A DNA stretch of 61,412 nucleotides, counting the filler, from Hausera hauseri (taxonomy: Eukaryota): the NCBI GenBank assembly GCA_046269625.1. It is 11 parts of 11 records of this genome, joined end to end, with 100 filler letters (N's around TTAATTAATTAA, not from the genome) between each part and the next. Parts side by side here need not be neighbours in the genome. Positions count along the whole stretch, not along the records: positions 57,198 to 61,412 come from JBJURY010695771.1; 10 more parts are not named here. The stretch is one strand, 5' to 3'. Both the position numbers and the translations under genes were made by a program. A model generated the notes under the pieces. That model saw only the letters and a list, made by a program, of their open reading frames with translations. It ran no database searches and had not been told where the DNA came from. Positions 1 to 61,412 of the stretch are shown in pieces. Positions within the stretch are counted from its first letter, which is position 1, and each line of letters begins with the position of its first letter.

Positions 1-725
1 GAAGAACCTTTGAATGATAGAGTCGATTGACGACTCAGTGAGCTTAAGAACGGCATTATAAAGTTGAGCATATGGATAGGTGTGGTGAAGGATGTCGATT
101 ATGTTTGTAATTTTGGTTTTTATAGAAGCAAGTAAATTTAAAAAGTCTGTTGGTTTTGGATGAGGGGTCGACGACGTTTTGTAATTGGAGCTAGAATTGA
201 TGCAGTTTTAGCCATGTTTGGGTAGAATTTTGGCTGTCGAGGAAGTATTCTGTGCAGGGTGAATGAGGAGGGAGTGTGTACTCTGTCGGAGTGTTTGCGA
301 CACTTTGATTGGGTAGGTAAATGATGCAGATCGGTTGTTTGGTGGATTTGTTTGTGGTATCAATATTGGGTAATGAATCCATGCCACCACGGATGCGGAA
401 GTGTATGTGATGGCAGATATAAGATAAAGAAGATTGCAGGGTTCCATCGAGAGGTACCGTGGAGCCGTGGTGTGAGGTAAAAGTCAGGTTAGCAAAGAAA
501 AGTGGAGATGATGTTGTATATGGTATGTGTTTAAGTGTGTTAGTGCATTTGTGCGATGTTTATTATTTAAAAAATAAGAACAGAAAATACAGAGAGATCG
601 TGTAGTTGAGGGCGTGTCGTGGGGCGGCCGCGAATGGTGCCGTCCGACCCAATGGTATGGGGTGGGCGGCACAGGCTTCAGACTCGCCGCGGCGGGTCGC
701 AAATTTCGGGGTAGCCGCGGTCTCC
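1..725 (-). mobile_element. Ty3/Gypsy family-2 element: 3' part of the 5' LTR plus start of gag (decayed)
   Basis: The minus-strand translation (CTEYFLDSQ..TWLKLHQF, HHTYPYAQLYNAVLKLTESSIDSIIQRFF) aligns by eye with the gag N-terminus in contig H (45119-45520). GC-rich 610-725 resembles 45720-45830. The LTR appears to end in CAACATCA at 509, the inverted complement of the LTR start TGATGTTG at 46610. Confidence 0.75.
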
Positions 726-1005
726 GCACGTAAAGTCTCCTCATCGGTCAGTCCATGTTCACTACGCAACAAATCAATTTTACGGATCAATGACAAATTG
801 TTCGCGTCATCCATTGGCGATGGGTCGACCTCAGAGATTACGGCAGTTTCAGGTTCATTACTCCATGAAATAATTTTCTCTGCCAATAATTTAAGTCGTT
901 TCTGGAGTTTATGAGTAGCATCGGTACCGAGTATTTGAAAATATTTGTCATCACTTTTTAATACGTTGGTTTTTATTTTGACCCTTCGAGTTTCAAGTGT
1001 ATGAT

Positions 1006-3250
1006 TTAAAAGACAGAGTACGGTGAAACAACGCCGTCTGCCAAGTCCTGGCGAAAGCCAACCAAATAATTGCGCAACATCGGGTGAGGATGTAACATAA
1101 GAGTGAGCAGAATATTTGACAAAATAAAATTAATGCGAATTTGATTTTGTTTCATACGTCCAAATTTCCCAAAGAACGTTTCAGGGAAATGACCAACAAC
1201 AGCATGTCTAGTTAGTTCCGGATTGCTGTAATAAGTGACAACCATTTTCAAAGCCATATCCGAATTCTTTGGTGAAACATTGTCATCAATTGTTATAATA
1301 CTCTGTAATGACGTGATTGATGTTGTTGGCTGTGGAGGCCGCAATGGATGTGACTCATCTTCCTTTTTTACTTGATTACTGTCAGCAATAATTCTCAGAA
1401 CTTCTTCAAGTGAAGAGGAACAAGATCGAAGAATTCGTGAGTTTACCTGGATGGATTCAAGAGACAATGTAAAGTCTTCGAGTTTTTCGGATTTTGCTAT
1501 TTTATCTAAGTCATCCATAATAATGCCAGAATCGGATGATGATAATGAATCGGGCACAGGGTTGGACTGAACCTTTTTCACAAGTTTGTCGTTCAATGTA
1601 ACACTCGTTTCAGTTGAGGCATCGTCATTTCCGGAGAAATCAAGCATATTATAACTGATCGTATATAGAGACTTCTGTTCCTGAATATTTTCAATGCTCG
1701 GGTACCGGAGTTTGTGAATCAACGATCCAACTGGGAATCCGATTCAAATTTCATAGGTGTTAATGTACTGGCATTGATACTTCGAGATAGTTGTGAGCGC
1801 GGTGTAAAGTTAGAAGAATCCCCTGAATCAAATGATGAACTGCCTACAGTTCTTACAAATCTTGGAGTACTGACTGAGTTGGAATTTCGTCGACGAATAT
1901 CTTGTTTCAGGTAACTGCGAGTATTGATCGAGAAAACCATGAGATGGTTTTTTAGTTTGCATTACGATTGTGTCTAGTGTCTTTTCCATATAGTCAAGTG
2001 ATGGATTAATTCCATTATAGTCAAATTGCGACGTACTTTCACATACTCGGTGACATTTTCAATGGCCATTCGAGTGAAATCGAGAAGTTCTGTGTCGTAT
2101 GTTTCAGCAACAGGAAAGAAATTGGGTCGCAATCGAAGAAAAAGAGAAGATACTTCAAACATAGAATCACGACTAACAACAGAGTTTCTGTACTTTTTAG
2201 ATAAATGTCGACAAGGAATAAGATAACGAAATATCTGTTCAAAAATAACATTTTCACAATTTAATGATAACATAGTTTGAAAGAGTGACAGGGTGGAGAC
2301 ACCCAACCCACTTTTTGAATTCGATGTATTTATTAGCGACTGGAGTATTCGCTGACCTTCATGATTTTCACCAATTATAAAGCATGGAAACGGCTTTAAT
2401 ATTTCCGCTTCAGTAATTGATCGGAGAAATAATCCAAAGTATATGGTATGCGAAATTACTTCGTCCAGAGTTTTTCGATTCAAAGAAGGTCCAGTGACAG
2501 GTATTAAAAAGCAATTATAAATATAATGTGTAACGGCTTTACGTATTAGAGAATGAGACACTTGATTAACTTGGCGACAAAGACGCAGATAGTCAAGAAA
2601 GTGCTGCAATTGTGGACATGTTTTAATGAATGTGCTATTCAGTTGGTCGAGCAACACTACATGACAGAAATCTGGCAGTTTTTTCGGAAGATTGGAATTG
2701 AGCGCACTGAGAAACGTTGGCAGTACCGGACAGAAATCGGACTGAAGTGCGGTGCTGTATGCAATGTCTTCATTTGTAACAGTTAACGTTAATAGGAGTA
2801 AAACGGTATCTCTGGTCTCTTTACCCAAATGACTGTCTCTGTGAAGAAGCGGGATAGGAGGGTTAAGAAGCGGAAAAGGATCTCGGAAAATTGATAAACT
2901 GATTTCACTGCAAGGATTTTGCAATAGAGGTTCATTACTGACTCGCACGCACATCAGCTTCAGCAAATGAACGAGGGCGATTTCCAAGTGACGGCTTGGC
3001 CTAATGTTGTATTCATTAAGAAGACGGAGTAATTGTTCAAGAAACGCTCTGTCGAAACGCACTCGGGCGATAGTAGCCAATAATTGCTGCAAACAGACGT
3101 AAATGTTGACGTTTCAGTCGTTCCAATCATCCCCAAAATGGTGGAAACTCGAACCGTAAATATTGTTGAACAAATCTTCTTGAATTGAATACGTAAATAT
3201 TGCAGAAATATTATTCTCAGATGTCGATGAATTTTCCTCAGTTGGTCTCA
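1006..3250 (-). pseudogene. FHIP1: FHF complex subunit FHIP1/FAM160A-like (RAI16-like family), apparently intronless, with frameshifts and stops
   Basis: ORF 1974-3092 contains SDFCPVL, YIYNCFLIPVTGPSL and LSLFQTMLSLNCENVIFEQIFRYLIPCRH. ORF 1006-1722 ends MKQNQIRINFILSNILLTLMLHPHPMLRNYL. Both match remembered FAM160A conserved blocks. The coding sequence is broken across three frames. Confidence 0.85.
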
Positions 3251-3339
3251 ATATCACCTCAAATTCCCTATTTTTCACAAATGTCCACACATTTAATTAT
3301 TCTCAAAATGGTACAGGTTAAAGCCAACGAAGGTCCGCC

Positions 3340-3830
3340 GCCAGACGTACTGAAAACACAGCCGGTATCGACATACAGAACATCAGCATTAATCCCAGTT
3401 GCTCGACAATCATTTAACAAACTAATACCATCTAATTCACTCTGATTTAACCAGAAATAAAAAATGAACTGAACCAGAAATAAAAATGAACTTTTCTTAA
3501 CATCACCAGTAACATTTAAAAATTCTGCCTGATTTTCCTCTAATCGTTTCCATATAAATTTTTATAAAAGGTACCTCCGATATGGTGGATAACATTTCCC
3601 ACGTTCACCAAAACCTGCAGAACCGCTGTTTATTATTAAAACTTTTGCAAACGGGTCCGATGCTCGTATTAATCTGGCAGCTGACATTCCTGAAATACCA
3701 CCTCCAATGATCAAATAAGGTTCTTCTGTTGGTAAGTTAGATGCAGTTTTCATTTCAGATGCAGCAAATGTCTCTTCTGCACGCTCCTTTTTAGTACCTT
3801 TAGAGGCTTTGTATTGGGCAAGAGCCTTGA
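3340..3830 (-). pseudogene. AIFM1: Apoptosis-inducing factor (AIFM1-like) N-terminal FAD-binding fragment
   Basis: EEPYLIIGGGISGMSAARLIRASDPFAKVLII..PPYRR matches AIF ([37 protein letters not shown]). It is truncated and disrupted by a ~22-bp tandem duplication at 3449-3492. Confidence 0.8.
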
Positions 3831-4934
3831 ATAGGCTGCACAATACAAGTACTAAAATGCAGTCGATAAAACAACTGCTGAAAACGTGGGAAAACAACAA
3901 CTTCAGATTAGAAGGTTTATTTTAATAAATATAGGTTGACAGAGTGATCTCGACGTCGTGTGTAGGGGGAGTTGGACTCGACACCGTGTATGAAGTTGAC
4001 GGAGATGTCCTCGACACCACGTGGTATTTAGTCGATGTTGTCTAGTCTGTTTTGAGACAACATTTCCGTAAATCTGCATTTCGGTTTTCGTTATTATCGT
4101 CACGGCTGCTGCTGTCGATGTTTGGTTGTTTCGGTTTTTTGCTTCGCGTGTAGTTATCTGCAGAAAAGCTAAATGAATATGATAAAAATATTAAAGAAAT
4201 TGATCAGGAAATTATCTGCGTTCTTGTCTGCATCCATTCGATTGAATTTGTATTTGATATCTGATAGTGACGATGGGAATCACTGTTGACAATTGAATAG
4301 GTTTGTTCGCCATGTGAAAACGATAAGGTGTTGATGACAGTATGACTGGCAGAAATCGTGTTCTGATGAGCTGTCGTCAGTTTTGAGGAAACCACGTGAC
4401 GTATTCGAGCCGATGGACAAGTTTTATAACGAATTGATGAGTGATGGGCTCGTCGTAATTTCAGTAATTGCCATGGTCAATAATCAGTATCACTGGATCA
4501 TCGAATAGATCGGGAAACATCGATAGATCGGCCATTCTATTTGTTATAGGTAATGATGACCATGTTGAAGCGGTGTCTGCGGCTGACGACGACGGTGTCA
4601 ACGATGCAGATTTAGTAAAGTTGTGGATTTTCCCTTTTTTGAAAAATTCGACTCTTCTACTAATCTGTGGATTTAAACATGGGTTTAAATCCACAGGTTT
4701 TTGTTAATAATTATGCCTATGGGCGATTTCGTGATTTTTTAGTATGTGATTGTTTTTGCTCTTTGATTTTGTAAAGCAATGCCTTACATATATTATGGCC
4801 AGAATATAAGGAAATCAAAAATCTACTCCTAACCTTTGTAGCAGTAGAAAAAACTATCGAAGACGAGTAAGAACCAGAATTCAAGCGAATAAGAATGGGG
4901 AACGTCGAAGGTTATCTGATAATTGAGTTAGAAA

Positions 4935-5631
4935 ATGTATATCTTGAAAAGGAAGAAATGTGCTGAAAATCTCAGAGAGCTACTCCGTGGAAAACTTATT
5001 GTTGGAATTGAATTGCCATGGTTATACAAGCAAATGCAGCTAAAGGAAACAAACATCTTCGGTACGCTTAATGTAGATCAAAAATTTAATTTACCAAATA
5101 AGCAATGGAAAAGAGAAGGTACATTACCCGAACAATTAACCAATCTACGACAAGAATACAAAATTAAACTTAACCGTCAGGGATCCCCATATTATATTTT
5201 TCCAAGCAGACCCTTGTCTAAAAATGACAAACATCCCCAACAAGAAATAACATGTAACACCATCTTGATTCCGGAAGTAACATTACAGCATCTGGACATA
5301 GATACAGTTCAAAACTGGGATAAAATATTTACTAACAGAAAGTCGCCGAATAGGGTTTGAAGATATTGCCAAACAAGGACTGATCTGTATGGAAGGTATC
5401 GATAAAGTATATTTAAAGAATACAGATATCCAAATTAAAAGGAACGACCTGCCATGTGCCGTACTTACCAATCAAGGAGAAGCCCGGCTACAAATCCGTA
5501 ATAAAACAGTAATCGTTTCCAAAGAGATTATAATACTTCCTAATTATTCCTACAAAGGCCATTGTCAAATTCAACCTCTAGATAACTGTCCATTATACTT
5601 AATACAATTATTTAAAAAAATACCCATATGA
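4935..5631 (+). pseudogene. Degraded coding sequence of unknown origin (ORF fragments of 141 and 80 aa)
   Basis: Adjacent same-strand ORF fragments with protein-like composition; no family recognised. Confidence 0.3.
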
Positions 5632-6375
5632 ATAAAGCTTATACAAAGAGTTAATCGAAATGAATGTTATGCCTTTTGCTTCATCTAACAGTACAGTGCA
5701 GTTTTTTTCCATCATTACACACTACTTAATAACGTCTAAAATCTTTTCACCACAACAGTATATTGGATAATTTTCAGTTGTTTTACTAATGTGCCATTTT
5801 ATGAAGTGATTCTCAGGTGTTCGGCAATGTGTGTGTAACCTACTCTAACTTTGAAGAGCAGTAGCTTCCTGAAATCTCATTCATTTAGCAATCCCACTTC
5901 AATTTTATCTTTGAAAATCAATTGTTCATCATCTTTGTGTCCCCTACTTGGTATATTTTATCTTCCAAAAAATGTTCAGTCCTCACTAATGATACAATTG
6001 CAATAACAATTAACTTCGTACTTTATCAATTAATGAGTAGAACAATTTTGCTTTAATGTATGGATGGAGGTGTGGCTTTTCTTACCTAACTATATGTCAG
6101 TAATGTGTTTCAAGAAAAGTACTTAGATCAATTTGATTACTTACTTAATGTTTACTATCTTATTCTTTAGTGAAAGTTACTTTGGCCGTCGTCAGGTAGT
6201 TTTGACCTGGAGGACGAATTTATCCACGTTAATTAGGAACTTAGTTAATTAGTTAGATTAATTGAGAAGATAACGATTACTCCTTTTGTTAGCAAAAGTA
6301 TATTCGATTACAACTATACAACGAAAATGATAAAATTTAACAAACAATCATATTCGTAAAAATAATATGCTTACG

Positions 6376-6475
6376 NNNNNNNNNNNNNNNNNNNNNNNNN
6401 NNNNNNNNNNNNNNNNNNNTTAATTAATTAANNNNNNNNNNNNNNNNNNNNNNNNNNNNNNNNNNNNNNNNNNNN
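6376..6475. other. Artificial contig spacer N44-TTAATTAATTAA-N44
   Basis: An identical 100-nt spacer recurs 10 times; TTAATTAATTAA puts stops in all six frames. Confidence 0.98.
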
Positions 6476-7406
6476 TGGAGGTATTTTGAGTTCTATTCTC
6501 GTAGCCTCGTTCTTTAGTATTATCATACAATCTCTTATTATTTCGGTTCCTATTACGATTGTCACCATCATTATTCCGTTCAAATCTATCGCTCTGTTTT
6601 GCATATCTATCTAATTCCATTTCTAAATTTTGCGCTAACTGTAATGCAGTCTCAAAATTGTCTGATCGGGCTAAGATTAATTGCTTAACTAAATCTCTGG
6701 ACCATATTTTGTTTATTAACTGCGTCATCATCATGATGCCTAAATCTGGTGGGCTAGACTTTTCTGCAGCTTCAATTCTGCATCTGTCTTTACTTTAGCC
6801 GCGTTAGCTATCCTTAATGTATTTACATAACTATTAGCAAGTTTCTTTAATGCAAATGCGAAATGAGTAACCGATTTACCCTTTTGTTGGGTTGTATTCT
6901 GAAAAGCCATAAGCTTCTGTTGTGGCGTAACTCTCGGCAATAGCTTTTGGTTTAGGGCTCCTACTACAGAGGACCATGATTTCTTTTCATCGTTTGTAAG
7001 TTCACTATAGGCATGTGCAGCCAGATTATATCAAGTATAGAGACAATCGCTTAATCATAACTTCGGGCGCAAGGCCGGCACTTTCTGCATGCAATTTGTA
7101 AGTCCTCAGAAAATCATTTAACCCATCCGAGTCTCCGTCGTATGAGGGTAAATTTAACGAGTCGAGCGTGAATATATCAAGTATATGAGCTACTGCTGAG
7201 TTTTCTGTTGCCATTCTTATTCTATTTTGTCTGTCTATTTTAATTCTAGGAGGAGCTTTAAATTCTTTAACAGAGGTTAATTCAGTATCAGATAAACAGT
7301 GCTTATCGATTATCTTATCCTCGATGTAAAGCTTATTTCGAGTTTCTCTTTGATTACGTTCTTCTATGCCGTTCACTAATAAGTTTTGATATGAGTCAAC
7401 TATCAA
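6476..7406 (-). pseudogene. gag: Ty3/Gypsy family-1 gag (capsid-like domain followed by an Arg/Asn-rich tail)
   Basis: LPSYDGDSDGLNDFLRTYKLHAE..KRLSLYL..QQKGKSVTHFAFALKKLA is a retrotransposon-gag motif set. It lies directly downstream of the LTR and PBS and is homologous to 47757-48650. Confidence 0.85.
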
Positions 7407-7550
7407 TATTTGCTCTCAATTCAATTTTTAGTTAATTTCCCTCTAACCACTTATAATCCCACGTTTAAACTTTTAACTTATATCGTATAACAATTCGCCT
7501 GTATGTCTTTACTTGGCTCTCAAGAGTAATGTATAGCGATGCACAATCTG

Positions 7551-7567
7551 TTCTGCTAGGGTCGCCA
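7551..7567 (-). promoter_or_regulatory. Primer-binding site TGGCGACCCTAGCAGAA (possibly complementary to a tRNA-Arg)
   Basis: A TGG-initiated motif immediately after the LTR and upstream of gag. The tRNA identity is tentative. Confidence 0.7.
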
Positions 7568-7569
7568 AA

Positions 7570-8276
7570 TATTTTACAGTTGGGTGGTCCTTACCGTCTC
7601 CCACTATAACAATAGTTTATTTCAAGTTAAATTGCTTTTCAGCAGGTTAGGATTACCCGTTATTGAGTAATCTGCTTGTGCCTTAATAAATTTAGATAAT
7701 TTATGCTGTACTGCTGGTACTTCGTGCGGTTTAAATGCTTGTATTAGTTTATAAAATTTCAACTTAACTATGTGATTTTAAGTATAATTTACCCTTATGG
7801 TAGTCAAATCGTCCTTAAGAGATGATGAAAAACTATATAGGGATTTTAATAAACAATTTTAAAATAACCTTTATTCGATACACAGATTATCACAATAATT
7901 TCTCTAAACAAGAACAGTTCAAAATGATAGCGTAAGTAACAAGTCTTTGTCTTGGAATTTAGTTGTCCGACTTTAAGTCGTACACTGATTTCTGAATTCT
8001 AGTGGTTGGCGTACTGCTTATATATATTAGTAGCTTCAGTTCTATTTACATGTTTATAATACTATTCAAACAATTAAATTGAATTTTTCTATGTTTTAAT
8101 GTGTTTTCACTCATTTCTTCCATTACCAAATAGTTAGTACATATTTTGGTAATCCGACAATTCCATTATTAATATTTACAATCTAAATTCTTCGGAAATC
8201 TAATATTTACAATTACTACTTAAGTAAACAATTCGAGTCTTCGATTTCTTGATTGTTTACAATCCATTATGTTACA
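7570..8276 (-). repeat. Family-1 LTR (~700 bp)
   Basis: Begins TGTAAC at 8276 right after a polypurine tract and ends just before the PBS. Contains a TATA-like TATATATAA (~8018-8026) and a downstream AATAAA (7870-7875) on the minus strand. The end near 7570 lacks the canonical CA. Confidence 0.75.
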
Positions 8277-8288
8277 TCTCTCCTCCCT
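8277..8288 (-). promoter_or_regulatory. Polypurine tract AGGGAGGAGAGA
   Basis: Purine run abutting the TG start of the LTR. Confidence 0.8.
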
Positions 8289-8508
8289 GAGCGGTATCCT
8301 CGGAGGAGCCTATTGCGTCAGAAGAGGTGGCGCTTGACGTTCTCGGTCATCTTAACTGATTCATTCTTTCTGGTAGATATGAGGGTAAATTTCTTCGATC
8401 TCCATTGGTTATGGGGTTTATTTCCAAATTGTAGCTGTGATAAGGCTTGATCCGAACAATTCATGTGTAACTTCCATCACAGTAATATTTTAGTTCGGTG
8501 GCCTCTGC

Positions 8509-8643
8509 TCAAAATACTGGACATGTTGCTTTTCCATTGTCGAGTGTCCATTTTTCCATGCAATCTCGGCAGTATTTATGGCGGCAATTGTGGTTATCTA
8601 ATACCACATATCCTTGCCTCAAATTTGCGTCGCACACAGGGCA
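8509..8643 (-). pseudogene. C3HC4 RING finger at the 3' end of the family-1 accessory region (not in the ORF track)
   Basis: Manual translation gives CPVCDANLRQGYVVLDNHNCRHKYCRDCMEKWTLDNGKATCPVF*A. Seven of eight Zn ligands are intact, and TTT-TGA is one substitution per codon from TGT-CGA (CPVCRA). Confidence 0.85.
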
Positions 8644-10710
8644 TTCGCTATCTTTTTTGTTCCAATCATCTCTGTCTAAGTCGAGGTTTTATAACGGTTA
8701 AGTATAATTCAGTCCCATCTCTTTCTCGAATAGATACCTCGATCGGTATTCCATATCCATCGTCTCCTCTACCGTAGTTCGTGGCCAGAATCCTTATATT
8801 GCGACCGTCTTGAACTAACCTATACGATTGTAGATGTTCATCCTTTTCTGCCTCTGTTGGGGTTTTTTCGAACTGTAGAACTGGCAAGTCTAATTTGCAT
8901 TTCTTTTTATAAGTCATTTCAAACATCAGTTTAACCGGTAAGGCTGCTACTCGAAATTCTAATCCATAATCAATAGCTTCTAAGCCTCGTCCGCTTATTC
9001 TAAACGTGCTAAATTGGTATTGATGCCCTTCGTTACAATCCCATTGCTTGTTCTTTATTTTGTAGTAAACTTCTCCGTCGACCAGATGAATAAATATATC
9101 TTCCACTTGGGCAGTTCTATTCTGTATTAGTTCCTTAAGATTATACGATTTGGCTTGATTGTTACCGCGCATCGCGTATATCAGAATTGTGCGACTCCTT
9201 TAGGTGGTCCCTTTTAAGTCGTTGGGTATTTCATTTACTTTTCGATATTCGACATATGCTTCTGTCCGTAGTGCGTCATTTATTCTTAGGTATATGGCTT
9301 TAGATTTGAGTATAAAAACTGTTCCATATGTTTGTAAGAAGTCGCCGATTCTAGGTCGGCTGCTCGCACTTACCATTCTGAAAGAAAATGCAAAATAAGG
9401 GTCAATCCTAAAACAAAGTATTGTTCGAAATTTGAATCCATTCTTTGTTTGATAGTGGAATAACCCTATCTATAGTTTTTTCTATTTTAGCGGTAGTCGT
9501 AGTCTCATCCTTTATTTTCTCATAAATGAGTGGTTTCGTTACGACAATCTCGTTTAAGGTTCCTATTGTGAATACTCTACCTTGTTTATTCTCTGCACCC
9601 ATTTGTATTATATAGTCTGTTTTAGGTTTCAATCTGATACATTTGATTCGGTAGTTGCCTTTTGACAGTGACACCTTTTGATTATCGTGTATTGTTTGGC
9701 AGCTTATTTCTACATTGTAGTTAAGTGTTTCCTCCACAATGAACGTTATTTCGCGCTGTTGTGCCCAATATTTTATAGGGATTATTTCTAGATTCTGCTA
9801 AGACGATTTATTCGTTTGAATGATTCTGATGAGTGCAGTAGTAGTAGATTTTGTTTTTGTATTCGTCGTCGTTTCAAGTGAATTCGGCTTGATTGAATTT
9901 CTAAATCGGTACCTTCCTAGATAAATACTCGACTGGTTTGGTTTGACATCATATAAGTCTAACTGAATTCTATATTTATATTTTTGGGGTAACTTGCAAC
10001 ATCTTTTCGGTTGCTCGACGTCGATTTGACAGTACTGTTGGTTATGAGCTGGTATGTTCTCCTTCAGGAATCAGACTGAGATCACTCGACCGTTAATCAA
10101 TCGTACTTCTGTGTTTATTTGAACACAATTGTCCTTTGGATTTTCTGTTATACTTTCGATATTTTCTTCCAGCATCCGCTTTACTGAATCAAAGGACTGG
10201 AGTATTTCGTTGCGTTTTATCCCATGATGCTTGTTCCAAGCAGGGATAACTAATTGAAATTGTGGTTCTATTTCGTAGATTCTAGATGATTTCCGTGAAT
10301 ACATTCGGTAGGTAATGTTATAAGTATGTCCAAAATCCGCAGTGCAACATTGCGTATGCTTTCAGGCTCGAAATCACAATTTATTGTTTTTTTTGTCATT
10401 ATATCATCTAGGGCAATTTGAAGTCTTTCACCATTGTGGTGTGGTCTCTGTACTTTAAATCCAACGCATGTGGAGTTTGGCAAATAATAATGAATTTTGA
10501 CTGATTGTAACAACGTAATTCCTTCTTGCCTTGGGATTTCTTCTAATGTTGGTATCCTTTCCGTTTTATTAACCTCTGGTTTAAATCCATTTTTCTGCGC
10601 TCCGTATACATTTTTAATGTAGATCCGTCGTGCCACCATTTAGTTTGTTCTCTCGGAATACAAGAAGCAATTATCGATAATGCTAAAACTATCTGCACAT
10701 ACGATATGGG
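8644..10710 (-). pseudogene. Family-1 post-integrase accessory protein: signal-peptide-like segment, Cys-containing beta-rich/FN3-like domains, Thr-rich linkers
   Basis: Hydrophobic YVQIVLALSIIASC (10640-10701) follows the integrase. FN3-type motif CIRLKPKTDYIIQMGAENKQG at 9579-9641. TTTNTKTKSTTT and ETTTT linkers. Homologous segments occur in contigs C and J. Confidence 0.7.
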
Positions 10711-12277
10711 TCTGGTGATAATCGACGAGGTCTTGTTTTCTCGCGGTCTTAGATTGTAATGTTTAGCTGGCCTTATAACGGTTTTAACTACTCTTTGAAT
10801 CAATACCACTTCCTCTTTTCCATTTTTATTGATATAAACCGTGATTGGTGTTGTACGGATGATTTCATATGGTCCTCTTCCAGTAGGTGTTAATTTCAAG
10901 GATGTACCTTTCTTCGCGACTGGGTAATGTAGGCAAACCCCATTTCCCTTTTCCAGATCATGAGGCTTAGTCTTTTTATCGTATTGTTTTTTAAATTGTT
11001 CCTGGTATTCGAGTGATAATGTTTTCGCAACCTCCCAACACTTTTGTAATCTTGTCTGTAAAACTTCGGCAAAGTTTTGCTCTAAATCCTTGAGATTTTT
11101 TTCATACGGCGTCATGCCTAGATCGGCAGGTAAGATTGCCTCTCGTCCATACATCATAAAGAACGGTGTGAACCCTGTTGCTGGATGTGGAGTCGTACTA
11201 ATCGCGAATTGTGTTCCATCTGGGAATTCATCCCAATCCTTTTGATTTTTTGCCACTACTGTTGATAGTATCCGAATAACTGTTGCGTTCATTCGCTCAA
11301 CCATTCCATCACATTGGGGATGGCACGCGGTAGTGGTTAGACGTTCAATTTCAAATATTATGATAATCTTTTTTAATAGTTCGCTTGTGAAGTTCTTTCC
11401 TCTATCAGTTAGAATTTGTTCTGGTGGTCCATATCTGCAGATGATTTTTCTTACCACTACGTCGGCTAAAGTTTCTGCCTTTTGGTGCCACTAGTTCTAC
11501 GAAGTGCGTTAGTCGGTCCACACATGTCAGGATATACCTGTTATTTTATGAGTTTTAGGCAAGAGTCATACTATATCCATAGATATGGCTGACATGGGCT
11601 TATCTGGTACATTTATGGGTTTTAATTCTGCTACGTAGCCTTTCGTCTTCTTTTGTTTTGTCGCGCAAACTTTGCACGCTCCTACCCAATTCTTTACATC
11701 AATATAAATACTTGTCCAGTAGTATTTATTCAATATTCTTTCCAATGTCTTCTTCCAGGATATATGTCCGGCTATATATGAATCATGTTCGGCCATGAGT
11801 ACTTCGGTGCGCAACTCTTTTGGAATAACTATTAATCTTCGTCTCTTCCGTTCGTAATACAGGATATTATCCTGGTTTTCGGCGTGATATTTATGTCCGT
11901 GTTTTTGCAGGTGCTTCTTCAGTTGCCGTCCCTTGGGTATATCGCCGTTTTGTGCCAACTTAACAATTTGATGATTAACTTTATCTTGGGCTTGCTCGGC
12001 CGTAATTCTAATTGTCTTATCTATTATTAGAGTTTGTTGTCGTTCGATTAGTTGTTCGAGTTGCGGCTTTTTTGCTATAGTAATTGTACTCGATTTTGTC
12101 TTAAGCCTTGATAGTGCGTCAGCGTCGACGTGTTTATTTCACGGTTTGTATTGGAATTCAATGTTATATCGTGAGATCTATTCAATCCAACGGTTTAATC
12201 TACATGTCGGATTATTAGCTCGTCCTTTCAATGTCGTAACTGCCTTGTGGTCGGTTACTATAATAATCCTTTGTCCA
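10711..12277 (-). pseudogene. pol: Family-1 pol, 3' part (end of RNase H, HHCC zinc finger, DDE integrase, GPY motif)
   Basis: EHDSYIAGH..CKVC, SMDIV, ILTDRGKNFTS, HPQCDGMVERMN, GRGPYEI. Confidence 0.95.
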
Positions 12278-12377
12278 NNNNNNNNNNNNNNNNNNNNNNN
12301 NNNNNNNNNNNNNNNNNNNNNTTAATTAATTAANNNNNNNNNNNNNNNNNNNNNNNNNNNNNNNNNNNNNNNNNNNN
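12278..12377. other. Artificial contig spacer
   Basis: N44-TTAATTAATTAA-N44. Confidence 0.98.
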
Positions 12378-13590
12378 GAGTTGTAATTTCGTCACCTGTG
12401 TTTTCATATATGCGTGACTCCGCGCGGATTTCGTCTAATGTGCGCAATGTAACTGTTTCATTTTGTTTATTTTCCACATATACGTGTATTATGTAATCGG
12501 ATTGTGGTTTTAACGAATTACATTCTGTCTGTTGAGTGTTTTTAAATAACGTTACCTTTTTACTGTATGTTGTTCGGCAGCTTATGTGTATGTCATAATT
12601 TAATTTTTCTTGCGCGAAGAACACAATTTTGAATGTGTGCCAAAAATTTAATGGGTATGTTTTCTAATTCTCTTTTAGACGCACTTTCCGAAATAACAGG
12701 TATGACAGTATTACTAACTCGGGTAGTCGGCTTTTCGGTTGTCGCCTCTACTGTAATTTGCCATATTTTATTTGGGTAATATGTTTGCAAATGTTTGCTC
12801 GGTTTATTTGGTCTTACTTCGTATAAGTCGAACTTTATTTTGAATCCTTGATTTACTGGTAGCTTGCAACATGGGTGCTGTACACTGGCGTGAATAGAGC
12901 AGTAATTTTTCCTCGGGTTTCGCCCGTTTACCGCTTCGAAGACAATACTAATTTCTAGACTGTCGTTCAACCCTGATCGAGCATCTACTTGGATACATTG
13001 TTTTTCTCTATTTACCGAAATTTGCTTTATATTTTCGTCCAGTAACTTTACCACTGGATTGGTGGATTGTGGGATTTCTATGGGCTCTTTTCCGAAACGT
13101 CCAGGCCAAGGGGGAATGACCAACTGAAGTTTTGGGTTTACTTCTAGATAGTATTCTGACGAATCAGTTAAGTATAATCGATAAGTGAGAATGTAAACAT
13201 GTTCGTACTCTACGTCGCAACACTGGGTATAATTTCCGGGTTCAAAACCACAGTTTTTCATCACTTTTGTTGTCACGTCATACAGAACAATCTGAAATTT
13301 TCCAAAATCGTGGTGTGGTTTCCAAGTTTTAAACCCTACGCACGTGGAGTCTATCGAAAAGTAATTAAGCGTTATTGACTGTAATAATTTAGTGTCTTCT
13401 TGCTTTTGTATCTCCTCGGTTGTTGGCCTCCTTTTCGCTATATTGTTCTTCTCCTTTAATCCGTTTTTTCTTATTCCGTATACGTCTCATAACGTAGATT
13501 CATCGTCCCACCATTGAGTTCGTATTCTTGTAATATAAGAAGCAAACAAAGATAGTGCTAAAATAATTTGGACATATGAGATCGGCCTAG
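12378..13590 (-). pseudogene. Family-1 post-integrase accessory protein, second copy
   Basis: YVQIILALSLFASY..QWWDDESTL follows the integrase; Cys-rich domains; FN3-type motif CNSLKPQSDYIIHVYVENKQN at 12460-12522. Confidence 0.7.
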
Positions 13591-16500
13591 CTATTTTTGA
13601 GGAAGATTTTACCTGTCGTTGACGTAAATTGTAACGTTTATTGGGTCGTATATCTGTCTTGACGACTCTCTGTACTGACACGATTTCTTCTTTTCCATTT
13701 TTATTAATGTACACCGTCGTTGGTGTGATTTTAGTAATTTCATACGGTCCTCGGCCACTTCGGGTCAATTTCAACGAGGTCCCTTTTCCGGCTGCTGGAT
13801 AATGTACATAAACCCAATTTCCTTCCTTTAAATCATGTGACTTTGCCCTTTTGTCGTATTGTTTTTTAAATTGCTCTTGGTATTCTTGCTATAATTATTC
13901 GGCAATTTTCCAACATTTTCGTAATCGCGCCTGCATCACTTCTGCAAAATTCTGTTCTAGATCTTGTATATGGTGTCATTCCTAGGTCTGTAGGCAACAC
14001 AGCTTCATGCCCATAGATCATAAATAATGGTGTAAATCCCTTTGCTAGGTACGGTGTGGTATTCATGACAAATTGAGTCCCTTCTACAAATTCGTCCCAA
14101 TCCTTTTGGTCCTTAGCCACTACTGTGGATAGTGTACGTATGACGGTTTCGTTCATTCGTTCAACCATCCCATTACATTGACGATGATACGCAGTAGTAT
14201 TTAGTTGTTCAATTTCAAATATTTTGGTGATCTTCTCAAATAGTTCACTCGTAAAATTTCTTCCACGGTCGGTTAATATTTGATATGGGGTCCAATATCT
14301 GCAGATGATTTTTCTTACTACAGACTCTGCCAAGGTTTCTGCCTTTTGGTCAATTAACGCTATCAACTTGATAAAATGAGTTAGTCGGTCAATTCAAGTC
14401 AAGATATATTTATTATTTTTGAGAGTCGTAGGTAACGGTGCTACAATGTCCATTGACATGGCTTGCATAGGCCTGTCTGGTACGGCGATTGGTTTTAGTT
14501 CTGCAATGTAGTTCTTTGTCCTTTTTTGTTTTGTTCCACATATTTCACAAGCATTTACCCAACGTTTCACATCAATATAGATACTGGGCCAGAAATATTT
14601 ATTCAAATTTCTTTTTAACGTCTTTTTCCATGACATATGTCCTGCTAAGTATGAATTATGTTCCGTCATAAAGACTTCGGTCCTTAAACTTTTAGGAGTA
14701 ACTAATAATTTTCTCCCTTTTCGCTCATAGTACAAAACGTCTTAACTGCTCTTATTCAAGATACAGTATTTGTATCCATGTCTGTGTAAGTGCTTCTTTA
14801 GTTGTCGTCCTCTTGGCATAATATCTTTTTTAGCAAATTCTATAATCTGCTGGATAACTTTATCTTTCCTTTGTTCTACCGTAATTTTGATGGCTTTATC
14901 TGTTGTCAATGTACGTTGGCGGTCTATTAATTCTTCGAGTTGAGTCCTCTTCATTATGGTGATTGCACTCGTCTTAGTTCTTAACCTAGATAGCGCGTCG
15001 TCATCTACATGCTTATTTTCCGGTTTATAGCGAAATTCAATATTGTATCTAGAGATTTCTTCGATCCATCGATTAAACCTGCATGTCAGATTATTTGTCC
15101 GTCCTTTTAGAGTCGTGACGGCTTTTAGATCAGTGACAATTATAATTTTGTGCCCGTACACGTAAACGCTGAAGTGTCGCAGGGTTTCTTTTTCGGCTAG
15201 AGTTTCTAATTCGGTAACGGAATAATTTTTCTCGACCTTTCTCAGAGAGCGCCCTCCGTAAGCAATTGGATGTTCTAATTCTTCGTCTTCTCTCTTCTGT
15301 GCTAATTCATATCCAATGCTTTCCTTGCCGGCATCCGTCTTGATTATAAAGGGTAAATTGAAGTCCGGGTATAGTAGGACTGGTTCACTTGTTAGTATCT
15401 TCTTCATTTCGTCGAAAGCTTTCTGTTCGACATCTGTCCACCTCCATCTAATTCTTTTTTAGAGTAGACGATATAAGGGTGCATTTATTTTCGAGTTGTC
15501 TGGCACATAAGTGGCATAATATCCACAGAGACCTAACCAATGTCTAAACTCTTTCTGATTTTGGAGCTCCATGCAATCTGATATTTCGTTCAATATTGAC
15601 TTATCTGGTTTTGATCCTCCTTCCCCAACTATATGACCAAGGCAGGACACTGCATTTTGGGCCTATTTACACTTTTTTGGATTTAATTTCAATCCGGCTT
15701 GTTCGAGTCGCCTCAGTGTATGCTCGATGTCCTTTAGATTTTCTTCCTCTGTTCTTCATGCTATCATCACGTCGTCTAAATACGCAAAGGCATGATCTAG
15801 TCCCATCAACATTTTGTTTATCATTCTAGTAAAGATAGCTGGTCCAGTGGTAATGCCAAACGTTATTACATTAAACTCGTAGACACCATCGTGTGTTTTG
15901 AATGCAGTTTTTTTATATCGGTCTTCGTCCTCAATTTCTACTTGCCAATATCCGGATTGTAAATACAGCGTGGTAAACCATTTTGCCCCTGAGAGCCTGT
16001 CTAGAGCTTTTTTTACCGATGGCAATGGAAAAGAATCCTTCATGATGAGATTGTTTAACGCCATGTAGTCAATGCAGAATCAATGTTTTGTAGTACCCTT
16101 CTTTTTGACCATAAGGATCGGTGAGTACCAAGATCTATAACTGGGTTTAATTATGTCGGCCTTAATTATTTGCTCGACTTCCTTTGTTATCTCGGGCCTT
16201 AGAGAATGCGGTGGAGGATACCACTTCGGCATTTTTTGGTCTTCCAGATCTATCGCTTCATTTGAACCAGGCTTTTTGTTAAGCGGAATAGTTAATTTTT
16301 ATGCCTTTGCCCTGCCGATATTTTCTTCATCCTTAGCAATAAGTGACTTATAACGGTATAATAATTCATAGAATCTACAATAAGATTCGGGGGAAAACCT
16401 AGTTTCAACATGCGGTGGAAATTCAGCATATTTGTAAGGTTTTTTTTCAATAGTTATGGTTGACACTCTATATGTATCTCCCAATGTTGTATAAGCATGG

Positions 16501-17100
16501 AGCTTCACGGGGGTCGGCTCGCTATTGGCTATTCTAATTGGTACTCGACCAGAGCGCACCCTGGTCAGTATGTTACTCAGCGTTATATTTGGATCTAATG
16601 TCTCCTTTGGTTTGAAGTATATCGGTTGATCCTTATCCTGTTGGACTTCAGCATAAATTATTATTGCAGCTCTTAGTGGAATATTTTCGTCCACTGGTAT
16701 TCATACTTCTCCGAACTTCCTATCTTTGGCGTTTTTACGCCCTTATTTGGTCTGATTTCTATTCATTTTCCTGTCTGTAAGTCAATTGGTAGTCTTTTTA
16801 GTAGAACACATCCTAGAACTACGTCGTTTGTCAATTGTTCCATAACTGCGAATTTATGGTGGAAAAATTGTCCACCTATTTATACTTCTGGGTTCCATTT
16901 AAATATTGGTTTTGACACCTGACAGAAGGTTCCTGTGCTTCCGGAATCTTTTACTGACGGTGAATAGAACTGTCTTCTTAGCCTTACAGGGATTGAATTA
17001 TTTTTAACGTACGACATTTCCAAACCTGTATCAATCAAGGCATATACTTCCCAATACTCAATAATAATTTTGGCGAAGGGCCTACCTTCTATACTGTTCC
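13591..17100 (-). pseudogene. pol: Family-1 pol: protease, RT, RNase H, integrase (frameshifted)
   Basis: ALIDTG (17024-17032), LQSGYWQV..TFGITTGPAIF..YLDD, FIIKTDA..YSVTELETLA, HHCC, LTDRG..MVERMN, GRGPYEI; Gypsy domain order. Confidence 0.95.
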
Positions 17101-17358
17101 GAAACAGTTTGATGCAATCTTCGGGTGTTTTGTTGCCGATATTTTGTGCCCATTAATTCGGATTTCTGGAGAGGGTACCGTGTTTTTTGCTATTTGGCTC
17201 AATTCTCCGTTTGGATATAGATCATTATTTTCAACGTTTTCTTCTTCCACCTCACAAGTGTTAATTAATGGTTCTCGATTGTTAGTATATGGTTCCATAT
17301 TCCGGAAGGTCTTAAATTTTGGATTGTCCCAGACAGGCGATTTTGTTTCTATACTTCA

Positions 17359-18476
17359 CTATTTTCTCGGAAAGTGCAATATTCTGGGGTCGTTGAGAGG
17401 CTGTCGATAACACATTTTCCTAAGGACTCCGTAACGTTTTGTTCCTTTATAAGGATCTCCTAAACTAATTGTCCTTTTATAGATTTCTGTCTGATATAAA
17501 CTCATTGATTGTTTGTCACAGTTTTCGTAGACTGGAGCGGTAGGGGGTAGCATAGGCAATGGTGCCTTAACGACAGAATACATCTTATGTCTGTTTGTTC
17601 CTGAAAGTACTTCTCCTCCCTTAGGCTCGTCATCCTCTGAATTATTTCTTCGCGTATTAGGTTTTGTAAATTTCCGCTTGTACAATAACATAGGCCTTCC
17701 TTTTCGTTTACGATTATAATAACCGACATGGCGTTCTACGTCCGAATTCCATATATTTTCTTCGTATGCTTTTAAGAACTTTCCAAAAGGTGTTATGATT
17801 GCAGTCAGTATTTTGCATGAAAATCCGGGCAATGTAAATATTTCATACCCATTAATTACTGCTTGGATGACTGCCTTAATCATTTGTATCAGAAAATATA
17901 TCGCTAAGAATCCGGATGCGGCTTGTCCAAAAATCAAAAATCTTCCCAAAATTTTGTAGAGTATTTTTGTAATTACTCGCTAGCAATGGTTTACTCCAAG
18001 CAAGGATTCCTATTTAGCTTGATATCGAGTATCGTGTACTACGGAGGCCATAACTCGGTTTAATTCGTGTGTTCGCTGTCGTAAAAAAGCGAGGTATTAT
18101 CTGAAGGCTTCGATTTCCTTAAGCCTATATATGCCTTTTGACGAGGTGTCTTGAAATTTGTCGTCTGTAATTCCTTTTGAAAGATTTGTTCCTGTTAATT
18201 TATTTGGAGCAGCAGTAATATTTCCATTTGGCAAACTGGCCCAATCTGTTTCACTACGTCTATCATGGGTTCTCCTAAGCTTGCTTTATAATCCTTAAGG
18301 ATTGTTTGTTCAGTTGCATTGTCTAATAGCACTCTAGTGAGTGGCATAGCTAACTTTGGAATATTCTGGTAAATCACGGGAAGTTCCTGCATGCAGCGTT
18401 TTTCTTCAACGTTGATTGGTGCATCTCTTTTCTCACATTCGTAAGTCAATAGTACTTCACCGGTAACTCGACCAAA
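17359..18476 (-). pseudogene. env: Chuvirus-like class III fusion glycoprotein (C-terminal half, TM region and basic cytoplasmic tail) upstream of the protease
   Basis: GRVTGEVLLTYEC..CMQELPVIYQNIPKLAMPLTRVLL, KGIYRLKEIEAFR.YLAF and GRFLIFGQAASGFLAIYFLIQMIKAVIQAVINGYEIFTLPGFSCKILTAI follow the motif series I recall for chuvirus glycoproteins (AGEVxHIIKC, CYxELPV, GIYxxEDL..HIMFP, FGxxSAG..IHGYALH.VYGWS). Confidence 0.8.
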
Positions 18477-18576
18477 NNNNNNNNNNNNNNNNNNNNNNNN
18501 NNNNNNNNNNNNNNNNNNNNTTAATTAATTAANNNNNNNNNNNNNNNNNNNNNNNNNNNNNNNNNNNNNNNNNNNN
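18477..18576. other. Artificial contig spacer
   Basis: N44-TTAATTAATTAA-N44. Confidence 0.98.
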
Positions 18577-18974
18577 TTTAAAAATATTAAAAAAAATTTT
18601 CTTATTGTTGTTTAAATAATCGAAAAAAGGCAGTTTTTACTTATCGTAGCAGACGGACATTTTTTAATGCTTTGACATTGTATGAAAATACATCGTTCAG
18701 TGCTTATATTTTGTCGAGAAATTTATGTTTGAAACTACGTCAAATTTATTTTTCAACGAAATACCCAGGTCCCGTGCAAGGATTGATATTGTTCTTCTGT
18801 CACATGTTAATGTTTTTGATTTAGTGACTAACATTTTCACTCCTAAAAGGAATCAGGTTACCCCAGTCGCGTCGAAACAAAATTTACTAAACCCAGATAA
18901 ATTCAAAAACGATAAATGGTTATATGATGAATGATAATACTACAAAAGCTTATTTGATGAGAAATGTTACGATG

Positions 18975-19064
18975 AATGATGATACGAAAAATAACGATCC
19001 GATAAATGACGATATGATAAATAACGATACAATAAATAAAGATGCGATAAATGTCGATACAATA
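18975..19064 (+). repeat. Degenerate 15-bp minisatellite (6 units, consensus AATRAYGATNNRATA)
   Basis: aatgatgatacgaaa / aataacgatccgata / aatgacgatatgata / aataacgatacaata / aataaagatgcgata / aatgtcgatacaata; encodes NxDxI-like pentapeptides. Confidence 0.75.
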
Positions 19065-20669
19065 AAAGCAAATATCCATACAAAAATATCAATAAATGGT
19101 GTCAGATGCCTCAGTATTCTCAGACAAATTCCTGCCCTACGTTCCGATTTTGTGGATACATAAAGCAAACGATGATCCAAGGATCCACTGTCGTCGGGTT
19201 GCGCATGCAGCGGCCAACACGCAGATCACAGGTTGGTGAGTTTGATTTTATGTTTAAACCCATTTTACGACTCCAATTTTTATAATGAAAGTAAACGCAT
19301 AAATAAAAACAAAAAACAAAATCAAACCGATCATGATGTCGAATTAAACAATTTAACGTATGTTATACCGCGAAATTTTTATGATATTATTGATACAAAT
19401 TTGAATTTACTCTATCCAAAATGTAGTAGTAATCACAAAATAACAATGAATATTAATTCCTTCCGTAATTCGTATATTTATGAATCCTATAGTAGTCTGC
19501 TTCAAATATCTAATGAAAACAGGGAAAATATTTTTCATGAGTGTGTAAATCAGAACGATGTAGATAACAATTACGAGGTACCACCCAATACAGCAACGAG
19601 AAGTGCCATCTCTACTGATCGCTTTGATAATGTCGTAAAACAGAATAATTTTCCCATAAAATCTGATCACCATTAAACTGGAAAACGCAATGACACAAAT
19701 TGTTATTTATTTGTAACCGTACCATCCGATATTTGTGTTGCTTCAAAAGACTTTAAAATAGATTTTACATTGGACAATAATGTAACAATTTCTGATAGTG
19801 AATTATTAGACAAATCGGAATTTTATGAAACGCATTCGGACCAATTTCTCATATTAAATCCAATATTATGTATGCCGATAAGAAACAACAATAAACAAAC
19901 GACTAATACTCCATATCAAATTGAAGAAGACCTGATCGATAAAACTATGCATAAAAAACTTCGTCAAAACTCTTCAAGGCAATTATTGGTTTATACAAAC
20001 ACCACTTTGAATCGCAATGTGGCAGTCATTTGTGATTGGGATATTCCATCCGATGCCCATTCTGCTACTCATACGATTATACCCGACGATCTCTATTACG
20101 ATTTTATATCAAACCATTCAATGACAACGAGCCATACCGTTGTCTCACTCTACGTATTGGGACTTTCCAACAAGAAACAGACACTTTCCGAAGATAAAAC
20201 CAGTTTGGTTGTCGATGACTGCTGTAACACGTTACCAAATTTTGTATTTCGAAAAACAACATCGTCACAAGCACCGACGCATTCACGACTAAATATTTGT
20301 TTTTCATTACCTATGCTGCTACAATCCGGAATGAAACGATCACAGGCTTTGGATGGAGTTTGTGATTTGTTGAAAAGTCGGATTTGGAATTCAAGAAAAT
20401 TCAACAAGACACCTTTAAGATTATGGATAATGACGATGTCTATTCGGATGCAGTGGATTCGTTTGAAGCAGAAAGCCATTTAAGAATTGGCGGTAGTTGT
20501 AACGATATTCCTTTTATTGATGATGATGCATGTTATACCGATTCTTTCTATGGTTAATCGAATTATAAGGTGTGGTTACTTAAACATCCACAACTCTCTA
20601 AATTTATTGATATACGGAGCACCAGAACAGTCTGCGATGAACACTGGTCATCAGAGATCGGTTTTGGAG

Positions 20670-21695
20670 CTGCCCCATCGGATATGCGGCCCGAATATCA
20701 TCTGGTCAGAAACCTGGACGCGTCCGTAAACCGTGCACCACAACACGTCTGTGGCATCACTCTTCAGTCCCTTTCTTTTTTTTAAAATAACATATTTCTA
20801 CCATACAAACTAGTAACACGGACATTGATTACACCCTCTATATGTCTCTATTCTTTTTCCTACACACTTGCGACTTTTATTTGTCGCAACATGGTTCTGT
20901 GCTACACCCGTCTGACTCATTTTCTTCCTTCGCTTCTCCGATCATTTATCTCACCCTTCACTTTCACATCCGGGGTGGTTCGGACACTGATCCTTCTGCT
21001 GAAAATTCCTCCAAAACAAGATCTGGTCGTCGCCCTGCTGACTCTGCACAATCTGCTTCTCCTAATCTTCCTTGCACAGAATTCTTCCTCGATAAAACTA
21101 ATTTAAGCCGCATTTGGCTACAGTTTCATTTACAATAGCTTAAAGCCAATCATATTACCGATTTTTTCTTGCGCGCCAACAGCTTGTTAATTCTTCTCCC
21201 AGAAAATATCAAGCATCAAATCAATAATCTTGCTGATATCCTTACTTCTCCAACACCATATGACATGCTTTATGAGTCTGTTTTTTATATTACCAATCCA
21301 TCGATTGATAATATAATACAGATGTACTTTAACGAACATGCTATAGGCAATCAAAAGCCTTCTGACTTTCTGCAGACCTCTATTTCACACCTAAATGCTC
21401 TTGGCGTTACCCCCACCAAAAATGAAAATTTGATTCGTTGTTATTTTTTCTTCTCCTTGCTCACTTCCATTAGAGCTCTACTTAATGTCGTTGACGACTC
21501 GACGGCGATTGAAAAACGTACTCTATTGGCTTATAAAAGTTTCGAAATTTTACAAACTAACAACTTACAACCCGTATCTGCAGCAACCACACATACTCCA
21601 TCGCACGTAGACACGACTGTTTTCGCACAGCAGCTACAATTAATTCAGAAACAATACGATACTCTACAACATTAAATTTCTGCCATCACGGCCCG
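20670..21695 (+). mobile_element. gag: Gypsy family-2 fragment: LTR end/leader plus gag
   Basis: WLQFHLQ..LLPENIK..PYDMLY..IGNQKPSDFLQTSISHL..IRALLNVV is homologous to the contig H gag (44715-45320). Confidence 0.8.
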
Positions 21696-22449
21696 ATGTT
21701 TGATTTAGAATATTATTTTTCAGCTGACGGTAAAATAACTCCATTAACGCAAATAACCAATTTAATTTTTTTATTTCAAAATTTTAAAAACACTATTGAT
21801 TTTCATTGAATTCGCAAATAACCATATAAACGTATAATAAATATCAGTGGGAATCATTAATAAAACAAACCATATAAAATTAATAAGTAAAGTCAAAAAC
21901 GGCCATCAAAATATTTTTTATCGTTTACCCATGTGCAAAATTGACAAATCCCAATTAGATGATTCACGCGGACTTTCTTTGCATACTAAGATTTTCTCTT
22001 ATACCTATTTGTTAAACGTTTTCTAATAAGGTCTTGCATAGTCAATCATTACATTATTTTCAATTTTAGATTCTTTGACATTATCTTCCATAACACATAA
22101 TCAGATTTTACGGCAATACGATTTATTTGCCGGAATCAACATTTTTGCCATGCCGACTTCATTGACGACGGCATCCGTCGGGGGATTTAACGATGTCTGG
22201 ATGGATTCCATTTTATACTTATTGTCAAAAATCATTTTCTTCAGAGTCGACACTTGCCCTTTTAGTTTGAAGTTCTCATTGATTAAATCATCGACTTTGT
22301 TGGGTGATGCAACTGAATTATTTTGAGTAACATCACCGTACTCGTTAGCCTTTTTATTGACGTTCAGTGCCATTTCATATTCCCTATCATCAAAGAGTCA
22401 TTGATTTTCGCTCTTCAGTTAAGACAATTGGTGTTATTTGATAATCTGG

Positions 22450-23610
22450 CTTCATTTGAACAGGAACACTGAGCAATTTTGTACACAATGTCTGGCGAGA
22501 CTGTATCTCCTGAGTCCAGCGAACTTGACTGATTGAATTATTCTATGTTCTGATAATTGCATTATCGTCTCTTGCGATTGATCTGGACATATCGAAAACA
22601 TTTGACTGGTTGCAGCTGGATTGTGGCGGCACCACAATACCCCCCGTTACAAAGGTGATACTGTATTAATAAAAAGAAAGAACAGAAGACAAAGAGAAGA
22701 CAAAACAGAAATGTAGGTGAACTAATGAAACGTGGAAAGAATAGTTATAAGTTATTGCGTTTTTGTATGGACAAGGCGTTGAATCTTATCGATATTTTGT
22801 TCTCTGCTGTATTTGCTGAAGGTAACTGTCTTGTGTCTTTTGCCGTGTTGCTTAATTGTTTGCTGAGTTAGTTGGGAAGAAGTTAAATTTTGATTTGAAG
22901 TCTCAACAGCTTGGGAACTAATCGGTGTGTCCTTTGGCGTAGTTTTTTTTGTATTGATACAGGTTTTGAAATAACAGATTGTCGTGTAGGCAGAATGGAA
23001 GAAGAATTGAAGGAATCAAGAAAGGTATGTGCAGAGTTAGTTGTTGGATCCGGTGTGTCATTAACGAAAAATGCAGATTTTACGTTAGATATGTGCACAT
23101 TCTGTTCTTTGTCGTTTTTTTGTATCGTAACTGTGTGAAGTGACATTGAGGACTTTAAATGGTCCTAAATAATTTGGTTGAAATCCTGTAGGTAAAGGAT
23201 TTTTATCCACACGAACTTTGCGTTAAATAGCGAGTCAGGTAAGTATATTTTGTCTCCATGTACTATTTTACAGAAAGAATCCTGGCTTAGCTGAACGAAG
23301 TGATGTTGTGCAGATCTGATTGTTTCGTCAGTTGGTGTGTTGTCCAAATCGGTGAGTTCGAAAAGTGCGCGAATTGTAGTACCAAAGAGTGCTTTAGCAG
23401 GTGCGCAATCGGTGGTGGTAGACGGCGTGTTGCGCTACCCTAGTAAAACAAAAGGAAGGATGTTTGTTCAATTCTTATGAGATTCAGCCAGGATTTTTAG
23501 CGAAATCTTGAGAGTGCGATGAAAGCGTTCTAGTAAGCCGTTCGACTGGGGATGATATGGAGTTGTGTGTATGTGATTTATGCCCAGTCGATTAACTAGA
23601 GATTTGAATA
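22450..23610 (-). mobile_element. Gypsy family-2-related 3' end: integrase C-terminus, PPT and start of the 3' LTR
   Basis: TTPYHPQSNGLLERFHRTLK, RNTPS, YLGPFKV, NVHISNVK. A GGGGGG tract (22640-22645) is followed by TGTGGTGCCG. Confidence 0.8.
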
Positions 23611-23710
23611 NNNNNNNNNNNNNNNNNNNNNNNNNNNNNNNNNNNNNNNNNNNNTTAATTAATTAANNNNNNNNNNNNNNNNNNNNNNNNNNNNNNNNNN
23701 NNNNNNNNNN
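23611..23710. other. Artificial contig spacer
   Basis: N44-TTAATTAATTAA-N44. Confidence 0.98.
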
Positions 23711-38100: not shown

Positions 38101-39082
38101 GGCTGCTCAGTAACCAAACAATCTTCATCAGTGCATGTCCCAGATTCACTCTCCTAAAGACGTAATATTATATTTTTGAACAAACAAAAATGTAATACTT
38201 TTAGAAACTTATATGTATAATCTTAAAAATAAAATAATGAAGGATATTAAACACATTATGGAATAGCTTACAGTCAATGTGCCAATACATCCTTCCACAT
38301 GCAACAGCAATAGTTGCAAAGGCATTTGGCTGCCACATGTAATGCATTTTGATTGTGGCATCTTGGCAAACTCTAATGAATCATAGGAAAGTGGTTCAGT
38401 CGAAAGCTTTTCCTGTAGTGGAACTACAAATAGAATGTTTTTCCCATTGTTTGATGCTGATTTAAGAAGTTTTGTGGAGTAACCCTCAGCCTCAGTTGGA
38501 ACTATGGACAGCCTGCGTCGTCCACTACCACCTATTTGAAATAAAAATAAGTAAATACTATAAACCATGCACTTTCAAAATGAATTAGTATTTGAAGTTA
38601 TATCTTATCATGCAAAAAGTCATAGTTCTCTCCTATACTACTAGAATTGATGGTGTAAATATTGATTAAAAGTCAGATATTGCAACATGTCTGAGGTTTT
38701 GAATTTGAAAAATATGAAAACTTTTTTACTTCAATAATTTAGAAAAAAATGTCACCTGCAGACTTGAAAAACATCCATCCTCCTTGTAAGCTCTTCAATT
38801 TAGGAAATTCCTCCTCGAGCAGAGCCACAATCTAAAATAATAATAATAACAATAATAATAATAATAATAATTCTGATTAGTTTGTATCTGTGTACATACA
38901 GACACACATTTTATTTTTATAAAATGTGAAAAAAAAACCTCAAACCACAAAAAAAAAAATCCACATAAACCCCATACAAAACATGTTCTACTACATTTTG
39001 ATTACCTCATCATGTTTCAAATGGTCTGGCATACTTAACATCCTCTTTCCAAGGCCAGCATGGGCAAGTTCTAGCTCTTCAG
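35188..39082 (-). CDS. Multi-exon HECT-domain / G2E3-like protein gene with a UBZ-like zinc finger (partial, about 12 exons; teleost-type)
   Basis: Exons with GT-AG-type boundaries encode LELAHAGLGKR, EEEFPKLKSLQGGWMFFKSAGGSGRRRL, CPICLVQFPSDVISAHASTC, DAAVGDGVNRH, FEMAGRMMGHCFLHGG and QMRKGIKETGIWRLI. No catalytic HECT C-lobe is seen. Confidence 0.7.
35358..35560 (+). mobile_element. Degenerate tRNA-derived SINE fragment in an intron
   Basis: GGTTCAATCCC B-box followed by TCAGTCGTTGAGTCTTTGAGAAAGAGATTTCAC, resembling the GTGTCCTTGGGCAAGACACTT core of fish SINEs. Confidence 0.45.
38836..38872. repeat. (AAT)n microsatellite
   Basis: Read directly; one interruption. Confidence 0.9.
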
Positions 39083-39182
39083 NNNNNNNNNNNNNNNNNN
39101 NNNNNNNNNNNNNNNNNNNNNNNNNNTTAATTAATTAANNNNNNNNNNNNNNNNNNNNNNNNNNNNNNNNNNNNNNNNNNNN
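39083..39182. other. Artificial contig spacer
   Basis: N44-TTAATTAATTAA-N44. Confidence 0.98.
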
Positions 39183-40479
39183 ATGCAGTATGTTAGCAAT
39201 ACAAATGCAATACCACGTAATACATAATCACAGATTCATACATGTGTGTTTTACCTTGCTTTTTGTTTAAATTAATCAGTTGTCAAAATATAAGTTCATG
39301 CAATTGATGCATTAAAACAAAAATGCATTGTTAGAAATACTGTGGTTGTATGTATTTGATAGTGCACCATGAACCAGACCTGTAAAAATTTAGAGACTAC
39401 AGAGAACGTAAAATTCATCACTTCATTTTGTTGGTGCATGGAAACAGCTTTCAGTACATTCCAATGCACCAACAATGCATTTTTGAAATTTGATAGTTCG
39501 CCATGTGTGAAGTACTTCGCCAGTAAAAATATGCCCATTCGCATTAACATTTGTACAATTTTCCAAAAAAACAAAAGTTGTTTTTGGTTAAAATTTATTT
39601 CTAAACTTTGAATAAAAAACTTTTTATTCAACTGAGTTATCGTGTACTTAAAACAATTAATACATTATTTTATTAAATATCACGTCCAGGTCTTGTACAT
39701 ACCCCCCCGCGACTGCTTTACGTCATTATCAGTTGACCACATTCACAAACAGCTTGAATAATCAATAAAGAAAAATTAGTTTTCCTTAACATTAAACTAC
39801 CATCAGAGGACAATTTCGACAACATTATTACAACTGTTATAATTCGTCTATTTATTATATCATGGGCAAATTATTTGGTAAGCAAGTGGAGTAAACAAGA
39901 AAATAAACGGTAAATCCGAATTGAATAAATAGGGTTCAGTAATTGCCTGGGATTCACAATTTCTAAAAATTATCTTAATCGTGCTCCACAAAGAAAGATC
40001 ACAAGTTTTTGAACTTTTATCAGTTGAAAATAAATGTGTCTCTGCTGAAGTCAATTAAAACGTAGTATCATTTGAGCCAAGAAAAATAATCAATCAATAG
40101 AATATAAAATTGTATCGCCTTCACAGCACACAGTACAAATATACCAATCAAAAACATTGCTGCCATTTATTTGACCGATACTATTAAATGCACGGAAAAC
40201 GGCTTTTGGTATTTTTGAACGTTTAAAGGTTATAACATTTTCAATGAGCGTAAAGTTATCTGATAACAACTCAGCATTTTGTAGTAATTTTTCTTTAACT
40301 TACATCGTCGAGTTAGGTAACAATAAATTTGTTGCCAGAGGCTTGTTTCGGTAATCTAATCGACAATTCGAGAAAGGTTTGCGCTTCATCGTAAATAACT
40401 TTGCGCACTTTTGTTGGATTAGACTGAATATCATCGTCTGGCATTCTTTTATTGAATTATTTCAGTTTTTAAGGCAGGA

Positions 40480-43400
40480 AATCGGGGCCTGCCTATGTGC
40501 CCGACATACCGGCAGCAGAAAACCCGGCCGTGCCCAACCAAATGGGCCGGGGGGTGACGATCGATGCGGGCACTACATCATCCCCCCCGTGGCAAAGTTG
40601 AAACTACAAAGAACAAAAGATAGAGAGAAAAAAGCGCAAAACAAAAAATGTGTGTGTTAGTTAAGCTTAGTGTGTATAAGGCGTTAAATACCTTCGACTG
40701 ATTTTTCCCTACTATATTGGCTGAATGTGACTCTGCGTGTTTTGTGTTTGTGCAATGTGTTTGTTTGCAGAGATCGAGATTGGAGAAATATGTTAGATTT
40801 TGGTGTAGGTGTTGTGTCGTGCGAAGATGAAGGAGAAGTTGAAGAAGGTGAAGAGGAAGGTGAAAAGGAAGAGTGATTGTTGAAGATGTAGGGTTAAAGG
40901 TATTGAAGAGTGTTAGAAGACGAAGGAGTGATAAAAGGTGTAGTGGTGGATAAAGGAAGAGAAGAAAAAGTTGGGATAAAGATTGGAGTTGTGTTGCGTG
41001 AAAGAGTGGAAGAAGAAGATGATACAGGAGGAGTGGTAGAGGTAGGATGAGTGGTAGGAATAGAAGGAGGAAGTGTAAAAAATGGTGGAGCAAGACTTGG
41101 CGCGGGAGAGGAAGGTGGAAGTGGTGTAGCAATAGATGTAGTGGCAGCAGAGAGTGGAGGAGTATGAAAAAAGTTTGGCGTGTCGGTTGGTAAGGTGTCA
41201 TCGACAAAAAAAGCTGGTTTTAGGTTGGTGATGTGTACTGTGAAGTCTTTGCCGTGCTCGGATATGATGGCGTTATGCGAGTGCAACTGTATAAGTTTAT
41301 AGGGCCCCAGATACCGTGGCTGGAAACCGCAAGGAGCTTGATTCTTTAGCCATACGAATCTTTGTGAAGTATCCTGCAAAACGCATCTTTGCTGACCTCG
41401 ACGAAGTGATTTTGTGCCGCCCGTATCGTCTCGTCTGTGGGAATGTCGTCTAAGGTGGTTAGGTCGAATAATGAGCGGACAGGAGCTTCAAATAAGGCTT
41501 CAGTAGGTGAGTATCCTATAGAGATGGGCGGAGTGTTCCGCCTGCCAAGCAGAACGAACCAAAGAAGATTAGTCCAACTACTGTTGGACTCTGCAAGAAT
41601 TCTAAGTAATGTTTCAGTGTGCGGTTAAAGCTTTCTAAGAGGCCATTCGATTGGGGATGAAAAGGCGTAGTATGAACGTGGTGAATCCCAAATTGGTTAA
41701 CAAGGGATTTGAACAAGTTGGATTCAAATTGTGGACCTTCGTCCGTAATGATGAAGCGAGGTGATCCAAACCTGCTAATCCATGTGCGAATGAAAACGTC
41801 AGCTATGGTGTCGGTGTTTGTGCTCCGCAGAGGGATTGCTTCTGGCCATCGCGAGGAACGATCCATCATGGTGAGGATGAATTGATAACCGTTGTCTGGA
41901 GGAACAGGGCCAACAATATCGATATGCACGGACTCGAAACGCGATGTGCAGGGAAAGTGGAACAGTGGTAGCTTGAAATGCTTAACTGTTTTGTATTTTT
42001 GGCGTGCCACACACTCCGTTACCCATGCCTGCACATCAGAACGCATTGAGGGCCATATTACTTGTCGATGGAGGAGACGAAAAGTGGCTTTAGCACCAGG
42101 ATGATGTAATAAATGCACGTTGTGAAATGTTTGCCTTTGCAATGAAGGTGCTAGAATTATTACTGGGTGGCCTGATTTGGAGATGTCTAAAGCCACGCCG
42201 TCAACGGTTGTGCAAGATTTAAAAGACTTAAGCATGTCTGGAGGTGGCTGGTTCTGCTGAAGTTATTCTTGCGTAAAGATCGGAGAAAAATTAATCGAAC
42301 TAACCGACCTCGATAAAAAATCAGTAACTAAATTGTTAACTCCGTTAATATGTTTAATATCAAAATTAAATTTCGGCAAGTATAATAATTGCATTTCTTG
42401 ACGTGTGGAAGGGTGTTTCATGGGCGTGATATTAGTTAAAGGCTTTTAGTCACTTTTTAGAGTGAAATGATGAGCGACGAGTAAGTGTGAGAAATGTTTG
42501 AGGATAAGAACGATTGCCAATAGTTCTCGATCGAACGTGGAATACCTGGTTTCAGGTGCGGTTAGTTTGCGAGAGAAAAATTCCAGTGGTTGGTTTTCTC
42601 CCTTGTAGATTTGGTACAGCACAGCGCCTACTGCGGTGGTTGAGGTGTCTGTAGTGAGGATAAGTTCTGCATCAGGTTTGGAAAAGGCTAGAATATCTAC
42701 GGTTTTGACGCCGTCACGTAGTTTGTCGAATTTGTAAACCAATTCAGGTGTACATTGGATTTGTTGATGTTTTTTGCCGCCACTTAGATGTGCGAATAGA
42801 GCTGTCAATTCCGAGAAATATAGCACATATTTATGTAAAAAGTGGAGTGTGCCAAGAAAGCTACGCATTTCGGTGATCGTACGTGGCAACTGAATGTTTT
42901 TAAGAGCTTCGACTCGGTCTAATTGGGGGAATGGCCTTCTGGTGTAATAACGTGGCCTAAAAAGTTAATGCGTTTTTTGAAAAATTGGCATTTGTCAAGA
43001 TTGATTTGTAGATTATGGTGGTGGAGACGTTGAAATATTGCGCGAAAGTGTTCTTTGTGTTGTTTGGCCGAAGATGAAACGACTAGGATGTTGTGGATAT
43101 AAGGGTGTGCAAACGGGAAATCAGAAAGAATGGAATCAACGTGCCGCTAAAAAGTTTGTGCAGCATTCCGCAAACCGAATGGCGTAAATAGATATTCGTA
43201 TAGGCCAAAAGGAGTAGTTACTGCGGTTTTTTTAATGTCTTCGGGTGCTATCGGTATTTGATGGCATGCTTTAGCTAGATCAATTGTTGAATAAATGGTG
43301 GTTGAATTAAGGCGATGCAAGATATCCTTGACGAATGGTAAAGGATATTCGTCCATGATAGTCAAGTTATTCAGCTGCCGGTAGTTAACGCATGGTCCAA

Positions 43401-45830
43401 AGGTACCGTCCATTTTTGTACGACGTGTAACGGTGATGACCAAAGAGATTTGGAACGGCGTGCGATGCCGAAACGTTCGAGCTCAATAAATTCGGCTTCT
43501 ACGGCCTGTCTACAACGAGGTGACAGAGGTCGTACATTTTGGCGTATTGGACGTTGGTTCTGTGTGACTATGTATTGCAAAGTGTTGTTTGGGGGAGTAA
43601 AGGAACGGTCTTTTTAAGTACGCGTGGACAACATATGTTGACGAACTGCTGTAAAGTTGTAGGTAACTGTGAAAATTTGGTGAAAGTGGTGGAGCTGTTT
43701 GAGTGGTAGCAGAAGCAATTTGTGAGTTGTTAAGTAATGTACAGTTACGTGGTATTTGGTGCAAGATTGTTGAATTGAAAATGGTGTTGGCTGAAGTATT
43801 TTCGTCGAATGAGTGGACGTTGGTAGCAATACCACAATTGTCGACATTGAACTTCGATCGAATGTCAGTATTATTGTTTAAAAATTTACTAATAGAATTA
43901 TTAAGAAAATTTGAATTAATCGTTGATTTTTTTAAGATAAATTTCCGCCCCACCGTCGACTGCACGGTAGTCAAAACGCTATTTACATGTCCAGAAATGT
44001 CGCCAACAGTACCTTTCCTTAAACATCGCTGGCTGCAGTCAACCAGTAGGCTATAGTGTGAGAGAAAATCAGATCCTAGGATTGCCGACTGGACGTTAGC
44101 GACTGTGAACGACCAGCGGAAAGATGTAGAAAAATTTGGTAATGTGAAAGACAGTGTAGCCGTGCCCGAGATGTGCAGCGGCTGGCCTGAAGCAGTATAT
44201 AAAGGCTTCAGTTTTTATGGAGAATTTTGTGTAGGAAAGGTTTGCGGTAATAGAGAAATTGCTGCCCCTGTATCAATAAGGAAGTCAAGAGATTGAGTTG
44301 TATGGGCAGTGATTGCAGCCTTTAGCGTGAATACTGCAAAAGAGATGTGTCGGCGGTCAGAATGTGAAAGAGTGCCTTTGCCAGAGTTTGCCGTGACCTC
44401 TGGCGACGAAGTTAGTATTTTTGAAAAGATGAACTGGAATGACTGTGAGAAGTGAAGGTAGTACGTCCGTCGTTCGTGTTGCATTTGAAGGTACAGCCGG
44501 TGATACATTTACGTGCTTGATTTTTGAATCTTGCATGGTAAATGCAGAAAACGGTGTCCGAGGTAAACTTCTGGTTATAAAATTGGCAACCGAGGCAGCA
44601 TTTCTGAGCATTAGTGTTGAATCTACTGTGGTAATAGCAGATCGACGAACGTGCAGGTGATGGTGAGCGGTTTCGTGACGTAGAACGGGTACGCGAAGCG
44701 GCAAAACCCCCTCGTCAGGACAAAGACAATTCATTTAATTTATTATTTATGTTGTTGATAGTTGCCTGCAATGCAATATTTTCAGCACGTAGCTGATTAA
44801 GCTGCTGTTCTATGGACGTGTTAGTTGTTTGTATGTCGCTTGCGGCAACTGCTGCTGAAACTACTGGTTGCGAGTTTATGTGTAAGACATCGTATGTCCT
44901 ATCTGCCAATTTGGCCAATTTTTCAAGATGCGTGGAGTCTCCCACCACGGTAAGAAGGGCCCGGATTTGGATAGGTAGGGCATGCAGAAAATAATGGCGT
45001 AGAAAATCCGGGTTATGTTCCTTAGTGACGCCAAGAGTATGCAAGTGTGCTAACGAGGTGTGTAAGAAGTCACTGGGTTTTTGTATGCCCAGTGCATTTT
45101 CGGTAAAGAAACCCTGCATTATGGAGTCAATGGAAGGTTCGGTCTGTTTTAATACAGCGTCAAATAATTGGGTATAAGGGTCAGGGTGATGGAAGATGTC
45201 AAGTAAGTTATGGATTGAGGCTTTTATGGAATTTTAGAGAAGATAGAGTAAGCTATGGGCTTTAGATAAGGGGTCTGTGATACCATTAGACTGTAGCCAG
45301 AGTTGGTGGAATTGAAGCCAAGTTTTACTGGACTTTATTACCTATGAAGTAGTCGGTACAATGTGTAGAAGTATGAACTGGGTTTTTGTCGGAAGAGTTT
45401 GTGTCGGTTAAAATCGGTGGATGATTTGGTTTGGTGTAGTAGAGGATGGTTATTGGCTTTTTTGTGGTGGTTGTATCCGTGGTGTCAGTGATTGGTGGAG
45501 AGTTCATTCCAACACGGATAAGGGGAGTATGTTGAAGCAAGCATGATTTGAAAAAGAAGGTAAAGTTTCATTGAGGTGTATAATAGCGCCGTTTAGAGTG
45601 AGATAGAAGTTTCAAGAACCAAGGGACGAAGAAATACGGGTCTGAAGGGTGGGAATGTGTGAGTGTGTAGTATGGAGGGTATATATGTGAATGTTGTTAT
45701 AAAAAAAGTAAACGAAGGTGGGAGCAGTGGTGCGCCTGGGGCCTGACTTGGGGCCAACGCCGAAGGCGCCATCCGACCAACCGACGCAAGGTTGGCGGCC
45801 GGAACCTCCGCCCCGCACGGCCGGCATGAA
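40480..45830 (-). mobile_element. Near full-length decayed Ty3/Gypsy family-2 element (gag-PR-RT-RH-IN)
   Basis: gag LGIQKPSDFL..LEKLAKLADR plus two CxYHxRF..KC..C knuckles; protease FLIDTGAAISLLP; RT TIDLAKACHQIP..PFGLRNAAQTF; RNase H LTTDTS..FDRELLAI; integrase VHIDIVGP..ITDEGPQF..HPQSNGLLE; PPT (40581-40588) followed by LTR start TGATGTAGT at 40580. Confidence 0.93.
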
Positions 45831-45969
45831 AATGCAGGGTGCCCGAGTTTCCCCTCGAAGCGCGCAATATCGGGATGTTATCTGGTATAGATATTTGGGA
45901 TATTTGATGAAAGATTGGAATTCTGTCAGAAATTTGATAAAAATGCGAATAATTTGTAGTTGGTTTCAT

Positions 45970-46495
45970 TAATCCACATCGCATAATACCAGTAATTTCC
46001 TTAAGACCATCTACATTATTTTCTAAGCATTTTGCATCTCCAAAGTCACCAAGTTTTGCGCGGCACATATTGGTATCCTCGACCTTTACTAAAGATATAT
46101 TATCGGGTTTGATATCACTATGAACAATTTGACTGTCATGTGAATATACAAAAGCCTTTAAAACCTGTTCTTTCCATTGTCTAATGATAAAATCTTGGAT
46201 ATCTCGTATAGTTATTTCGGGTAGCAAACCACTATCGCAGTGTTCGGTAAATATTCGAACCTGACTGAGACTGATATCAACGCCATAATATTTGATAAAT
46301 GACGAATGATTTAATATACAGAGGATGTCGTATTCGAATGAGTTATGAGTATAAGGTTTAATGATAACAACTTCTTTCATGGCTATTATTTTCATCGTAT
46401 CCAAGTTGCATACTTTAAAAACCTTACCGTATCGACCTTGTCCGATAAAACTTGTCTTAACCCATTGAAACGGTACTCGTTTAACGTAATGTAAT
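45970..46495 (-). pseudogene. MAP3K4: MAP3K4/MEKK4-like Ser/Thr kinase fragment (subdomains I-VII), intronless
   Basis: KRVPFQWVKTSFIGQGRYGKV..IIAMKEV..YYGVDI..IFTEHCDSG..IVHSDIKPDNI..KLGDFG..LENN closely follows MEKK4. HRD is changed to HSD and the fragment stops after DFG. Confidence 0.75.
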
Positions 46496-46561
46496 TTATC
46501 CGTTTCGCTACTAGAACAGTACCAGTTTTGAACAGTACCCGTCAGCTTATGAACAAGACAT

Positions 46562-46671
46562 GTTCTCTTTCTTTTATCCTTTATAGTTCTAACTTTGCCA
46601 CGGGGGGGGTGATGTTGTGATCGCGACGACTGTTGTCCTCCGGCCCATTCGGTTGGGCACGGCCGGGTTTT
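46562..46671 (+). repeat. 3' leader, PPT and LTR start of another family-2 copy (inverted relative to 40519-40630)
   Basis: AACTTTGCCACGGGGGGGG-TGATG..CGGCCCATTCGGTTGGGCACGGCCGGGTTTT matches the reverse complement of 40519-40600. Confidence 0.85.
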
Positions 46672-46771
46672 NNNNNNNNNNNNNNNNNNNNNNNNNNNNN
46701 NNNNNNNNNNNNNNNTTAATTAATTAANNNNNNNNNNNNNNNNNNNNNNNNNNNNNNNNNNNNNNNNNNNN
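46672..46771. other. Artificial contig spacer
   Basis: N44-TTAATTAATTAA-N44. Confidence 0.98.
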
Positions 46772-47680
46772 CGAAATCACAAAGAGAGGCTTCACGAAAT
46801 TTTGGAATTTCATAAATCTTCCATTAACAGAATTTTGAAAGAAAGCATTTTAAAGCCATTCAAATTTACAACTGATGAACACCTGAAAGATGATGACAAA
46901 CCCGAGTGCACTCAGTTTTGCCAACTTGTAATTAAAAATAACTTACGAAAAAGACGGAGTTATAAAAATTGTGTTACACTTGAATGGTTTGAAAATTCAC
47001 CACAATTGTTTTTATTGTTGCGAACAAAACGAATTTAGGGAAAACAGTTCATGAAAAATGAAATCATAGTCAAATAACACTCTGGGCAATCGACCAAATA
47101 ATTCAAGAAACAATGAATGGAAAAGATATGCAGACATTTTGAGTGAAGTTGTTATACCTACCATGACATAAATCAGATATATTCATCATTATTTTCAACA
47201 AGACGGTGTCCCTCCGCACTTTTCTTTGATATTCAGAGAGCTATTGCTTCAAATTTACATAATCGTTGGATAGGAAGAATGGGATCAATACAGTGGCCAC
47301 TGCGTAGTCCCGATTTGTCTATAAACGACTTTTGGTTATGGTGGTATATGCGCGATAAAGTTTATGAATATCCCCAAGCTACAACAATTGAGGAACTAAT
47401 TCAACGCATGGAAAAAAATTTGCTACTATTAACCTGAGGATGGTGAAAAATGCCTTCAAAAGCTTTGTTAAAAGGTGTAAGTTATACATCGCCTATAACG
47501 GTAATCATTTTGAAAAATATTTATAGCCATAATCACCATCAATTATTAATTAAATAAAGATATTATTGGATGGAGAAGTCTTCCCAAATTACCACCGAAA
47601 TAAATTAAAATAACAAGCCTTCTTAATTATCAATCATAAATTATGACAATAAAAATTGCGGGATCAGCTGGATCACCCTG
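46772..47680 (+). mobile_element. Tc1/mariner-superfamily transposon of DD41D (rosa-like) type, 3' part
   Basis: FQQDGVPPH..RWIGRMGSIQWPLRSPDLSINDFWLW. The spacing between the last two catalytic Asp codons is 122 nt (41 codons minus 1 nt). Ends ..CACCCTG followed by TA (47681-47682). Confidence 0.88.
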
Positions 47681-47756
47681 TACATTAACGTAATATTTCT
47701 GCACGTAGTTCATTTTCACAATTCTATCTCGTTATTTGAGTTGTTTAAAACGCCAT

Positions 47757-48650
47757 AATCTGTCGGCATACGATGATGATCCGGATAGATTAAATGAATT
47801 CTTGAGAACGTACAAAATGCACGCGGAAGGTGCCAGTCTTACCCCTGAAGTAATGATCAAACGTTTGTCGTTATATTTGAAGAATTTGGCCGCCGATGCT
47901 TATAGCGAGCTTACTAATGATGAGAAATCTTGGTCCTCCCTGGTAGGAGCAGTGAACCGAAAATTATTGCTGACAGTAACGCCATAACAGAAACTTATGG
48001 CATTTCAGAATAGGGTACAACAGAAGGGTAAATCAGTAACCCAGTTTGCATTTGCATTGAAGAAACTCGCTAATAGTTATATAAGCACATTGAGAATAGC
48101 TAATGTAGCCAAAGCTAAAACCGACGCTGAACGAGAGCTTGCAGAGAAAGCATCCCCACCAGATTTGGACGTCATGATGACGGCAAATTGGTTCACGGAA
48201 TCTGGTCCCGAGATTTAGTAAAACAGTTGATTTTGGCCAGGCCCGAAAATTTTGAGGGCTTTGCAGCTGGCCCAAACTTGAAAATGGCACTTGATAGATA
48301 TGCCAGCCGCAATGATAGAAATGGCAGAAATCATGACAGAAACGACCGTAGTCGTAACGATAATCGCGGAAGGGGCGATAGGCGATTGAATGGTAACAGA
48401 AATTATGAGAATAGAAATAGTAACGACTGCAGGAACAGTAGGAACAATAGTTATGCCAATGATAGAAATATGAATAAGTCGAATCCCAGTATGGATACAA
48501 ATCGATAGAGCCATAAAGGCTCTAATTACCAGAACCGTTATAAAGATAATCGAAATAGTGACAGTCGACGGAATATAAGTAGTACACAAGGTTCGTCGAA
48601 CCAATACAATAGGGATTTAAACAGATCAAAGTCGCCTGTAAATGAAGATG
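47757..48650 (+). pseudogene. gag: Family-1 gag, second copy, with an Arg/Asn/Asp-rich C-terminus
   Basis: Close protein match to 6476-7160 (LNEFLRTYKMHAE, QQKGKSVTQFAFALKKLANSY, WSRDLVKQLILARPENFE). Confidence 0.88.
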
Positions 48651-49079
48651 GTTGACAGAGTGGGTCGAAATAGAAATTTAGTTTGCTTTACCTTAAGTTT
48701 GCTTTAGTTAAGCTCAGACACTATTAACTGCGTTAGAAACTAACCATAGGTTGAAAAGAGTAGTTCGTAATTTAGAACACATGACGAATGGAATCAGATG
48801 CGCAATGATAAATCGGCTTAAAGAGAAACCGGTTAATCATCGAAGCAACATTGATTTAGAAATATTGGGTATAGACCACCACTTTAATGGAAATGATAAA
48901 AATTGCTTTCGCAGTACCAAAACGTTATACAAACTTAGAGGATCGTATTAAAATTGAAAATAAAAAGAAATCACAGATCTACAGTTTAAGGAATCGGATT
49001 ATGTTTGTAAATAATGAAGAGACAAGATACAAAATAAAGACTCGTATTTTGAAATTTGACGAATAAACGGATGAATTTA

Positions 49080-51281
49080 ATTATGATTGCCGGATTATGA
49101 ACTTTAAGAGGTCCCGATGATGAATCAAAAGACGCTTATAAAACGCAAGAAAAGGCGATATTGGCAAAGCCCGTAATAGCTAATCAACTAACGGAATGGT
49201 CCGAGTTAATATCGAAACTAACTAATCCAGTGGAAAGTCGTAGGGAGGATTTTCAGGAAAGCGAGCCTACAGTTAAGAAACAACTAGAGAAAAGCGCACG
49301 GAATCTAATACAATGAGAGCAGAAGTAGATATCCGGACTCAATTCGATGCATTACGGCAAATGAATTTCATAAAAAAGAAACGAGAACTGGCGATATTGG
49401 AAGAGATATAAAATGATCGAAGAAACAAACTTTGTAGAAAAGCGAAATATGATTTGCAACTTCTACCCAAGATTAAGAAACATCCGTCTAGAAGGAATCC
49501 AGCATTTAAGCGCTAAATCTATTGATAAAATCACAATTCGCGATCTCGAAACTTTGAATATTTGTCCGGAACATAGAACAGCTATAGAGGAAGCAATGAG
49601 ATTCCTACATAAACCACAGGAATATATGGCCGTGGCAGATCAAAATTGCCATACTGAGTTAACAAAAATAAGGAACGACACTCATCTCGGTTTTGAAGAA
49701 GGTAAGTTCGTGAAGAAATTGCTCGATGCGACAGACCCCGATTCAAGAATTCTTAATGAGATGTACGAGTTAACACTAATGGTAGAAATGACAGAAATTA
49801 ACAATGAAAAGATGAGATAATTGATGTCTCAAATACGACAGGCCGAAGAAACGTGCATTAGAACTAAACAAAGAGTAATAAGATTAGACGAACTAACAAA
49901 AGAGCTCGAAATTTATCGGAACAAATATGCTTTTACTGAGTCAGAAATTAATAGGAAGATAGAATTTGTACAAAGATGGCAAAGGGATGTAATTATCGAA
50001 CTGACTATCATCAAAGAGGATTCATTCCTGCTAACAAACTGGACAAACTGTTAAAACTTATCCAGTATGCTTGTGGAAACGGAATAGGTTTCCGGACCAC
50101 ACAGATGAAATAGAGCCGAGGTTAAAGGAAATTCTAGAAAACGTACAAAGAATGAGTACAGCGATAGTAGACTATGGACTTTCAGAAATCGGAAACGATC
50201 CAGAATGGGATGCCTATTTAGATGCGACAAATGTTGAAAATCCAATGACCAGTACGGATAAATGAACCAGAAATATGTCCGCGAGGTAGGAGGTTCAATG
50301 TGGAGATACTCTTGGACTCAGTGCTAACTGAGAGGGATTTAATCGAATTAATTAATGTAAACATAACTGAAAATAAGTTGAGACAGCTTATTCCGACTCT
50401 AACTGAATTATCCAGTAAGAACACGGTTTACAGCACAGTACCAAAACTACATATGCATATGTGAAGGATCTGAGAGTGGTTGATAAACAATGGTGAAATA
50501 ATTGAGTTAAGCTATAGATTCTACTTTAGAGGTAGGATACTGGACGACTTAGAAAAATTAATAGACGTCGGGATTATACCCGATGAAACAAACCGGATAG
50601 TGGCCGTAGTAGCCAACGAGCAGACTAAGGAAGAAACCACGCGTAAGGCTAAGACCAAACAGTGCGTAGGATAAATTATGGAAGTCCGAGACGCTGCAAT
50701 GTACTTCGAGTATTTGCAGACGGAAAAGGATAGGGAACAATATGATAAGAACTTAGTGTCATTAAGCAGAATAATAGCAACTACCCCTAGACATAAACAT
50801 CCGGTCGGCAAACCCAAGACATGAGAAGAGATCGATTATAATGGATAATTGATTAGAGAACTGCGACAGATGTCCATTCCGACTTTCAGCGCAGAGAATG
50901 AAGAATTGAACGAATTAATGAAGAATTTAATACGCATCGTAAATCACTCAAACCTTGAAGGCGACACGTTAGATGATAATGAGAAAGCGATATTTAACGT
51001 CGCTAGAACAATGAGAAACTCCCGCTTCAAATTATCGAAAAGTAATTTGACCGATGAATTGGCGATTGAAAAGATCATGGTGGAAAACACGATAGAAGAA
51101 CTAAGAAAAATTTTACTGTATTTAGCTATTAGGACAAACTCTATTCGGGAGAATGAAATTAATGGAGCTGAGCTTGGCACGGAAGGCGGCTAGAAAACTA
51201 CCCCAAGAAGTATGTTGGTCAAAATTTCTCGATAAAGAAGATAAACGACCCAATAATAGTGGCCGATTTGAAGACATGCTA
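49080..51281 (+). pseudogene. Long decayed ORF of unknown function downstream of the family-1 gag
   Basis: A chain of same-strand ORF fragments (49413-49820, 49821-50054, 50071-50265, 50480-50674, 50849-51193), Glu/Ile/Leu-rich, with no protease or RT motifs. Confidence 0.55.
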
Positions 51282-51381
51282 NNNNNNNNNNNNNNNNNNN
51301 NNNNNNNNNNNNNNNNNNNNNNNNNTTAATTAATTAANNNNNNNNNNNNNNNNNNNNNNNNNNNNNNNNNNNNNNNNNNNN
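51282..51381. other. Artificial contig spacer
   Basis: N44-TTAATTAATTAA-N44. Confidence 0.98.
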
Positions 51382-51739
51382 CAGCACTGCATATTTTCTC
51401 AAGGTTCGAAATCACATTTTTCTTTTCTTTTGTGGTTAGGTCAAATAAAACAATTTGGAACCTTCCGAAATCATGGTGTGGCCTCCAAGCCTTAAATCCA
51501 ACGCATACTGCGTTTGGCGAGTAATAGTGAATTGTCATCGATTGTAACAATTTATTATCTTCTTGTCTTTGAATTTCTTCGACTGTTGGCTTCTTTTCCG
51601 ATTTAACTGCTTCCGATTTTAATCCACTCTTCCGAATTCCGTATATATCTCCTAACGTAGATTCGTCATGCCACCATTGCGCTTGTATTCTTGGGATGTA
51701 TGAGGCAATTAGTGATAATGCTAAAACTATCTGAACATA
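51382..51739 (-). CDS. Start of the family-1 accessory domain, in one open frame with the integrase C-terminus
   Basis: The ORF starting at 51931 reads GRGPYEV..RPISYVQIVLALSLIASYIPRIQA-QWWHDESTL..CVGFKAWRPHH without a stop. Confidence 0.8.
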
Positions 51740-54700
51740 TGAAATTGGTCTAGTATCTATTGAGGAAGTTTTCATATCACGTTGGCGTAAATTATAACGT
51801 TTGCTGGGTCGTATTTCTGTCTTCACAAACCTTTGTATTGACACAACTTCTTCTTTTCCATTCTTGTTGATATACACTGTGGTTGGCGTGACTCTGGTGA
51901 CTTCATACGGTCCTCTACCCGTGCGAGTCAATTTCAGTGAGGTACCTTTTTTGGCTACTGGATAATGTACATAAACCCAATTCCCTTGTTCTATATCGTG
52001 CGGTTTCGCTTTCTTATCATATTGCTTTTTAAACTGTTCTTGATATTATTGGGATAATTCTTTGGCGATTTCCCAACACTTTTGTAATCGCGTTTGTAGC
52101 ACTTCTGCGAAATTCTGTTCTAAATTTTCGGAATTAACTGTGTATGGCATCATTCCTAAATCTGTAGGTAACACAGCTTCACGTCCATACATCATAAAAA
52201 TGGCGTAAATCCTGTCGCTGGATGATGTGTAGTATTAATTGCGAATTGGGTTCCTTCTAAAAATTCATACCAATCCTTTTGGTCCTTTGCTACTACTGTT
52301 GATAATATGCGTATGACGGTAGCATTCATCCGTTGGGCCATTCCATTACACTGAGGATGATATGCAGTAGTTGTTAATCTCTCGATTTCAAATATTTTGG
52401 TGATTTTCTCGAATAATTCACCGGTAAAATGTCTTCCTCTATCTGTGAGTATCTGGTCTGGGGGTCCATATCAACAAATGATTCTTCTTACCACGGCTTC
52501 TGCTAAGGTTTCGGACTTCTGATCTATCAATGCGACCAATTCGACAAAATGAGTTAGGCGATCAATGCATGTTAAGATATACTTATTGTTCTTGTGAGTC
52601 GTAGGAAGGGGTCCTACGATATCCATCGACATGGCTTGAATAGGCCTGTCGGGTACATCAACTGGTTTTAATTCGGCGATGTAATTTCTCGTCTTCTTTT
52701 CTTTAGTTGCACATACTTCACACGCGTTTATCCAATTTCTTACATCGATATAGATACTAGGCCAAAAGTATATGTTCATTATTCTTTCTAATGTTTTCTT
52801 CCAAGACATATGTCCGACTAAGTATGAATCATGTTCTGACATCAGTACTTCAGTTCGTAAACTTTTGGGAATAACTATCAGCTCCTTTCCTTTCCGTTCG
52901 TAATATAAAATGTCTCCTTTATTTCCGTCATTCAGGACGCAGTATTTGTGTCCGTGTCTGTGTAAATGTTTCTTTAATTGTCGTCCTCTTGGTATGACAT
53001 CCTTTTTAGCAAATTCTATAATCTGCTGGATGACTTTATCTTTTCTTTGTTCTGTTGAAATTTTGATTACCCTATCTATTGTTAACACGCATTGGCGGTC
53101 TATTATTATTTCAAGTTGACTTTTCTTCATTACAGTGATTGCGCTTGTTTTAGTCTTTAATCTCGATAGGGCATCAGCGTCTACATGTTTGTTTCCTGGC
53201 TTATACTGGAATTCGATATTGTATCTGGAGATCTCTTCGATCCATCTGTTTAGTCGGCACGTTGGGTTATTTGCTCGACCCTTTAAAGTTGTAACGGCCT
53301 TGTGGTCAGTGACGATTATAATTTTCTGCCCGTAAACATAAATGTTGAAATGACGCAGTGCTTCTTTTACGGCTAGAGTTTCCAGTTCGGTAACGGAATA
53401 ATTTTTCTCGGCCTTCTTCAAAGAACGTCCTCCGTAAGCGATTGGGTGTTCCAATTATTTATCTTCCTTTTTCTGCGCTAACTCATAATCAATGCCTTCC
53501 TTACTGGCGTCTGCCTTGATTATAAATGGTAAGCTAAAATCTGGATATCTCAAAACAGGTTCGCTTGTTAATATCTTCTTCATCTCACTAAAAGCTTTCT
53601 GCTCAACGTCTGTCCATTTCCATTTAATCCCTTTTTTAAGCAGACTATATAAAGATGCATTAATTTTTTAATTATCTGGTACGTAGGTTGCGTAATATCC
53701 GCATAATCCTAGCCAGTGTCTTAATTCTTTCTGATTTTGTGGCTCTATGCAATTCGATATTTTGTTCAATAACGACTTATCCGGTTTCGAGCCTCCTTCT
53801 CCAACTATATGACCTAGGTAGGATACGGCGTTTTGAGCCCATTTGCATTTCTTCGGATTTAACTTCAATCCGGCTTGTTCCAATCTCATCAGTATGTGTT
53901 CAATATCTTTTAAGTGTTCTTCCTCCGTTCTCGATGCTATCATCACATTATTTAAATATGCAAAGGCATGATACAGTCCCATTAACATTTTGTTCATCAT
54001 TCTTGTGAATATGGCTGGTCCGGTAGTAATACCAAACGGCATAACATTAAACTCGTAAACACCATCGTGAGTTTTAAATGCTGCCTTATAACGGTCTTCG
54101 TCCGCTATTTTCACTTTCCAATATCCGGATTGTAAGTCCAGAGTGGTAAACCATTTCGCTCCTGAGATTCTGTCTAAGGCCTCTTTTACTGAGGGCAATG
54201 GGAAGGAATCCTTCATCATAAAATTATTTAGAGCTCTGTAATAGAAACAAAATCGGTGCTTCGTAGTGTCTTTCTTTTTAACCATAAGAATAGGTGAGTA
54301 ACAGAATCTGTAACTGGGCATAATTATTTCTGCCTTAAGCATTCGTTCAACTTCTTTCGTTATTTCGGGCCTTAACGAATGTGGTGCAGGATACCATTTT
54401 GGCATCTTCTGATCCTCCAGATCTATCTCTTCATTTGAACCAGGCTTTTTCTTGAGCGGAATAGTCAGTTTTAGCGCTTTTCCTCTACAGATATCTTCTT
54501 CATCCTTAGCAATAATCGGTTTATAGCGGCATAATAATTCGTAAAATCGACAGTAAGATTTCGGGGAGAACTTAGTTTCAACATAAGGCGGAAATTCGGC
54601 GTATTTATAAAGTTTCTCTTCGATAGTTATCGACGATATTCTATATGTGTCTACTATAGTAGTATAAGCATAGAGTTTGATAGGAGTTGGTACATTGTTC

Positions 54701-55300
54701 GCTATTCCAATCGGTACACGACCGGAGTGTACTCTCGTAAGTATGTTACTAAGTGTACGTTTCCTTTGGTTCGAAGTATACTGGCTGATCGTCATCCTGC
54801 TGAATTTGTGCGTAAACTATTATCTCCGTTCTTAGTGGGATATTCTCGTCTACTGGTATCCACACTTCCTTTCTATCCTTAGAGTTTTTTACGCCCTTTT
54901 TTGATCTAATCTCAGTTAATTTTCCTGTTTGTAAGTCAATCGCCACCTTTGGTAATCTTTTCAGTAGATCGCATCCTAGAACCACGTCATCGGTTAATTG
55001 TTTTATGATTGCAAATTTATGTCGAAATGTTTGCCCAACTAATTGGACTTCTGGATTCCATTTAAACATTGGTTTTGACATTTGACCAAAGGCTTCTGTA
55101 CTTCCTAGATCTTTCGCAGATGGAGGGTATAGTTATCCTCTTAGCGTCTGAGGTATCGAATCATTTTGATGTACGACATCTCGGAACCCGTATCAATTAA
55201 AGCATAAACTTTCCAATCCTCAATAATGATTTTGGCGAAAGGTCTTCCTTTGATCACTGTTCCAAAACAGTTTGATGCTATATTCAAACGTTTAGTCATT
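51740..55300 (-). pseudogene. pol: Family-1 pol, third copy (PR, RT, RH, IN)
   Basis: ALIDTG (55186-55194), TLDLQSGYW, MPFGITTGPAIF, YLNN (mutated YLDD), TDHK..HVDADALSR, HHCC, SMDIVGPLP. Confidence 0.95.
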
Positions 55301-55489
55301 GATATTTTGTGTCCGTTTATTCGTGCTTCTGCGGCGGAAACTATGTTTTCCGACAACTGTCTTAATTCTTAGTTTGAATATAATTCATTGTTTTCTACAT
55401 GCAGTTCTTCCATTTCATGAGTACTGACTAGCGGCTCGATTGTTGGTATGTAGTTCAGTATGTTGGAAGGTTTTAAATCTTGGGGTGTC

Positions 55490-57097
55490 TCAAACCGTTG
55501 AACTAGTTTCGATATTTTTAGGTTCTCTCGGTGAATATAACATCTTGGGACCATCTGCGGATTGTTGATAGCACATTTTTCGTAGAATTCCGTAACGTTT
55601 CGTTCCTTCGTAAAGGTCTTCTACATTAATTGTTCTTTTATAAATTTGTGTCTGATATAAGCTCATGTACCGTTTGTCGCAATCGTCGTAGATTGGAGCG
55701 GTAGGAAGTAACATGGGCAATGGCGCTTTAACGACAGAGTACATCTTATGTCTATTAATCCATAAAAATGCTTCTCCTCCCTTAGGCTCGTCATCATATG
55801 AGTTATTCTTTCGAGTATTGGGTTTTGTAAATTTTCGTTTCCGTAGGAATATAGGCCTTCCTCTTTGTTTACGATTATAATAGCCAACATGGCGTTTTAC
55901 GTTCGATTTCCATCTATTTTCTTCGTATGCTTTCAAAAATTTTCCAAAGGCCTTATGATTGCAGCCAGTATTTTACATTAAAATCCGGTTAGTGTAAATA
56001 TTTCGTATCCGTTTATTACTGCTTGGATGACTGCCTTAATCATTTGTATCAGAAAATATATCGCTAAAAATCTTAATGCGGCTTGTCCAAAAATTAAAAA
56101 TCTTCCCAGATTTTGTAGATTATTTCTGTTGTTACTTTCGGATAGTGGTTTATGCCAAGTAATGATTCCCATTTAGCCTGATATGTGATGTTGTCTACTA
56201 CAAAGACAATTGCTTGGTTTAATTCATGTGTCCGTTGTCGTGGAAAAGCGAGAAATTGCCTAAAGGTCTCGATTTCTTTCGGCCGGTATATACCTTTCGA
56301 GGAGGTATCTTGAAATTTATCGTCTATAATTCCTTTTGCAAGATTCGTCCCTGTTAGCTTGTTGGGAGCGGCAGTGATACTTCCATTATGCAAACTAACC
56401 CAGTCTGTTTCGCTACGTCTAAACATCGGCTCTCCTAAGCCATTTTAGTCCTCATGATTTCTGTATCCAATTTGCAATCATTCATTATCATTTTGTGATA
56501 TAATTCCGTTAGTCTTTTATAGTAGAAGTAATCGTATCTATTTATCAGGTATTCGTCAATCCGAACATCCTACGTTTCCAATTTGTAAGTTTTTGCGTTT
56601 ATGTCTGTTTCGGCTACAAAGAACTCTTCGTAGTCCGTGGCGAACATTACTACATCGCAGTGAGTCATCATCTCTTTCTTAATAAATTTTAGTCCGTGTA
56701 AGTCCGAGATTAATATAGTAGGGGTAAGGTGTTCCGATACATCTTCGCGTGTTCCTAAATTAGCCTCCGATTTGTCTACCTATCGTTTCCGGTAGTTTCA
56801 TTAAACTTTAACTCTTTAATTTTGATAAAGTTAAAGCTTCTTCCAGACGAAGGTTCCCATATTATGACCGAGCTTCTAAAAGCACAGGTTCCGTCTTGTA
56901 AATGACATTTCTGATTCTCAGTATATAACTTATTGACACTATGGAACATTACCTTCTGTGATCGCATTTCTGATTTGTAGAAATCCACAACTACCACGTT
57001 TGGTTCTAATCCTTTACCGGTATCGTATTCTGCTCCATTGCAATGTCCGGTACGCATATCCAGCCGTCCAGTTACTAATTTTTATGCTGTGATTATC
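55490..57097 (-). pseudogene. env: Chuvirus-like glycoprotein, second copy (central ectodomain to tail, with an internal deletion)
   Basis: TGRLDMRTGHCNGAEY..NVVV, CHLQDGTC..IIWEP, HCDVVMFATDYEEFFV, DEYLINRYDY..ELYHKMIMNDCKLD, KGIYRPKEIETFRQFLAFP, TM FLIFGQAALRFLAIYFLIQMIK. Confidence 0.8.
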
Positions 57098-57197
57098 NNN
57101 NNNNNNNNNNNNNNNNNNNNNNNNNNNNNNNNNNNNNNNNNTTAATTAATTAANNNNNNNNNNNNNNNNNNNNNNNNNNNNNNNNNNNNNNNNNNNN
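57098..57197. other. Artificial contig spacer
   Basis: N44-TTAATTAATTAA-N44. Confidence 0.98.
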
Positions 57198-57420
57198 GTT
57201 AAAACATTTTCGATGCACAAAAGTGCTGCATGAATAAGCCACTCTTGACCAGTTGTGCTTCTTTGCCAATCTGTTGAACCAACTTTTAGCTCCTGCACAC
57301 ATGGCAACACGTGAAATAAAACAAAGTAGATGTTCAAGTCAGGTACTCCGCAGGGATCTATGTTCGACCCGCTACTATTTGCAGTAAACATCAATGATCC
57401 TCCATTGCACCATATACCAC
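57198..57420 (+). mobile_element. Non-LTR retrotransposon (LINE) RT fragment
   Basis: SGTPQGSMFDPLLFAVNINDPP corresponds to the GVPQGSVLGPLLF..YINDLP motif. Confidence 0.7.
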
Positions 57421-58030
57421 AATGAAACAAACTGCAGCCATGATAGTACACCACAGGGCCATCACACCATCAAGGGATTATCACTTCTCTATATCATCTC
57501 ATTTCACCTGGCCATTCCCGACAACCACAGAACCCAGGTTTTTTTTTTTTAAATCCCCATTACATTTCACAACTTTTACTAACTATGCTCTCGTAAGCAG
57601 AGACCTAACTCAGCTTACAAACAGCAGACTTGTAACTACTTCATTATTTTCAACGTAACAATATGTAATATAGAATATGCATCACATTTTTTTACCAAAA
57701 AAAAAAAAAAATGAAGTTTTAACTGATATCACCAAACTCCTTCCTCTCTTCCAGTCACACTCTTCTTCTAAATTATATCAATACTACTACCTCAGTGCAA
57801 CTCAGTAAGTCTAAACTAATCCTTTCTGCTAACATACTGCCTTTATTTCCGCACACTCCCAAGATTATGTATGTGTTTGTTTGTTTTCCTTCGGACAGGT
57901 CCACTCCCTGAAGTACTTGTTCCTGAGGTACTAGCCAAGTCACAAAGCTCCCTCTTGGTGTCTGGCCAATATGTACTTATTCCTACTTATTTCCTGGAAT
58001 CACCGAACTGCACAACAAAACACCAATTAA

Positions 58031-58657
58031 CTGATTCAAGAATTACCAGATGCTATAATAGACTATATGACACCAATTCGCTCATTAGCCATGTTTAACA
58101 AGTGGTGTGAAGAACAAGGAATTCCGCCGAGAAAATATTATACCATGATGAATTTGCTTTTAAAAGATGAAGGCAACAAACGGTGTGGTGTTTATTTACA
58201 TGGACTATATGCAAGTGGTAAAACTGTGATGACAGACACAATGTTTAACTGCCTACCAAACATAACAGGCAAAGTAACAAAAGACAATTTTCCATTTCAA
58301 CAACTTGGTGGTAAAAAAATTGTTATCGCTGAAGAAAGTACCATCACTACAGCATTTTTAGACACTTGGAAAGATTTAATGTCTGGTCTTCAAACAACAT
58401 GTTGTTGAAAGGACAACTATCCTACATATGTTAAACCGAACATTGTGCTGATAAACACTAATACACTTCTCCAAAATATGATGACGCGTGAAGAAATGAA
58501 TGTTATGAAAACAAGATTGCATCAATATCTGAATCTTAAAACTCGTAGTTGTTTCAAATCTTTGTATGGTTTAATGCATCAAAAAATGTGGACTCTTTCT
58601 GCAACACCAACTTTAGATGAAGAAAGTTGGCTACGGCAAAACTGTGATGATGCATAG
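58031..58657 (+). pseudogene. NS1: Parvovirus NS1-like SF3 helicase (endogenous viral element), one in-frame stop
   Basis: Walker A GLYASGKT, NFPFQ, Walker B IVIAEE, B' WKDLMSG, motif C VLINTN, Arg finger KTRL. Confidence 0.85.
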
Positions 58658-58699
58658 GATCACGAACCGGTCTTTTGTTGTTTATCAAAGTCGAAGCCA

Positions 58700-60352
58700 G
58701 TGTTTCAAGGTAGTTTTGATGCTATACCAACAGCTATTGTTGTTCCACAACCTCCAGCATCACCCGAATGTTCTACTCGGCCTATGAAAAAGCGTAAACT
58801 GAACCCGGTATCTTTATTAAAAGCAACTCCAGTTGAAAATGATACAGCCTTTGTTGTGTCTCCGACGCCTACCAGAGATATAGAAGTTGTCGATGGCTTA
58901 GACTGTGAAAAAGAGACATTTAAAGCAAAAGTAAAACGAAGTGAAACATTCGAAGTTTTACGTACATTTGACGTTTCTGAAACAGGGCCAACCGTTGATC
59001 TTCCTTCAACTTCAAAAACTGCAGAACAATTATATGCTGGCTATCTGAGTTCTGATGAAGACCTACTCACCTGCGATTGTGATCAAAAGGTATACAAATA
59101 TACAATTTTTCCATTCACTGATCACAAAGATCAATATTATGGGAATAGTTCTTATTTTTACAGAGATGTTGTTGAATTATTGAAGAAAACTGAAAATCCG
59201 GAATATGTTCCGAGTCCATCGTATCAGTATTCGTACATAAGCGACTTGTGTATTGGACCGATTGTCTTGTTACGGGAAGACACAGCCTATGATGATTTGA
59301 ATGCATGTGAAGACATTGATGAAAGGGTGTATGATTTGGTATATGAAAGAATGTTTATTCATCGACAGGCTTTATCTGACTTTTATAATGAGCACGAAAA
59401 TCAATTTCATTATATCCACAGGGCAAAAGTTTTGTATAATCACGTCTTTGTGCCAAGATTCGTCCATTCAGCACAACGAGACAGTGACAACTCCTTACAG
59501 GAGGAATTCACAGATGTATACGCACGAAGAATCTACAAATGGACAGACTGGTCGTATGCATTCAAAGACCTCAAGATTGTCGAAGTCAGACCTGAAGGTG
59601 TGGCTTATTCACCCAGCGAGCCTCCTTATTTTATGTGTCCAGACATTACTAACAATCTACGAACTACATTGCTTAGACTCAGGTCAAAAGATGACACACT
59701 GATCATCAGTGTCTTTGTACCTGAAATCTGGAATTTTGACAGACCGACTCCAACCAGAATTGAAAGGCTTGATTTCAAGTCGAAACTCTTCGATAGATCT
59801 AATATTTATCGCGATGGCTGGCCACAACCGTTTCTGGTACCAGCCTTTCCCAACCAGTTTGACACTTCAGACCTCATTAGCATAAAATGCTACACTTTTC
59901 TGTTAGATCTGTTGCATCAATGTGATCCTTGGCAAGGTCCAAATGTTCATTGTAGAACAGTGAAAGAAGAAATAAGTAGATTCCATGAAAATGTACGTTT
60001 TACCTGGCGACACAGTATGAAATACCTTATTGAGGGTGTTTTTGAAAAATGTAATAATTTCAGAGACGAGCATCACTATTCAGCTCAGTTTTGTTGCCAA
60101 ACAAAAGATCAGGCGTATGAAATTGTTGTCTGCAGTTATTTTCAACCATATGTTTTAGCCTTTTTACCTTTGTTGTTTGCTTTGAAAAAAATTCACAAAT
60201 ACACATCTCTCAGTGATCTTGCTATTACTTTCAGGTATAGCACGTACTGTTTCGAACAGTTCTACTACAGTTTGGCATGGCTCTATGATGATGGACACAG
60301 ACATATTATAACACTGACACCACCAGAAGGCCAGCCACCAGCTTTGGTTTAA
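58700..60352 (+). CDS. 550-aa open frame, in frame with the NS1-like helicase; function unknown
   Basis: ORF starts 58067, 58445 and 58700 share one frame. Contains an NLS-like PMKKRKL. No PLA2 or Gly-rich capsid motif seen. Confidence 0.65.
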   Translation: MFQGSFDAIPTAIVVPQPPASPECSTRPMKKRKLNPVSLLKATPVENDTAFVVSPTPTRDIEVVDGLDCEKETFKAKVKRSETFEVLRTFDVSETGPTVDLPSTSKTAEQLYAGYLSSDEDLLTCDCDQKVYKYTIFPFTDHKDQYYGNSSYFYRDVVELLKKTENPEYVPSPSYQYSYISDLCIGPIVLLREDTAYDDLNACEDIDERVYDLVYERMFIHRQALSDFYNEHENQFHYIHRAKVLYNHVFVPRFVHSAQRDSDNSLQEEFTDVYARRIYKWTDWSYAFKDLKIVEVRPEGVAYSPSEPPYFMCPDITNNLRTTLLRLRSKDDTLIISVFVPEIWNFDRPTPTRIERLDFKSKLFDRSNIYRDGWPQPFLVPAFPNQFDTSDLISIKCYTFLLDLLHQCDPWQGPNVHCRTVKEEISRFHENVRFTWRHSMKYLIEGVFEKCNNFRDEHHYSAQFCCQTKDQAYEIVVCSYFQPYVLAFLPLLFALKKIHKYTSLSDLAITFRYSTYCFEQFYYSLAWLYDDGHRHIITLTPPEGQPPALV

Positions 60353-61005
60353 ACACCCGAAGACAACCAGCAGTTTCCTATATTATTTTTATTGTTGTTT
60401 TAATGCCGTATATACTTGGACCATTGCAGTTATTATACCCTTATTTTTTGCATGTCAGTTATAAATTCAACCTTTGTATAACACTTGATATTATTCCATA
60501 CTGCAATAATCTCTAGCTTATCTGTTGTCAGTTATTTTTATTTACTTTTATTATGTTTTCTATTACACCTATATGTTGTCTCATGCGGTTTACAATGTAA
60601 CTTTTTTCCAGCGTCTCAAATAAAGAGGACATGTCCTCCATTTTTTAATAATGACATGATTGGTTCCCTAAAAATCCCTTCTTCTATCTAAACGGTGGAC
60701 GTGCCGTAGTCTACATACACACTCACACATCACTAAAGGCACACATAACCCGACGAATTAATTTAGCATAGATTTAGAGGTGCCATGGGTTTAGAGTAGT
60801 TTATTTTAGGCACGTTAGTGTTTTGGGTGTGTGAGGGGGCCTACAGTAAGGAGGCAGCCCTTTAGGTGGGTTGGCGACCTCGCTGTAGTTGGGGAAAGGG
60901 GACTCAAAGCTTGGTGGGGGGCTCGGCGTTCTCGCGATAAGACTTTCGCCGTGTGCGGTAGAGGTCTGGGTTCAAATCCAGGTAAATGGTTTGTTTGAAT
61001 AATAG

Positions 61006-61293
61006 CTCGATTATACTTCAAGTGGTAGCGTAGACAAAAAATATAATAGTGAAATCGCCCGCTTAGAAACCTTTCGTGATTGTTGGCTGCCCAAATATTT
61101 CGTTTCACCCGCGGCCCTGGCCAAAAGCGGATTTATTTATGTTGGACCTGGCGATATTGTGAAATGTGTGTTTTGTATGAGAACCCTAAGAAATTGGGAA
61201 CCAAACGATTGTGTGGAGAGCGAACATCGCCGACATTATCCAGATTGTCCATTCGTTCAAGGAAAATGTAAGAATATCGCGCTCAACAGCTAG
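61006..61293 (+). CDS. BIR domain (inhibitor-of-apoptosis type); no in-frame ATG, so an exon or a pseudogene; absent from the ORF track
   Basis: Manual translation: YNSEIARLETFRDCWLPKYFVSPAALAKSGFIYVGPGDIVKCVFCMRTLRNWEPNDCVESEHRRHYPDCPFV, with exact CX2CX16HX6C spacing. Confidence 0.92.
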   Translation, partial: LDYTSSGSVDKKYNSEIARLETFRDCWLPKYFVSPAALAKSGFIYVGPGDIVKCVFCMRTLRNWEPNDCVESEHRRHYPDCPFVQGKCKNIALNS

Positions 61294-61412
61294 TCTTAAA
61301 GAACTATTTCAAACTTAAGTTATGGCGTACAATGTTGTACTTCTTAGGGTTTAGAGTAATAAATGCGAAAATTAAAGTATGTATAATATTCTATACGTCT
61401 ATTGATTATTTA

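Follow-up and report, generated by a model that had tools for sequence, protein, structure and literature searches.

Broken pieces that likely represent different subfamilies of one abundant Ty3/gypsy lineage are found on four contigs (B, C, I, and J) of the Hausera hauseri assembly GCA_046269625.1. The main ORF of this lineage is likely a single polyprotein, in which Gag is followed by an X region with a ubiquitin-like domain, a gB-type Env, PR-RT-RH-IN, a predicted signal peptide, and an FN3-like ectodomain; a separate ORF, made of a nuclease fragment and a RING finger, would follow it. Taken as a whole, a single lineage with this layout, whose polyprotein is threaded into the ER twice and yields a second surface protein, is the best explanation that we can offer, and we hold it to be reasonably probable.

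Four broken copies and the order of their domains

The window, i.e., the whole stretch of DNA that was analyzed, is 61,412 nt long and consists of 11 contigs joined with N-spacers. Pieces of the element lie on contig B (6476-12277, minus strand), contig C (12378-18476, minus strand), contig I (46772-51281, plus strand), and contig J (51382-57097, minus strand), and contigs D-H, inside 6476..57097, are not part of it. By blastn, C and J match at 77% over 5092 nt, B matches J (72%) and C (70%) over about 1950 nt each in the RH-IN region, and B matches I (75% over 545 nt) in gag; contig I has no blastn similarity to C or J, and only gag in common with B. Contig B reads RH/IN, signal-peptide-like stretch, ectodomain, accessory ORF, RING, polypurine tract (PPT), LTR-like segment, primer-binding site (PBS), and gag; contigs C and J both read env, PR, RT, RH, IN, signal peptide, and ectodomain; and contig I reads gag, with about 2.6 kb of additional broken coding sequence behind it. 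The shared stretches and the domain order of each contig bear out the links among B, C, I, and J that the original prediction had drawn. It had also stated, correctly, that the joint between ORFX (the X region) and env is unobserved: the chain runs from I through gag to B, and from B through IN to C and J, which leaves ORFX and env at its open ends. Added together, the non-overlapping spans come to 13,044 nt, with the LTR counted twice and the unseen gap left out, in line with the predicted size of roughly 13-14 kb or more.

A search of sequencing runs gave one matching run, X1 (contigs), and no RNA run was among the matches listed. We placed 6308 X1 records on contig B and 5073 on contig I; this run may come from the same source as the window rather than be independent of it, and its depth is a summed contig depth, not a copy number.

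Contig B holds a single LTR-like segment of about 705 nt (7572..8276, minus strand), which starts with TGTAAC and at both ends of which the X1 contigs peak. The loose ends of the X1 contigs at 7582 and 8333, and their pile-up there, are as expected for LTR borders. A PPT (8277..8288, minus strand) stands in front of the segment and a PBS starting with TGG (7550..7567, minus strand) behind it, an arrangement typical of Ty3/gypsy elements. This PBS may resemble one for tRNA-Arg; the window holds no tRNA gene. Neither a second copy of the LTR, nor paired LTRs, nor a target-site duplication was seen within the window, and no LTR pair was found in two metagenomic relatives (L001 and L002, see below). 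With only one LTR, lying between a 3' end and a gag, contig B must represent a tandem pair or else a collapse in the assembly.

The gag pieces are found in contig B (6476..7253, minus strand; capsid, broken and cut by the contig end), with matches to the relative P0080 by tblastn (E 3e-7) and to a Gag profile of four relatives (E 4e-12), and in contig I (47748..48650, plus strand; broken, capsid and an R/D/N-rich region; profile E 6e-27). Among the window contigs, the Gag profile matches only these two; a CCHC profile had no match in the gag of either.

Pol is complete in its order, PR-RT-RH-IN with an H2C2 integrase as in Ty3/gypsy elements, in both contig C (13583..17150, minus strand, broken) and contig J (51746..55250, minus strand, with stops and frameshifts), where the RT active-site motif lacks its two aspartates. 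Contig B keeps the end of RH and IN (10741..12277, minus strand, broken). A BEL/Pao backbone was considered and rejected, as the Pfam and homologue matches of pol are of Ty3/gypsy type and the Pao-specific families gave no match.

Directly upstream of pol, contigs C and J carry an env of the gB/chuvirus (Monjiviricetes) type, and both features are traits of the GAG-ENV-POL errantiviruses. In contig J (55500..57097, minus strand) env is broken and lacks its 5' end, the contig starting about 130-150 aa into Env, and is followed by a cytoplasmic tail; it is supported by PF24664 (E 2e-9) and by tblastn to relatives. Contig C keeps the C-terminal part, the TM, and the tail (17360..18476, minus strand; PF24664, E 2e-17). 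Hydropathy predicts the TM near 56070-56026 in J and at 17910-17866 in C.

All four window copies carry stops and frameshifts. Differences between C and J at codon positions 1/2/3 amount to 0.13/0.08/0.42 over 747 codons of pol and 0.13/0.17/0.39 over 95 codons of env; two of the six codon-position comparisons (ectodomain and gag) were out of frame and were dropped. Since the differences fall mostly at third positions, the divergence of the copies reflects subfamilies that split while active or under selection, and decayed later. The original prediction had read the diverged copies as an old, diversified family: the subfamilies are upheld, whereas the third-position bias points to a split during activity, with decay only afterward.

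Intact relatives and the probable joint between ORFX and env

Relatives with the same plan come from metagenome assemblies. The env tail of C retrieved P0066 (HBK71150.1, filed under a bacterial label), and the env region of C retrieved six further long proteins; env lies before PR in all seven. Two of the eight proteins scanned, P0065 and P0073, were false matches (WD40). Of special interest is P0080, a single ORF of 4029 aa that encodes Gag, CCHC, X, a signal-like stretch, Env, TM, two PR, RT, RH, IN, a third PR, a second signal-like stretch, an ectodomain, and a TM (hydrophobic stretches at 1104 and 3548, TM at 3956, PF24664 E 9e-98). Its cluster has 20 members; identity to the 14 others listed is 97.4-99.7%, and their contigs measure 14.6-18.4 kb. 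A metagenome scan added L001 and L002, two of its 49 pattern matches. L002, at 3655 aa, repeats the plan of P0080 and has separate ORFs downstream, including an RNase T-like ORF; L001 has an extra SP-FN3-TM cassette (two in total). P0080 and L002 thus offer intact ORFs. The relatives are modular, for example in the copy number of the protease. By eye, a BCL2-like domain seemed to precede env in L001, but neither Pfam, PDB, nor a two-sequence profile supported it. No confirmed relatives came from a scan of genome contigs with P0066 or of viral contigs with P0080.

These proteins are distant from the window pol (about 35% identity). In an RT-RH-IN tree, built by a quick search on 45 rows after 43 of 71 candidates were kept by length and identity, C and J together are sister to six env polyproteins (SH-aLRT 96). 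A tree of the shorter RH-IN region leaves an unresolved fork of B, C, J, and the relatives (with one row, winH, out of frame).

ORFX (48650..51281, plus strand, from the translation of contig I) is broken and cut by the contig end. Many diverged X1 contigs cover its whole length, and one X1 record of 860 nt extends about 450 nt beyond the end of contig I. Within it we detected a remnant of the helical and ubiquitin-like domain of X (50339..50629, plus strand) using a profile of four relatives made without window sequence (E 4.4e-6, 13.0 bits vs at most 3.1 in 30 shuffles, and similar on repeat); the match is short at 13 bits, and the region of the profile was picked after a weak tblastn hint. 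Contig I is the sole window contig that scores above the shuffles. In the remnant, the spacing between the two motifs is shorter than in the relatives, and the stretch before the ubiquitin-like domain is longer in ORFX than in P0080. The X domain of a relative is predicted to fold into a helical part and a ubiquitin fold (pLDDT 90), and PF11976 and PF00240 each match weakly in two of the four relatives' X domains. Most of ORFX matches nothing: a homologue search with 49374-49817 confirmed none of 161 candidates, and the Atlas gave only coiled-coil-like leads (0.83). A SAM-like motif seen by eye in ORFX was not supported (single-sequence fold, pLDDT 38).

In this genome, no contig shows both gag and env, and none connects ORFX to env; in the relatives, gag lies upstream of env in one element, and env is in frame between gag and PR within one ORF, whereas the frames in the window are broken. 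The joint is nonetheless likely, because the Gag and X profiles, the spacing from the ubiquitin-like motif to Env, and the RT-RH-IN tree all place the window copies with relatives of this layout. The Env signal peptide follows the motif by 216-393 aa in the six relatives measured, and contig I ends about 240 aa after it. Given these distances and the point at which contig J begins, the gap would be roughly 0.4-0.8 kb and the element about 13.5-14 kb, an estimate that rests on the relatives. No relative that reaches far enough joins gag directly to protease, a layout that would have contradicted the proposed order.

A predicted membrane protein behind the integrase

Behind the integrase, contig J continues in one open frame from the IN C-terminus (open stretch 52045-51383) into a signal-peptide-like stretch and the start of an ectodomain (51382..51745, minus strand). 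Contig C holds a predicted signal peptide and an FN3-like ectodomain cut by the contig end (12378..13582, minus strand), matched by a profile of the relatives' ectodomain (E 2.4e-7). Contig B holds a predicted signal peptide (10707-10663), an FN3-like ectodomain (domain E 0.001), and a Thr-rich stalk (9400..10707, minus strand); hydropathy, on which all signal peptides were called, gave no clear C-terminal TM in this copy. For the FN3 assignment in contig C, Pfam fn3 falls below the cut-off (E 0.024) and the top Atlas matches, mostly fn3 (0.80), serve as a lead only; a PDB sequence search with B 9411-9797 returned no matches. The ectodomain diverges faster than pol, and no blastn match between B and C extends beyond 10344. 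A hydrophobic stretch and a TM follow IN in five of the six relatives that reach past it, the exception being P0082. Because the profile of the relatives' post-integrase ectodomain matches both C and B, the predicted signal peptide and ectodomain unit is, judged on sequence, a trait of the lineage.

Further downstream, contig B has a separate accessory ORF that is RNase T/DEDD-like (8657..9370, minus strand; profile E 3.4e-5, 13.3 bits vs at most 5.0 in 20 shuffles). L001 and L002 carry a homologous ORF of this type behind their polyprotein (RNase_T E 1.4e-5 and 9e-4, respectively). The copy in contig B corresponds to the first part of the nuclease only, without its acidic motif; a PDB sequence search with 8669-8899 gave chance-level matches only. 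Directly behind this fragment, in another frame in this copy, lies a C3HC4 RING finger (8515..8643, minus strand; Pfam zf-C3HC4, E 9e-7), a region covered by diverged X1 contigs. No RING was found in the five ORFs scanned downstream of the L001 and L002 polyproteins. Because B 9370-8660 is homologous to a separate ORF in L001 and L002, with the RING behind it, the RING ends the DEDD-like accessory ORF and is not part of the FN3 protein. The original prediction had given the order LTR-gag-ORFX-?-env-PR-RT-RH-IN-SP/FN3-RING-LTR; the one-frame relatives and the homology of X support this order, except that the RING does not lie within the SP/FN3 unit.

How the polyprotein may work, and other readings

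We suggest the following route for an intact element; the window copies, each with stops and frameshifts, are incapable of it. Behind X, the first signal peptide would send the Env ectodomain into the ER lumen, leaving Gag-X cytosolic and held at the membrane. The Env TM would bring the chain back to the cytosol, so that Pol would be an extension of the Env tail and enter budding particles through that tail, not as Gag-Pol, and the protease of the element would release RT/RH and IN. The second signal peptide, behind IN, would pass the FN3-like modules into the lumen, taking the chain through the ER twice, and the C-terminal TM seen in relatives would anchor them as a second surface protein. 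This protein would most likely be the attachment partner of Env, a role that we favor because each chain would yield one copy of it per copy of a class III fusogen. Both the ubiquitin-like domain and the RING would act on the host ubiquitin system, and the element would move from cell to cell in enveloped particles and integrate as LTR elements generally do. We raise, tentatively, the idea of a two-protein entry machine, with a gB-type fusogen and an FN3 attachment protein cut by signal peptidase from one polyprotein and with Pol carried on the tail of Env instead of Gag. Processing and packaging would then resemble those of enveloped RNA viruses, but on the backbone of a gypsy element that brings a ubiquitin-like domain and a RING ligase of its own.

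The layout may be right and the FN3-like membrane protein may still act on the host cell, blocking re-entry, serving as a decoy or in adhesion, or bringing the RING ligase to host membrane proteins. This is the main rival to an attachment role, because the unit looks optional, being absent from P0082 and present as two cassettes in L001; it also diverges faster than pol, the RING ORF lies directly behind it, and some class III fusogens work alone. Yet it forms one chain with Env and Pol, and would thus be made at the same time, in the same place, and in the same amount; most relatives whose sequence extends beyond IN retain it, as do L001 and L002. We regard a host-cell role as unlikely, and keep attachment as the preferred reading.

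Doubt may also concern the layout itself, as the unobserved joint could hide a mixture of sister lineages: contig I would derive from a relative with the same gag and X that lacks env or has suffered a deletion, and B, C, and J would have a different X before env. Identity among the copies is just 70-77%, modules come and go in the lineage, and the LTR of B may mark an assembly chimera. The gag of I is, however, 75% identical to the gag behind the LTR of B, and every relative with the X domain and enough downstream sequence continues into env, although these relatives were found by env-based searches, which favors that outcome. We consider such a mixture quite improbable. It is also conceivable that Env was a passenger in an element copied only within cells, decaying while the family spread, as the broken state of all window copies might suggest; the bias of the C/J env differences to third positions and the full open env kept by the relatives speak against this, and we give it hardly any weight beside a single lineage with a functional Env.

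Envelope-carrying Ty3/gypsy elements are models for the retroviral gain of infectivity, and a second membrane protein in the chain of Env would be a concrete candidate for how gB-type envelopes find their target cells. The open-frame relatives (the P0080 cluster and L002) make topology and processing testable without recourse to broken copies.

Comparison with known elements

Among nematode elements, the NERVs, attributed to Sacco et al. (2022), are said to have a flipped env/pol order in a continuous gag-env-pro-pol ORF; their extra ORFs reportedly encode a helicase or a small protein and lack FN3, ubiquitin-like, and RING domains, and they form a nematode clade. A DEDD-family nuclease ORF downstream of pol is shared with LTR elements of bdelloid rotifers, whose ORF3 is a DEDDy exonuclease (Rodriguez et al., 2017, PMC5408684); as described there, the catalytic residues are intact and RING is unmentioned, whereas the window has a fragment without the acidic motif, before a RING. 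The Anakin elements of mosquitoes have captured a glycoprotein of the same family, that of chuviruses, on a BEL/Pao backbone (Dezordi et al., 2020, PMC7642597), in contrast to the Ty3/gypsy-type pol found here.

The closest known group is that of the GAG-ENV-POL errantiviruses with HSV/gB-type ENV, described in Nematoda, Bryozoa, and Platyhelminthes (Chary and Hayashi, eLife, PMC13524379), which share the Ty3/gypsy pol, the gB/chuvirus-type env before pol, and the size. Among 30 of the 55 matching rows, 14 give LTR coordinates, and these elements span 8.9-13.5 kb from one outer LTR end to the other; the elements of the group are intact, unlike the window copies. RING, fibronectin, and ubiquitin are unmentioned in the main text of that paper. 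The window element fits this group, except for its broken copies and for the gag-env link, which we infer.

Burro/GYPSM1 of planarians is much larger (more than 30 kb, with an internal region of up to 25 kb and an ORF of 4873-5140 aa; Arkhipova and Yushenova, 2019, PMC6431247). According to the text of that review, its ORF places Env in frame, after Gag and ahead of PR, with a Ubi2/SUMO-like domain (PF11976) separating Gag from Env; it also has a RING-type motif, accessory ORFs, and many copies. The ubiquitin-like domain between Gag and Env (here the remnant in contig I), the RING motif, the accessory ORFs, and the many copies are shared, and the gag-env-pol order probably is as well. The window element differs in its size (at least 13.0 kb, with an LTR of about 0.7 kb) and in its domains: the MATH, BIR, BCL2, ankyrin, SMC, and dUTPase-like motifs of Burro were absent from Pfam scans of B, C, I, J, and the relatives, and the Burro env was likened to gypsy Env and mononegavirus fusion proteins (PMC6431247), whereas the window env matches PF24664. 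An SP-FN3-TM unit behind IN is unmentioned for Burro in the text of PMC6431247. The original prediction had placed the element far above a typical Gypsy element; its size is indeed high for Ty3/gypsy, yet falls at the upper end of the published GAG-ENV-POL range and far below Burro.

Our literature search, which covered text, found no description of a signal peptide and FN3-like membrane protein behind an integrase, an absence that is weakly supported. For Burro/GYPSM1 and for the GAG-ENV-POL errantiviruses of 9-13.5 kb, earlier publications already cover the gag-env-pol order, the ubiquitin-like domain, the RING motifs, and the size; what may be new in this lineage is a conserved extension of the integrase, predicted to be a second membrane protein with a possible role in attachment.

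Sequence flanking gag and the PPT

Contigs B and I hold broken pieces of the Ty3/gypsy lineage with a gB/chuvirus-type Env, and contigs of the sequencing run X1 were aligned onto both. In contig B, about 57 nt before the PPT (window 8277-8333) are common to many of the aligned X1 contigs, which diverge further upstream, and a loose end lies at 8333 (46 records, agreement 0.52). This shared stretch and the differences beyond it suggest that sister families may carry cargo other than the RING ORF ahead of the PPT. Ahead of gag in contig I, neither an LTR nor a PBS was found in 46772-47700; a fragment judged by eye to be Tc1/mariner-like (47147-47434) lies there, within a stretch of low X1 depth.

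Coding stretches of contigs A, D, H and K

A gag-like head is common to contigs A, D and H. Upstream of it, contigs A and D have long uninterrupted FHIP-like frames (RAI16-like, E 1e-35; DUF5917), at 1-3113 on the minus strand and at 21061-21330, respectively. Contig H contains a gypsy element distinct from the B/C/I/J lineage (41516-45233, minus strand), with a protein-kinase fragment upstream of its gag (45697-46671) and a 108-nt inverted repeat of 82% identity (40519-40626 and 46564-46671), the whole spanning 40519-46671. Contig K has an IAP-type domain adjoining a densovirus-like insertion: a 564-aa plus-strand open stretch (58658-60352) bears a parvovirus NS1 domain (E 4e-8) and is followed 3' by a BIR domain on the same strand (about 61060-61260, E 2e-18).

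Module variation among relatives of the lineage

The relative P0066 (HBK71150.1) is a full env-pol polyprotein of the gB-type Env lineage filed under a Flavobacteriaceae MAG, on a 9-kb contig; its source is likely eukaryotic DNA within a bacterial bin. Of the two relatives from the metagenome scan, L002 seems to carry its helical + ubiquitin-like domain twice in tandem (about 1600-2850), and in L001 an additional cassette of signal peptide, ectodomain and TM, the second in this polyprotein, is set among the protease copies (about 4700-5400). C2H2 fingers separate protease copies in three of the five polyproteins P0079-P0082 and L001, and in P0079-P0082 one aspartic-protease-like domain sits behind the integrase. 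These five each possess two to four such domains; the copies of the lineage in the window showed only one PR.

Follow-up and report, generated by a model that had tools for sequence, protein, structure and literature searches.

Errantiviruses with an HSV/gB-type env, described from Nematoda, Bryozoa and Platyhelminthes, carry a gB/chuvirus-type env before a Ty3/gypsy pol, as does the element family of Hausera hauseri analysed here (PMC13524379, available sections). The main text of that survey contains no occurrence of RING, ubiquitin or fibronectin, and in its available sections neither a Pol extension nor a 3′ accessory ORF was encountered, unlike at this locus. A 3′ accessory ORF (ORF3) with a DnaQ-family exonuclease is present in the LTR elements Juno and Vesta of bdelloid rotifers, and in this respect they resemble the element described here (PMC5408684, available excerpts). 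The ORF3 domain, however, is RNase D-like of the DEDDy type with intact catalytic residues, comes without a RING (0 occurrences in the excerpts) and replaces env, whereas the domain found here is DnaQ/RNase T-like, apparently lacks the catalytic acids, is joined to a RING and occurs alongside an env (PMC5408684).

Burro, a giant gypsy element of planarians, likewise has env between gag and pol, and cargo tied to ubiquitination (PMC6431247, available excerpts). It differs in encoding one polyprotein of 4,900-5,100 aa with MATH, BIR, BCL2, ankyrin and ubiquitin-like domains and an F-type env (PMC6431247, same excerpts). None of these cargo domains (MATH, BIR, BCL2, ankyrin, ubiquitin-like) had a Pfam match in the pieces scanned here; identity with Burro was rejected because the env here is gB-type and BIR, MATH, BCL2 and ankyrin matches are missing from those pieces, and identity with Troyka was also rejected. 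In Osvaldo-lineage (Isis-like) gypsy elements the annotated RING is part of Gag instead of a 3′ accessory ORF, and has no exonuclease-like partner (PMC3630058, available text); a figure legend in PMC12910113 names a RING as well. The initial annotation of this DNA, which had called RING domains not standard Gypsy cargo, was therefore right on that point, although the Osvaldo-lineage Gag (PMC3630058, available text) means that they are not without precedent.

Outside retroelements, PML (TRIM19) combines, as does the ORF described here, a RING and a DEDDh-like pseudo-exonuclease in one protein, and its catalytically dead exonuclease module binds nucleic acids (PMC10123124 and PMC13659232, parts of each). 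PML is a vertebrate host restriction factor with an N-terminal RING, B-boxes and a coiled coil, whereas here the domain order is reversed (PMC10123124 and PMC13659232, the same parts). In P0002, an 870-aa homologue introduced below, there is no B-box match in Pfam and no PML match, and the RING is C-terminal, so the PML/TRIM layout is absent; the likeness is best regarded as analogy, not homology. RING domains are E3 ubiquitin ligases, and many DNA viruses use them against host defences. Known viral RING-HC ligases, namely poxvirus p28 (KilA-N plus RING, with a nucleic-acid-binding partner), HSV ICP0 and baculovirus IE2 and PE38, come from large DNA viruses and resemble the accessory ORF by RING type, without a sequence link. 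In the literature searched we found no description of a pseudo-DEDDh plus RING accessory ORF in an LTR element, although such an ORF is possibly annotated elsewhere, for instance in Repbase or GyDB.

The element family and its surroundings

The window, by which we mean the whole stretch of 61,412 nt from Hausera hauseri (GCA_046269625.1), consists of 11 contigs of 4-7.5 kb with N-padded spacers between them. A ten-fold periodic 'repeat' (D1, at 6376, 12278, 18477 etc.) proved to be the N44-TTAATTAATTAA-N44 joiner between contigs and was discarded as an artefact. The features on which the analysis rests are as follows.

6476-12277: contig 2 (JBJURY010186526.1), with the RING and the element studied here on the minus strand
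10546..12138, minus strand: integrase with H2C2 zinc finger and rve core (Pfam Integrase_H2C2 E 1e-17, rve E 6e-4)
9408..10710, minus strand: C-terminal extension of Pol, a signal-like hydrophobic stretch followed by a region with Cys residues, probably a beta-sandwich, that includes an FN3-like repeat; stop at 9410-9408
9378..9410, minus strand: splice-acceptor-like site just after the extension stop, made up of a branch-like TTGAC, a pyrimidine tract and a TTTCAG whose last base is 9378
8819..9376, minus strand: N-terminal domain of unassigned fold of the accessory ORF, with one stop at 9202; 71/175 identical to P0002
8669..8818, minus strand: first part of a putative DEDDh/DnaQ-like pseudo-exonuclease, cut by a deletion; 26/50 identical to P0002
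8669..8688, minus strand: deletion junction with frame change; P0002 residues ~287-735 (~450) absent
8512..8643, minus strand: degenerate C3HC4 RING finger with 7/8 zinc ligands, Phe at the eighth position and a stop right after
8272..8508, minus strand: rest of the accessory ORF after the RING, including its C-terminal tail, with stops at 8463 and 8349; ends in QGGEM, then stop
8277..8288 (read 8288-8277), minus strand: polypurine tract (PPT), AGGGAGGAGAGA, with TG at 8276 directly after
7605..8276, minus strand: probable LTR, starting TGTAAC, with AATAAA at 7621-7616 and a presumed end at TGTTATA
6476..7214, minus strand: start of a gag of the same family, after the LTR (Retrotrans_gag E 0.003, below cut-off)
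17362..18476, minus strand: gB/chuvirus-type env of a sister copy in contig 3 (Pfam Monjiviricetes_fusion E 9e-13 and 8e-5)

Along the minus strand of contig 2 the order is thus integrase, in-frame extension, further coding region, RING, PPT, probable LTR and gag. Of the LTR hallmarks, the PPT and the TG are present together with a single LTR ending in TA; no PBS was assigned, and blastn found no second LTR copy in the window. From 8276 to 6476 (minus strand) the 3′ end of the element passes through this single LTR into gag, as would be seen either in tandem copies with a common LTR or in a collapsed assembly.

Sister copies of the element lie in contigs 3 and 10 and are 70-72% identical to contig 2 over ~1.9 kb (70% for the pol of contig 3; sister copies in the window are 70-77% identical). 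Together the copies give the pol order PR-RT-RH-IN, with RVP (below cut-off), RVT_1 and RT_RNaseH in contig 3 and Integrase_H2C2 and rve in contig 2. In contig 3 env precedes the protease, RT and RNase H domains, which gives the family an env-before-pol order, and in contig 2 no Monjiviricetes_fusion match occurs between pol and the LTR. The gag of contig 2 is 74.7% identical over 545 nt to a gag in contig 9. Because a gB-type env stands upstream of PR-RT-RH in contig 3, the family is most simply read as a GAG-ENV-POL Ty3/gypsy element, gag and env being on separate contigs and joined by family similarity only. The same order has been reported in nematodes, bryozoans and flatworms (PMC13524379, available sections).

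Other contigs hold further features. In contig 9 a broken, helix-rich coding sequence of more than 2.4 kb follows gag (48712-51193, plus strand) without a credible Pfam match, and is a further candidate cargo region, probably between gag and env; upstream of that gag, 47147-47500 (plus strand) is presumably a Tc1/mariner-like transposase fragment. Contig 1 carries an intron-less, broken RAI16-like/FHIP gene (1006-3113, minus strand; Pfam E 1e-35, DUF5917 E 2e-8), possibly a retrocopy carried by an element. In contig 8 a protein kinase domain (45700-46671, minus strand; Pfam E 2e-23) lies directly upstream of the gag-pol of a second gypsy family, and the 6.1-kb block 40519-46671 is flanked by a 108-nt inverted repeat, 82% identical. 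An open frame of 564 aa at 58658-60352 (plus strand) has no Pfam match. Finally, contig 7 (32987-39082) has a CpG observed/expected ratio of 0.31 compared with ~1.0-1.2 in most contigs, which could reflect either another history of methylation or another origin.

A RING-bearing accessory ORF next to the LTR

The initial annotation had proposed a C3HC4 RING about 220 nt upstream of the PPT and absent from the ORF track, and each of these points was borne out. The pattern C-x2-C-x15-C-x-H-x2-C-x2-C-x12-C-x2-F runs from 8643 to 8512 (minus strand), with a stop at 8511-8509 and ~220 nt between it and the PPT at 8288-8277. In the Pfam search of translations it passed the cut-offs of three RING models with E values of 1-3e-7, namely zf-C3HC4 (30.5 bits, cut-off 21), zf-C3HC4_2 (31.7 bits, cut-off 27) and zf-RING_2 (31.5 bits, cut-off 27.3). 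It is the sole match to the pattern in six frames of the 61 kb window, and a stop-free pattern with seven ligands appeared in none of 100 dinucleotide-preserving resamples. The stop-to-stop piece is 59 aa long and has no ATG ahead of the motif, which is why a 60-aa ORF list misses it. With seven of eight ligands followed by a stop, the window copy is a RING pseudogene.

Since both sister copies, in contigs 3 and 10, are cut off before the RING region, outside evidence was needed to decide whether the RING is ancestral cargo. A phmmer search with the upstream frame without the RING (9469-8669) against 1.84 billion representatives returned two matches, each an ENA singleton: P0002 (870 aa, E 5e-45) and P0003 (333 aa, E 4e-42), the latter stopping short of the RING position. 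P0002 holds the N-domain, the exonuclease-like domain and an intact RING (Pfam zf-C3HC4 30.8 bits, cut-off 21; 8/8 zinc ligands) within one ORF ending in QGGEML. A RING that entered the window copy alone as a late insertion, and zinc ligands unconserved in other copies, are the two outcomes that the initial annotation had held against its own proposal, and P0002 speaks against both.

The window RING is identical to that of P0002 at 31 of 44 positions (BLASTP E 5e-27), and P0002 736-869 matches window 8688-8275 in tblastn with E 2e-29. By part, identity is 71/175 in the N-domain, 26/50 in the exonuclease part, 31/44 in the RING, 13/35 after it and 16/36 in the tail. The RING being the best-conserved part (24/36 at non-ligand positions against 71/175 in the N-domain; Fisher p 0.005), it appears to have been under stronger constraint than its neighbours before the window copy decayed. 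In the window the terminal QGGEM and its stop are encoded by the PPT and the first LTR bases, and since the QGGEML end of P0002 matches this ending at the PPT/LTR edge, P0002, which is known from the protein alone, is strongly suggested to come from the corresponding 3′ gene in a related LTR element. By this match the end of the ORF would lie at the PPT/LTR edge in both lineages, which are only ~44% identical. On this comparison the RING appears to be real ancestral cargo of the element family, marking a previously unnoticed accessory gene.

P0002 is the only RING-bearing homologue of the accessory ORF that we found. Word-based protein searches gave no further relatives for the 177-aa ORF among longer proteins (0/263 candidates), for P0002 55-420 (only P0002 itself, 1 of 2479) or for P0002 690-870 among shorter proteins (0/44 at E<=1e-5). 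The window ORF had no usable match in the ESM Atlas, and a prokaryotic genome scan confirmed 0 of 76 pattern matches.

The RING was said to lie one frameshift away from the upstream ORF. The frame change is real, but it is not a simple frameshift: it is the junction of a ~450-codon deletion relative to P0002. The tblastn alignment of P0002 with the window is split into residues 58-286 and 736-869, and the two parts overlap at 8688-8669 in different frames; for the ~450 residues in between, the window gave no match at E<=0.1, and P0003 independently runs on beyond the junction position. Taken together, these results suggest that the window copy lost ~1.35 kb (~450 codons) at 8688-8669, relative to P0002. 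Because of this deletion, the stops at 9202, 8511, 8463 and 8349 and the loss of the eighth ligand, the window copy is no longer functional and could not yield a RING protein.

The N-domain has no Pfam match in the window or in P0002. The domain after it (P0002 ~234-418), absent from the initial annotation, has no match in Pfam and resembles DEDDh exonucleases elsewhere: its only two PDB matches, both modest, are DnaQ (8h18, E 1e-4) and the PolC exonuclease (2p1j, E 5e-4), PHROG 192 matches with E 1e-4 and NCBIfam DnaQ models with E 0.004-0.01, and in the ESM Atlas it is close to RNase_T clusters (0.92) and the arenavirus nucleoprotein (NP exonuclease, 0.91). P0003 had 0 matches in the PDB, and a fold search with two low-confidence AlphaFold models (3-row alignments, pLDDT 31), which is uninformative at that quality, gave nothing at E<=0.001. 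The ExoI D/E residues align to invariant Ala/Asn in 3/3 sequences and the ExoII D to Met in P0002. Since the acidic residues of both motifs are replaced, the domain is predicted to be a pseudo-nuclease, and an active exonuclease was rejected on these two motifs. It is followed in P0002 by a basic linker with KKRR at 547, which we take to be NLS-like, and by a further small domain (residues 601-735) ahead of the RING.

By inspection the P0002 RING retains the Trp of the central helix, the Pro of loop 2 and the Arg that follows the last Cys, presumably the E2-contact and basic linchpin marks of active RING E3s, and its PDB matches are E3 ligases, among them RLIM, listerin and RING1B. On these marks the intact domain is likely to be an active E2-recruiting ubiquitin ligase.

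Pol extension, predicted splicing and topology

In 3/3 copies the signal-like stretch continues the reading frame of the integrase end (KD 1.8 at 10710), and the extension that it opens is conserved at 36-42% identity across contig 2 (10710-9408), contig 3 (13600-12378) and contig 10 (51780-51382), all on the minus strand. Its likeness to FN3 is weak: both PDB matches are FN3-type (contactin-1, E 0.13; monobody, E 0.56), Pfam fn3 has no match in the extension, and the extension ORFs as single sequences gave nothing credible against the PDB. The extension probably includes a secreted part, and a secreted decoy released from the Pol end is possible.

Continuity of the RING with this FN3-like region was not supported. 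The extension ORF ends in a stop at 9408, and an acceptor-like site and an ATG come next. Under a strong criterion (at least 12 of 15 pyrimidines, then YAG) the acceptor at 9378 is the sole such site on the minus strand of the 5.8 kb contig 2, and the candidate ATG at 9376, 2 nt past it, opens the frame homologous to P0002, a protein that does not resemble the extension. After the acceptor and 4 further nt (AATG) comes a donor-like GTAAGT (9378-9368, minus strand), where P0002, P0003 and the window all read Val-Ser; a micro-exon or a recursive site is possible, and real splicing may be more complex than modelled.

The initial annotation had seen no clear TM segment between the signal-like peptide and the RING, and we agree: no TM-like stretch occurs at 10650-8270, and the highest score of a 19-aa segment across all frames there is 1.33. 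A decayed TM segment, one of its two suggested explanations, finds no counterpart in P0002, which has none beyond residue 19. The predicted start of P0002 is a hydrophobic 19-mer (KD 2.07), missing from P0003 (maximum 0.88) and from the window (1.01); it could be a real signal peptide, or it may be a translated Phe-rich pyrimidine tract. Because the extension ends in a stop, an acceptor and an ATG follow it and no TM segment intervenes, the simplest reading would be that the region encodes a Pol extension, part of which is probably secreted, and, independently of it, a soluble accessory protein translated from a spliced RNA. The other explanation in the initial annotation, that the RING belongs to a separate cytoplasmic product, is thus the favoured one.

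Proposed role and alternatives

We consider it fairly probable that a gB-env GAG-ENV-POL Ty3/gypsy element carries a dedicated accessory gene at its 3′ end and that the RING is the C-terminal domain which this gene encodes; the product would be a soluble E3 tethered to nucleic acid. The predicted layout is N-domain, pseudo-DEDDh exonuclease, basic KKRR linker, small domain, RING-HC and a short tail ending at the LTR. Quite likely, judging from the acceptor at 9378, the gene would be expressed from a spliced subgenomic RNA entering there, with a soluble product, cytosolic or nuclear, and with such a product the topology puzzle disappears. The intact RING would, as argued above, likely act by recruiting an E2. 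More tentatively, and by analogy, the dead nuclease domain may bind element RNA or cDNA and so recruit the ligase to silencing or restriction proteins of the host on these molecules.

The main rival to a counter-defence E3 is that the RING serves as a structural zinc or dimerisation module, or as a ligase acting on the element's own proteins (Gag/Env sorting, budding). That the family carries an env, that retroviral budding uses ubiquitin, that non-ligase viral RINGs exist (e.g. arenavirus Z) and that the arenavirus NP exonuclease is among the Atlas neighbours of the exonuclease domain all lend it some weight; the E2-contact residues kept in P0002 and the nuclease-like domain with its basic cluster, suggesting work on nucleic acid rather than at membranes, make it somewhat doubtful. 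It is highly unlikely that the RING is the cytosolic tail of a receptor-type ligase with the signal/FN3-like extension as ectodomain and a TM segment since decayed or deleted. The signal-like stretch in frame with Pol in 3/3 copies and the hydrophobic first 19 residues of P0002 would suit such a receptor, but P0002 has no TM segment from residue 20 to the RING and no similarity to the extension, which largely refutes it; moreover, the extension ends in a stop and then an acceptor, and a pseudo-nuclease and a basic cluster precede the RING.

A neutral passenger, that is, transduced host gene fragments at the 3′ end without a role for the element, could be argued from the host-like fragments in other contigs (RAI16-like, kinase), the dead window copy and the few homologues found. 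We judge it very unlikely, given an ORF end tied to the PPT/LTR edge in two ~44%-identical lineages, a RING better conserved than its neighbours and an open 870-aa frame in P0002. Instead of a deletion in a genuine copy, the short step from N-domain to RING might also reflect a mosaic assembly or a naturally shorter variant, as short contigs of a repeat family and a 3′ end-LTR-gag run like that of collapsed repeats would allow. This, too, is unlikely: the junction halves the exonuclease domain and is out of frame, chimeras are less likely because sister copies are only 70-77% identical, and the family-level conclusion stands either way.

The accessory gene thus remains our preferred reading, and its product could have a counter-silencing role. 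A broader proposal, which we regard as speculative, is that a lineage of env-bearing animal LTR elements encodes a nucleic-acid-guided E3 of reversed PML-like layout from a spliced mRNA, by which host silencing or restriction proteins bound to its RNA or cDNA would be destroyed, together with a secreted FN3-like decoy from the Pol end. To our knowledge, the means by which animal LTR retrotransposons withstand silencing by piRNA/RNAi and chromatin are still largely open, and few counter-defence proteins of their own have been described. P0002, a natural, intact 870-aa protein with a conserved RING-HC and a predicted dead nuclease, is a directly testable counter-defence candidate. If the proposal is true, a Metaviridae element would have an accessory set in the style of complex retroviruses, with the ligase built in rather than hijacked, and invertebrate env-bearing elements would carry accessory genes as complex retroviruses and DNA viruses do.

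Follow-up and report, generated by a model that had tools for sequence, protein, structure and literature searches.

The window, that is, the whole stretch of DNA analysed here (61,412 nt including filler, Hausera hauseri, GCA_046269625.1), consists of eleven contigs joined by N spacers. Contig B (6476-12277, JBJURY010186526.1), contig C (12378-18476) and contig J (51382-57097) contain decayed copies of one Ty3/gypsy family, with mutual nucleotide identities of 70-77%, and all features described below lie on the minus strand. Pfam and tblastn to the related protein P0003 revealed the order protease-RT-RNase H-integrase in C and J, with a gB-type env upstream of pol. In C, the decayed pol (protease, spacer, RT, RNase H, integrase) was placed at 13625-17150 by tblastn to P0003 and translations. 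The C-terminal part of env, a transmembrane helix at about 17910 detected by hydropathy, and a cytoplasmic spacer occupy 17362-18476; this env matches Pfam Monjiviricetes_fusion (PF24664, E 9.2e-13 and 8.4e-5) and the env of the metagenomic locus L002, supporting the upstream fusogen proposed in the initial annotation. In J, env fragments (57097 to about 56000), spacer and pol together span 51776-57097 (Pfam RVT_1, RT_RNaseH, Integrase_H2C2, rve and a weak PF24664 match). The env-spacer-protease stretch is broken in C and J, though open frames cross parts of it. Contig B begins within pol and retains the end of RNase H, the integrase and the GPY module in decayed form (10744-12277; Pfam rve E 5.6e-4 on 10543-11490, tblastn to P0003 921-1408, in-frame GRGPY). 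C, J and L002 are all truncated ahead of env, within it or within earlier cargo, and gag, the primer-binding site and paired LTRs lie outside the sequences compared.

The opposite end of the element is preserved in B, where a 12-base polypurine tract (8288-8277) is followed by TGT at 8276, the start of the 3' LTR (8271-8288 in total). This arrangement is common to many copies; contig depth peaks at 8251-8352, and 49 contigs diverge into unlike sequence at 8274. The family of B is abundant, with 11,529 contigs of run X1, which is possibly the window's own source and not independent of it, and 1,104 contigs of run X2 mapping on B, and with 30 of 30 bins covered in each run.

Following the integrase GPY module, all three copies encode a hydrophobic, signal-peptide-like segment (B 10719-10642, C about 13594-13514, J about 51751-51680), with 19-residue Kyte-Doolittle peaks of 1.76, 1.50 and 1.56, respectively, confirming the hydrophobic stretch that had been reported for these copies from the sequence. 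The frame had been described as open across the junction in J; this is correct for J but is not particular to it, as the frame from integrase to segment is open in all three copies (11490-10543 in B). Just past the segment, B shifts frame and C has a stop. The segment of B is 59% identical to the N-terminus of the homologue P0004 described below. The xQA cleavage-like site noted earlier in J is indeed present and is also found in P0004 and P0003; B and C are without a good cleavage site. As judged by hydropathy and residue pattern, J, P0004, P0003 and L002 each have a hydrophobic core, with small residues where the cut is predicted. A splice acceptor feeding the segment was considered and rejected, none being conserved (the Gln codon is CAG in B and J and CAA in C), and no Met ahead of the segment is conserved among B, C and J. 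Given the absence of both a conserved Met and a conserved acceptor, read-through from pol would be the simplest route to the segment.

Downstream of the signal segment, B and C encode a charged linker and three related units of about 80-95 residues. In B, the charged helical linker and unit 1 (10240-10603, with frame changes near 10610 and 10355) were delimited by alignment and by a structural model of P0004 (helix 42-73, seven strands 76-161). Unit 2 (9897-10163, one in-frame stop) is followed by a Thr-rich linker (9783-9896, one in-frame stop), for which the corresponding linker of P0004 is 37% Thr+Ser with pLDDT below 50, and by unit 3, which carries an LxPxTxYxI motif (9552-9782). A short Thr stalk (9408-9551; open frame 9797-9411) then leads to the end of the frame at about 9411, without a transmembrane helix; in any frame of B between 8300 and 10800, no 19-residue window other than the signal segment reaches a hydropathy of 1.4. 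In C, the signal segment, unit 1 (13387-13112), unit 2 (13033-12752) and unit 3 (12639-12433) lie within 12378-13624, where the contig end cuts the gene, and include a 297-codon open frame (13486-12596). J retains the signal segment, the linker and the first half of unit 1 (51382-51775, open frame 52045-51383, 41% identical to P0004) before its contig ends. C and J both end before the transmembrane position, and no window copy shows a membrane anchor; for B, this may reflect either loss in that copy or a secreted variant. One X1 contig (depth 135.6) links the integrase end to unit 3 with 1,054 letters between them, compared to 1,049 in B, indicating that this spacing is kept in another subfamily.

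The profiles of units 1 and 2 cross-match at up to 27 bits (15-27 bits for the unit 1 profile against unit 2 rows), and unit 3 is matched more weakly, at up to 8 bits. The earlier description of beta-rich units with Thr-rich linkers therefore stands, but rather than one FN3 domain plus unrelated units, the profiles point to three related ones. Similarly, the FN3 signature that had been ascribed to both B and C, LxPxTxYxIxxxAxNxxG, occurs in full only once in the six frames of the window, at 9641-9579 in B, whereas C (12522-12460) carries only the core LxPxSxYxI. The core motif occurs twice in the window, in both cases at the unit 3 sites of B and C (mean of 100 shuffles 0.21, maximum 2). The Pfam fn3 family (PF00041) matches unit 3 of C at E 0.024 and 15.3 bits, below the cut-off of 25, and does not match the units of P0004, P0003 or L002.

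When 1.84 billion representatives were searched in full with HMMER, the single match was P0004, a protein of 479 residues that is 34% identical to the C frame (E 3e-36). P0004 shares the signal segment and the three units, which are accompanied by two Thr-rich linkers and four N-glycosylation sequons, and it ends in a transmembrane helix and a short tail. A word-indexed search with alignment likewise returned only P0004, among 4,424 candidates; a word-indexed search with the C ORF among longer proteins gave none among 982 candidates. PDB sequence searches produced no match and NCBIfam nothing useful.

To the extent that structure prediction can be relied upon at an alignment depth of about three per unit, AlphaFold2 modelling of P0004 with nine window rows supports the beta-sandwich fold proposed earlier. 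The model has a mean pLDDT of 66. Its three predicted seven-stranded FN3-like units lie mostly at 65-87, the Thr linkers are disordered, and residues 433-466 form a helix; single-sequence folding of the C ORF was unusable (pLDDT 34). At E up to 0.001, Foldseek matched the P0004 model to 59 PDB chains, the best being fibronectin 10-12 (1.8e-6), and nearly all of the rows listed are tandem FN3 proteins (fibronectin, contactins, gp130, Tie2). Single-domain superpositions of units 1 and 2 gave Z 7.4-8.1 and rmsd 2.6-3.6, a Z of 7-8 being in the range that the tool calls common: unit 1, at rmsd 2.6-3.0, aligned with an FN3 monobody (Z 7.9, rmsd 3.0, 85 of 89 residues) and with the EPO receptor (Z 8.1, rmsd 2.8, 89 residues), and unit 2 with an FN3 cytokine-receptor domain (Z 7.4, rmsd 3.6, 93 residues). 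Unit 3 was matched only within multi-domain rows. No close viral relative was found in BFVD, where matches, led by phage tail proteins, had TM-scores below 0.25. Single-pass FN3 proteins are among the language-model neighbours of both P0004 and the P0003 cassette (0.85-0.87); we treat these as leads only. The units are thus predicted to adopt an FN3-like seven-stranded beta-sandwich fold, although they fall below the Pfam family cut-off.

Two further relatives place this cassette in its genomic context. In P0003, recovered by a pol search, the integrase frame runs on into a signal-like segment and two units, after which come a transmembrane helix and the tail. L002, one of 48 loci from a metagenome scan, consists of one frame of 3,426 residues whose 5' end is open. 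It encodes a gB env (PF24664, E 4.7e-94) and three protease-like stretches together with RT, RNase H and integrase, and then a signal-peptide-like segment, two units, a transmembrane helix and a PDZ-type tail. All three intact relatives have the transmembrane helix at the C-terminal end, with basic stop-transfer residues. Both L002 and P0003 contain a second cassette of signal, unit and transmembrane segment between env and the last protease; no hydrophobic segment was found in the env-protease spacer of the window family. The hydrophobic segments of L002 at 1032, 1585, 1753, 3019 and 3329 alternate as the topology requires, with a further one at 3160 corresponding to a strand of a unit and one at 1461 lying within a protease. 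The tails of L002 and P0003 terminate in T-x-V, which we take to be a class I PDZ type end; P0004 is without a PDZ-type end and has a YxxPhi motif, presumably for sorting. Together, these features support the presence of a second extracellular protein in the slot after integrase, as the initial annotation had proposed, and, as judged from the intact relatives, they support a type I membrane protein that would derive from the same polyprotein as the fusogen.

BLASTP between P0004 and P0003 gave no significant match (best E 0.75); the kinship of the two rests on profiles. A profile of unit 3 from the window and P0004 matches L002 at E 5e-6 (six frames, 49 loci), and, conversely, a unit profile built from L002 and P0003 only matches unit 3 of C (E 1e-8), of P0004 (2e-8) and of B (1e-6), with the next of 313 chunks at 4 bits. 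In the cross-unit profile test, the N-terminal unit of P0003 scored no better than shuffles. In an RT-RNase H tree of 28 rows, from which 21 of 48 tblastn rows with fewer than 200 aligned residues were left out, the window copies are sister to L002 plus P0003 with support of 88/93, below the tool's starring threshold. L002 and P0003 are 85% identical in RT and are therefore counted as one outside lineage; their RT identity to the window copies is about 40%. When viral contigs were scanned for loci with accessory, GPY, RT, P0003 and P0004 sequences as queries, none was found; the first metagenome scan likewise gave no locus, and one further scan gave one unrelated locus.

The segment from 8644 to 10710 had originally been taken to encode one protein. 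This holds for its upper part, but 8644-9376 belongs to a separate, RING-bearing gene that had not been recognised. In B, this second gene runs from 9376 to about 8400 behind a conserved splice-acceptor-like site, and consists of an N-terminal domain with an exonuclease motif-I-like remnant (8669-9376, one in-frame stop, frame change near 8690) and a C3HC4 RING finger (8512-8646) with a broken end. The FN3 frame of B ends inside a block of 130 bases (9346-9477) that is common to many subfamilies, with a summed X1 contig depth of 7,700-26,900 in bins 9322-9474 compared to 290-2,300 in bins 8761-9321 and 9475-9678. Within this block, the acceptor-like AG ending at 9378 scores at the top of 110 YAG sites in 8277-12277 and has an ATG two bases behind it (9376), and the donor-like GTAAGT at 9373 is the sole GT[AG]AGT in 8277-12277 and among the three copies. 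The frame from this ATG is collinear with ORF2 of L002 (43 of 202 residues identical; 1 of 1,000 shuffles as high), a separate ORF of 496 residues that follows the polyprotein and whose ATG lies directly behind a T-rich AG. Judging from these site arrangements, the second gene is likely made from spliced RNA. ORF2 of L002 passes the Pfam cut-off for RNase_T (PF00929), a DEDD-type exonuclease. In B, no full DEDDh domain was found: only the first ~45 residues of the exonuclease domain are recognisable, without the motif I acids, and the region matches no Pfam family. The RING finger follows a frame change and passes its cut-off (PF00097, E 1.2e-6, 28.7 bits compared to 21), and diverged gap-free contigs cover it in X1 and X2. 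We also considered the RING as a cytoplasmic tail of the FN3 protein, by analogy with an RNF43-like membrane ligase, and rejected this, given that B has no transmembrane helix between the two, that the frame stops at 9408, and that the homologous gene of L002 is a separate ORF.

Comparison of B with C over 341 ectodomain codons gave pS 0.67, pN 0.35 and dN/dS 0.28, with a bootstrap upper bound of 0.41 and a lower bound that is uninformative owing to saturation; pol segments gave 0.05-0.11 where dS was finite. Two env comparison rows that were out of frame (10 and 11 codons) were left out. In nucleotide-only alignments, third codon positions are the least conserved in four of four accessory comparisons (0.51 compared to 0.61 and 0.65 for the other two positions; in unit 3, 0.52 compared to 0.63 and 0.72). 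The ectodomain region was under purifying selection, in agreement with the selection expected at the outset, and the low dN/dS together with the pattern at third positions indicates that the region was translated and constrained while the lineages were active. It has nevertheless diverged about three times faster than pol in the window family, where identity is 41% in the ectodomain vs 74-84% in pol; between L002 and P0003, the corresponding values are 25-29% and 80-85%. Host-contact proteins tend to diverge fast, but the fast divergence of the ectodomain also fits relaxed constraint.

Elements of the same general layout are known. Chary and Hayashi (eLife, PMC13524379) describe GAG-ENV-POL errantiviruses with HSV/gB-type ENV in Platyhelminthes, Nematoda and Bryozoa, for most of which transmission is unknown, and state that other ORF arrangements were not sought. 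These elements resemble the window copies in combining a Ty3/gypsy pol with a gB/chuvirus-like env upstream, and the env of L002 resembles, by eye only, two Schmidtea env rows of that work. The main text describes no second surface protein after integrase and does not contain the words 'fibronectin', 'RING' or 'accessory'; the 3' ends of eight Schmidtea and Prostheceraeus rows for which no LTRs are listed may hold the same cassette unreported. The giant planarian Burro/GYPSM1 elements, as covered in the text of a review (PMC6431247), exceed 25 kb, have env in frame before protease-RT-RNase H-integrase, and carry accessory cargo tied to ubiquitin. L002 is similar in having one giant polyprotein, env before pol, and a protease-RT spacer. 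The Burro cargo (AIR1/RING, MATH, BIR, BCL2-like, ankyrin) differs in sitting upstream of env, with none after integrase and no FN3 or second membrane protein mentioned in that text. By Pfam, L002 contains no BCL2-like or dUTPase family, and the 470 residues before env contain no BCL2-like, BIR, MATH or ankyrin family, the region further upstream being missing from the sequences compared; visual inspection of L002 suggested a BCL2-like motif, but this was not confirmed. The second gene has its own parallels in the LTR elements Juno and Vesta of bdelloid rotifers, in which an ORF3 after pol encodes a DEDD-type exonuclease or a small transmembrane ORF and is typically expressed from spliced messages (PMC5408684; exonuclease and transmembrane ORFs after pol are also covered in PMC7264820). 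In kind, ORF3 corresponds to the gene downstream of the polyprotein in L002 and to the second gene of B. According to the main text of PMC5408684, the ORF3s are separate, those with transmembrane segments are described neither as FN3 nor as in frame with pol, and a RING fusion is not mentioned. No relevant paper on FN3, RING, Ig-like or PDZ features in LTR elements was found in the openly accessible literature searched, and figure annotations outside it may already show such a domain. The env-before-pol layout was already known from flatworm errantiviruses and Burro; in the papers searched, no post-integrase FN3 protein was found, nor any retroelement that pairs a gB fusogen with an FN3 attachment protein.

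Based on the data presented above, it is possible to propose how such a protein would be made and used. The pol frame continues past integrase into the signal-peptide-like segment and the tandem modules with a predicted FN3 fold, and signal peptidase would likely cut the FN3 part off in the ER to yield a single-pass surface glycoprotein. Alternating signal and stop-transfer segments would thread the polyprotein such that env and the FN3 part are luminal while protease, RT, integrase and the tail are cytosolic, consistent with the alternation of these segments in L002. The hydrophobic stub would stay on integrase unless the element's protease trims it, and the FN3 protein and gB would be produced one to one. 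The FN3 units, raised on a Thr-rich stalk, would then bind a ligand on the host cell surface, and the tail would direct the protein to sites of contact between cells, the proposed places of particle budding and of fusion by gB. In this scheme, the post-integrase protein would be an adhesion or attachment factor for cell-to-cell spread that acts beside the gB-type fusogen, a proposal that in our estimation stands about evenly between right and wrong.

A narrower form of the attachment reading, in which the FN3 protein is directly coupled to gB, would correspond to the two-component entry system. Here, a flatworm-type Ty3/gypsy clade would carry a multi-component envelope from one polyprotein, comprising a class III gB and, freed by signal peptidase, one or two FN3 attachment proteins that choose the target cell or junction and trigger or position gB, as in herpesviruses. 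As a subset of the broader idea, this coupling seems to us unlikely. In herpesviruses, gC, gD and gE/gI are attachment or spread glycoproteins that accompany the class III fusogen gB, and the resemblance lies in a beta-sandwich type I glycoprotein encoded alongside gB, with weak gC rows among the viral fold matches (E 4e-4 to 1e-3). However, there is no sequence relationship, and gC, gD and gE/gI are separate genes of DNA viruses.

The same fold would also suit a protein that has no part in entry, as FN3 folds serve cytokine decoys as well as adhesion. The element might carry host-modulating cargo, i.e., a receptor mimic or decoy with a soluble signal or a surface receptor as its ligand, which together with the exonuclease/RING gene would damp defence, block superinfection or alter the host cell. 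Units 1 and 2 have extra cysteines and align equally well to cytokine-receptor FN3 domains (EPO-R, IL-20R, gp130) and to adhesion proteins, Atlas leads include the IL-11 receptor and CMV US8 (0.84-0.85, leads only), and copy B would yield a secreted protein. The gene next to it is of a regulatory type, and Burro elements are described in the review text as carrying apoptosis and ubiquitin cargo (PMC6431247). On the other hand, identity to any solved receptor is at most 15%, and the protein is hard-wired in the structural polyprotein, with L002 and P0003 keeping two anchored cassettes, as would suit a particle or surface component. We regard the decoy idea as a doubtful but real contender. A mainly topological role, in which the signal segment tethers integrase and pol to the membrane, the tail routes the assembly site, and the FN3 units serve as a stable spacer in the lumen and bind no specific ligand, would explain why the signal segment is conserved nearly like pol (dN/dS 0.04 over 36 codons for B vs J; window-family range 0.04-0.10) while the units drift (0.24-0.32), and why, between L002 and P0003, no part of the cassette is better preserved than the transmembrane helix, at 50% identity. 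Between these same two relatives, however, identity in the signal segment is only 24%. Lineages with about 40% identity in RT retain one to three cysteine-patterned units on a stalk, and most Ty3/gypsy elements assemble without such an anchor: of the 11 loci that have integrase plus 1.2 kb or more of downstream sequence, L002 contains the units and the other 10 do not. A mainly topological role appears improbable. Finally, all three window copies are broken, as would be expected of a captured host gene fragment or a chance open frame without function, but such a passenger would not account for the purifying selection evident from dN/dS and third codon positions, nor for an intronless, in-frame arrangement at the same position across lineages about 40% identical in RT. 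Moreover, the 1.84 billion representatives contain no cellular homologue, P0004 being the single match, and we consider this explanation very improbable indeed.

Entry of retroviruses and errantiviruses into cells is generally ascribed to a single env gene. An FN3 surface protein that is conserved yet evolves fast, and that is translated together with gB, would be a candidate factor for attachment or for spread between cells. Return of the pol polyprotein to the ER behind integrase would be an unusual expression strategy for an LTR element. Planarians, in which Burro derepression has been described (PMC8532177), offer both RNAi and derepression of such elements, making the attachment idea testable.

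In the polyprotein of L002, an intact metagenome relative of the family, there is a further signal peptide followed by one more FN3-like unit, a Thr stalk and another transmembrane helix (L002 4750-5350), and the same arrangement occurs at residues 44-232 of the related pol protein P0003. In both, this second cassette is placed after env and before the last of three protease-like stretches. Given this additional signal-unit-transmembrane cassette, a single polyprotein in the L002/P0003 lineage is predicted to encode three membrane proteins. L002 also contains a third ORF (12229-12666), coiled-coil-like and ending in PPPY, a motif of the late-domain type; a Pfam search with this ORF returned no families above the cut-off.

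At the start of the second accessory gene of copy B, ten bases (window 9378-9368) take in an AG resembling a splice acceptor, the ATG, and GTAAGT, a perfect match to a donor site, in a block that is kept across subfamilies. The site could represent a micro-exon carrying the start codon, or else a place of trans-splicing. At the LTR edge of the same copy, approximately 60 bases around the polypurine tract (window 8274-8333) are common to many copies. Among contigs from sequencing run X1 that match copy B, 49 continue past 8274, where the sequence is dissimilar (agreement 0.47). Contig depth over the copy's own LTR is low. When the env tail and spacer were compared between copies C (17359-17979) and J (55490-56200), the third-position match was 0.72, far above that of the pol segments, hinting at recombination between subfamilies.

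The window also holds a broken, apparently intron-poor FHIP/RAI16-like gene copy (191-3113; PF10257 E 1e-35, DUF5917 E 1.6e-8) and a 564-codon open frame (58658-60352) that matched neither a Pfam nor an NCBIfam family. A 545-base inverted repeat is shared by contigs B and I (6601-7144 and 47767-48303; 75% identity), and Pfam gave no match to it on the frames tried. A DDE_1 transposase fragment lies at 27226-27594 (E 2e-7). An unrelated gypsy element, with a gag-like part (45233-44715) and pol (44214-41516), adjoins a fragment of a protein kinase (Pkinase E 1.9e-23; 46671-45697), the two together occupying 40355-46671. Judged by eye, the stretch 21139-21675 resembles a related gag.

Follow-up and report, generated by a model that had tools for sequence, protein, structure and literature searches.

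Does the virus-like glycoprotein that lies directly ahead of a gypsy-type protease in the genome of Hausera hauseri (GenBank assembly GCA_046269625.1) belong to the same protein as that protease and the rest of Pol, and how would a protein of this kind be put to use? The question is raised by a stretch of 61,412 nt, filler included (here the window), which consists of 11 contigs joined by N linkers and lettered A to K below; pieces of env-pol are found on contigs C, J and B. A preliminary description of the window placed a glycoprotein, a transmembrane (TM) region and a basic tail directly 5' of a DTG protease on the same strand, and this arrangement is seen in both C and J. These two copies (C, positions 12378-18476; J, 51382-57097) are 77% identical across 5,092 nt, and both run on the minus strand in the order C-terminal half of the glycoprotein, TM, a tail some 230 codons long, DTG protease, reverse transcriptase (RT), RNase H, then integrase. 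Contig B overlaps C and J at 70-72% identity. Nothing is seen 5' of env in C or J because both contigs begin within the ectodomain. A public run of 15.5 million contigs includes 14,564 that align to C at ≥80%, and the element is therefore a repeated family. Its pieces in the window are given below, with P and L numbers denoting relatives.

17740-18476, minus strand: copy C, C-terminal part of the Env ectodomain and TM (core 17854-17904), from PF24664 and the profile of the relatives
17093-17739, minus strand: copy C, tail or linker with PTAP (17533-17544) and Leu-Tyr-Pro (17212-17220); dN/dS against J 0.11-0.16, with dS near saturation
16790-17092, minus strand: copy C, retropepsin with DTG (17024-17032), Pfam RVP, E = 3e-4
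14742-16290, minus strand: copy C, RT (YLDD 15771-15782) plus RNase H, interrupted by stops, Pfam RVT_1 and RT_RNaseH
13620-14741, minus strand: copy C, integrase with H2C2, core and GPY (13742-13750), Pfam Integrase_H2C2 and rve
12378-13582, minus strand: copy C, signal-like segment past the integrase (13532-13582), then likely FN3-like ectodomain, cut by the contig end, from the HMM of the relatives
55950-57097, minus strand: copy J, Env ectodomain pieces and TM (hydrophobic segment 56047-56097), from tblastn of intact relatives and a weak PF24664 match
54950-55949, minus strand: copy J, tail (PTAP 55694-55705) and protease (DTG 55186-55194), from sequence reading and Pfam
51382-54816, minus strand: copy J, RT, RNase H, integrase and start of the post-integrase ectodomain, from Pfam and ORFs
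9400-12277, minus strand: copy B, final part of RNase H, integrase, signal-like segment and pieces of the likely FN3-like ectodomain, from Pfam, ORFs and the HMM
8515-9370, minus strand: copy B, accessory region, a frame open over 8666-9199 followed in another frame by a C3HC4 RING (8515-8646), zf-C3HC4, E = 1.5e-6
7560-8288, minus strand: copy B, candidate LTR region, from motifs recognized by eye
6476-7214, minus strand: copy B, start of gag, 3' of the candidate LTR, from a weak Retrotrans_gag match (E = 0.017) and 75% identity to the gag of contig I over 545 nt
47757-48700, plus strand: contig I, gag, 5'-truncated, with an Arg/Asn-rich stretch, from tblastn to the Gag of P0053 (E = 6.5e-6)

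The Pol order (protease, RT, RNase H, then integrase), the gypsy-type domains and the GPY/F motif are those of Ty3/gypsy elements (Metaviridae), and a search with the RT led to gypsy-type Pol proteins at 31-45% identity. The glycoprotein had been called a chuvirus-like fusion protein, and our results agree. In copy C it matches Pfam PF24664 (Monjiviricetes_fusion) over profile positions 372-600 of 653 with E = 8e-18, and the window env is linked to intact relatives by a profile match (probability 99, E = 3e-18). A low-confidence structure model of the relative P0049 (mean pLDDT 44) has chuvirus G as its best match (E = 2e-23) and, among solved structures, matches herpes gB (E = 1e-7). When the env sequence profile was compared with the PDB, proteases were the only matches. 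PF24664, the profile link and the model of P0049 together support the identification of Env as a class III, chuvirus/gB-type fusogen of a Ty3/gypsy element.

A phmmer/HMMER search of 1.84 billion proteins yielded 72 matches, whereas a word-based search with env-tail, aimed at longer relatives, had given none. A protease motif follows the env match within ≤400 aa in 10 of the 12 best phmmer matches and in 12 of 72 overall; the two top matches that have no such motif stop 14 and 46 residues past the env match. Env, protease and RT occupy one ORF in P0042, P0045, P0050, P0114, P0117 and L001, and five of these six polyproteins reach the integrase, with P0045 stopping in RNase H. L001 is a metagenome contig whose 3,426-codon ORF extends from env through integrase; it is the one relative locus among the 593 metagenome matches listed, and no relative was present among 26 pattern matches in viral contigs. 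P0114, P0117 and P0119 cluster with P0044, P0046 and P0056 and are not independent. P0042 carries the label of a bacterial MAG, where it is taken to be a binning contaminant. A Gag or a zinc knuckle precedes env in P0042, P0052, P0053 and P0056. The gag of contig I is similar to the Gag of P0053, and no window contig joins gag to env; by analogy with the relatives, gag would also lie 5' of env in the window family.

In the env tree (71 of 77 rows, six short matches being left out), the window env is sister to the clade in which env is followed by protease, with SH-aLRT 90 and on a long branch. The RT-RNase H of the window copies is about 40% identical to that of the closest relatives. A quick tree of all 49 rows placed C and J without resolution relative to the env-protease clade, and in a second tree of 22 rows picked from those 49 the two copies form a long branch weakly beside this clade (SH-aLRT 81).

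The junction peptides quoted in the preliminary description are present in C and J. Its statement that the glycoprotein is in frame with protease-pol holds for one ancestral frame, to which selection and intact relatives point, but not for the copies themselves, as no window copy is open from Env to protease. In the interval from TM to DTG, copy C is broken by two adjacent stops (17356-17361) and by a 1-nt frameshift near 17093, ahead of DTG, that the preliminary description did not mention. Copy J has three stops and frameshifts near 55949 and 55435 in the same interval; the second of these is a 2-nt difference rather than the 1-nt shift reported earlier. From 55434 to the DTG protease, J runs in one frame with a single stop en route. 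Of the stops and frameshifts between TM and DTG, none occurs in both C and J, so the lesions do fall at different places, and a search for a conserved stop or an LTR between glycoprotein and protease found no shared stop and no LTR-like gap in either copy. The ectodomain of copy C is interrupted by three stops and by a frameshift near 18263, and that of copy J is without about 82 residues at 56438 when compared with an intact relative.

Comparison of C and J gave dN/dS values that are rough, dS being near saturation: env and TM stand at 0.10 and 0.11, the two tail blocks at 0.16 and 0.11, the protease at 0.05 and 0.18, and RT-RNase H and integrase at 0.05 each. In the annotated frame, the signal region included, dN/dS was 0.05-0.18 compared to 0.43-3.4 in the two other frames, again with dS near saturation. 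The low dN/dS therefore indicates that the tail was a coding stretch in the frame joining Env to protease. Purifying selection in a single frame acted across the whole junction, and the unshared lesions, this selection and the intact relatives point to one ancestral Env-protease frame.

Two other explanations bear directly on the junction. It is improbable that the element has the same Env-Pol order with Pol reached past the Env tail by programmed frameshifting or read-through, and hence made in smaller amounts than Env. A single ORF would make Env and Pol one to one, a wasteful ratio, and in C the way from tail to protease is blocked by two successive stops and a frameshift; J, however, is open at both places, and the intact relatives are uninterrupted through the junction. 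Seven contigs of the public run carry an indel relative to C at 17091, and from the public-run contigs matching C the break near 17093 is not general in the family. The other explanation, that the glycoprotein is foreign to pol, being the 3' env of an element in tandem upstream, an insertion nested there or a separate element of chuvirus origin next to it, we consider highly implausible. The same junction is found in two copies that have diverged by 23%, with coding selection across it and with neither a non-coding nor an LTR-like gap, even though contig B shows that the family can stand head-to-tail. The summed depth in the public run is far higher over env-tail than over the protease, a contig depth that cannot rank regions, and this would favour a foreign env; against it, the stretch of B from integrase to candidate LTR contains no gB-type env, and the closest env relatives are fused to a protease. 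This explanation is largely refuted.

The frame does not end with the integrase. In C, J and B it runs past the GPY motif to a hydrophobic segment. The post-integrase part of C has a single stop (13487-13489) and a frameshift near 12640; in J, an open frame (52045-51382) takes in GPY and the signal-like segment (51695-51745) and enters the ectodomain; and in B, an ORF (10543-11490) is open from the integrase core through GPY to the signal-like segment, after which the likely FN3-like ectodomain is present as frameshifted pieces. A signal, an ectodomain and a membrane anchor follow the integrase in five of five complete relatives (some segments identified by eye), a set that excludes P0115 beyond integrase, and L001 has a second FN3-like module located between proteases. 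The membrane anchor is not clear in the window copies, where the best hydropathy is 1.35, in B; a weak hydrophobic stretch of B near 9417 may be a broken anchor.

In an alignment the modules share two cysteines and an L-x-P-x-T-x-Y motif, which we chose from the FN3 pattern. The motif occurs once per polyprotein, always within such a module, in five polyproteins. An HMM of the modules, built with no window rows and applied to the window in six frames, has two significant places, 12430-12630 in C (E = 2e-8, a region outside the alignment) and 9534-9758 in B (E = 4e-8). In leave-one-out tests it recovered the four protein relatives with E from 2e-8 to 0.011. The module profile has 44 matches in the PDB (best E 0.003), and 41 of them are known FN3-containing proteins (IGF1R, fibronectin, gp130, Tie2, contactin and others); the three remaining matches, which include the top two rows, are RecA fusions on the tail of the profile. 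None of the eight modules matches Pfam fn3, the structure atlas gives fn3 as a lead only (scores 0.80-0.81), and a single-sequence fold of the post-integrase ORF of C has a mean pLDDT of 34, so the FN3-like nature of the modules is likely rather than proven. For the locus as a whole, the best explanation is that these decayed gypsy copies come from an element in which Env, protease-pol and the FN3-like region were very probably one long protein.

A candidate site for the release of Pol lies in the Env tail. Thirteen relatives were taken for a test of the tail, and 12 were evaluable, one having no anchor. In 10 of these 12, a Tyr-Pro pair precedes the first protease aspartate by 31-61 residues, compared to about 1.25 expected, in a search range that was set after seeing the data. 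Copy C has Tyr-Pro about 62 residues before this aspartate, and copy J has none. Aromatic-Pro is a classic retropepsin cut, and for this reason we favour Tyr-Pro as the site that may be cut to free Pol.

The hydrophobic segments and standard ER topology lead us to propose the following scenario. An internal signal would route Env into the ER, and the Env TM would keep the tail and Pol in the cytosol. Clustering of Env at the budding membrane would then bring the proteases together, and the protease would release Pol, the likeliest point being the Tyr-Pro that precedes the protease active site by 30-62 residues. Past the integrase, a second signal would give rise to a type-I membrane protein with FN3-like domains. 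Herpes gB depends on partner proteins for receptor binding, and the most likely role of the FN3-like protein would be that of a putative attachment partner of the gB-type fusogen; attachment is favoured because every complete relative has retained the FN3-like module, whereas the other cargo differs between them. These considerations lead us to speculate, with more doubt than confidence, that gag-env-pol retroelements would be two-glycoprotein enveloped viruses, with Env as fusogen, the FN3 protein for attachment, and Pol carried on the fusogen tail until the Tyr-Pro cut. One ORF would cross the ER membrane twice, and the division of labour would resemble that of herpes gB with gD or gH/gL.

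The same two features could have other roles. Tyr-Pro (LYPxxxL in C) and PTAP resemble late-domain consensus motifs and could be budding signals for ALIX and TSG101 instead of marking a cut, with the FN3-like protein acting not in entry but as a host-modulating decoy or as adhesion cargo, in the manner of Burro's Bcl-2, BIR and RING cargo; to this we give somewhat less than an even chance. PTAP is retained in the tails of both C and J, but P(S/T)AP is present in the tail of only one of 12 relatives, Tyr-Pro is held at a narrow distance from the protease, and aromatic-Pro bonds are classic cut sites of retropepsins. Regulatory cargo is common in these elements (the Bcl-2 match of P0049, ankyrin in P0114, the RING of B, the exonuclease of L001), which favours a cargo role for the FN3-like protein, yet this module is found in all five complete relatives and the other cargo is variable.

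Such cargo takes several forms. Two to seven protease-like motifs are present in P0114, P0052, P0043, P0050 and L001, some of them after the integrase and with cargo between, and the cargo may have been gained along with a duplicated protease. Immediately ahead of the Env signal, residues 9-70 of P0049 form a Bcl-2-like domain (Pfam E = 1e-3), as in Burro, and Bcl-2-like stretches were seen by eye in P0043, P0073 and L001. L001 also has a separate ORF past the polyprotein (10617-12107, plus strand) with an RNase_T/DEDD exonuclease domain (E = 1.4e-5), comparable to the exonuclease ORFs that rotifer LTR elements carry according to the sections covered of PMC5408684. In contig A, degraded pieces at 4787-5613 (plus strand) are 48-63% identical to residues 364-639 of P0073 (E = 4e-82), a module with no Pfam match that lies before env in this other env-bearing protein.

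Copy B extends beyond the FN3-like ectodomain, in the order unassigned frame, RING, purine tract, candidate LTR, PBS-like motif and gag. The frame at 8666-9199 has no Pfam match and no usable match in the structure atlas. The candidate LTR is about 700 nt long, with a purine tract at 8288-8277, TG as its first letters at 8276, AATAAA and TATA-like motifs and a PBS-like TGG motif at 7567, all recognized by eye; the region has no open frame longer than 67 codons and a GC content of 29%. No second copy of it is found within the window. The gag of B thus stands head-to-tail with the pol-bearing part, and the join is either a tandem with one common LTR or an assembly join.

The window contains further pieces of interest. 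Long and (nearly) open host-gene pieces (RAI16/FHIP-like, flavoprotein and kinase) occupy 1006-3921 of contig A and 45697-46671 of contig H, both on the minus strand, immediately upstream of gag-like sequence that belongs to another gypsy family, common to A, D and H. These host genes are indicative of an animal, and the FHIP/RAI16-like ORF has one relative, at 65%. In contig I, long broken frames of charged, helical-looking sequence follow gag (48700-51281, plus strand); they have only weak and unrelated Pfam matches and are probably the gag-env linker. Upstream of the truncated gag on the same contig, at about 46800-47500 (plus strand), is a fragment that, by eye and from its motif, resembles part of a Tc1/mariner transposase. 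Contig K has a 564-codon open frame with no Pfam match (58658-60352, plus strand).

How does the element compare with known ones? NERVs reportedly have one continuous gag-env-pro-pol ORF with extra ORFs, and in Anakin elements env is said to come after pol. The planarian Burro, published in 2019, has env in frame between gag and pol with matches to mononegavirus glycoproteins, and in Burro and GYPSM1 Env is part of one polyprotein between Gag and protease, with extra cargo domains (Arkhipova and Yushenova, PMC6431247, sections covered). Burro proper is larger than 30 kb with LTRs and has an ORF of about 4,900 aa with BIR, BCL2, MATH and ankyrin cargo. Compared by description only, the window element resembles Burro in having Env before protease in one polyprotein, and its relatives share Burro-type cargo (Bcl-2-like, ankyrin). 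Unlike Burro, the window pieces show no Bcl-2, BIR or ankyrin and a single clear protease before RT. The contigs that they come from are 4-7 kb long.

GAG-ENV-POL errantiviruses with an HSV/gB-type ENV are described from Nematoda, Bryozoa and Platyhelminthes, along with 114 gypsy elements whose glycoproteins are chuvirus-like (Chary and Hayashi, eLife, PMC13524379, sections covered). By description, the window Env is likewise class III, HSV/gB-type and ahead of protease-pol; the elements described in those sections are intact, whereas the window copies are decayed. NERVs (Sacco et al. 2022, as cited in the covered part of PMC13524379) are metaviruses with a captured RNA-virus glycoprotein and, like the window element by description, ENV before POL. 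Anakin elements, BEL/Pao elements with a chuvirus glycoprotein (Dezordi et al. 2020, PMC7642597, parts covered), have a glycoprotein of the same broad family as the window Env (PF24664 class), but their Pol is BEL/Pao and not gypsy. Troyka has no env, no GPY/F motif and CG termini (PMC12440569, parts covered); identity with Troyka was rejected, as the window element has env and GPY.

The preliminary description was therefore right about a fusogen in one ancestral frame with a gypsy protease-pol, but not about the novelty of the env-before-pol order, which is already published in the sections covered of PMC6431247 and PMC13524379. As that order is in print, the window element is a divergent addition to a known class, and its gene order contributes only a divergent lineage. 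The value lies in the parts that had been overlooked, the post-integrase FN3-like protein and the candidate cut site. In the paper texts searched, no account of an FN3-like protein past the integrase came up; the covered main text of PMC13524379 does not contain 'fibronectin', 'polyprotein' or 'accessory', and section 7 of PMC6431247, as covered, mentions neither an FN3-like nor a second membrane protein past the integrase of Burro.

How a gB-type retroelement Env could attach to cells, and how Pol could exit from a membrane-anchored polyprotein, goes unmentioned in the source sections covered. For these two steps the conserved, likely FN3-like predicted surface protein and the conserved Tyr-Pro site are concrete and testable candidates, and intact natural ORFs exist.

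Follow-up and report, generated by a model that had tools for sequence, protein, structure and literature searches.

The last contig of the DNA analysed here carries a parvovirus-type helicase followed, in the same frame, by a very long open frame, which raises the question of whether both once encoded a single replication protein or whether the second frame is a gene of other origin. The window, i.e. the whole stretch of 61,412 nucleotides, is a concatenation of eleven unlinked contigs of ca. 4–7 kb, joined end to end by spacers (at 6376, 12278, 18477, 23611, 28021, 32887, 39083, 46672, 51282 and 57098) made of 44 N, a 12-base linker with stops in all frames and another 44 N; arguments from neighbourhood across the spacers are therefore invalid. 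The helicase and the ORF are located on contig 57198–61412, so that nothing to the left of position 57198 is linked to them, and a link to the gypsy element at 51382–57097 was rejected because it is on a different contig. As the contig starts only 833 nt upstream of the feature, missing parts may lie outside a partial insertion.

The remaining contigs differ in composition. The CpG observed/expected ratio is near 1 in nine of them, which carry animal genes and gypsy elements, and only contig 32987–39082 is strongly CpG-poor (0.31), giving by eye a fish-like impression; with two or more compositions among contigs, the assembly comprises no fewer than two organisms. A gypsy-type element frame (17362–17979, minus strand) matches Pfam Monjiviricetes_fusion at its start (E 9e-13), and a similar frame at 55490–55972 (minus strand) looks like a second copy of it; env-like frames were seen at 12596–13486 and 51326–52045. 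Other frames include a FHIP/FAM160-type gene (566–3113, minus strand; RAI16-like, E 1e-35; DUF5917, E 2e-8), with long frames, no evident introns and frame shifts, which is possibly a processed pseudogene, and a protein kinase frame (45700–46671, minus strand; Pfam E 2e-23) whose 3' end looks degenerate.

The region preceding the second stop (Table 1) is a parvovirus NS1-type SF3 helicase, in agreement with the first-pass annotation. It matches Pfam Parvo_NS1 (PF01057) with 37.4 bits, for a cut-off of 20, and E 1.9e-9 over residues 27–195 of 208 with the stop read as X, and the unbroken first 125 residues alone match with E 1.5e-7. Comparison with PDB sequences retrieved 11 solved relatives, two of them chains named non-structural protein 1 and the others AAV Rep40/68, with 21–26 bits; the alignment with AAV Rep40/68 covers residues 301–425 of the latter (E 5e-5 to 2e-4). 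The features shared with AAV Rep40/68 and other Parvovirinae NS1 (PDB 1u0j, 9bc5, 9kbj) are Walker A, NFPF, a Walker B with EE, the spacing of motif B' and motif C, over 124 residues, although at only 22–26 bits and with HUH and VP absent from this contig. A likely arginine finger is presumably located after motif C, at ca. 58511–58519. Motifs A, B, B' and C of the NS1 type, which characterize the SF3 helicase of the Parvoviridae, were all found, using the motif definitions in the accessible text of the zander parvovirus paper (PMC8964545).

As annotated before, there are only two stops in the frame before the longest open frame of the window. The first of them, the TGA inside motif B', removes motif C with all that follows, and this copy thus has a dead helicase; this is a disabling mutation as seen in endogenous parvoviral elements. 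In the alignment, residue 24 of the query stands opposite residue 301 of Rep, so that ca. 280 N-terminal residues are missing, including the HUH nuclease. No Pfam match to an HUH domain was found in six frames of the 833 nt at 57198–58030, which look non-viral, nor any to a capsid or HUH domain in six frames of either flank, which bears out the reported absence of both. The lack of the HUH part is a property of this copy, and the source virus may still have possessed it.

No second copy of the element was found within the window. Of the searches with degenerate helicase patterns, one gave 0 hits and two others gave 23 viral and 72 metagenome loci, none of them a relative by tblastn or motif context. 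The locus search with the helicase retrieved a single locus, L001, through a chance match of eight residues. This locus (1–3885) is a picorna-like RNA virus contig, with helicase, protease and polymerase-like frames recognizable by eye. The copy on our contig is probably an endogenous parvoviral element, and likely a partial copy of rep from a divergent, parvovirus-like virus.

Table 1. Features of the helicase/ORF contig (57198–61412); positions refer to the window.
Feature	Position	Strand	Basis or remarks
Short relic in 5' flank, LINE reverse-transcriptase-like	57330..57400	+	Pfam: no match
Frame containing helicase and ORF	58031-60352	+	exactly two internal stops: TGA 58406-58408, TAG 58655-58657
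NS1-type SF3 helicase domain	58031..58654	+	Pfam, AAV Rep alignment; one stop, N-terminal nuclease part absent
Walker A, GLYASGKT	58202-58225	+	motif scan, AAV Rep alignment
Walker B, IVIAEE	58319-58336	+	motif scan
Motif B', KxxxxGxxxxxxxK	58370-58411	+	motif scan, alignment; TGA 58406-58408 inside
Motif C, IVLINTN	58442-58462	+	motif scan, alignment
TAG, second break or natural NS1 end	58655..58657	+	frame, motif scan; 64 codons after motif C
ORF, stop to stop	58658-60349	+	564 codons; 522 from first ATG 58784
Pro/Ser/Thr/acidic linker, probably disordered	58658..59059	+	composition; helicase-like codon bias, also before ATG
NLS-like motif KKRK, ORF residues 44-47	58787-58798	+	motif scan; directly behind ATG 58784
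Tyr/Phe-rich region, ca. 430 residues, without detected relative	59060..60352	+	Gly 1.9%
Overlapping +1 frame, 133 codons, from ATG	59301..59702	+	reached in 21/1000 synonymous shuffles
AATAAA	60619-60624	+	after T-rich trailer of 266 nt behind ORF
Perfect palindrome, 14 nt	60625-60638	+	directly behind AATAAA
Single BIR (inhibitor of apoptosis) domain in 3' flank	61027..61290	+	between stops; Pfam BIR E 3e-20; PDB

The window has 18 stop-to-stop frames of at least 180 codons, and the longest of them is the ORF behind the second stop, the next one having 382 codons; an open frame of the size of this ORF is expected by chance with a probability of 6e-18 per start. The ORF had been annotated as a 550-aa frame: the long open frame stands, but with the lengths given in Table 1. 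We also found the acidic/Pro-rich linker previously described, with 10% Pro, 19% Ser plus Thr and 15.5% Asp plus Glu in residues 1–135, as well as the NLS-like motif. The rest of the ORF (residues 136–564), described as rich in Tyr, Phe, Cys and His, is indeed rich in Tyr (7.9%) and Phe (7.0%), whereas the content of Cys (3.0%) and His (3.7%) is modest. A pattern scan for PLA2, calcium-loop, LxCxE, HuH, CxxC and HExxH motifs found none in the ORF. The overlapping +1 frame has no Pfam match and is borderline, so it may have originated by chance.

Database comparisons of the ORF were uniformly blank. There was no match in Pfam with the whole ORF (E ≤ 1) or with seven pieces of it (E ≤ 10), in NCBIfam, in Rfam, or in phage genomes by tblastn, and the best PHROGs match had only E 0.04; among PDB sequences there were none at E ≤ 10 with the ORF and only four, at E ≥ 1.2, with its last 180 aa. 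A word-indexed search of a large protein collection retained 0 of 4578 candidates and 0 of 2970 longer ones, and the locus search retained none of two viral and 33 metagenome candidates. These negative results carry less weight than it might seem, because the same word-indexed search also retained 0 of 375 longer candidates for the helicase, despite its known relatives. The ESM Atlas gave no usable match for the ORF core; the last 180 residues scored 0.81–0.85, a level reached by a third of shuffled proteins. Two single-sequence folds of the ORF were of low confidence (pLDDT 33 and 39), with a hairpin and long helices predicted by both in residues 400–545, and a mixed alpha/beta C-terminus. 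Foldseek comparisons of these low-confidence models with the viral and PDB libraries returned no meaningful match, and the best VIA-align match (Z 5.6, rmsd 4.8 over 85 residues) was to generic alpha/beta proteins, with no capsid among the 50 matches listed; given such weak models, these comparisons speak neither for nor against a capsid fold.

Parvoviral VPs are rich in Gly, Thr and Asn, whereas the ORF contains overall only 2.1% Gly and 3.2% Asn, with no Gly run or Gly-rich stretch and no PLA2 motif. This composition, the absence of PDB sequence matches at E ≤ 10 and the long helices predicted in both weak models argue against a capsid gene too divergent to be recognized and placed in the usual NS-then-VP order, which we consider distinctly unlikely in spite of several points that would suit it: the size of 522–564 aa, the position, the N-terminal basic motif and the AATAAA behind the frame. 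Also in its favour, the accessible text of PMC13426907 reports VPs of different subfamilies without detectable shared homology, and that of PMC8964545 a zander parvovirus VP1 of 582 aa likewise without BLAST relatives.

The relation of the ORF to the helicase depends on whether the TAG between them is another break in the frame or the place where NS1 ended naturally. Several observations favour a break. The helicase and the ORF are in one frame throughout, which occurs in 1 of 3 cases by chance, and the 42 codons between the TAG and ATG 58784 are open (p 0.05). Within these 42 codons, A/T reaches 79% at codon position 3 versus 43–45% at positions 1–2 (p 0.002), and GC at fourfold sites is equivalent in the helicase (18/77) and in the 134 codons after the TAG (19/70; Fisher p 0.70); with this helicase-like codon bias and equal fourfold-site GC, the 42-codon stretch would once have been coding, in frame, before any ATG, and this favours one long NS1 over a separate gene or a capsid. 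Moreover, the context of ATG 58784 is weak (C at −3, A at +4), no AATAAA or TATA was found between helicase and ORF, and a crude scan of 57700–59100 gave acceptor-like sites only at 57754 and 57898, and none near the TAG. A second nonsense stop is also plausible because the element already has one that is certain. The acceptor-like site at 57898 is strong and lies in the helicase frame (57873–57930, plus strand), with a donor-like site ca. 30 nt later; this pair may have been left over from viral splicing or may be due to chance.

Conversely, the TAG is placed just past the Pfam match, which ends at residue 195 of 208, and this is a natural stopping place for an NS1. ATG 58784 and the KKRK motif open 522 codons that form the last frame before the AATAAA, where a capsid gene of similar length would be located. 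The codon bias fades in the 430-residue region (fourfold-site GC 48/139 vs. 37/147, p 0.09), as might also be the case in a gene that was captured or separate. Additionally, the searches made found no second copy and no homolog. The TAG might thus end a short-tailed NS1, with the 564 codons being a separate, non-capsid viral gene for a nuclear accessory protein, expressed through ATG 58784 or a splice. The stop directly behind the helicase domain, the ATG followed by KKRK and the weaker codon bias in the ORF core would agree with this arrangement, and parvoviruses with large extra ORFs of no assigned function exist, as in the megaparvovirus described in the accessible text of PMC13426907; there, however, the extra ORFs are upstream of NS1, not downstream. 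Since the 42 codons before the ATG show a coding-type bias, the ATG context is weak and an acceptor-like site near the stop is absent, we regard a separate accessory gene as unlikely, if less so than a capsid.

We favour instead one long NS1, which we give about an even chance of being right, with ca. 630 residues behind the helicase core, made up of the linker and a predicted fold of ca. 430 residues. The C-terminal extension proposed in the first-pass annotation is accordingly favoured by the codon bias across the TAG, the weak ATG and the lack of a nearby acceptor, and is opposed by the position of the TAG at a plausible end of NS1. From the offset of the AAV alignment, we infer that the continuous NS1 of the source virus would have had ca. 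1,050 residues.

The distribution of stops bears on yet another explanation, a helicase fragment beside, or in the same frame as, an unrelated ORF of host or transposon origin, or an ORF kept by host selection. Every stop is in the helicase part, but this distribution is not significant, be it for both stops falling within the first 209 of 773 codons (p 0.07) or for a single stop (p 0.27), and the earlier suggestion of a domesticated element with an intact C-terminal part is left unsupported. A fusion of NS1 to a host gene has been described (accessible text of PMC12297876); on our contig, the codon bias is continuous across the TAG, and the ORF is free of introns and matches no family. The ESM Atlas gave a weak lead to HTH_Tnp_4 transposase clusters (0.84, residues 385–564), a score within the range attained by a third of shuffled proteins, and a Harbinger/ISL2EU-type transposase was rejected because Pfam HTH_Tnp_4 and DDE_Tnp_4 matched none of the seven pieces at E ≤ 10, nor the whole ORF at E ≤ 1. 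Likewise, no terminal repeats were found and the element occurs as a single copy in the window, which leaves a transposon lineage, also put forward previously, without support. Overall, we assign a low probability to an origin of the ORF in the host or in a transposon, or to its domestication.

Integration into host DNA is likely, judging from the flanks only. Both are non-viral-looking, although their CpG content differs: the 5' flank (833 nt) has stops in all frames and contains a short relic that we take to resemble a LINE reverse-transcriptase motif, and the 3' flank contains the BIR domain. Terminal hairpins, whose search had been proposed, were not found in either flank (none stronger than −14 kcal/mol per 100 nt), as expected for a partial insertion. 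There is no poly(A) run after the AATAAA, and an mRNA retrocopy was judged unlikely for this reason. The CpG content changes sharply at ca. 60751: the share of C with a G behind it is 10% up to this point and 30% beyond it (0 of 300 shuffles reach this split). In an order-2 model the segment 57198–58600 groups with the CpG-poor contig and 60700–61412 with the other nine, the ORF being intermediate. This change is a possible insertion boundary or a possible chimeric join, and the contig may therefore be chimeric. The BIR domain and the CpG-neutral DNA beyond ca. 60751 are probably not part of the element, and the domain may be an exon, a pseudogene or a mobile fragment; a tRNA B-box-like motif occurs just upstream of it, at 60969. 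Adintoviruses encode IAP homologs (accessible text of PMC8502044) but, the BIR domain aside, there is nothing adintovirus-like on this contig.

The shift in composition, the short contigs and the mixed assembly also agree with a partial assembly artefact, in which a free or segmented virus was mis-joined to host DNA and the stops are errors or variants of defective genomes; segments with only NS exist, according to the accessible text of PMC10267136. We consider this very improbable, because the 833 nt upstream lack an HUH frame and have stops in all frames plus the LINE-like relic, and hairpin ends are absent.

Rep-only endogenous elements with stops are common (accessible text of PMC6631224, PMC5013282, PMC13055364 and PMC11521997), and ours resembles them in being derived from NS1, without a capsid, with nonsense stops, on a short scaffold and near transposon relics. 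Unlike it, their NS1s average ca. 650 aa (mean length of 648 aa in PMC13055364), and 560 extra in-frame codons behind the helicase are not described in the accessible parts of these papers. The zander parvovirus NS1, of 651 aa and with motif C at 437–443, has a tail of 208 aa after motif C, versus 64 or ca. 630 codons here (accessible text of PMC8964545). In the text accessible to us, the longest NS1 among the parvoviruses compared is that of the pipefish virus, Syngnathus scovelli chapparvovirus (Ichthamaparvovirus; PMC6631224), which likewise has a long NS1 and comes from fish assemblies, although its 807 aa fall short of the ca. 1,050 aa estimated here, in a comparison by length and not by sequence. 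The Swazi bat-associated megaparvovirus group also has a large ORF without homolog, and endogenous copies with stops; however, its orphan ORF is upstream of an NS1 of 561–611 aa and VP follows, whereas here the orphan frame is behind the helicase and in frame with it (accessible text of PMC13426907). Large ORFs without an assigned function are reported in parvoviruses both there and in bioRxiv 10.1101/2024.03.25.586562, whose supplement maps may hold this layout. An NS1 with a tail this long is not described in the accessible text of the literature searched, which included few subscription papers, and the architecture, known from a single degraded copy, is undescribed-looking.

In parvoviral NS1, the HUH domain nicks the terminal hairpin and the SF3 ring unwinds DNA. 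The source virus of a long NS1 would have used the HUH domain missing here for nicking and the SF3 ring for unwinding in the same way; the linker and its basic motif, a predicted nuclear-import signal, would bring the protein to the nucleus, with the linker holding a large folded module outside the helicase ring. The accessible text of PMC10920228 reports a nuclear location of NS1 and a contribution of its termini to the activation of the capsid promoter. By analogy with the shorter NS1 tails, the tail would most likely be a nuclear regulatory module, acting on promoters of the virus or on host factors. Part of the rep gene would then have entered animal DNA and begun to decay. This copy cannot replicate, because the nuclease part and the hairpins are absent and motif C is cut off by a stop, and its tail could be produced only from ATG 58784 or via splicing. 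It is possible, though on balance doubtful, that the element represents an undescribed parvovirus-like lineage of aquatic animals, having an NS1 of ca. 1,050 residues with a 430-residue domain of a new family, in which the cassette ends at its own polyadenylation signal without a capsid gene, the virus being segmented, ambisense or capsid-borrowing.

With one dead copy so far, the weight of this proposal rests on finding relatives. The 564 codons would be a suitable query with which to find the lineage in animal assemblies, where a search based on capsids would overlook it. Should the ORF instead be an unrecognizable capsid, it would mark a very divergent particle. Parvovirus replication proteins are compact, mostly of 550–800 residues in the accessible text of the literature compared; if the favoured reading is true, a lineage with a large, unclassifiable domain on the helicase would widen what an NS1 can carry and would provide a new viral protein family to characterize.
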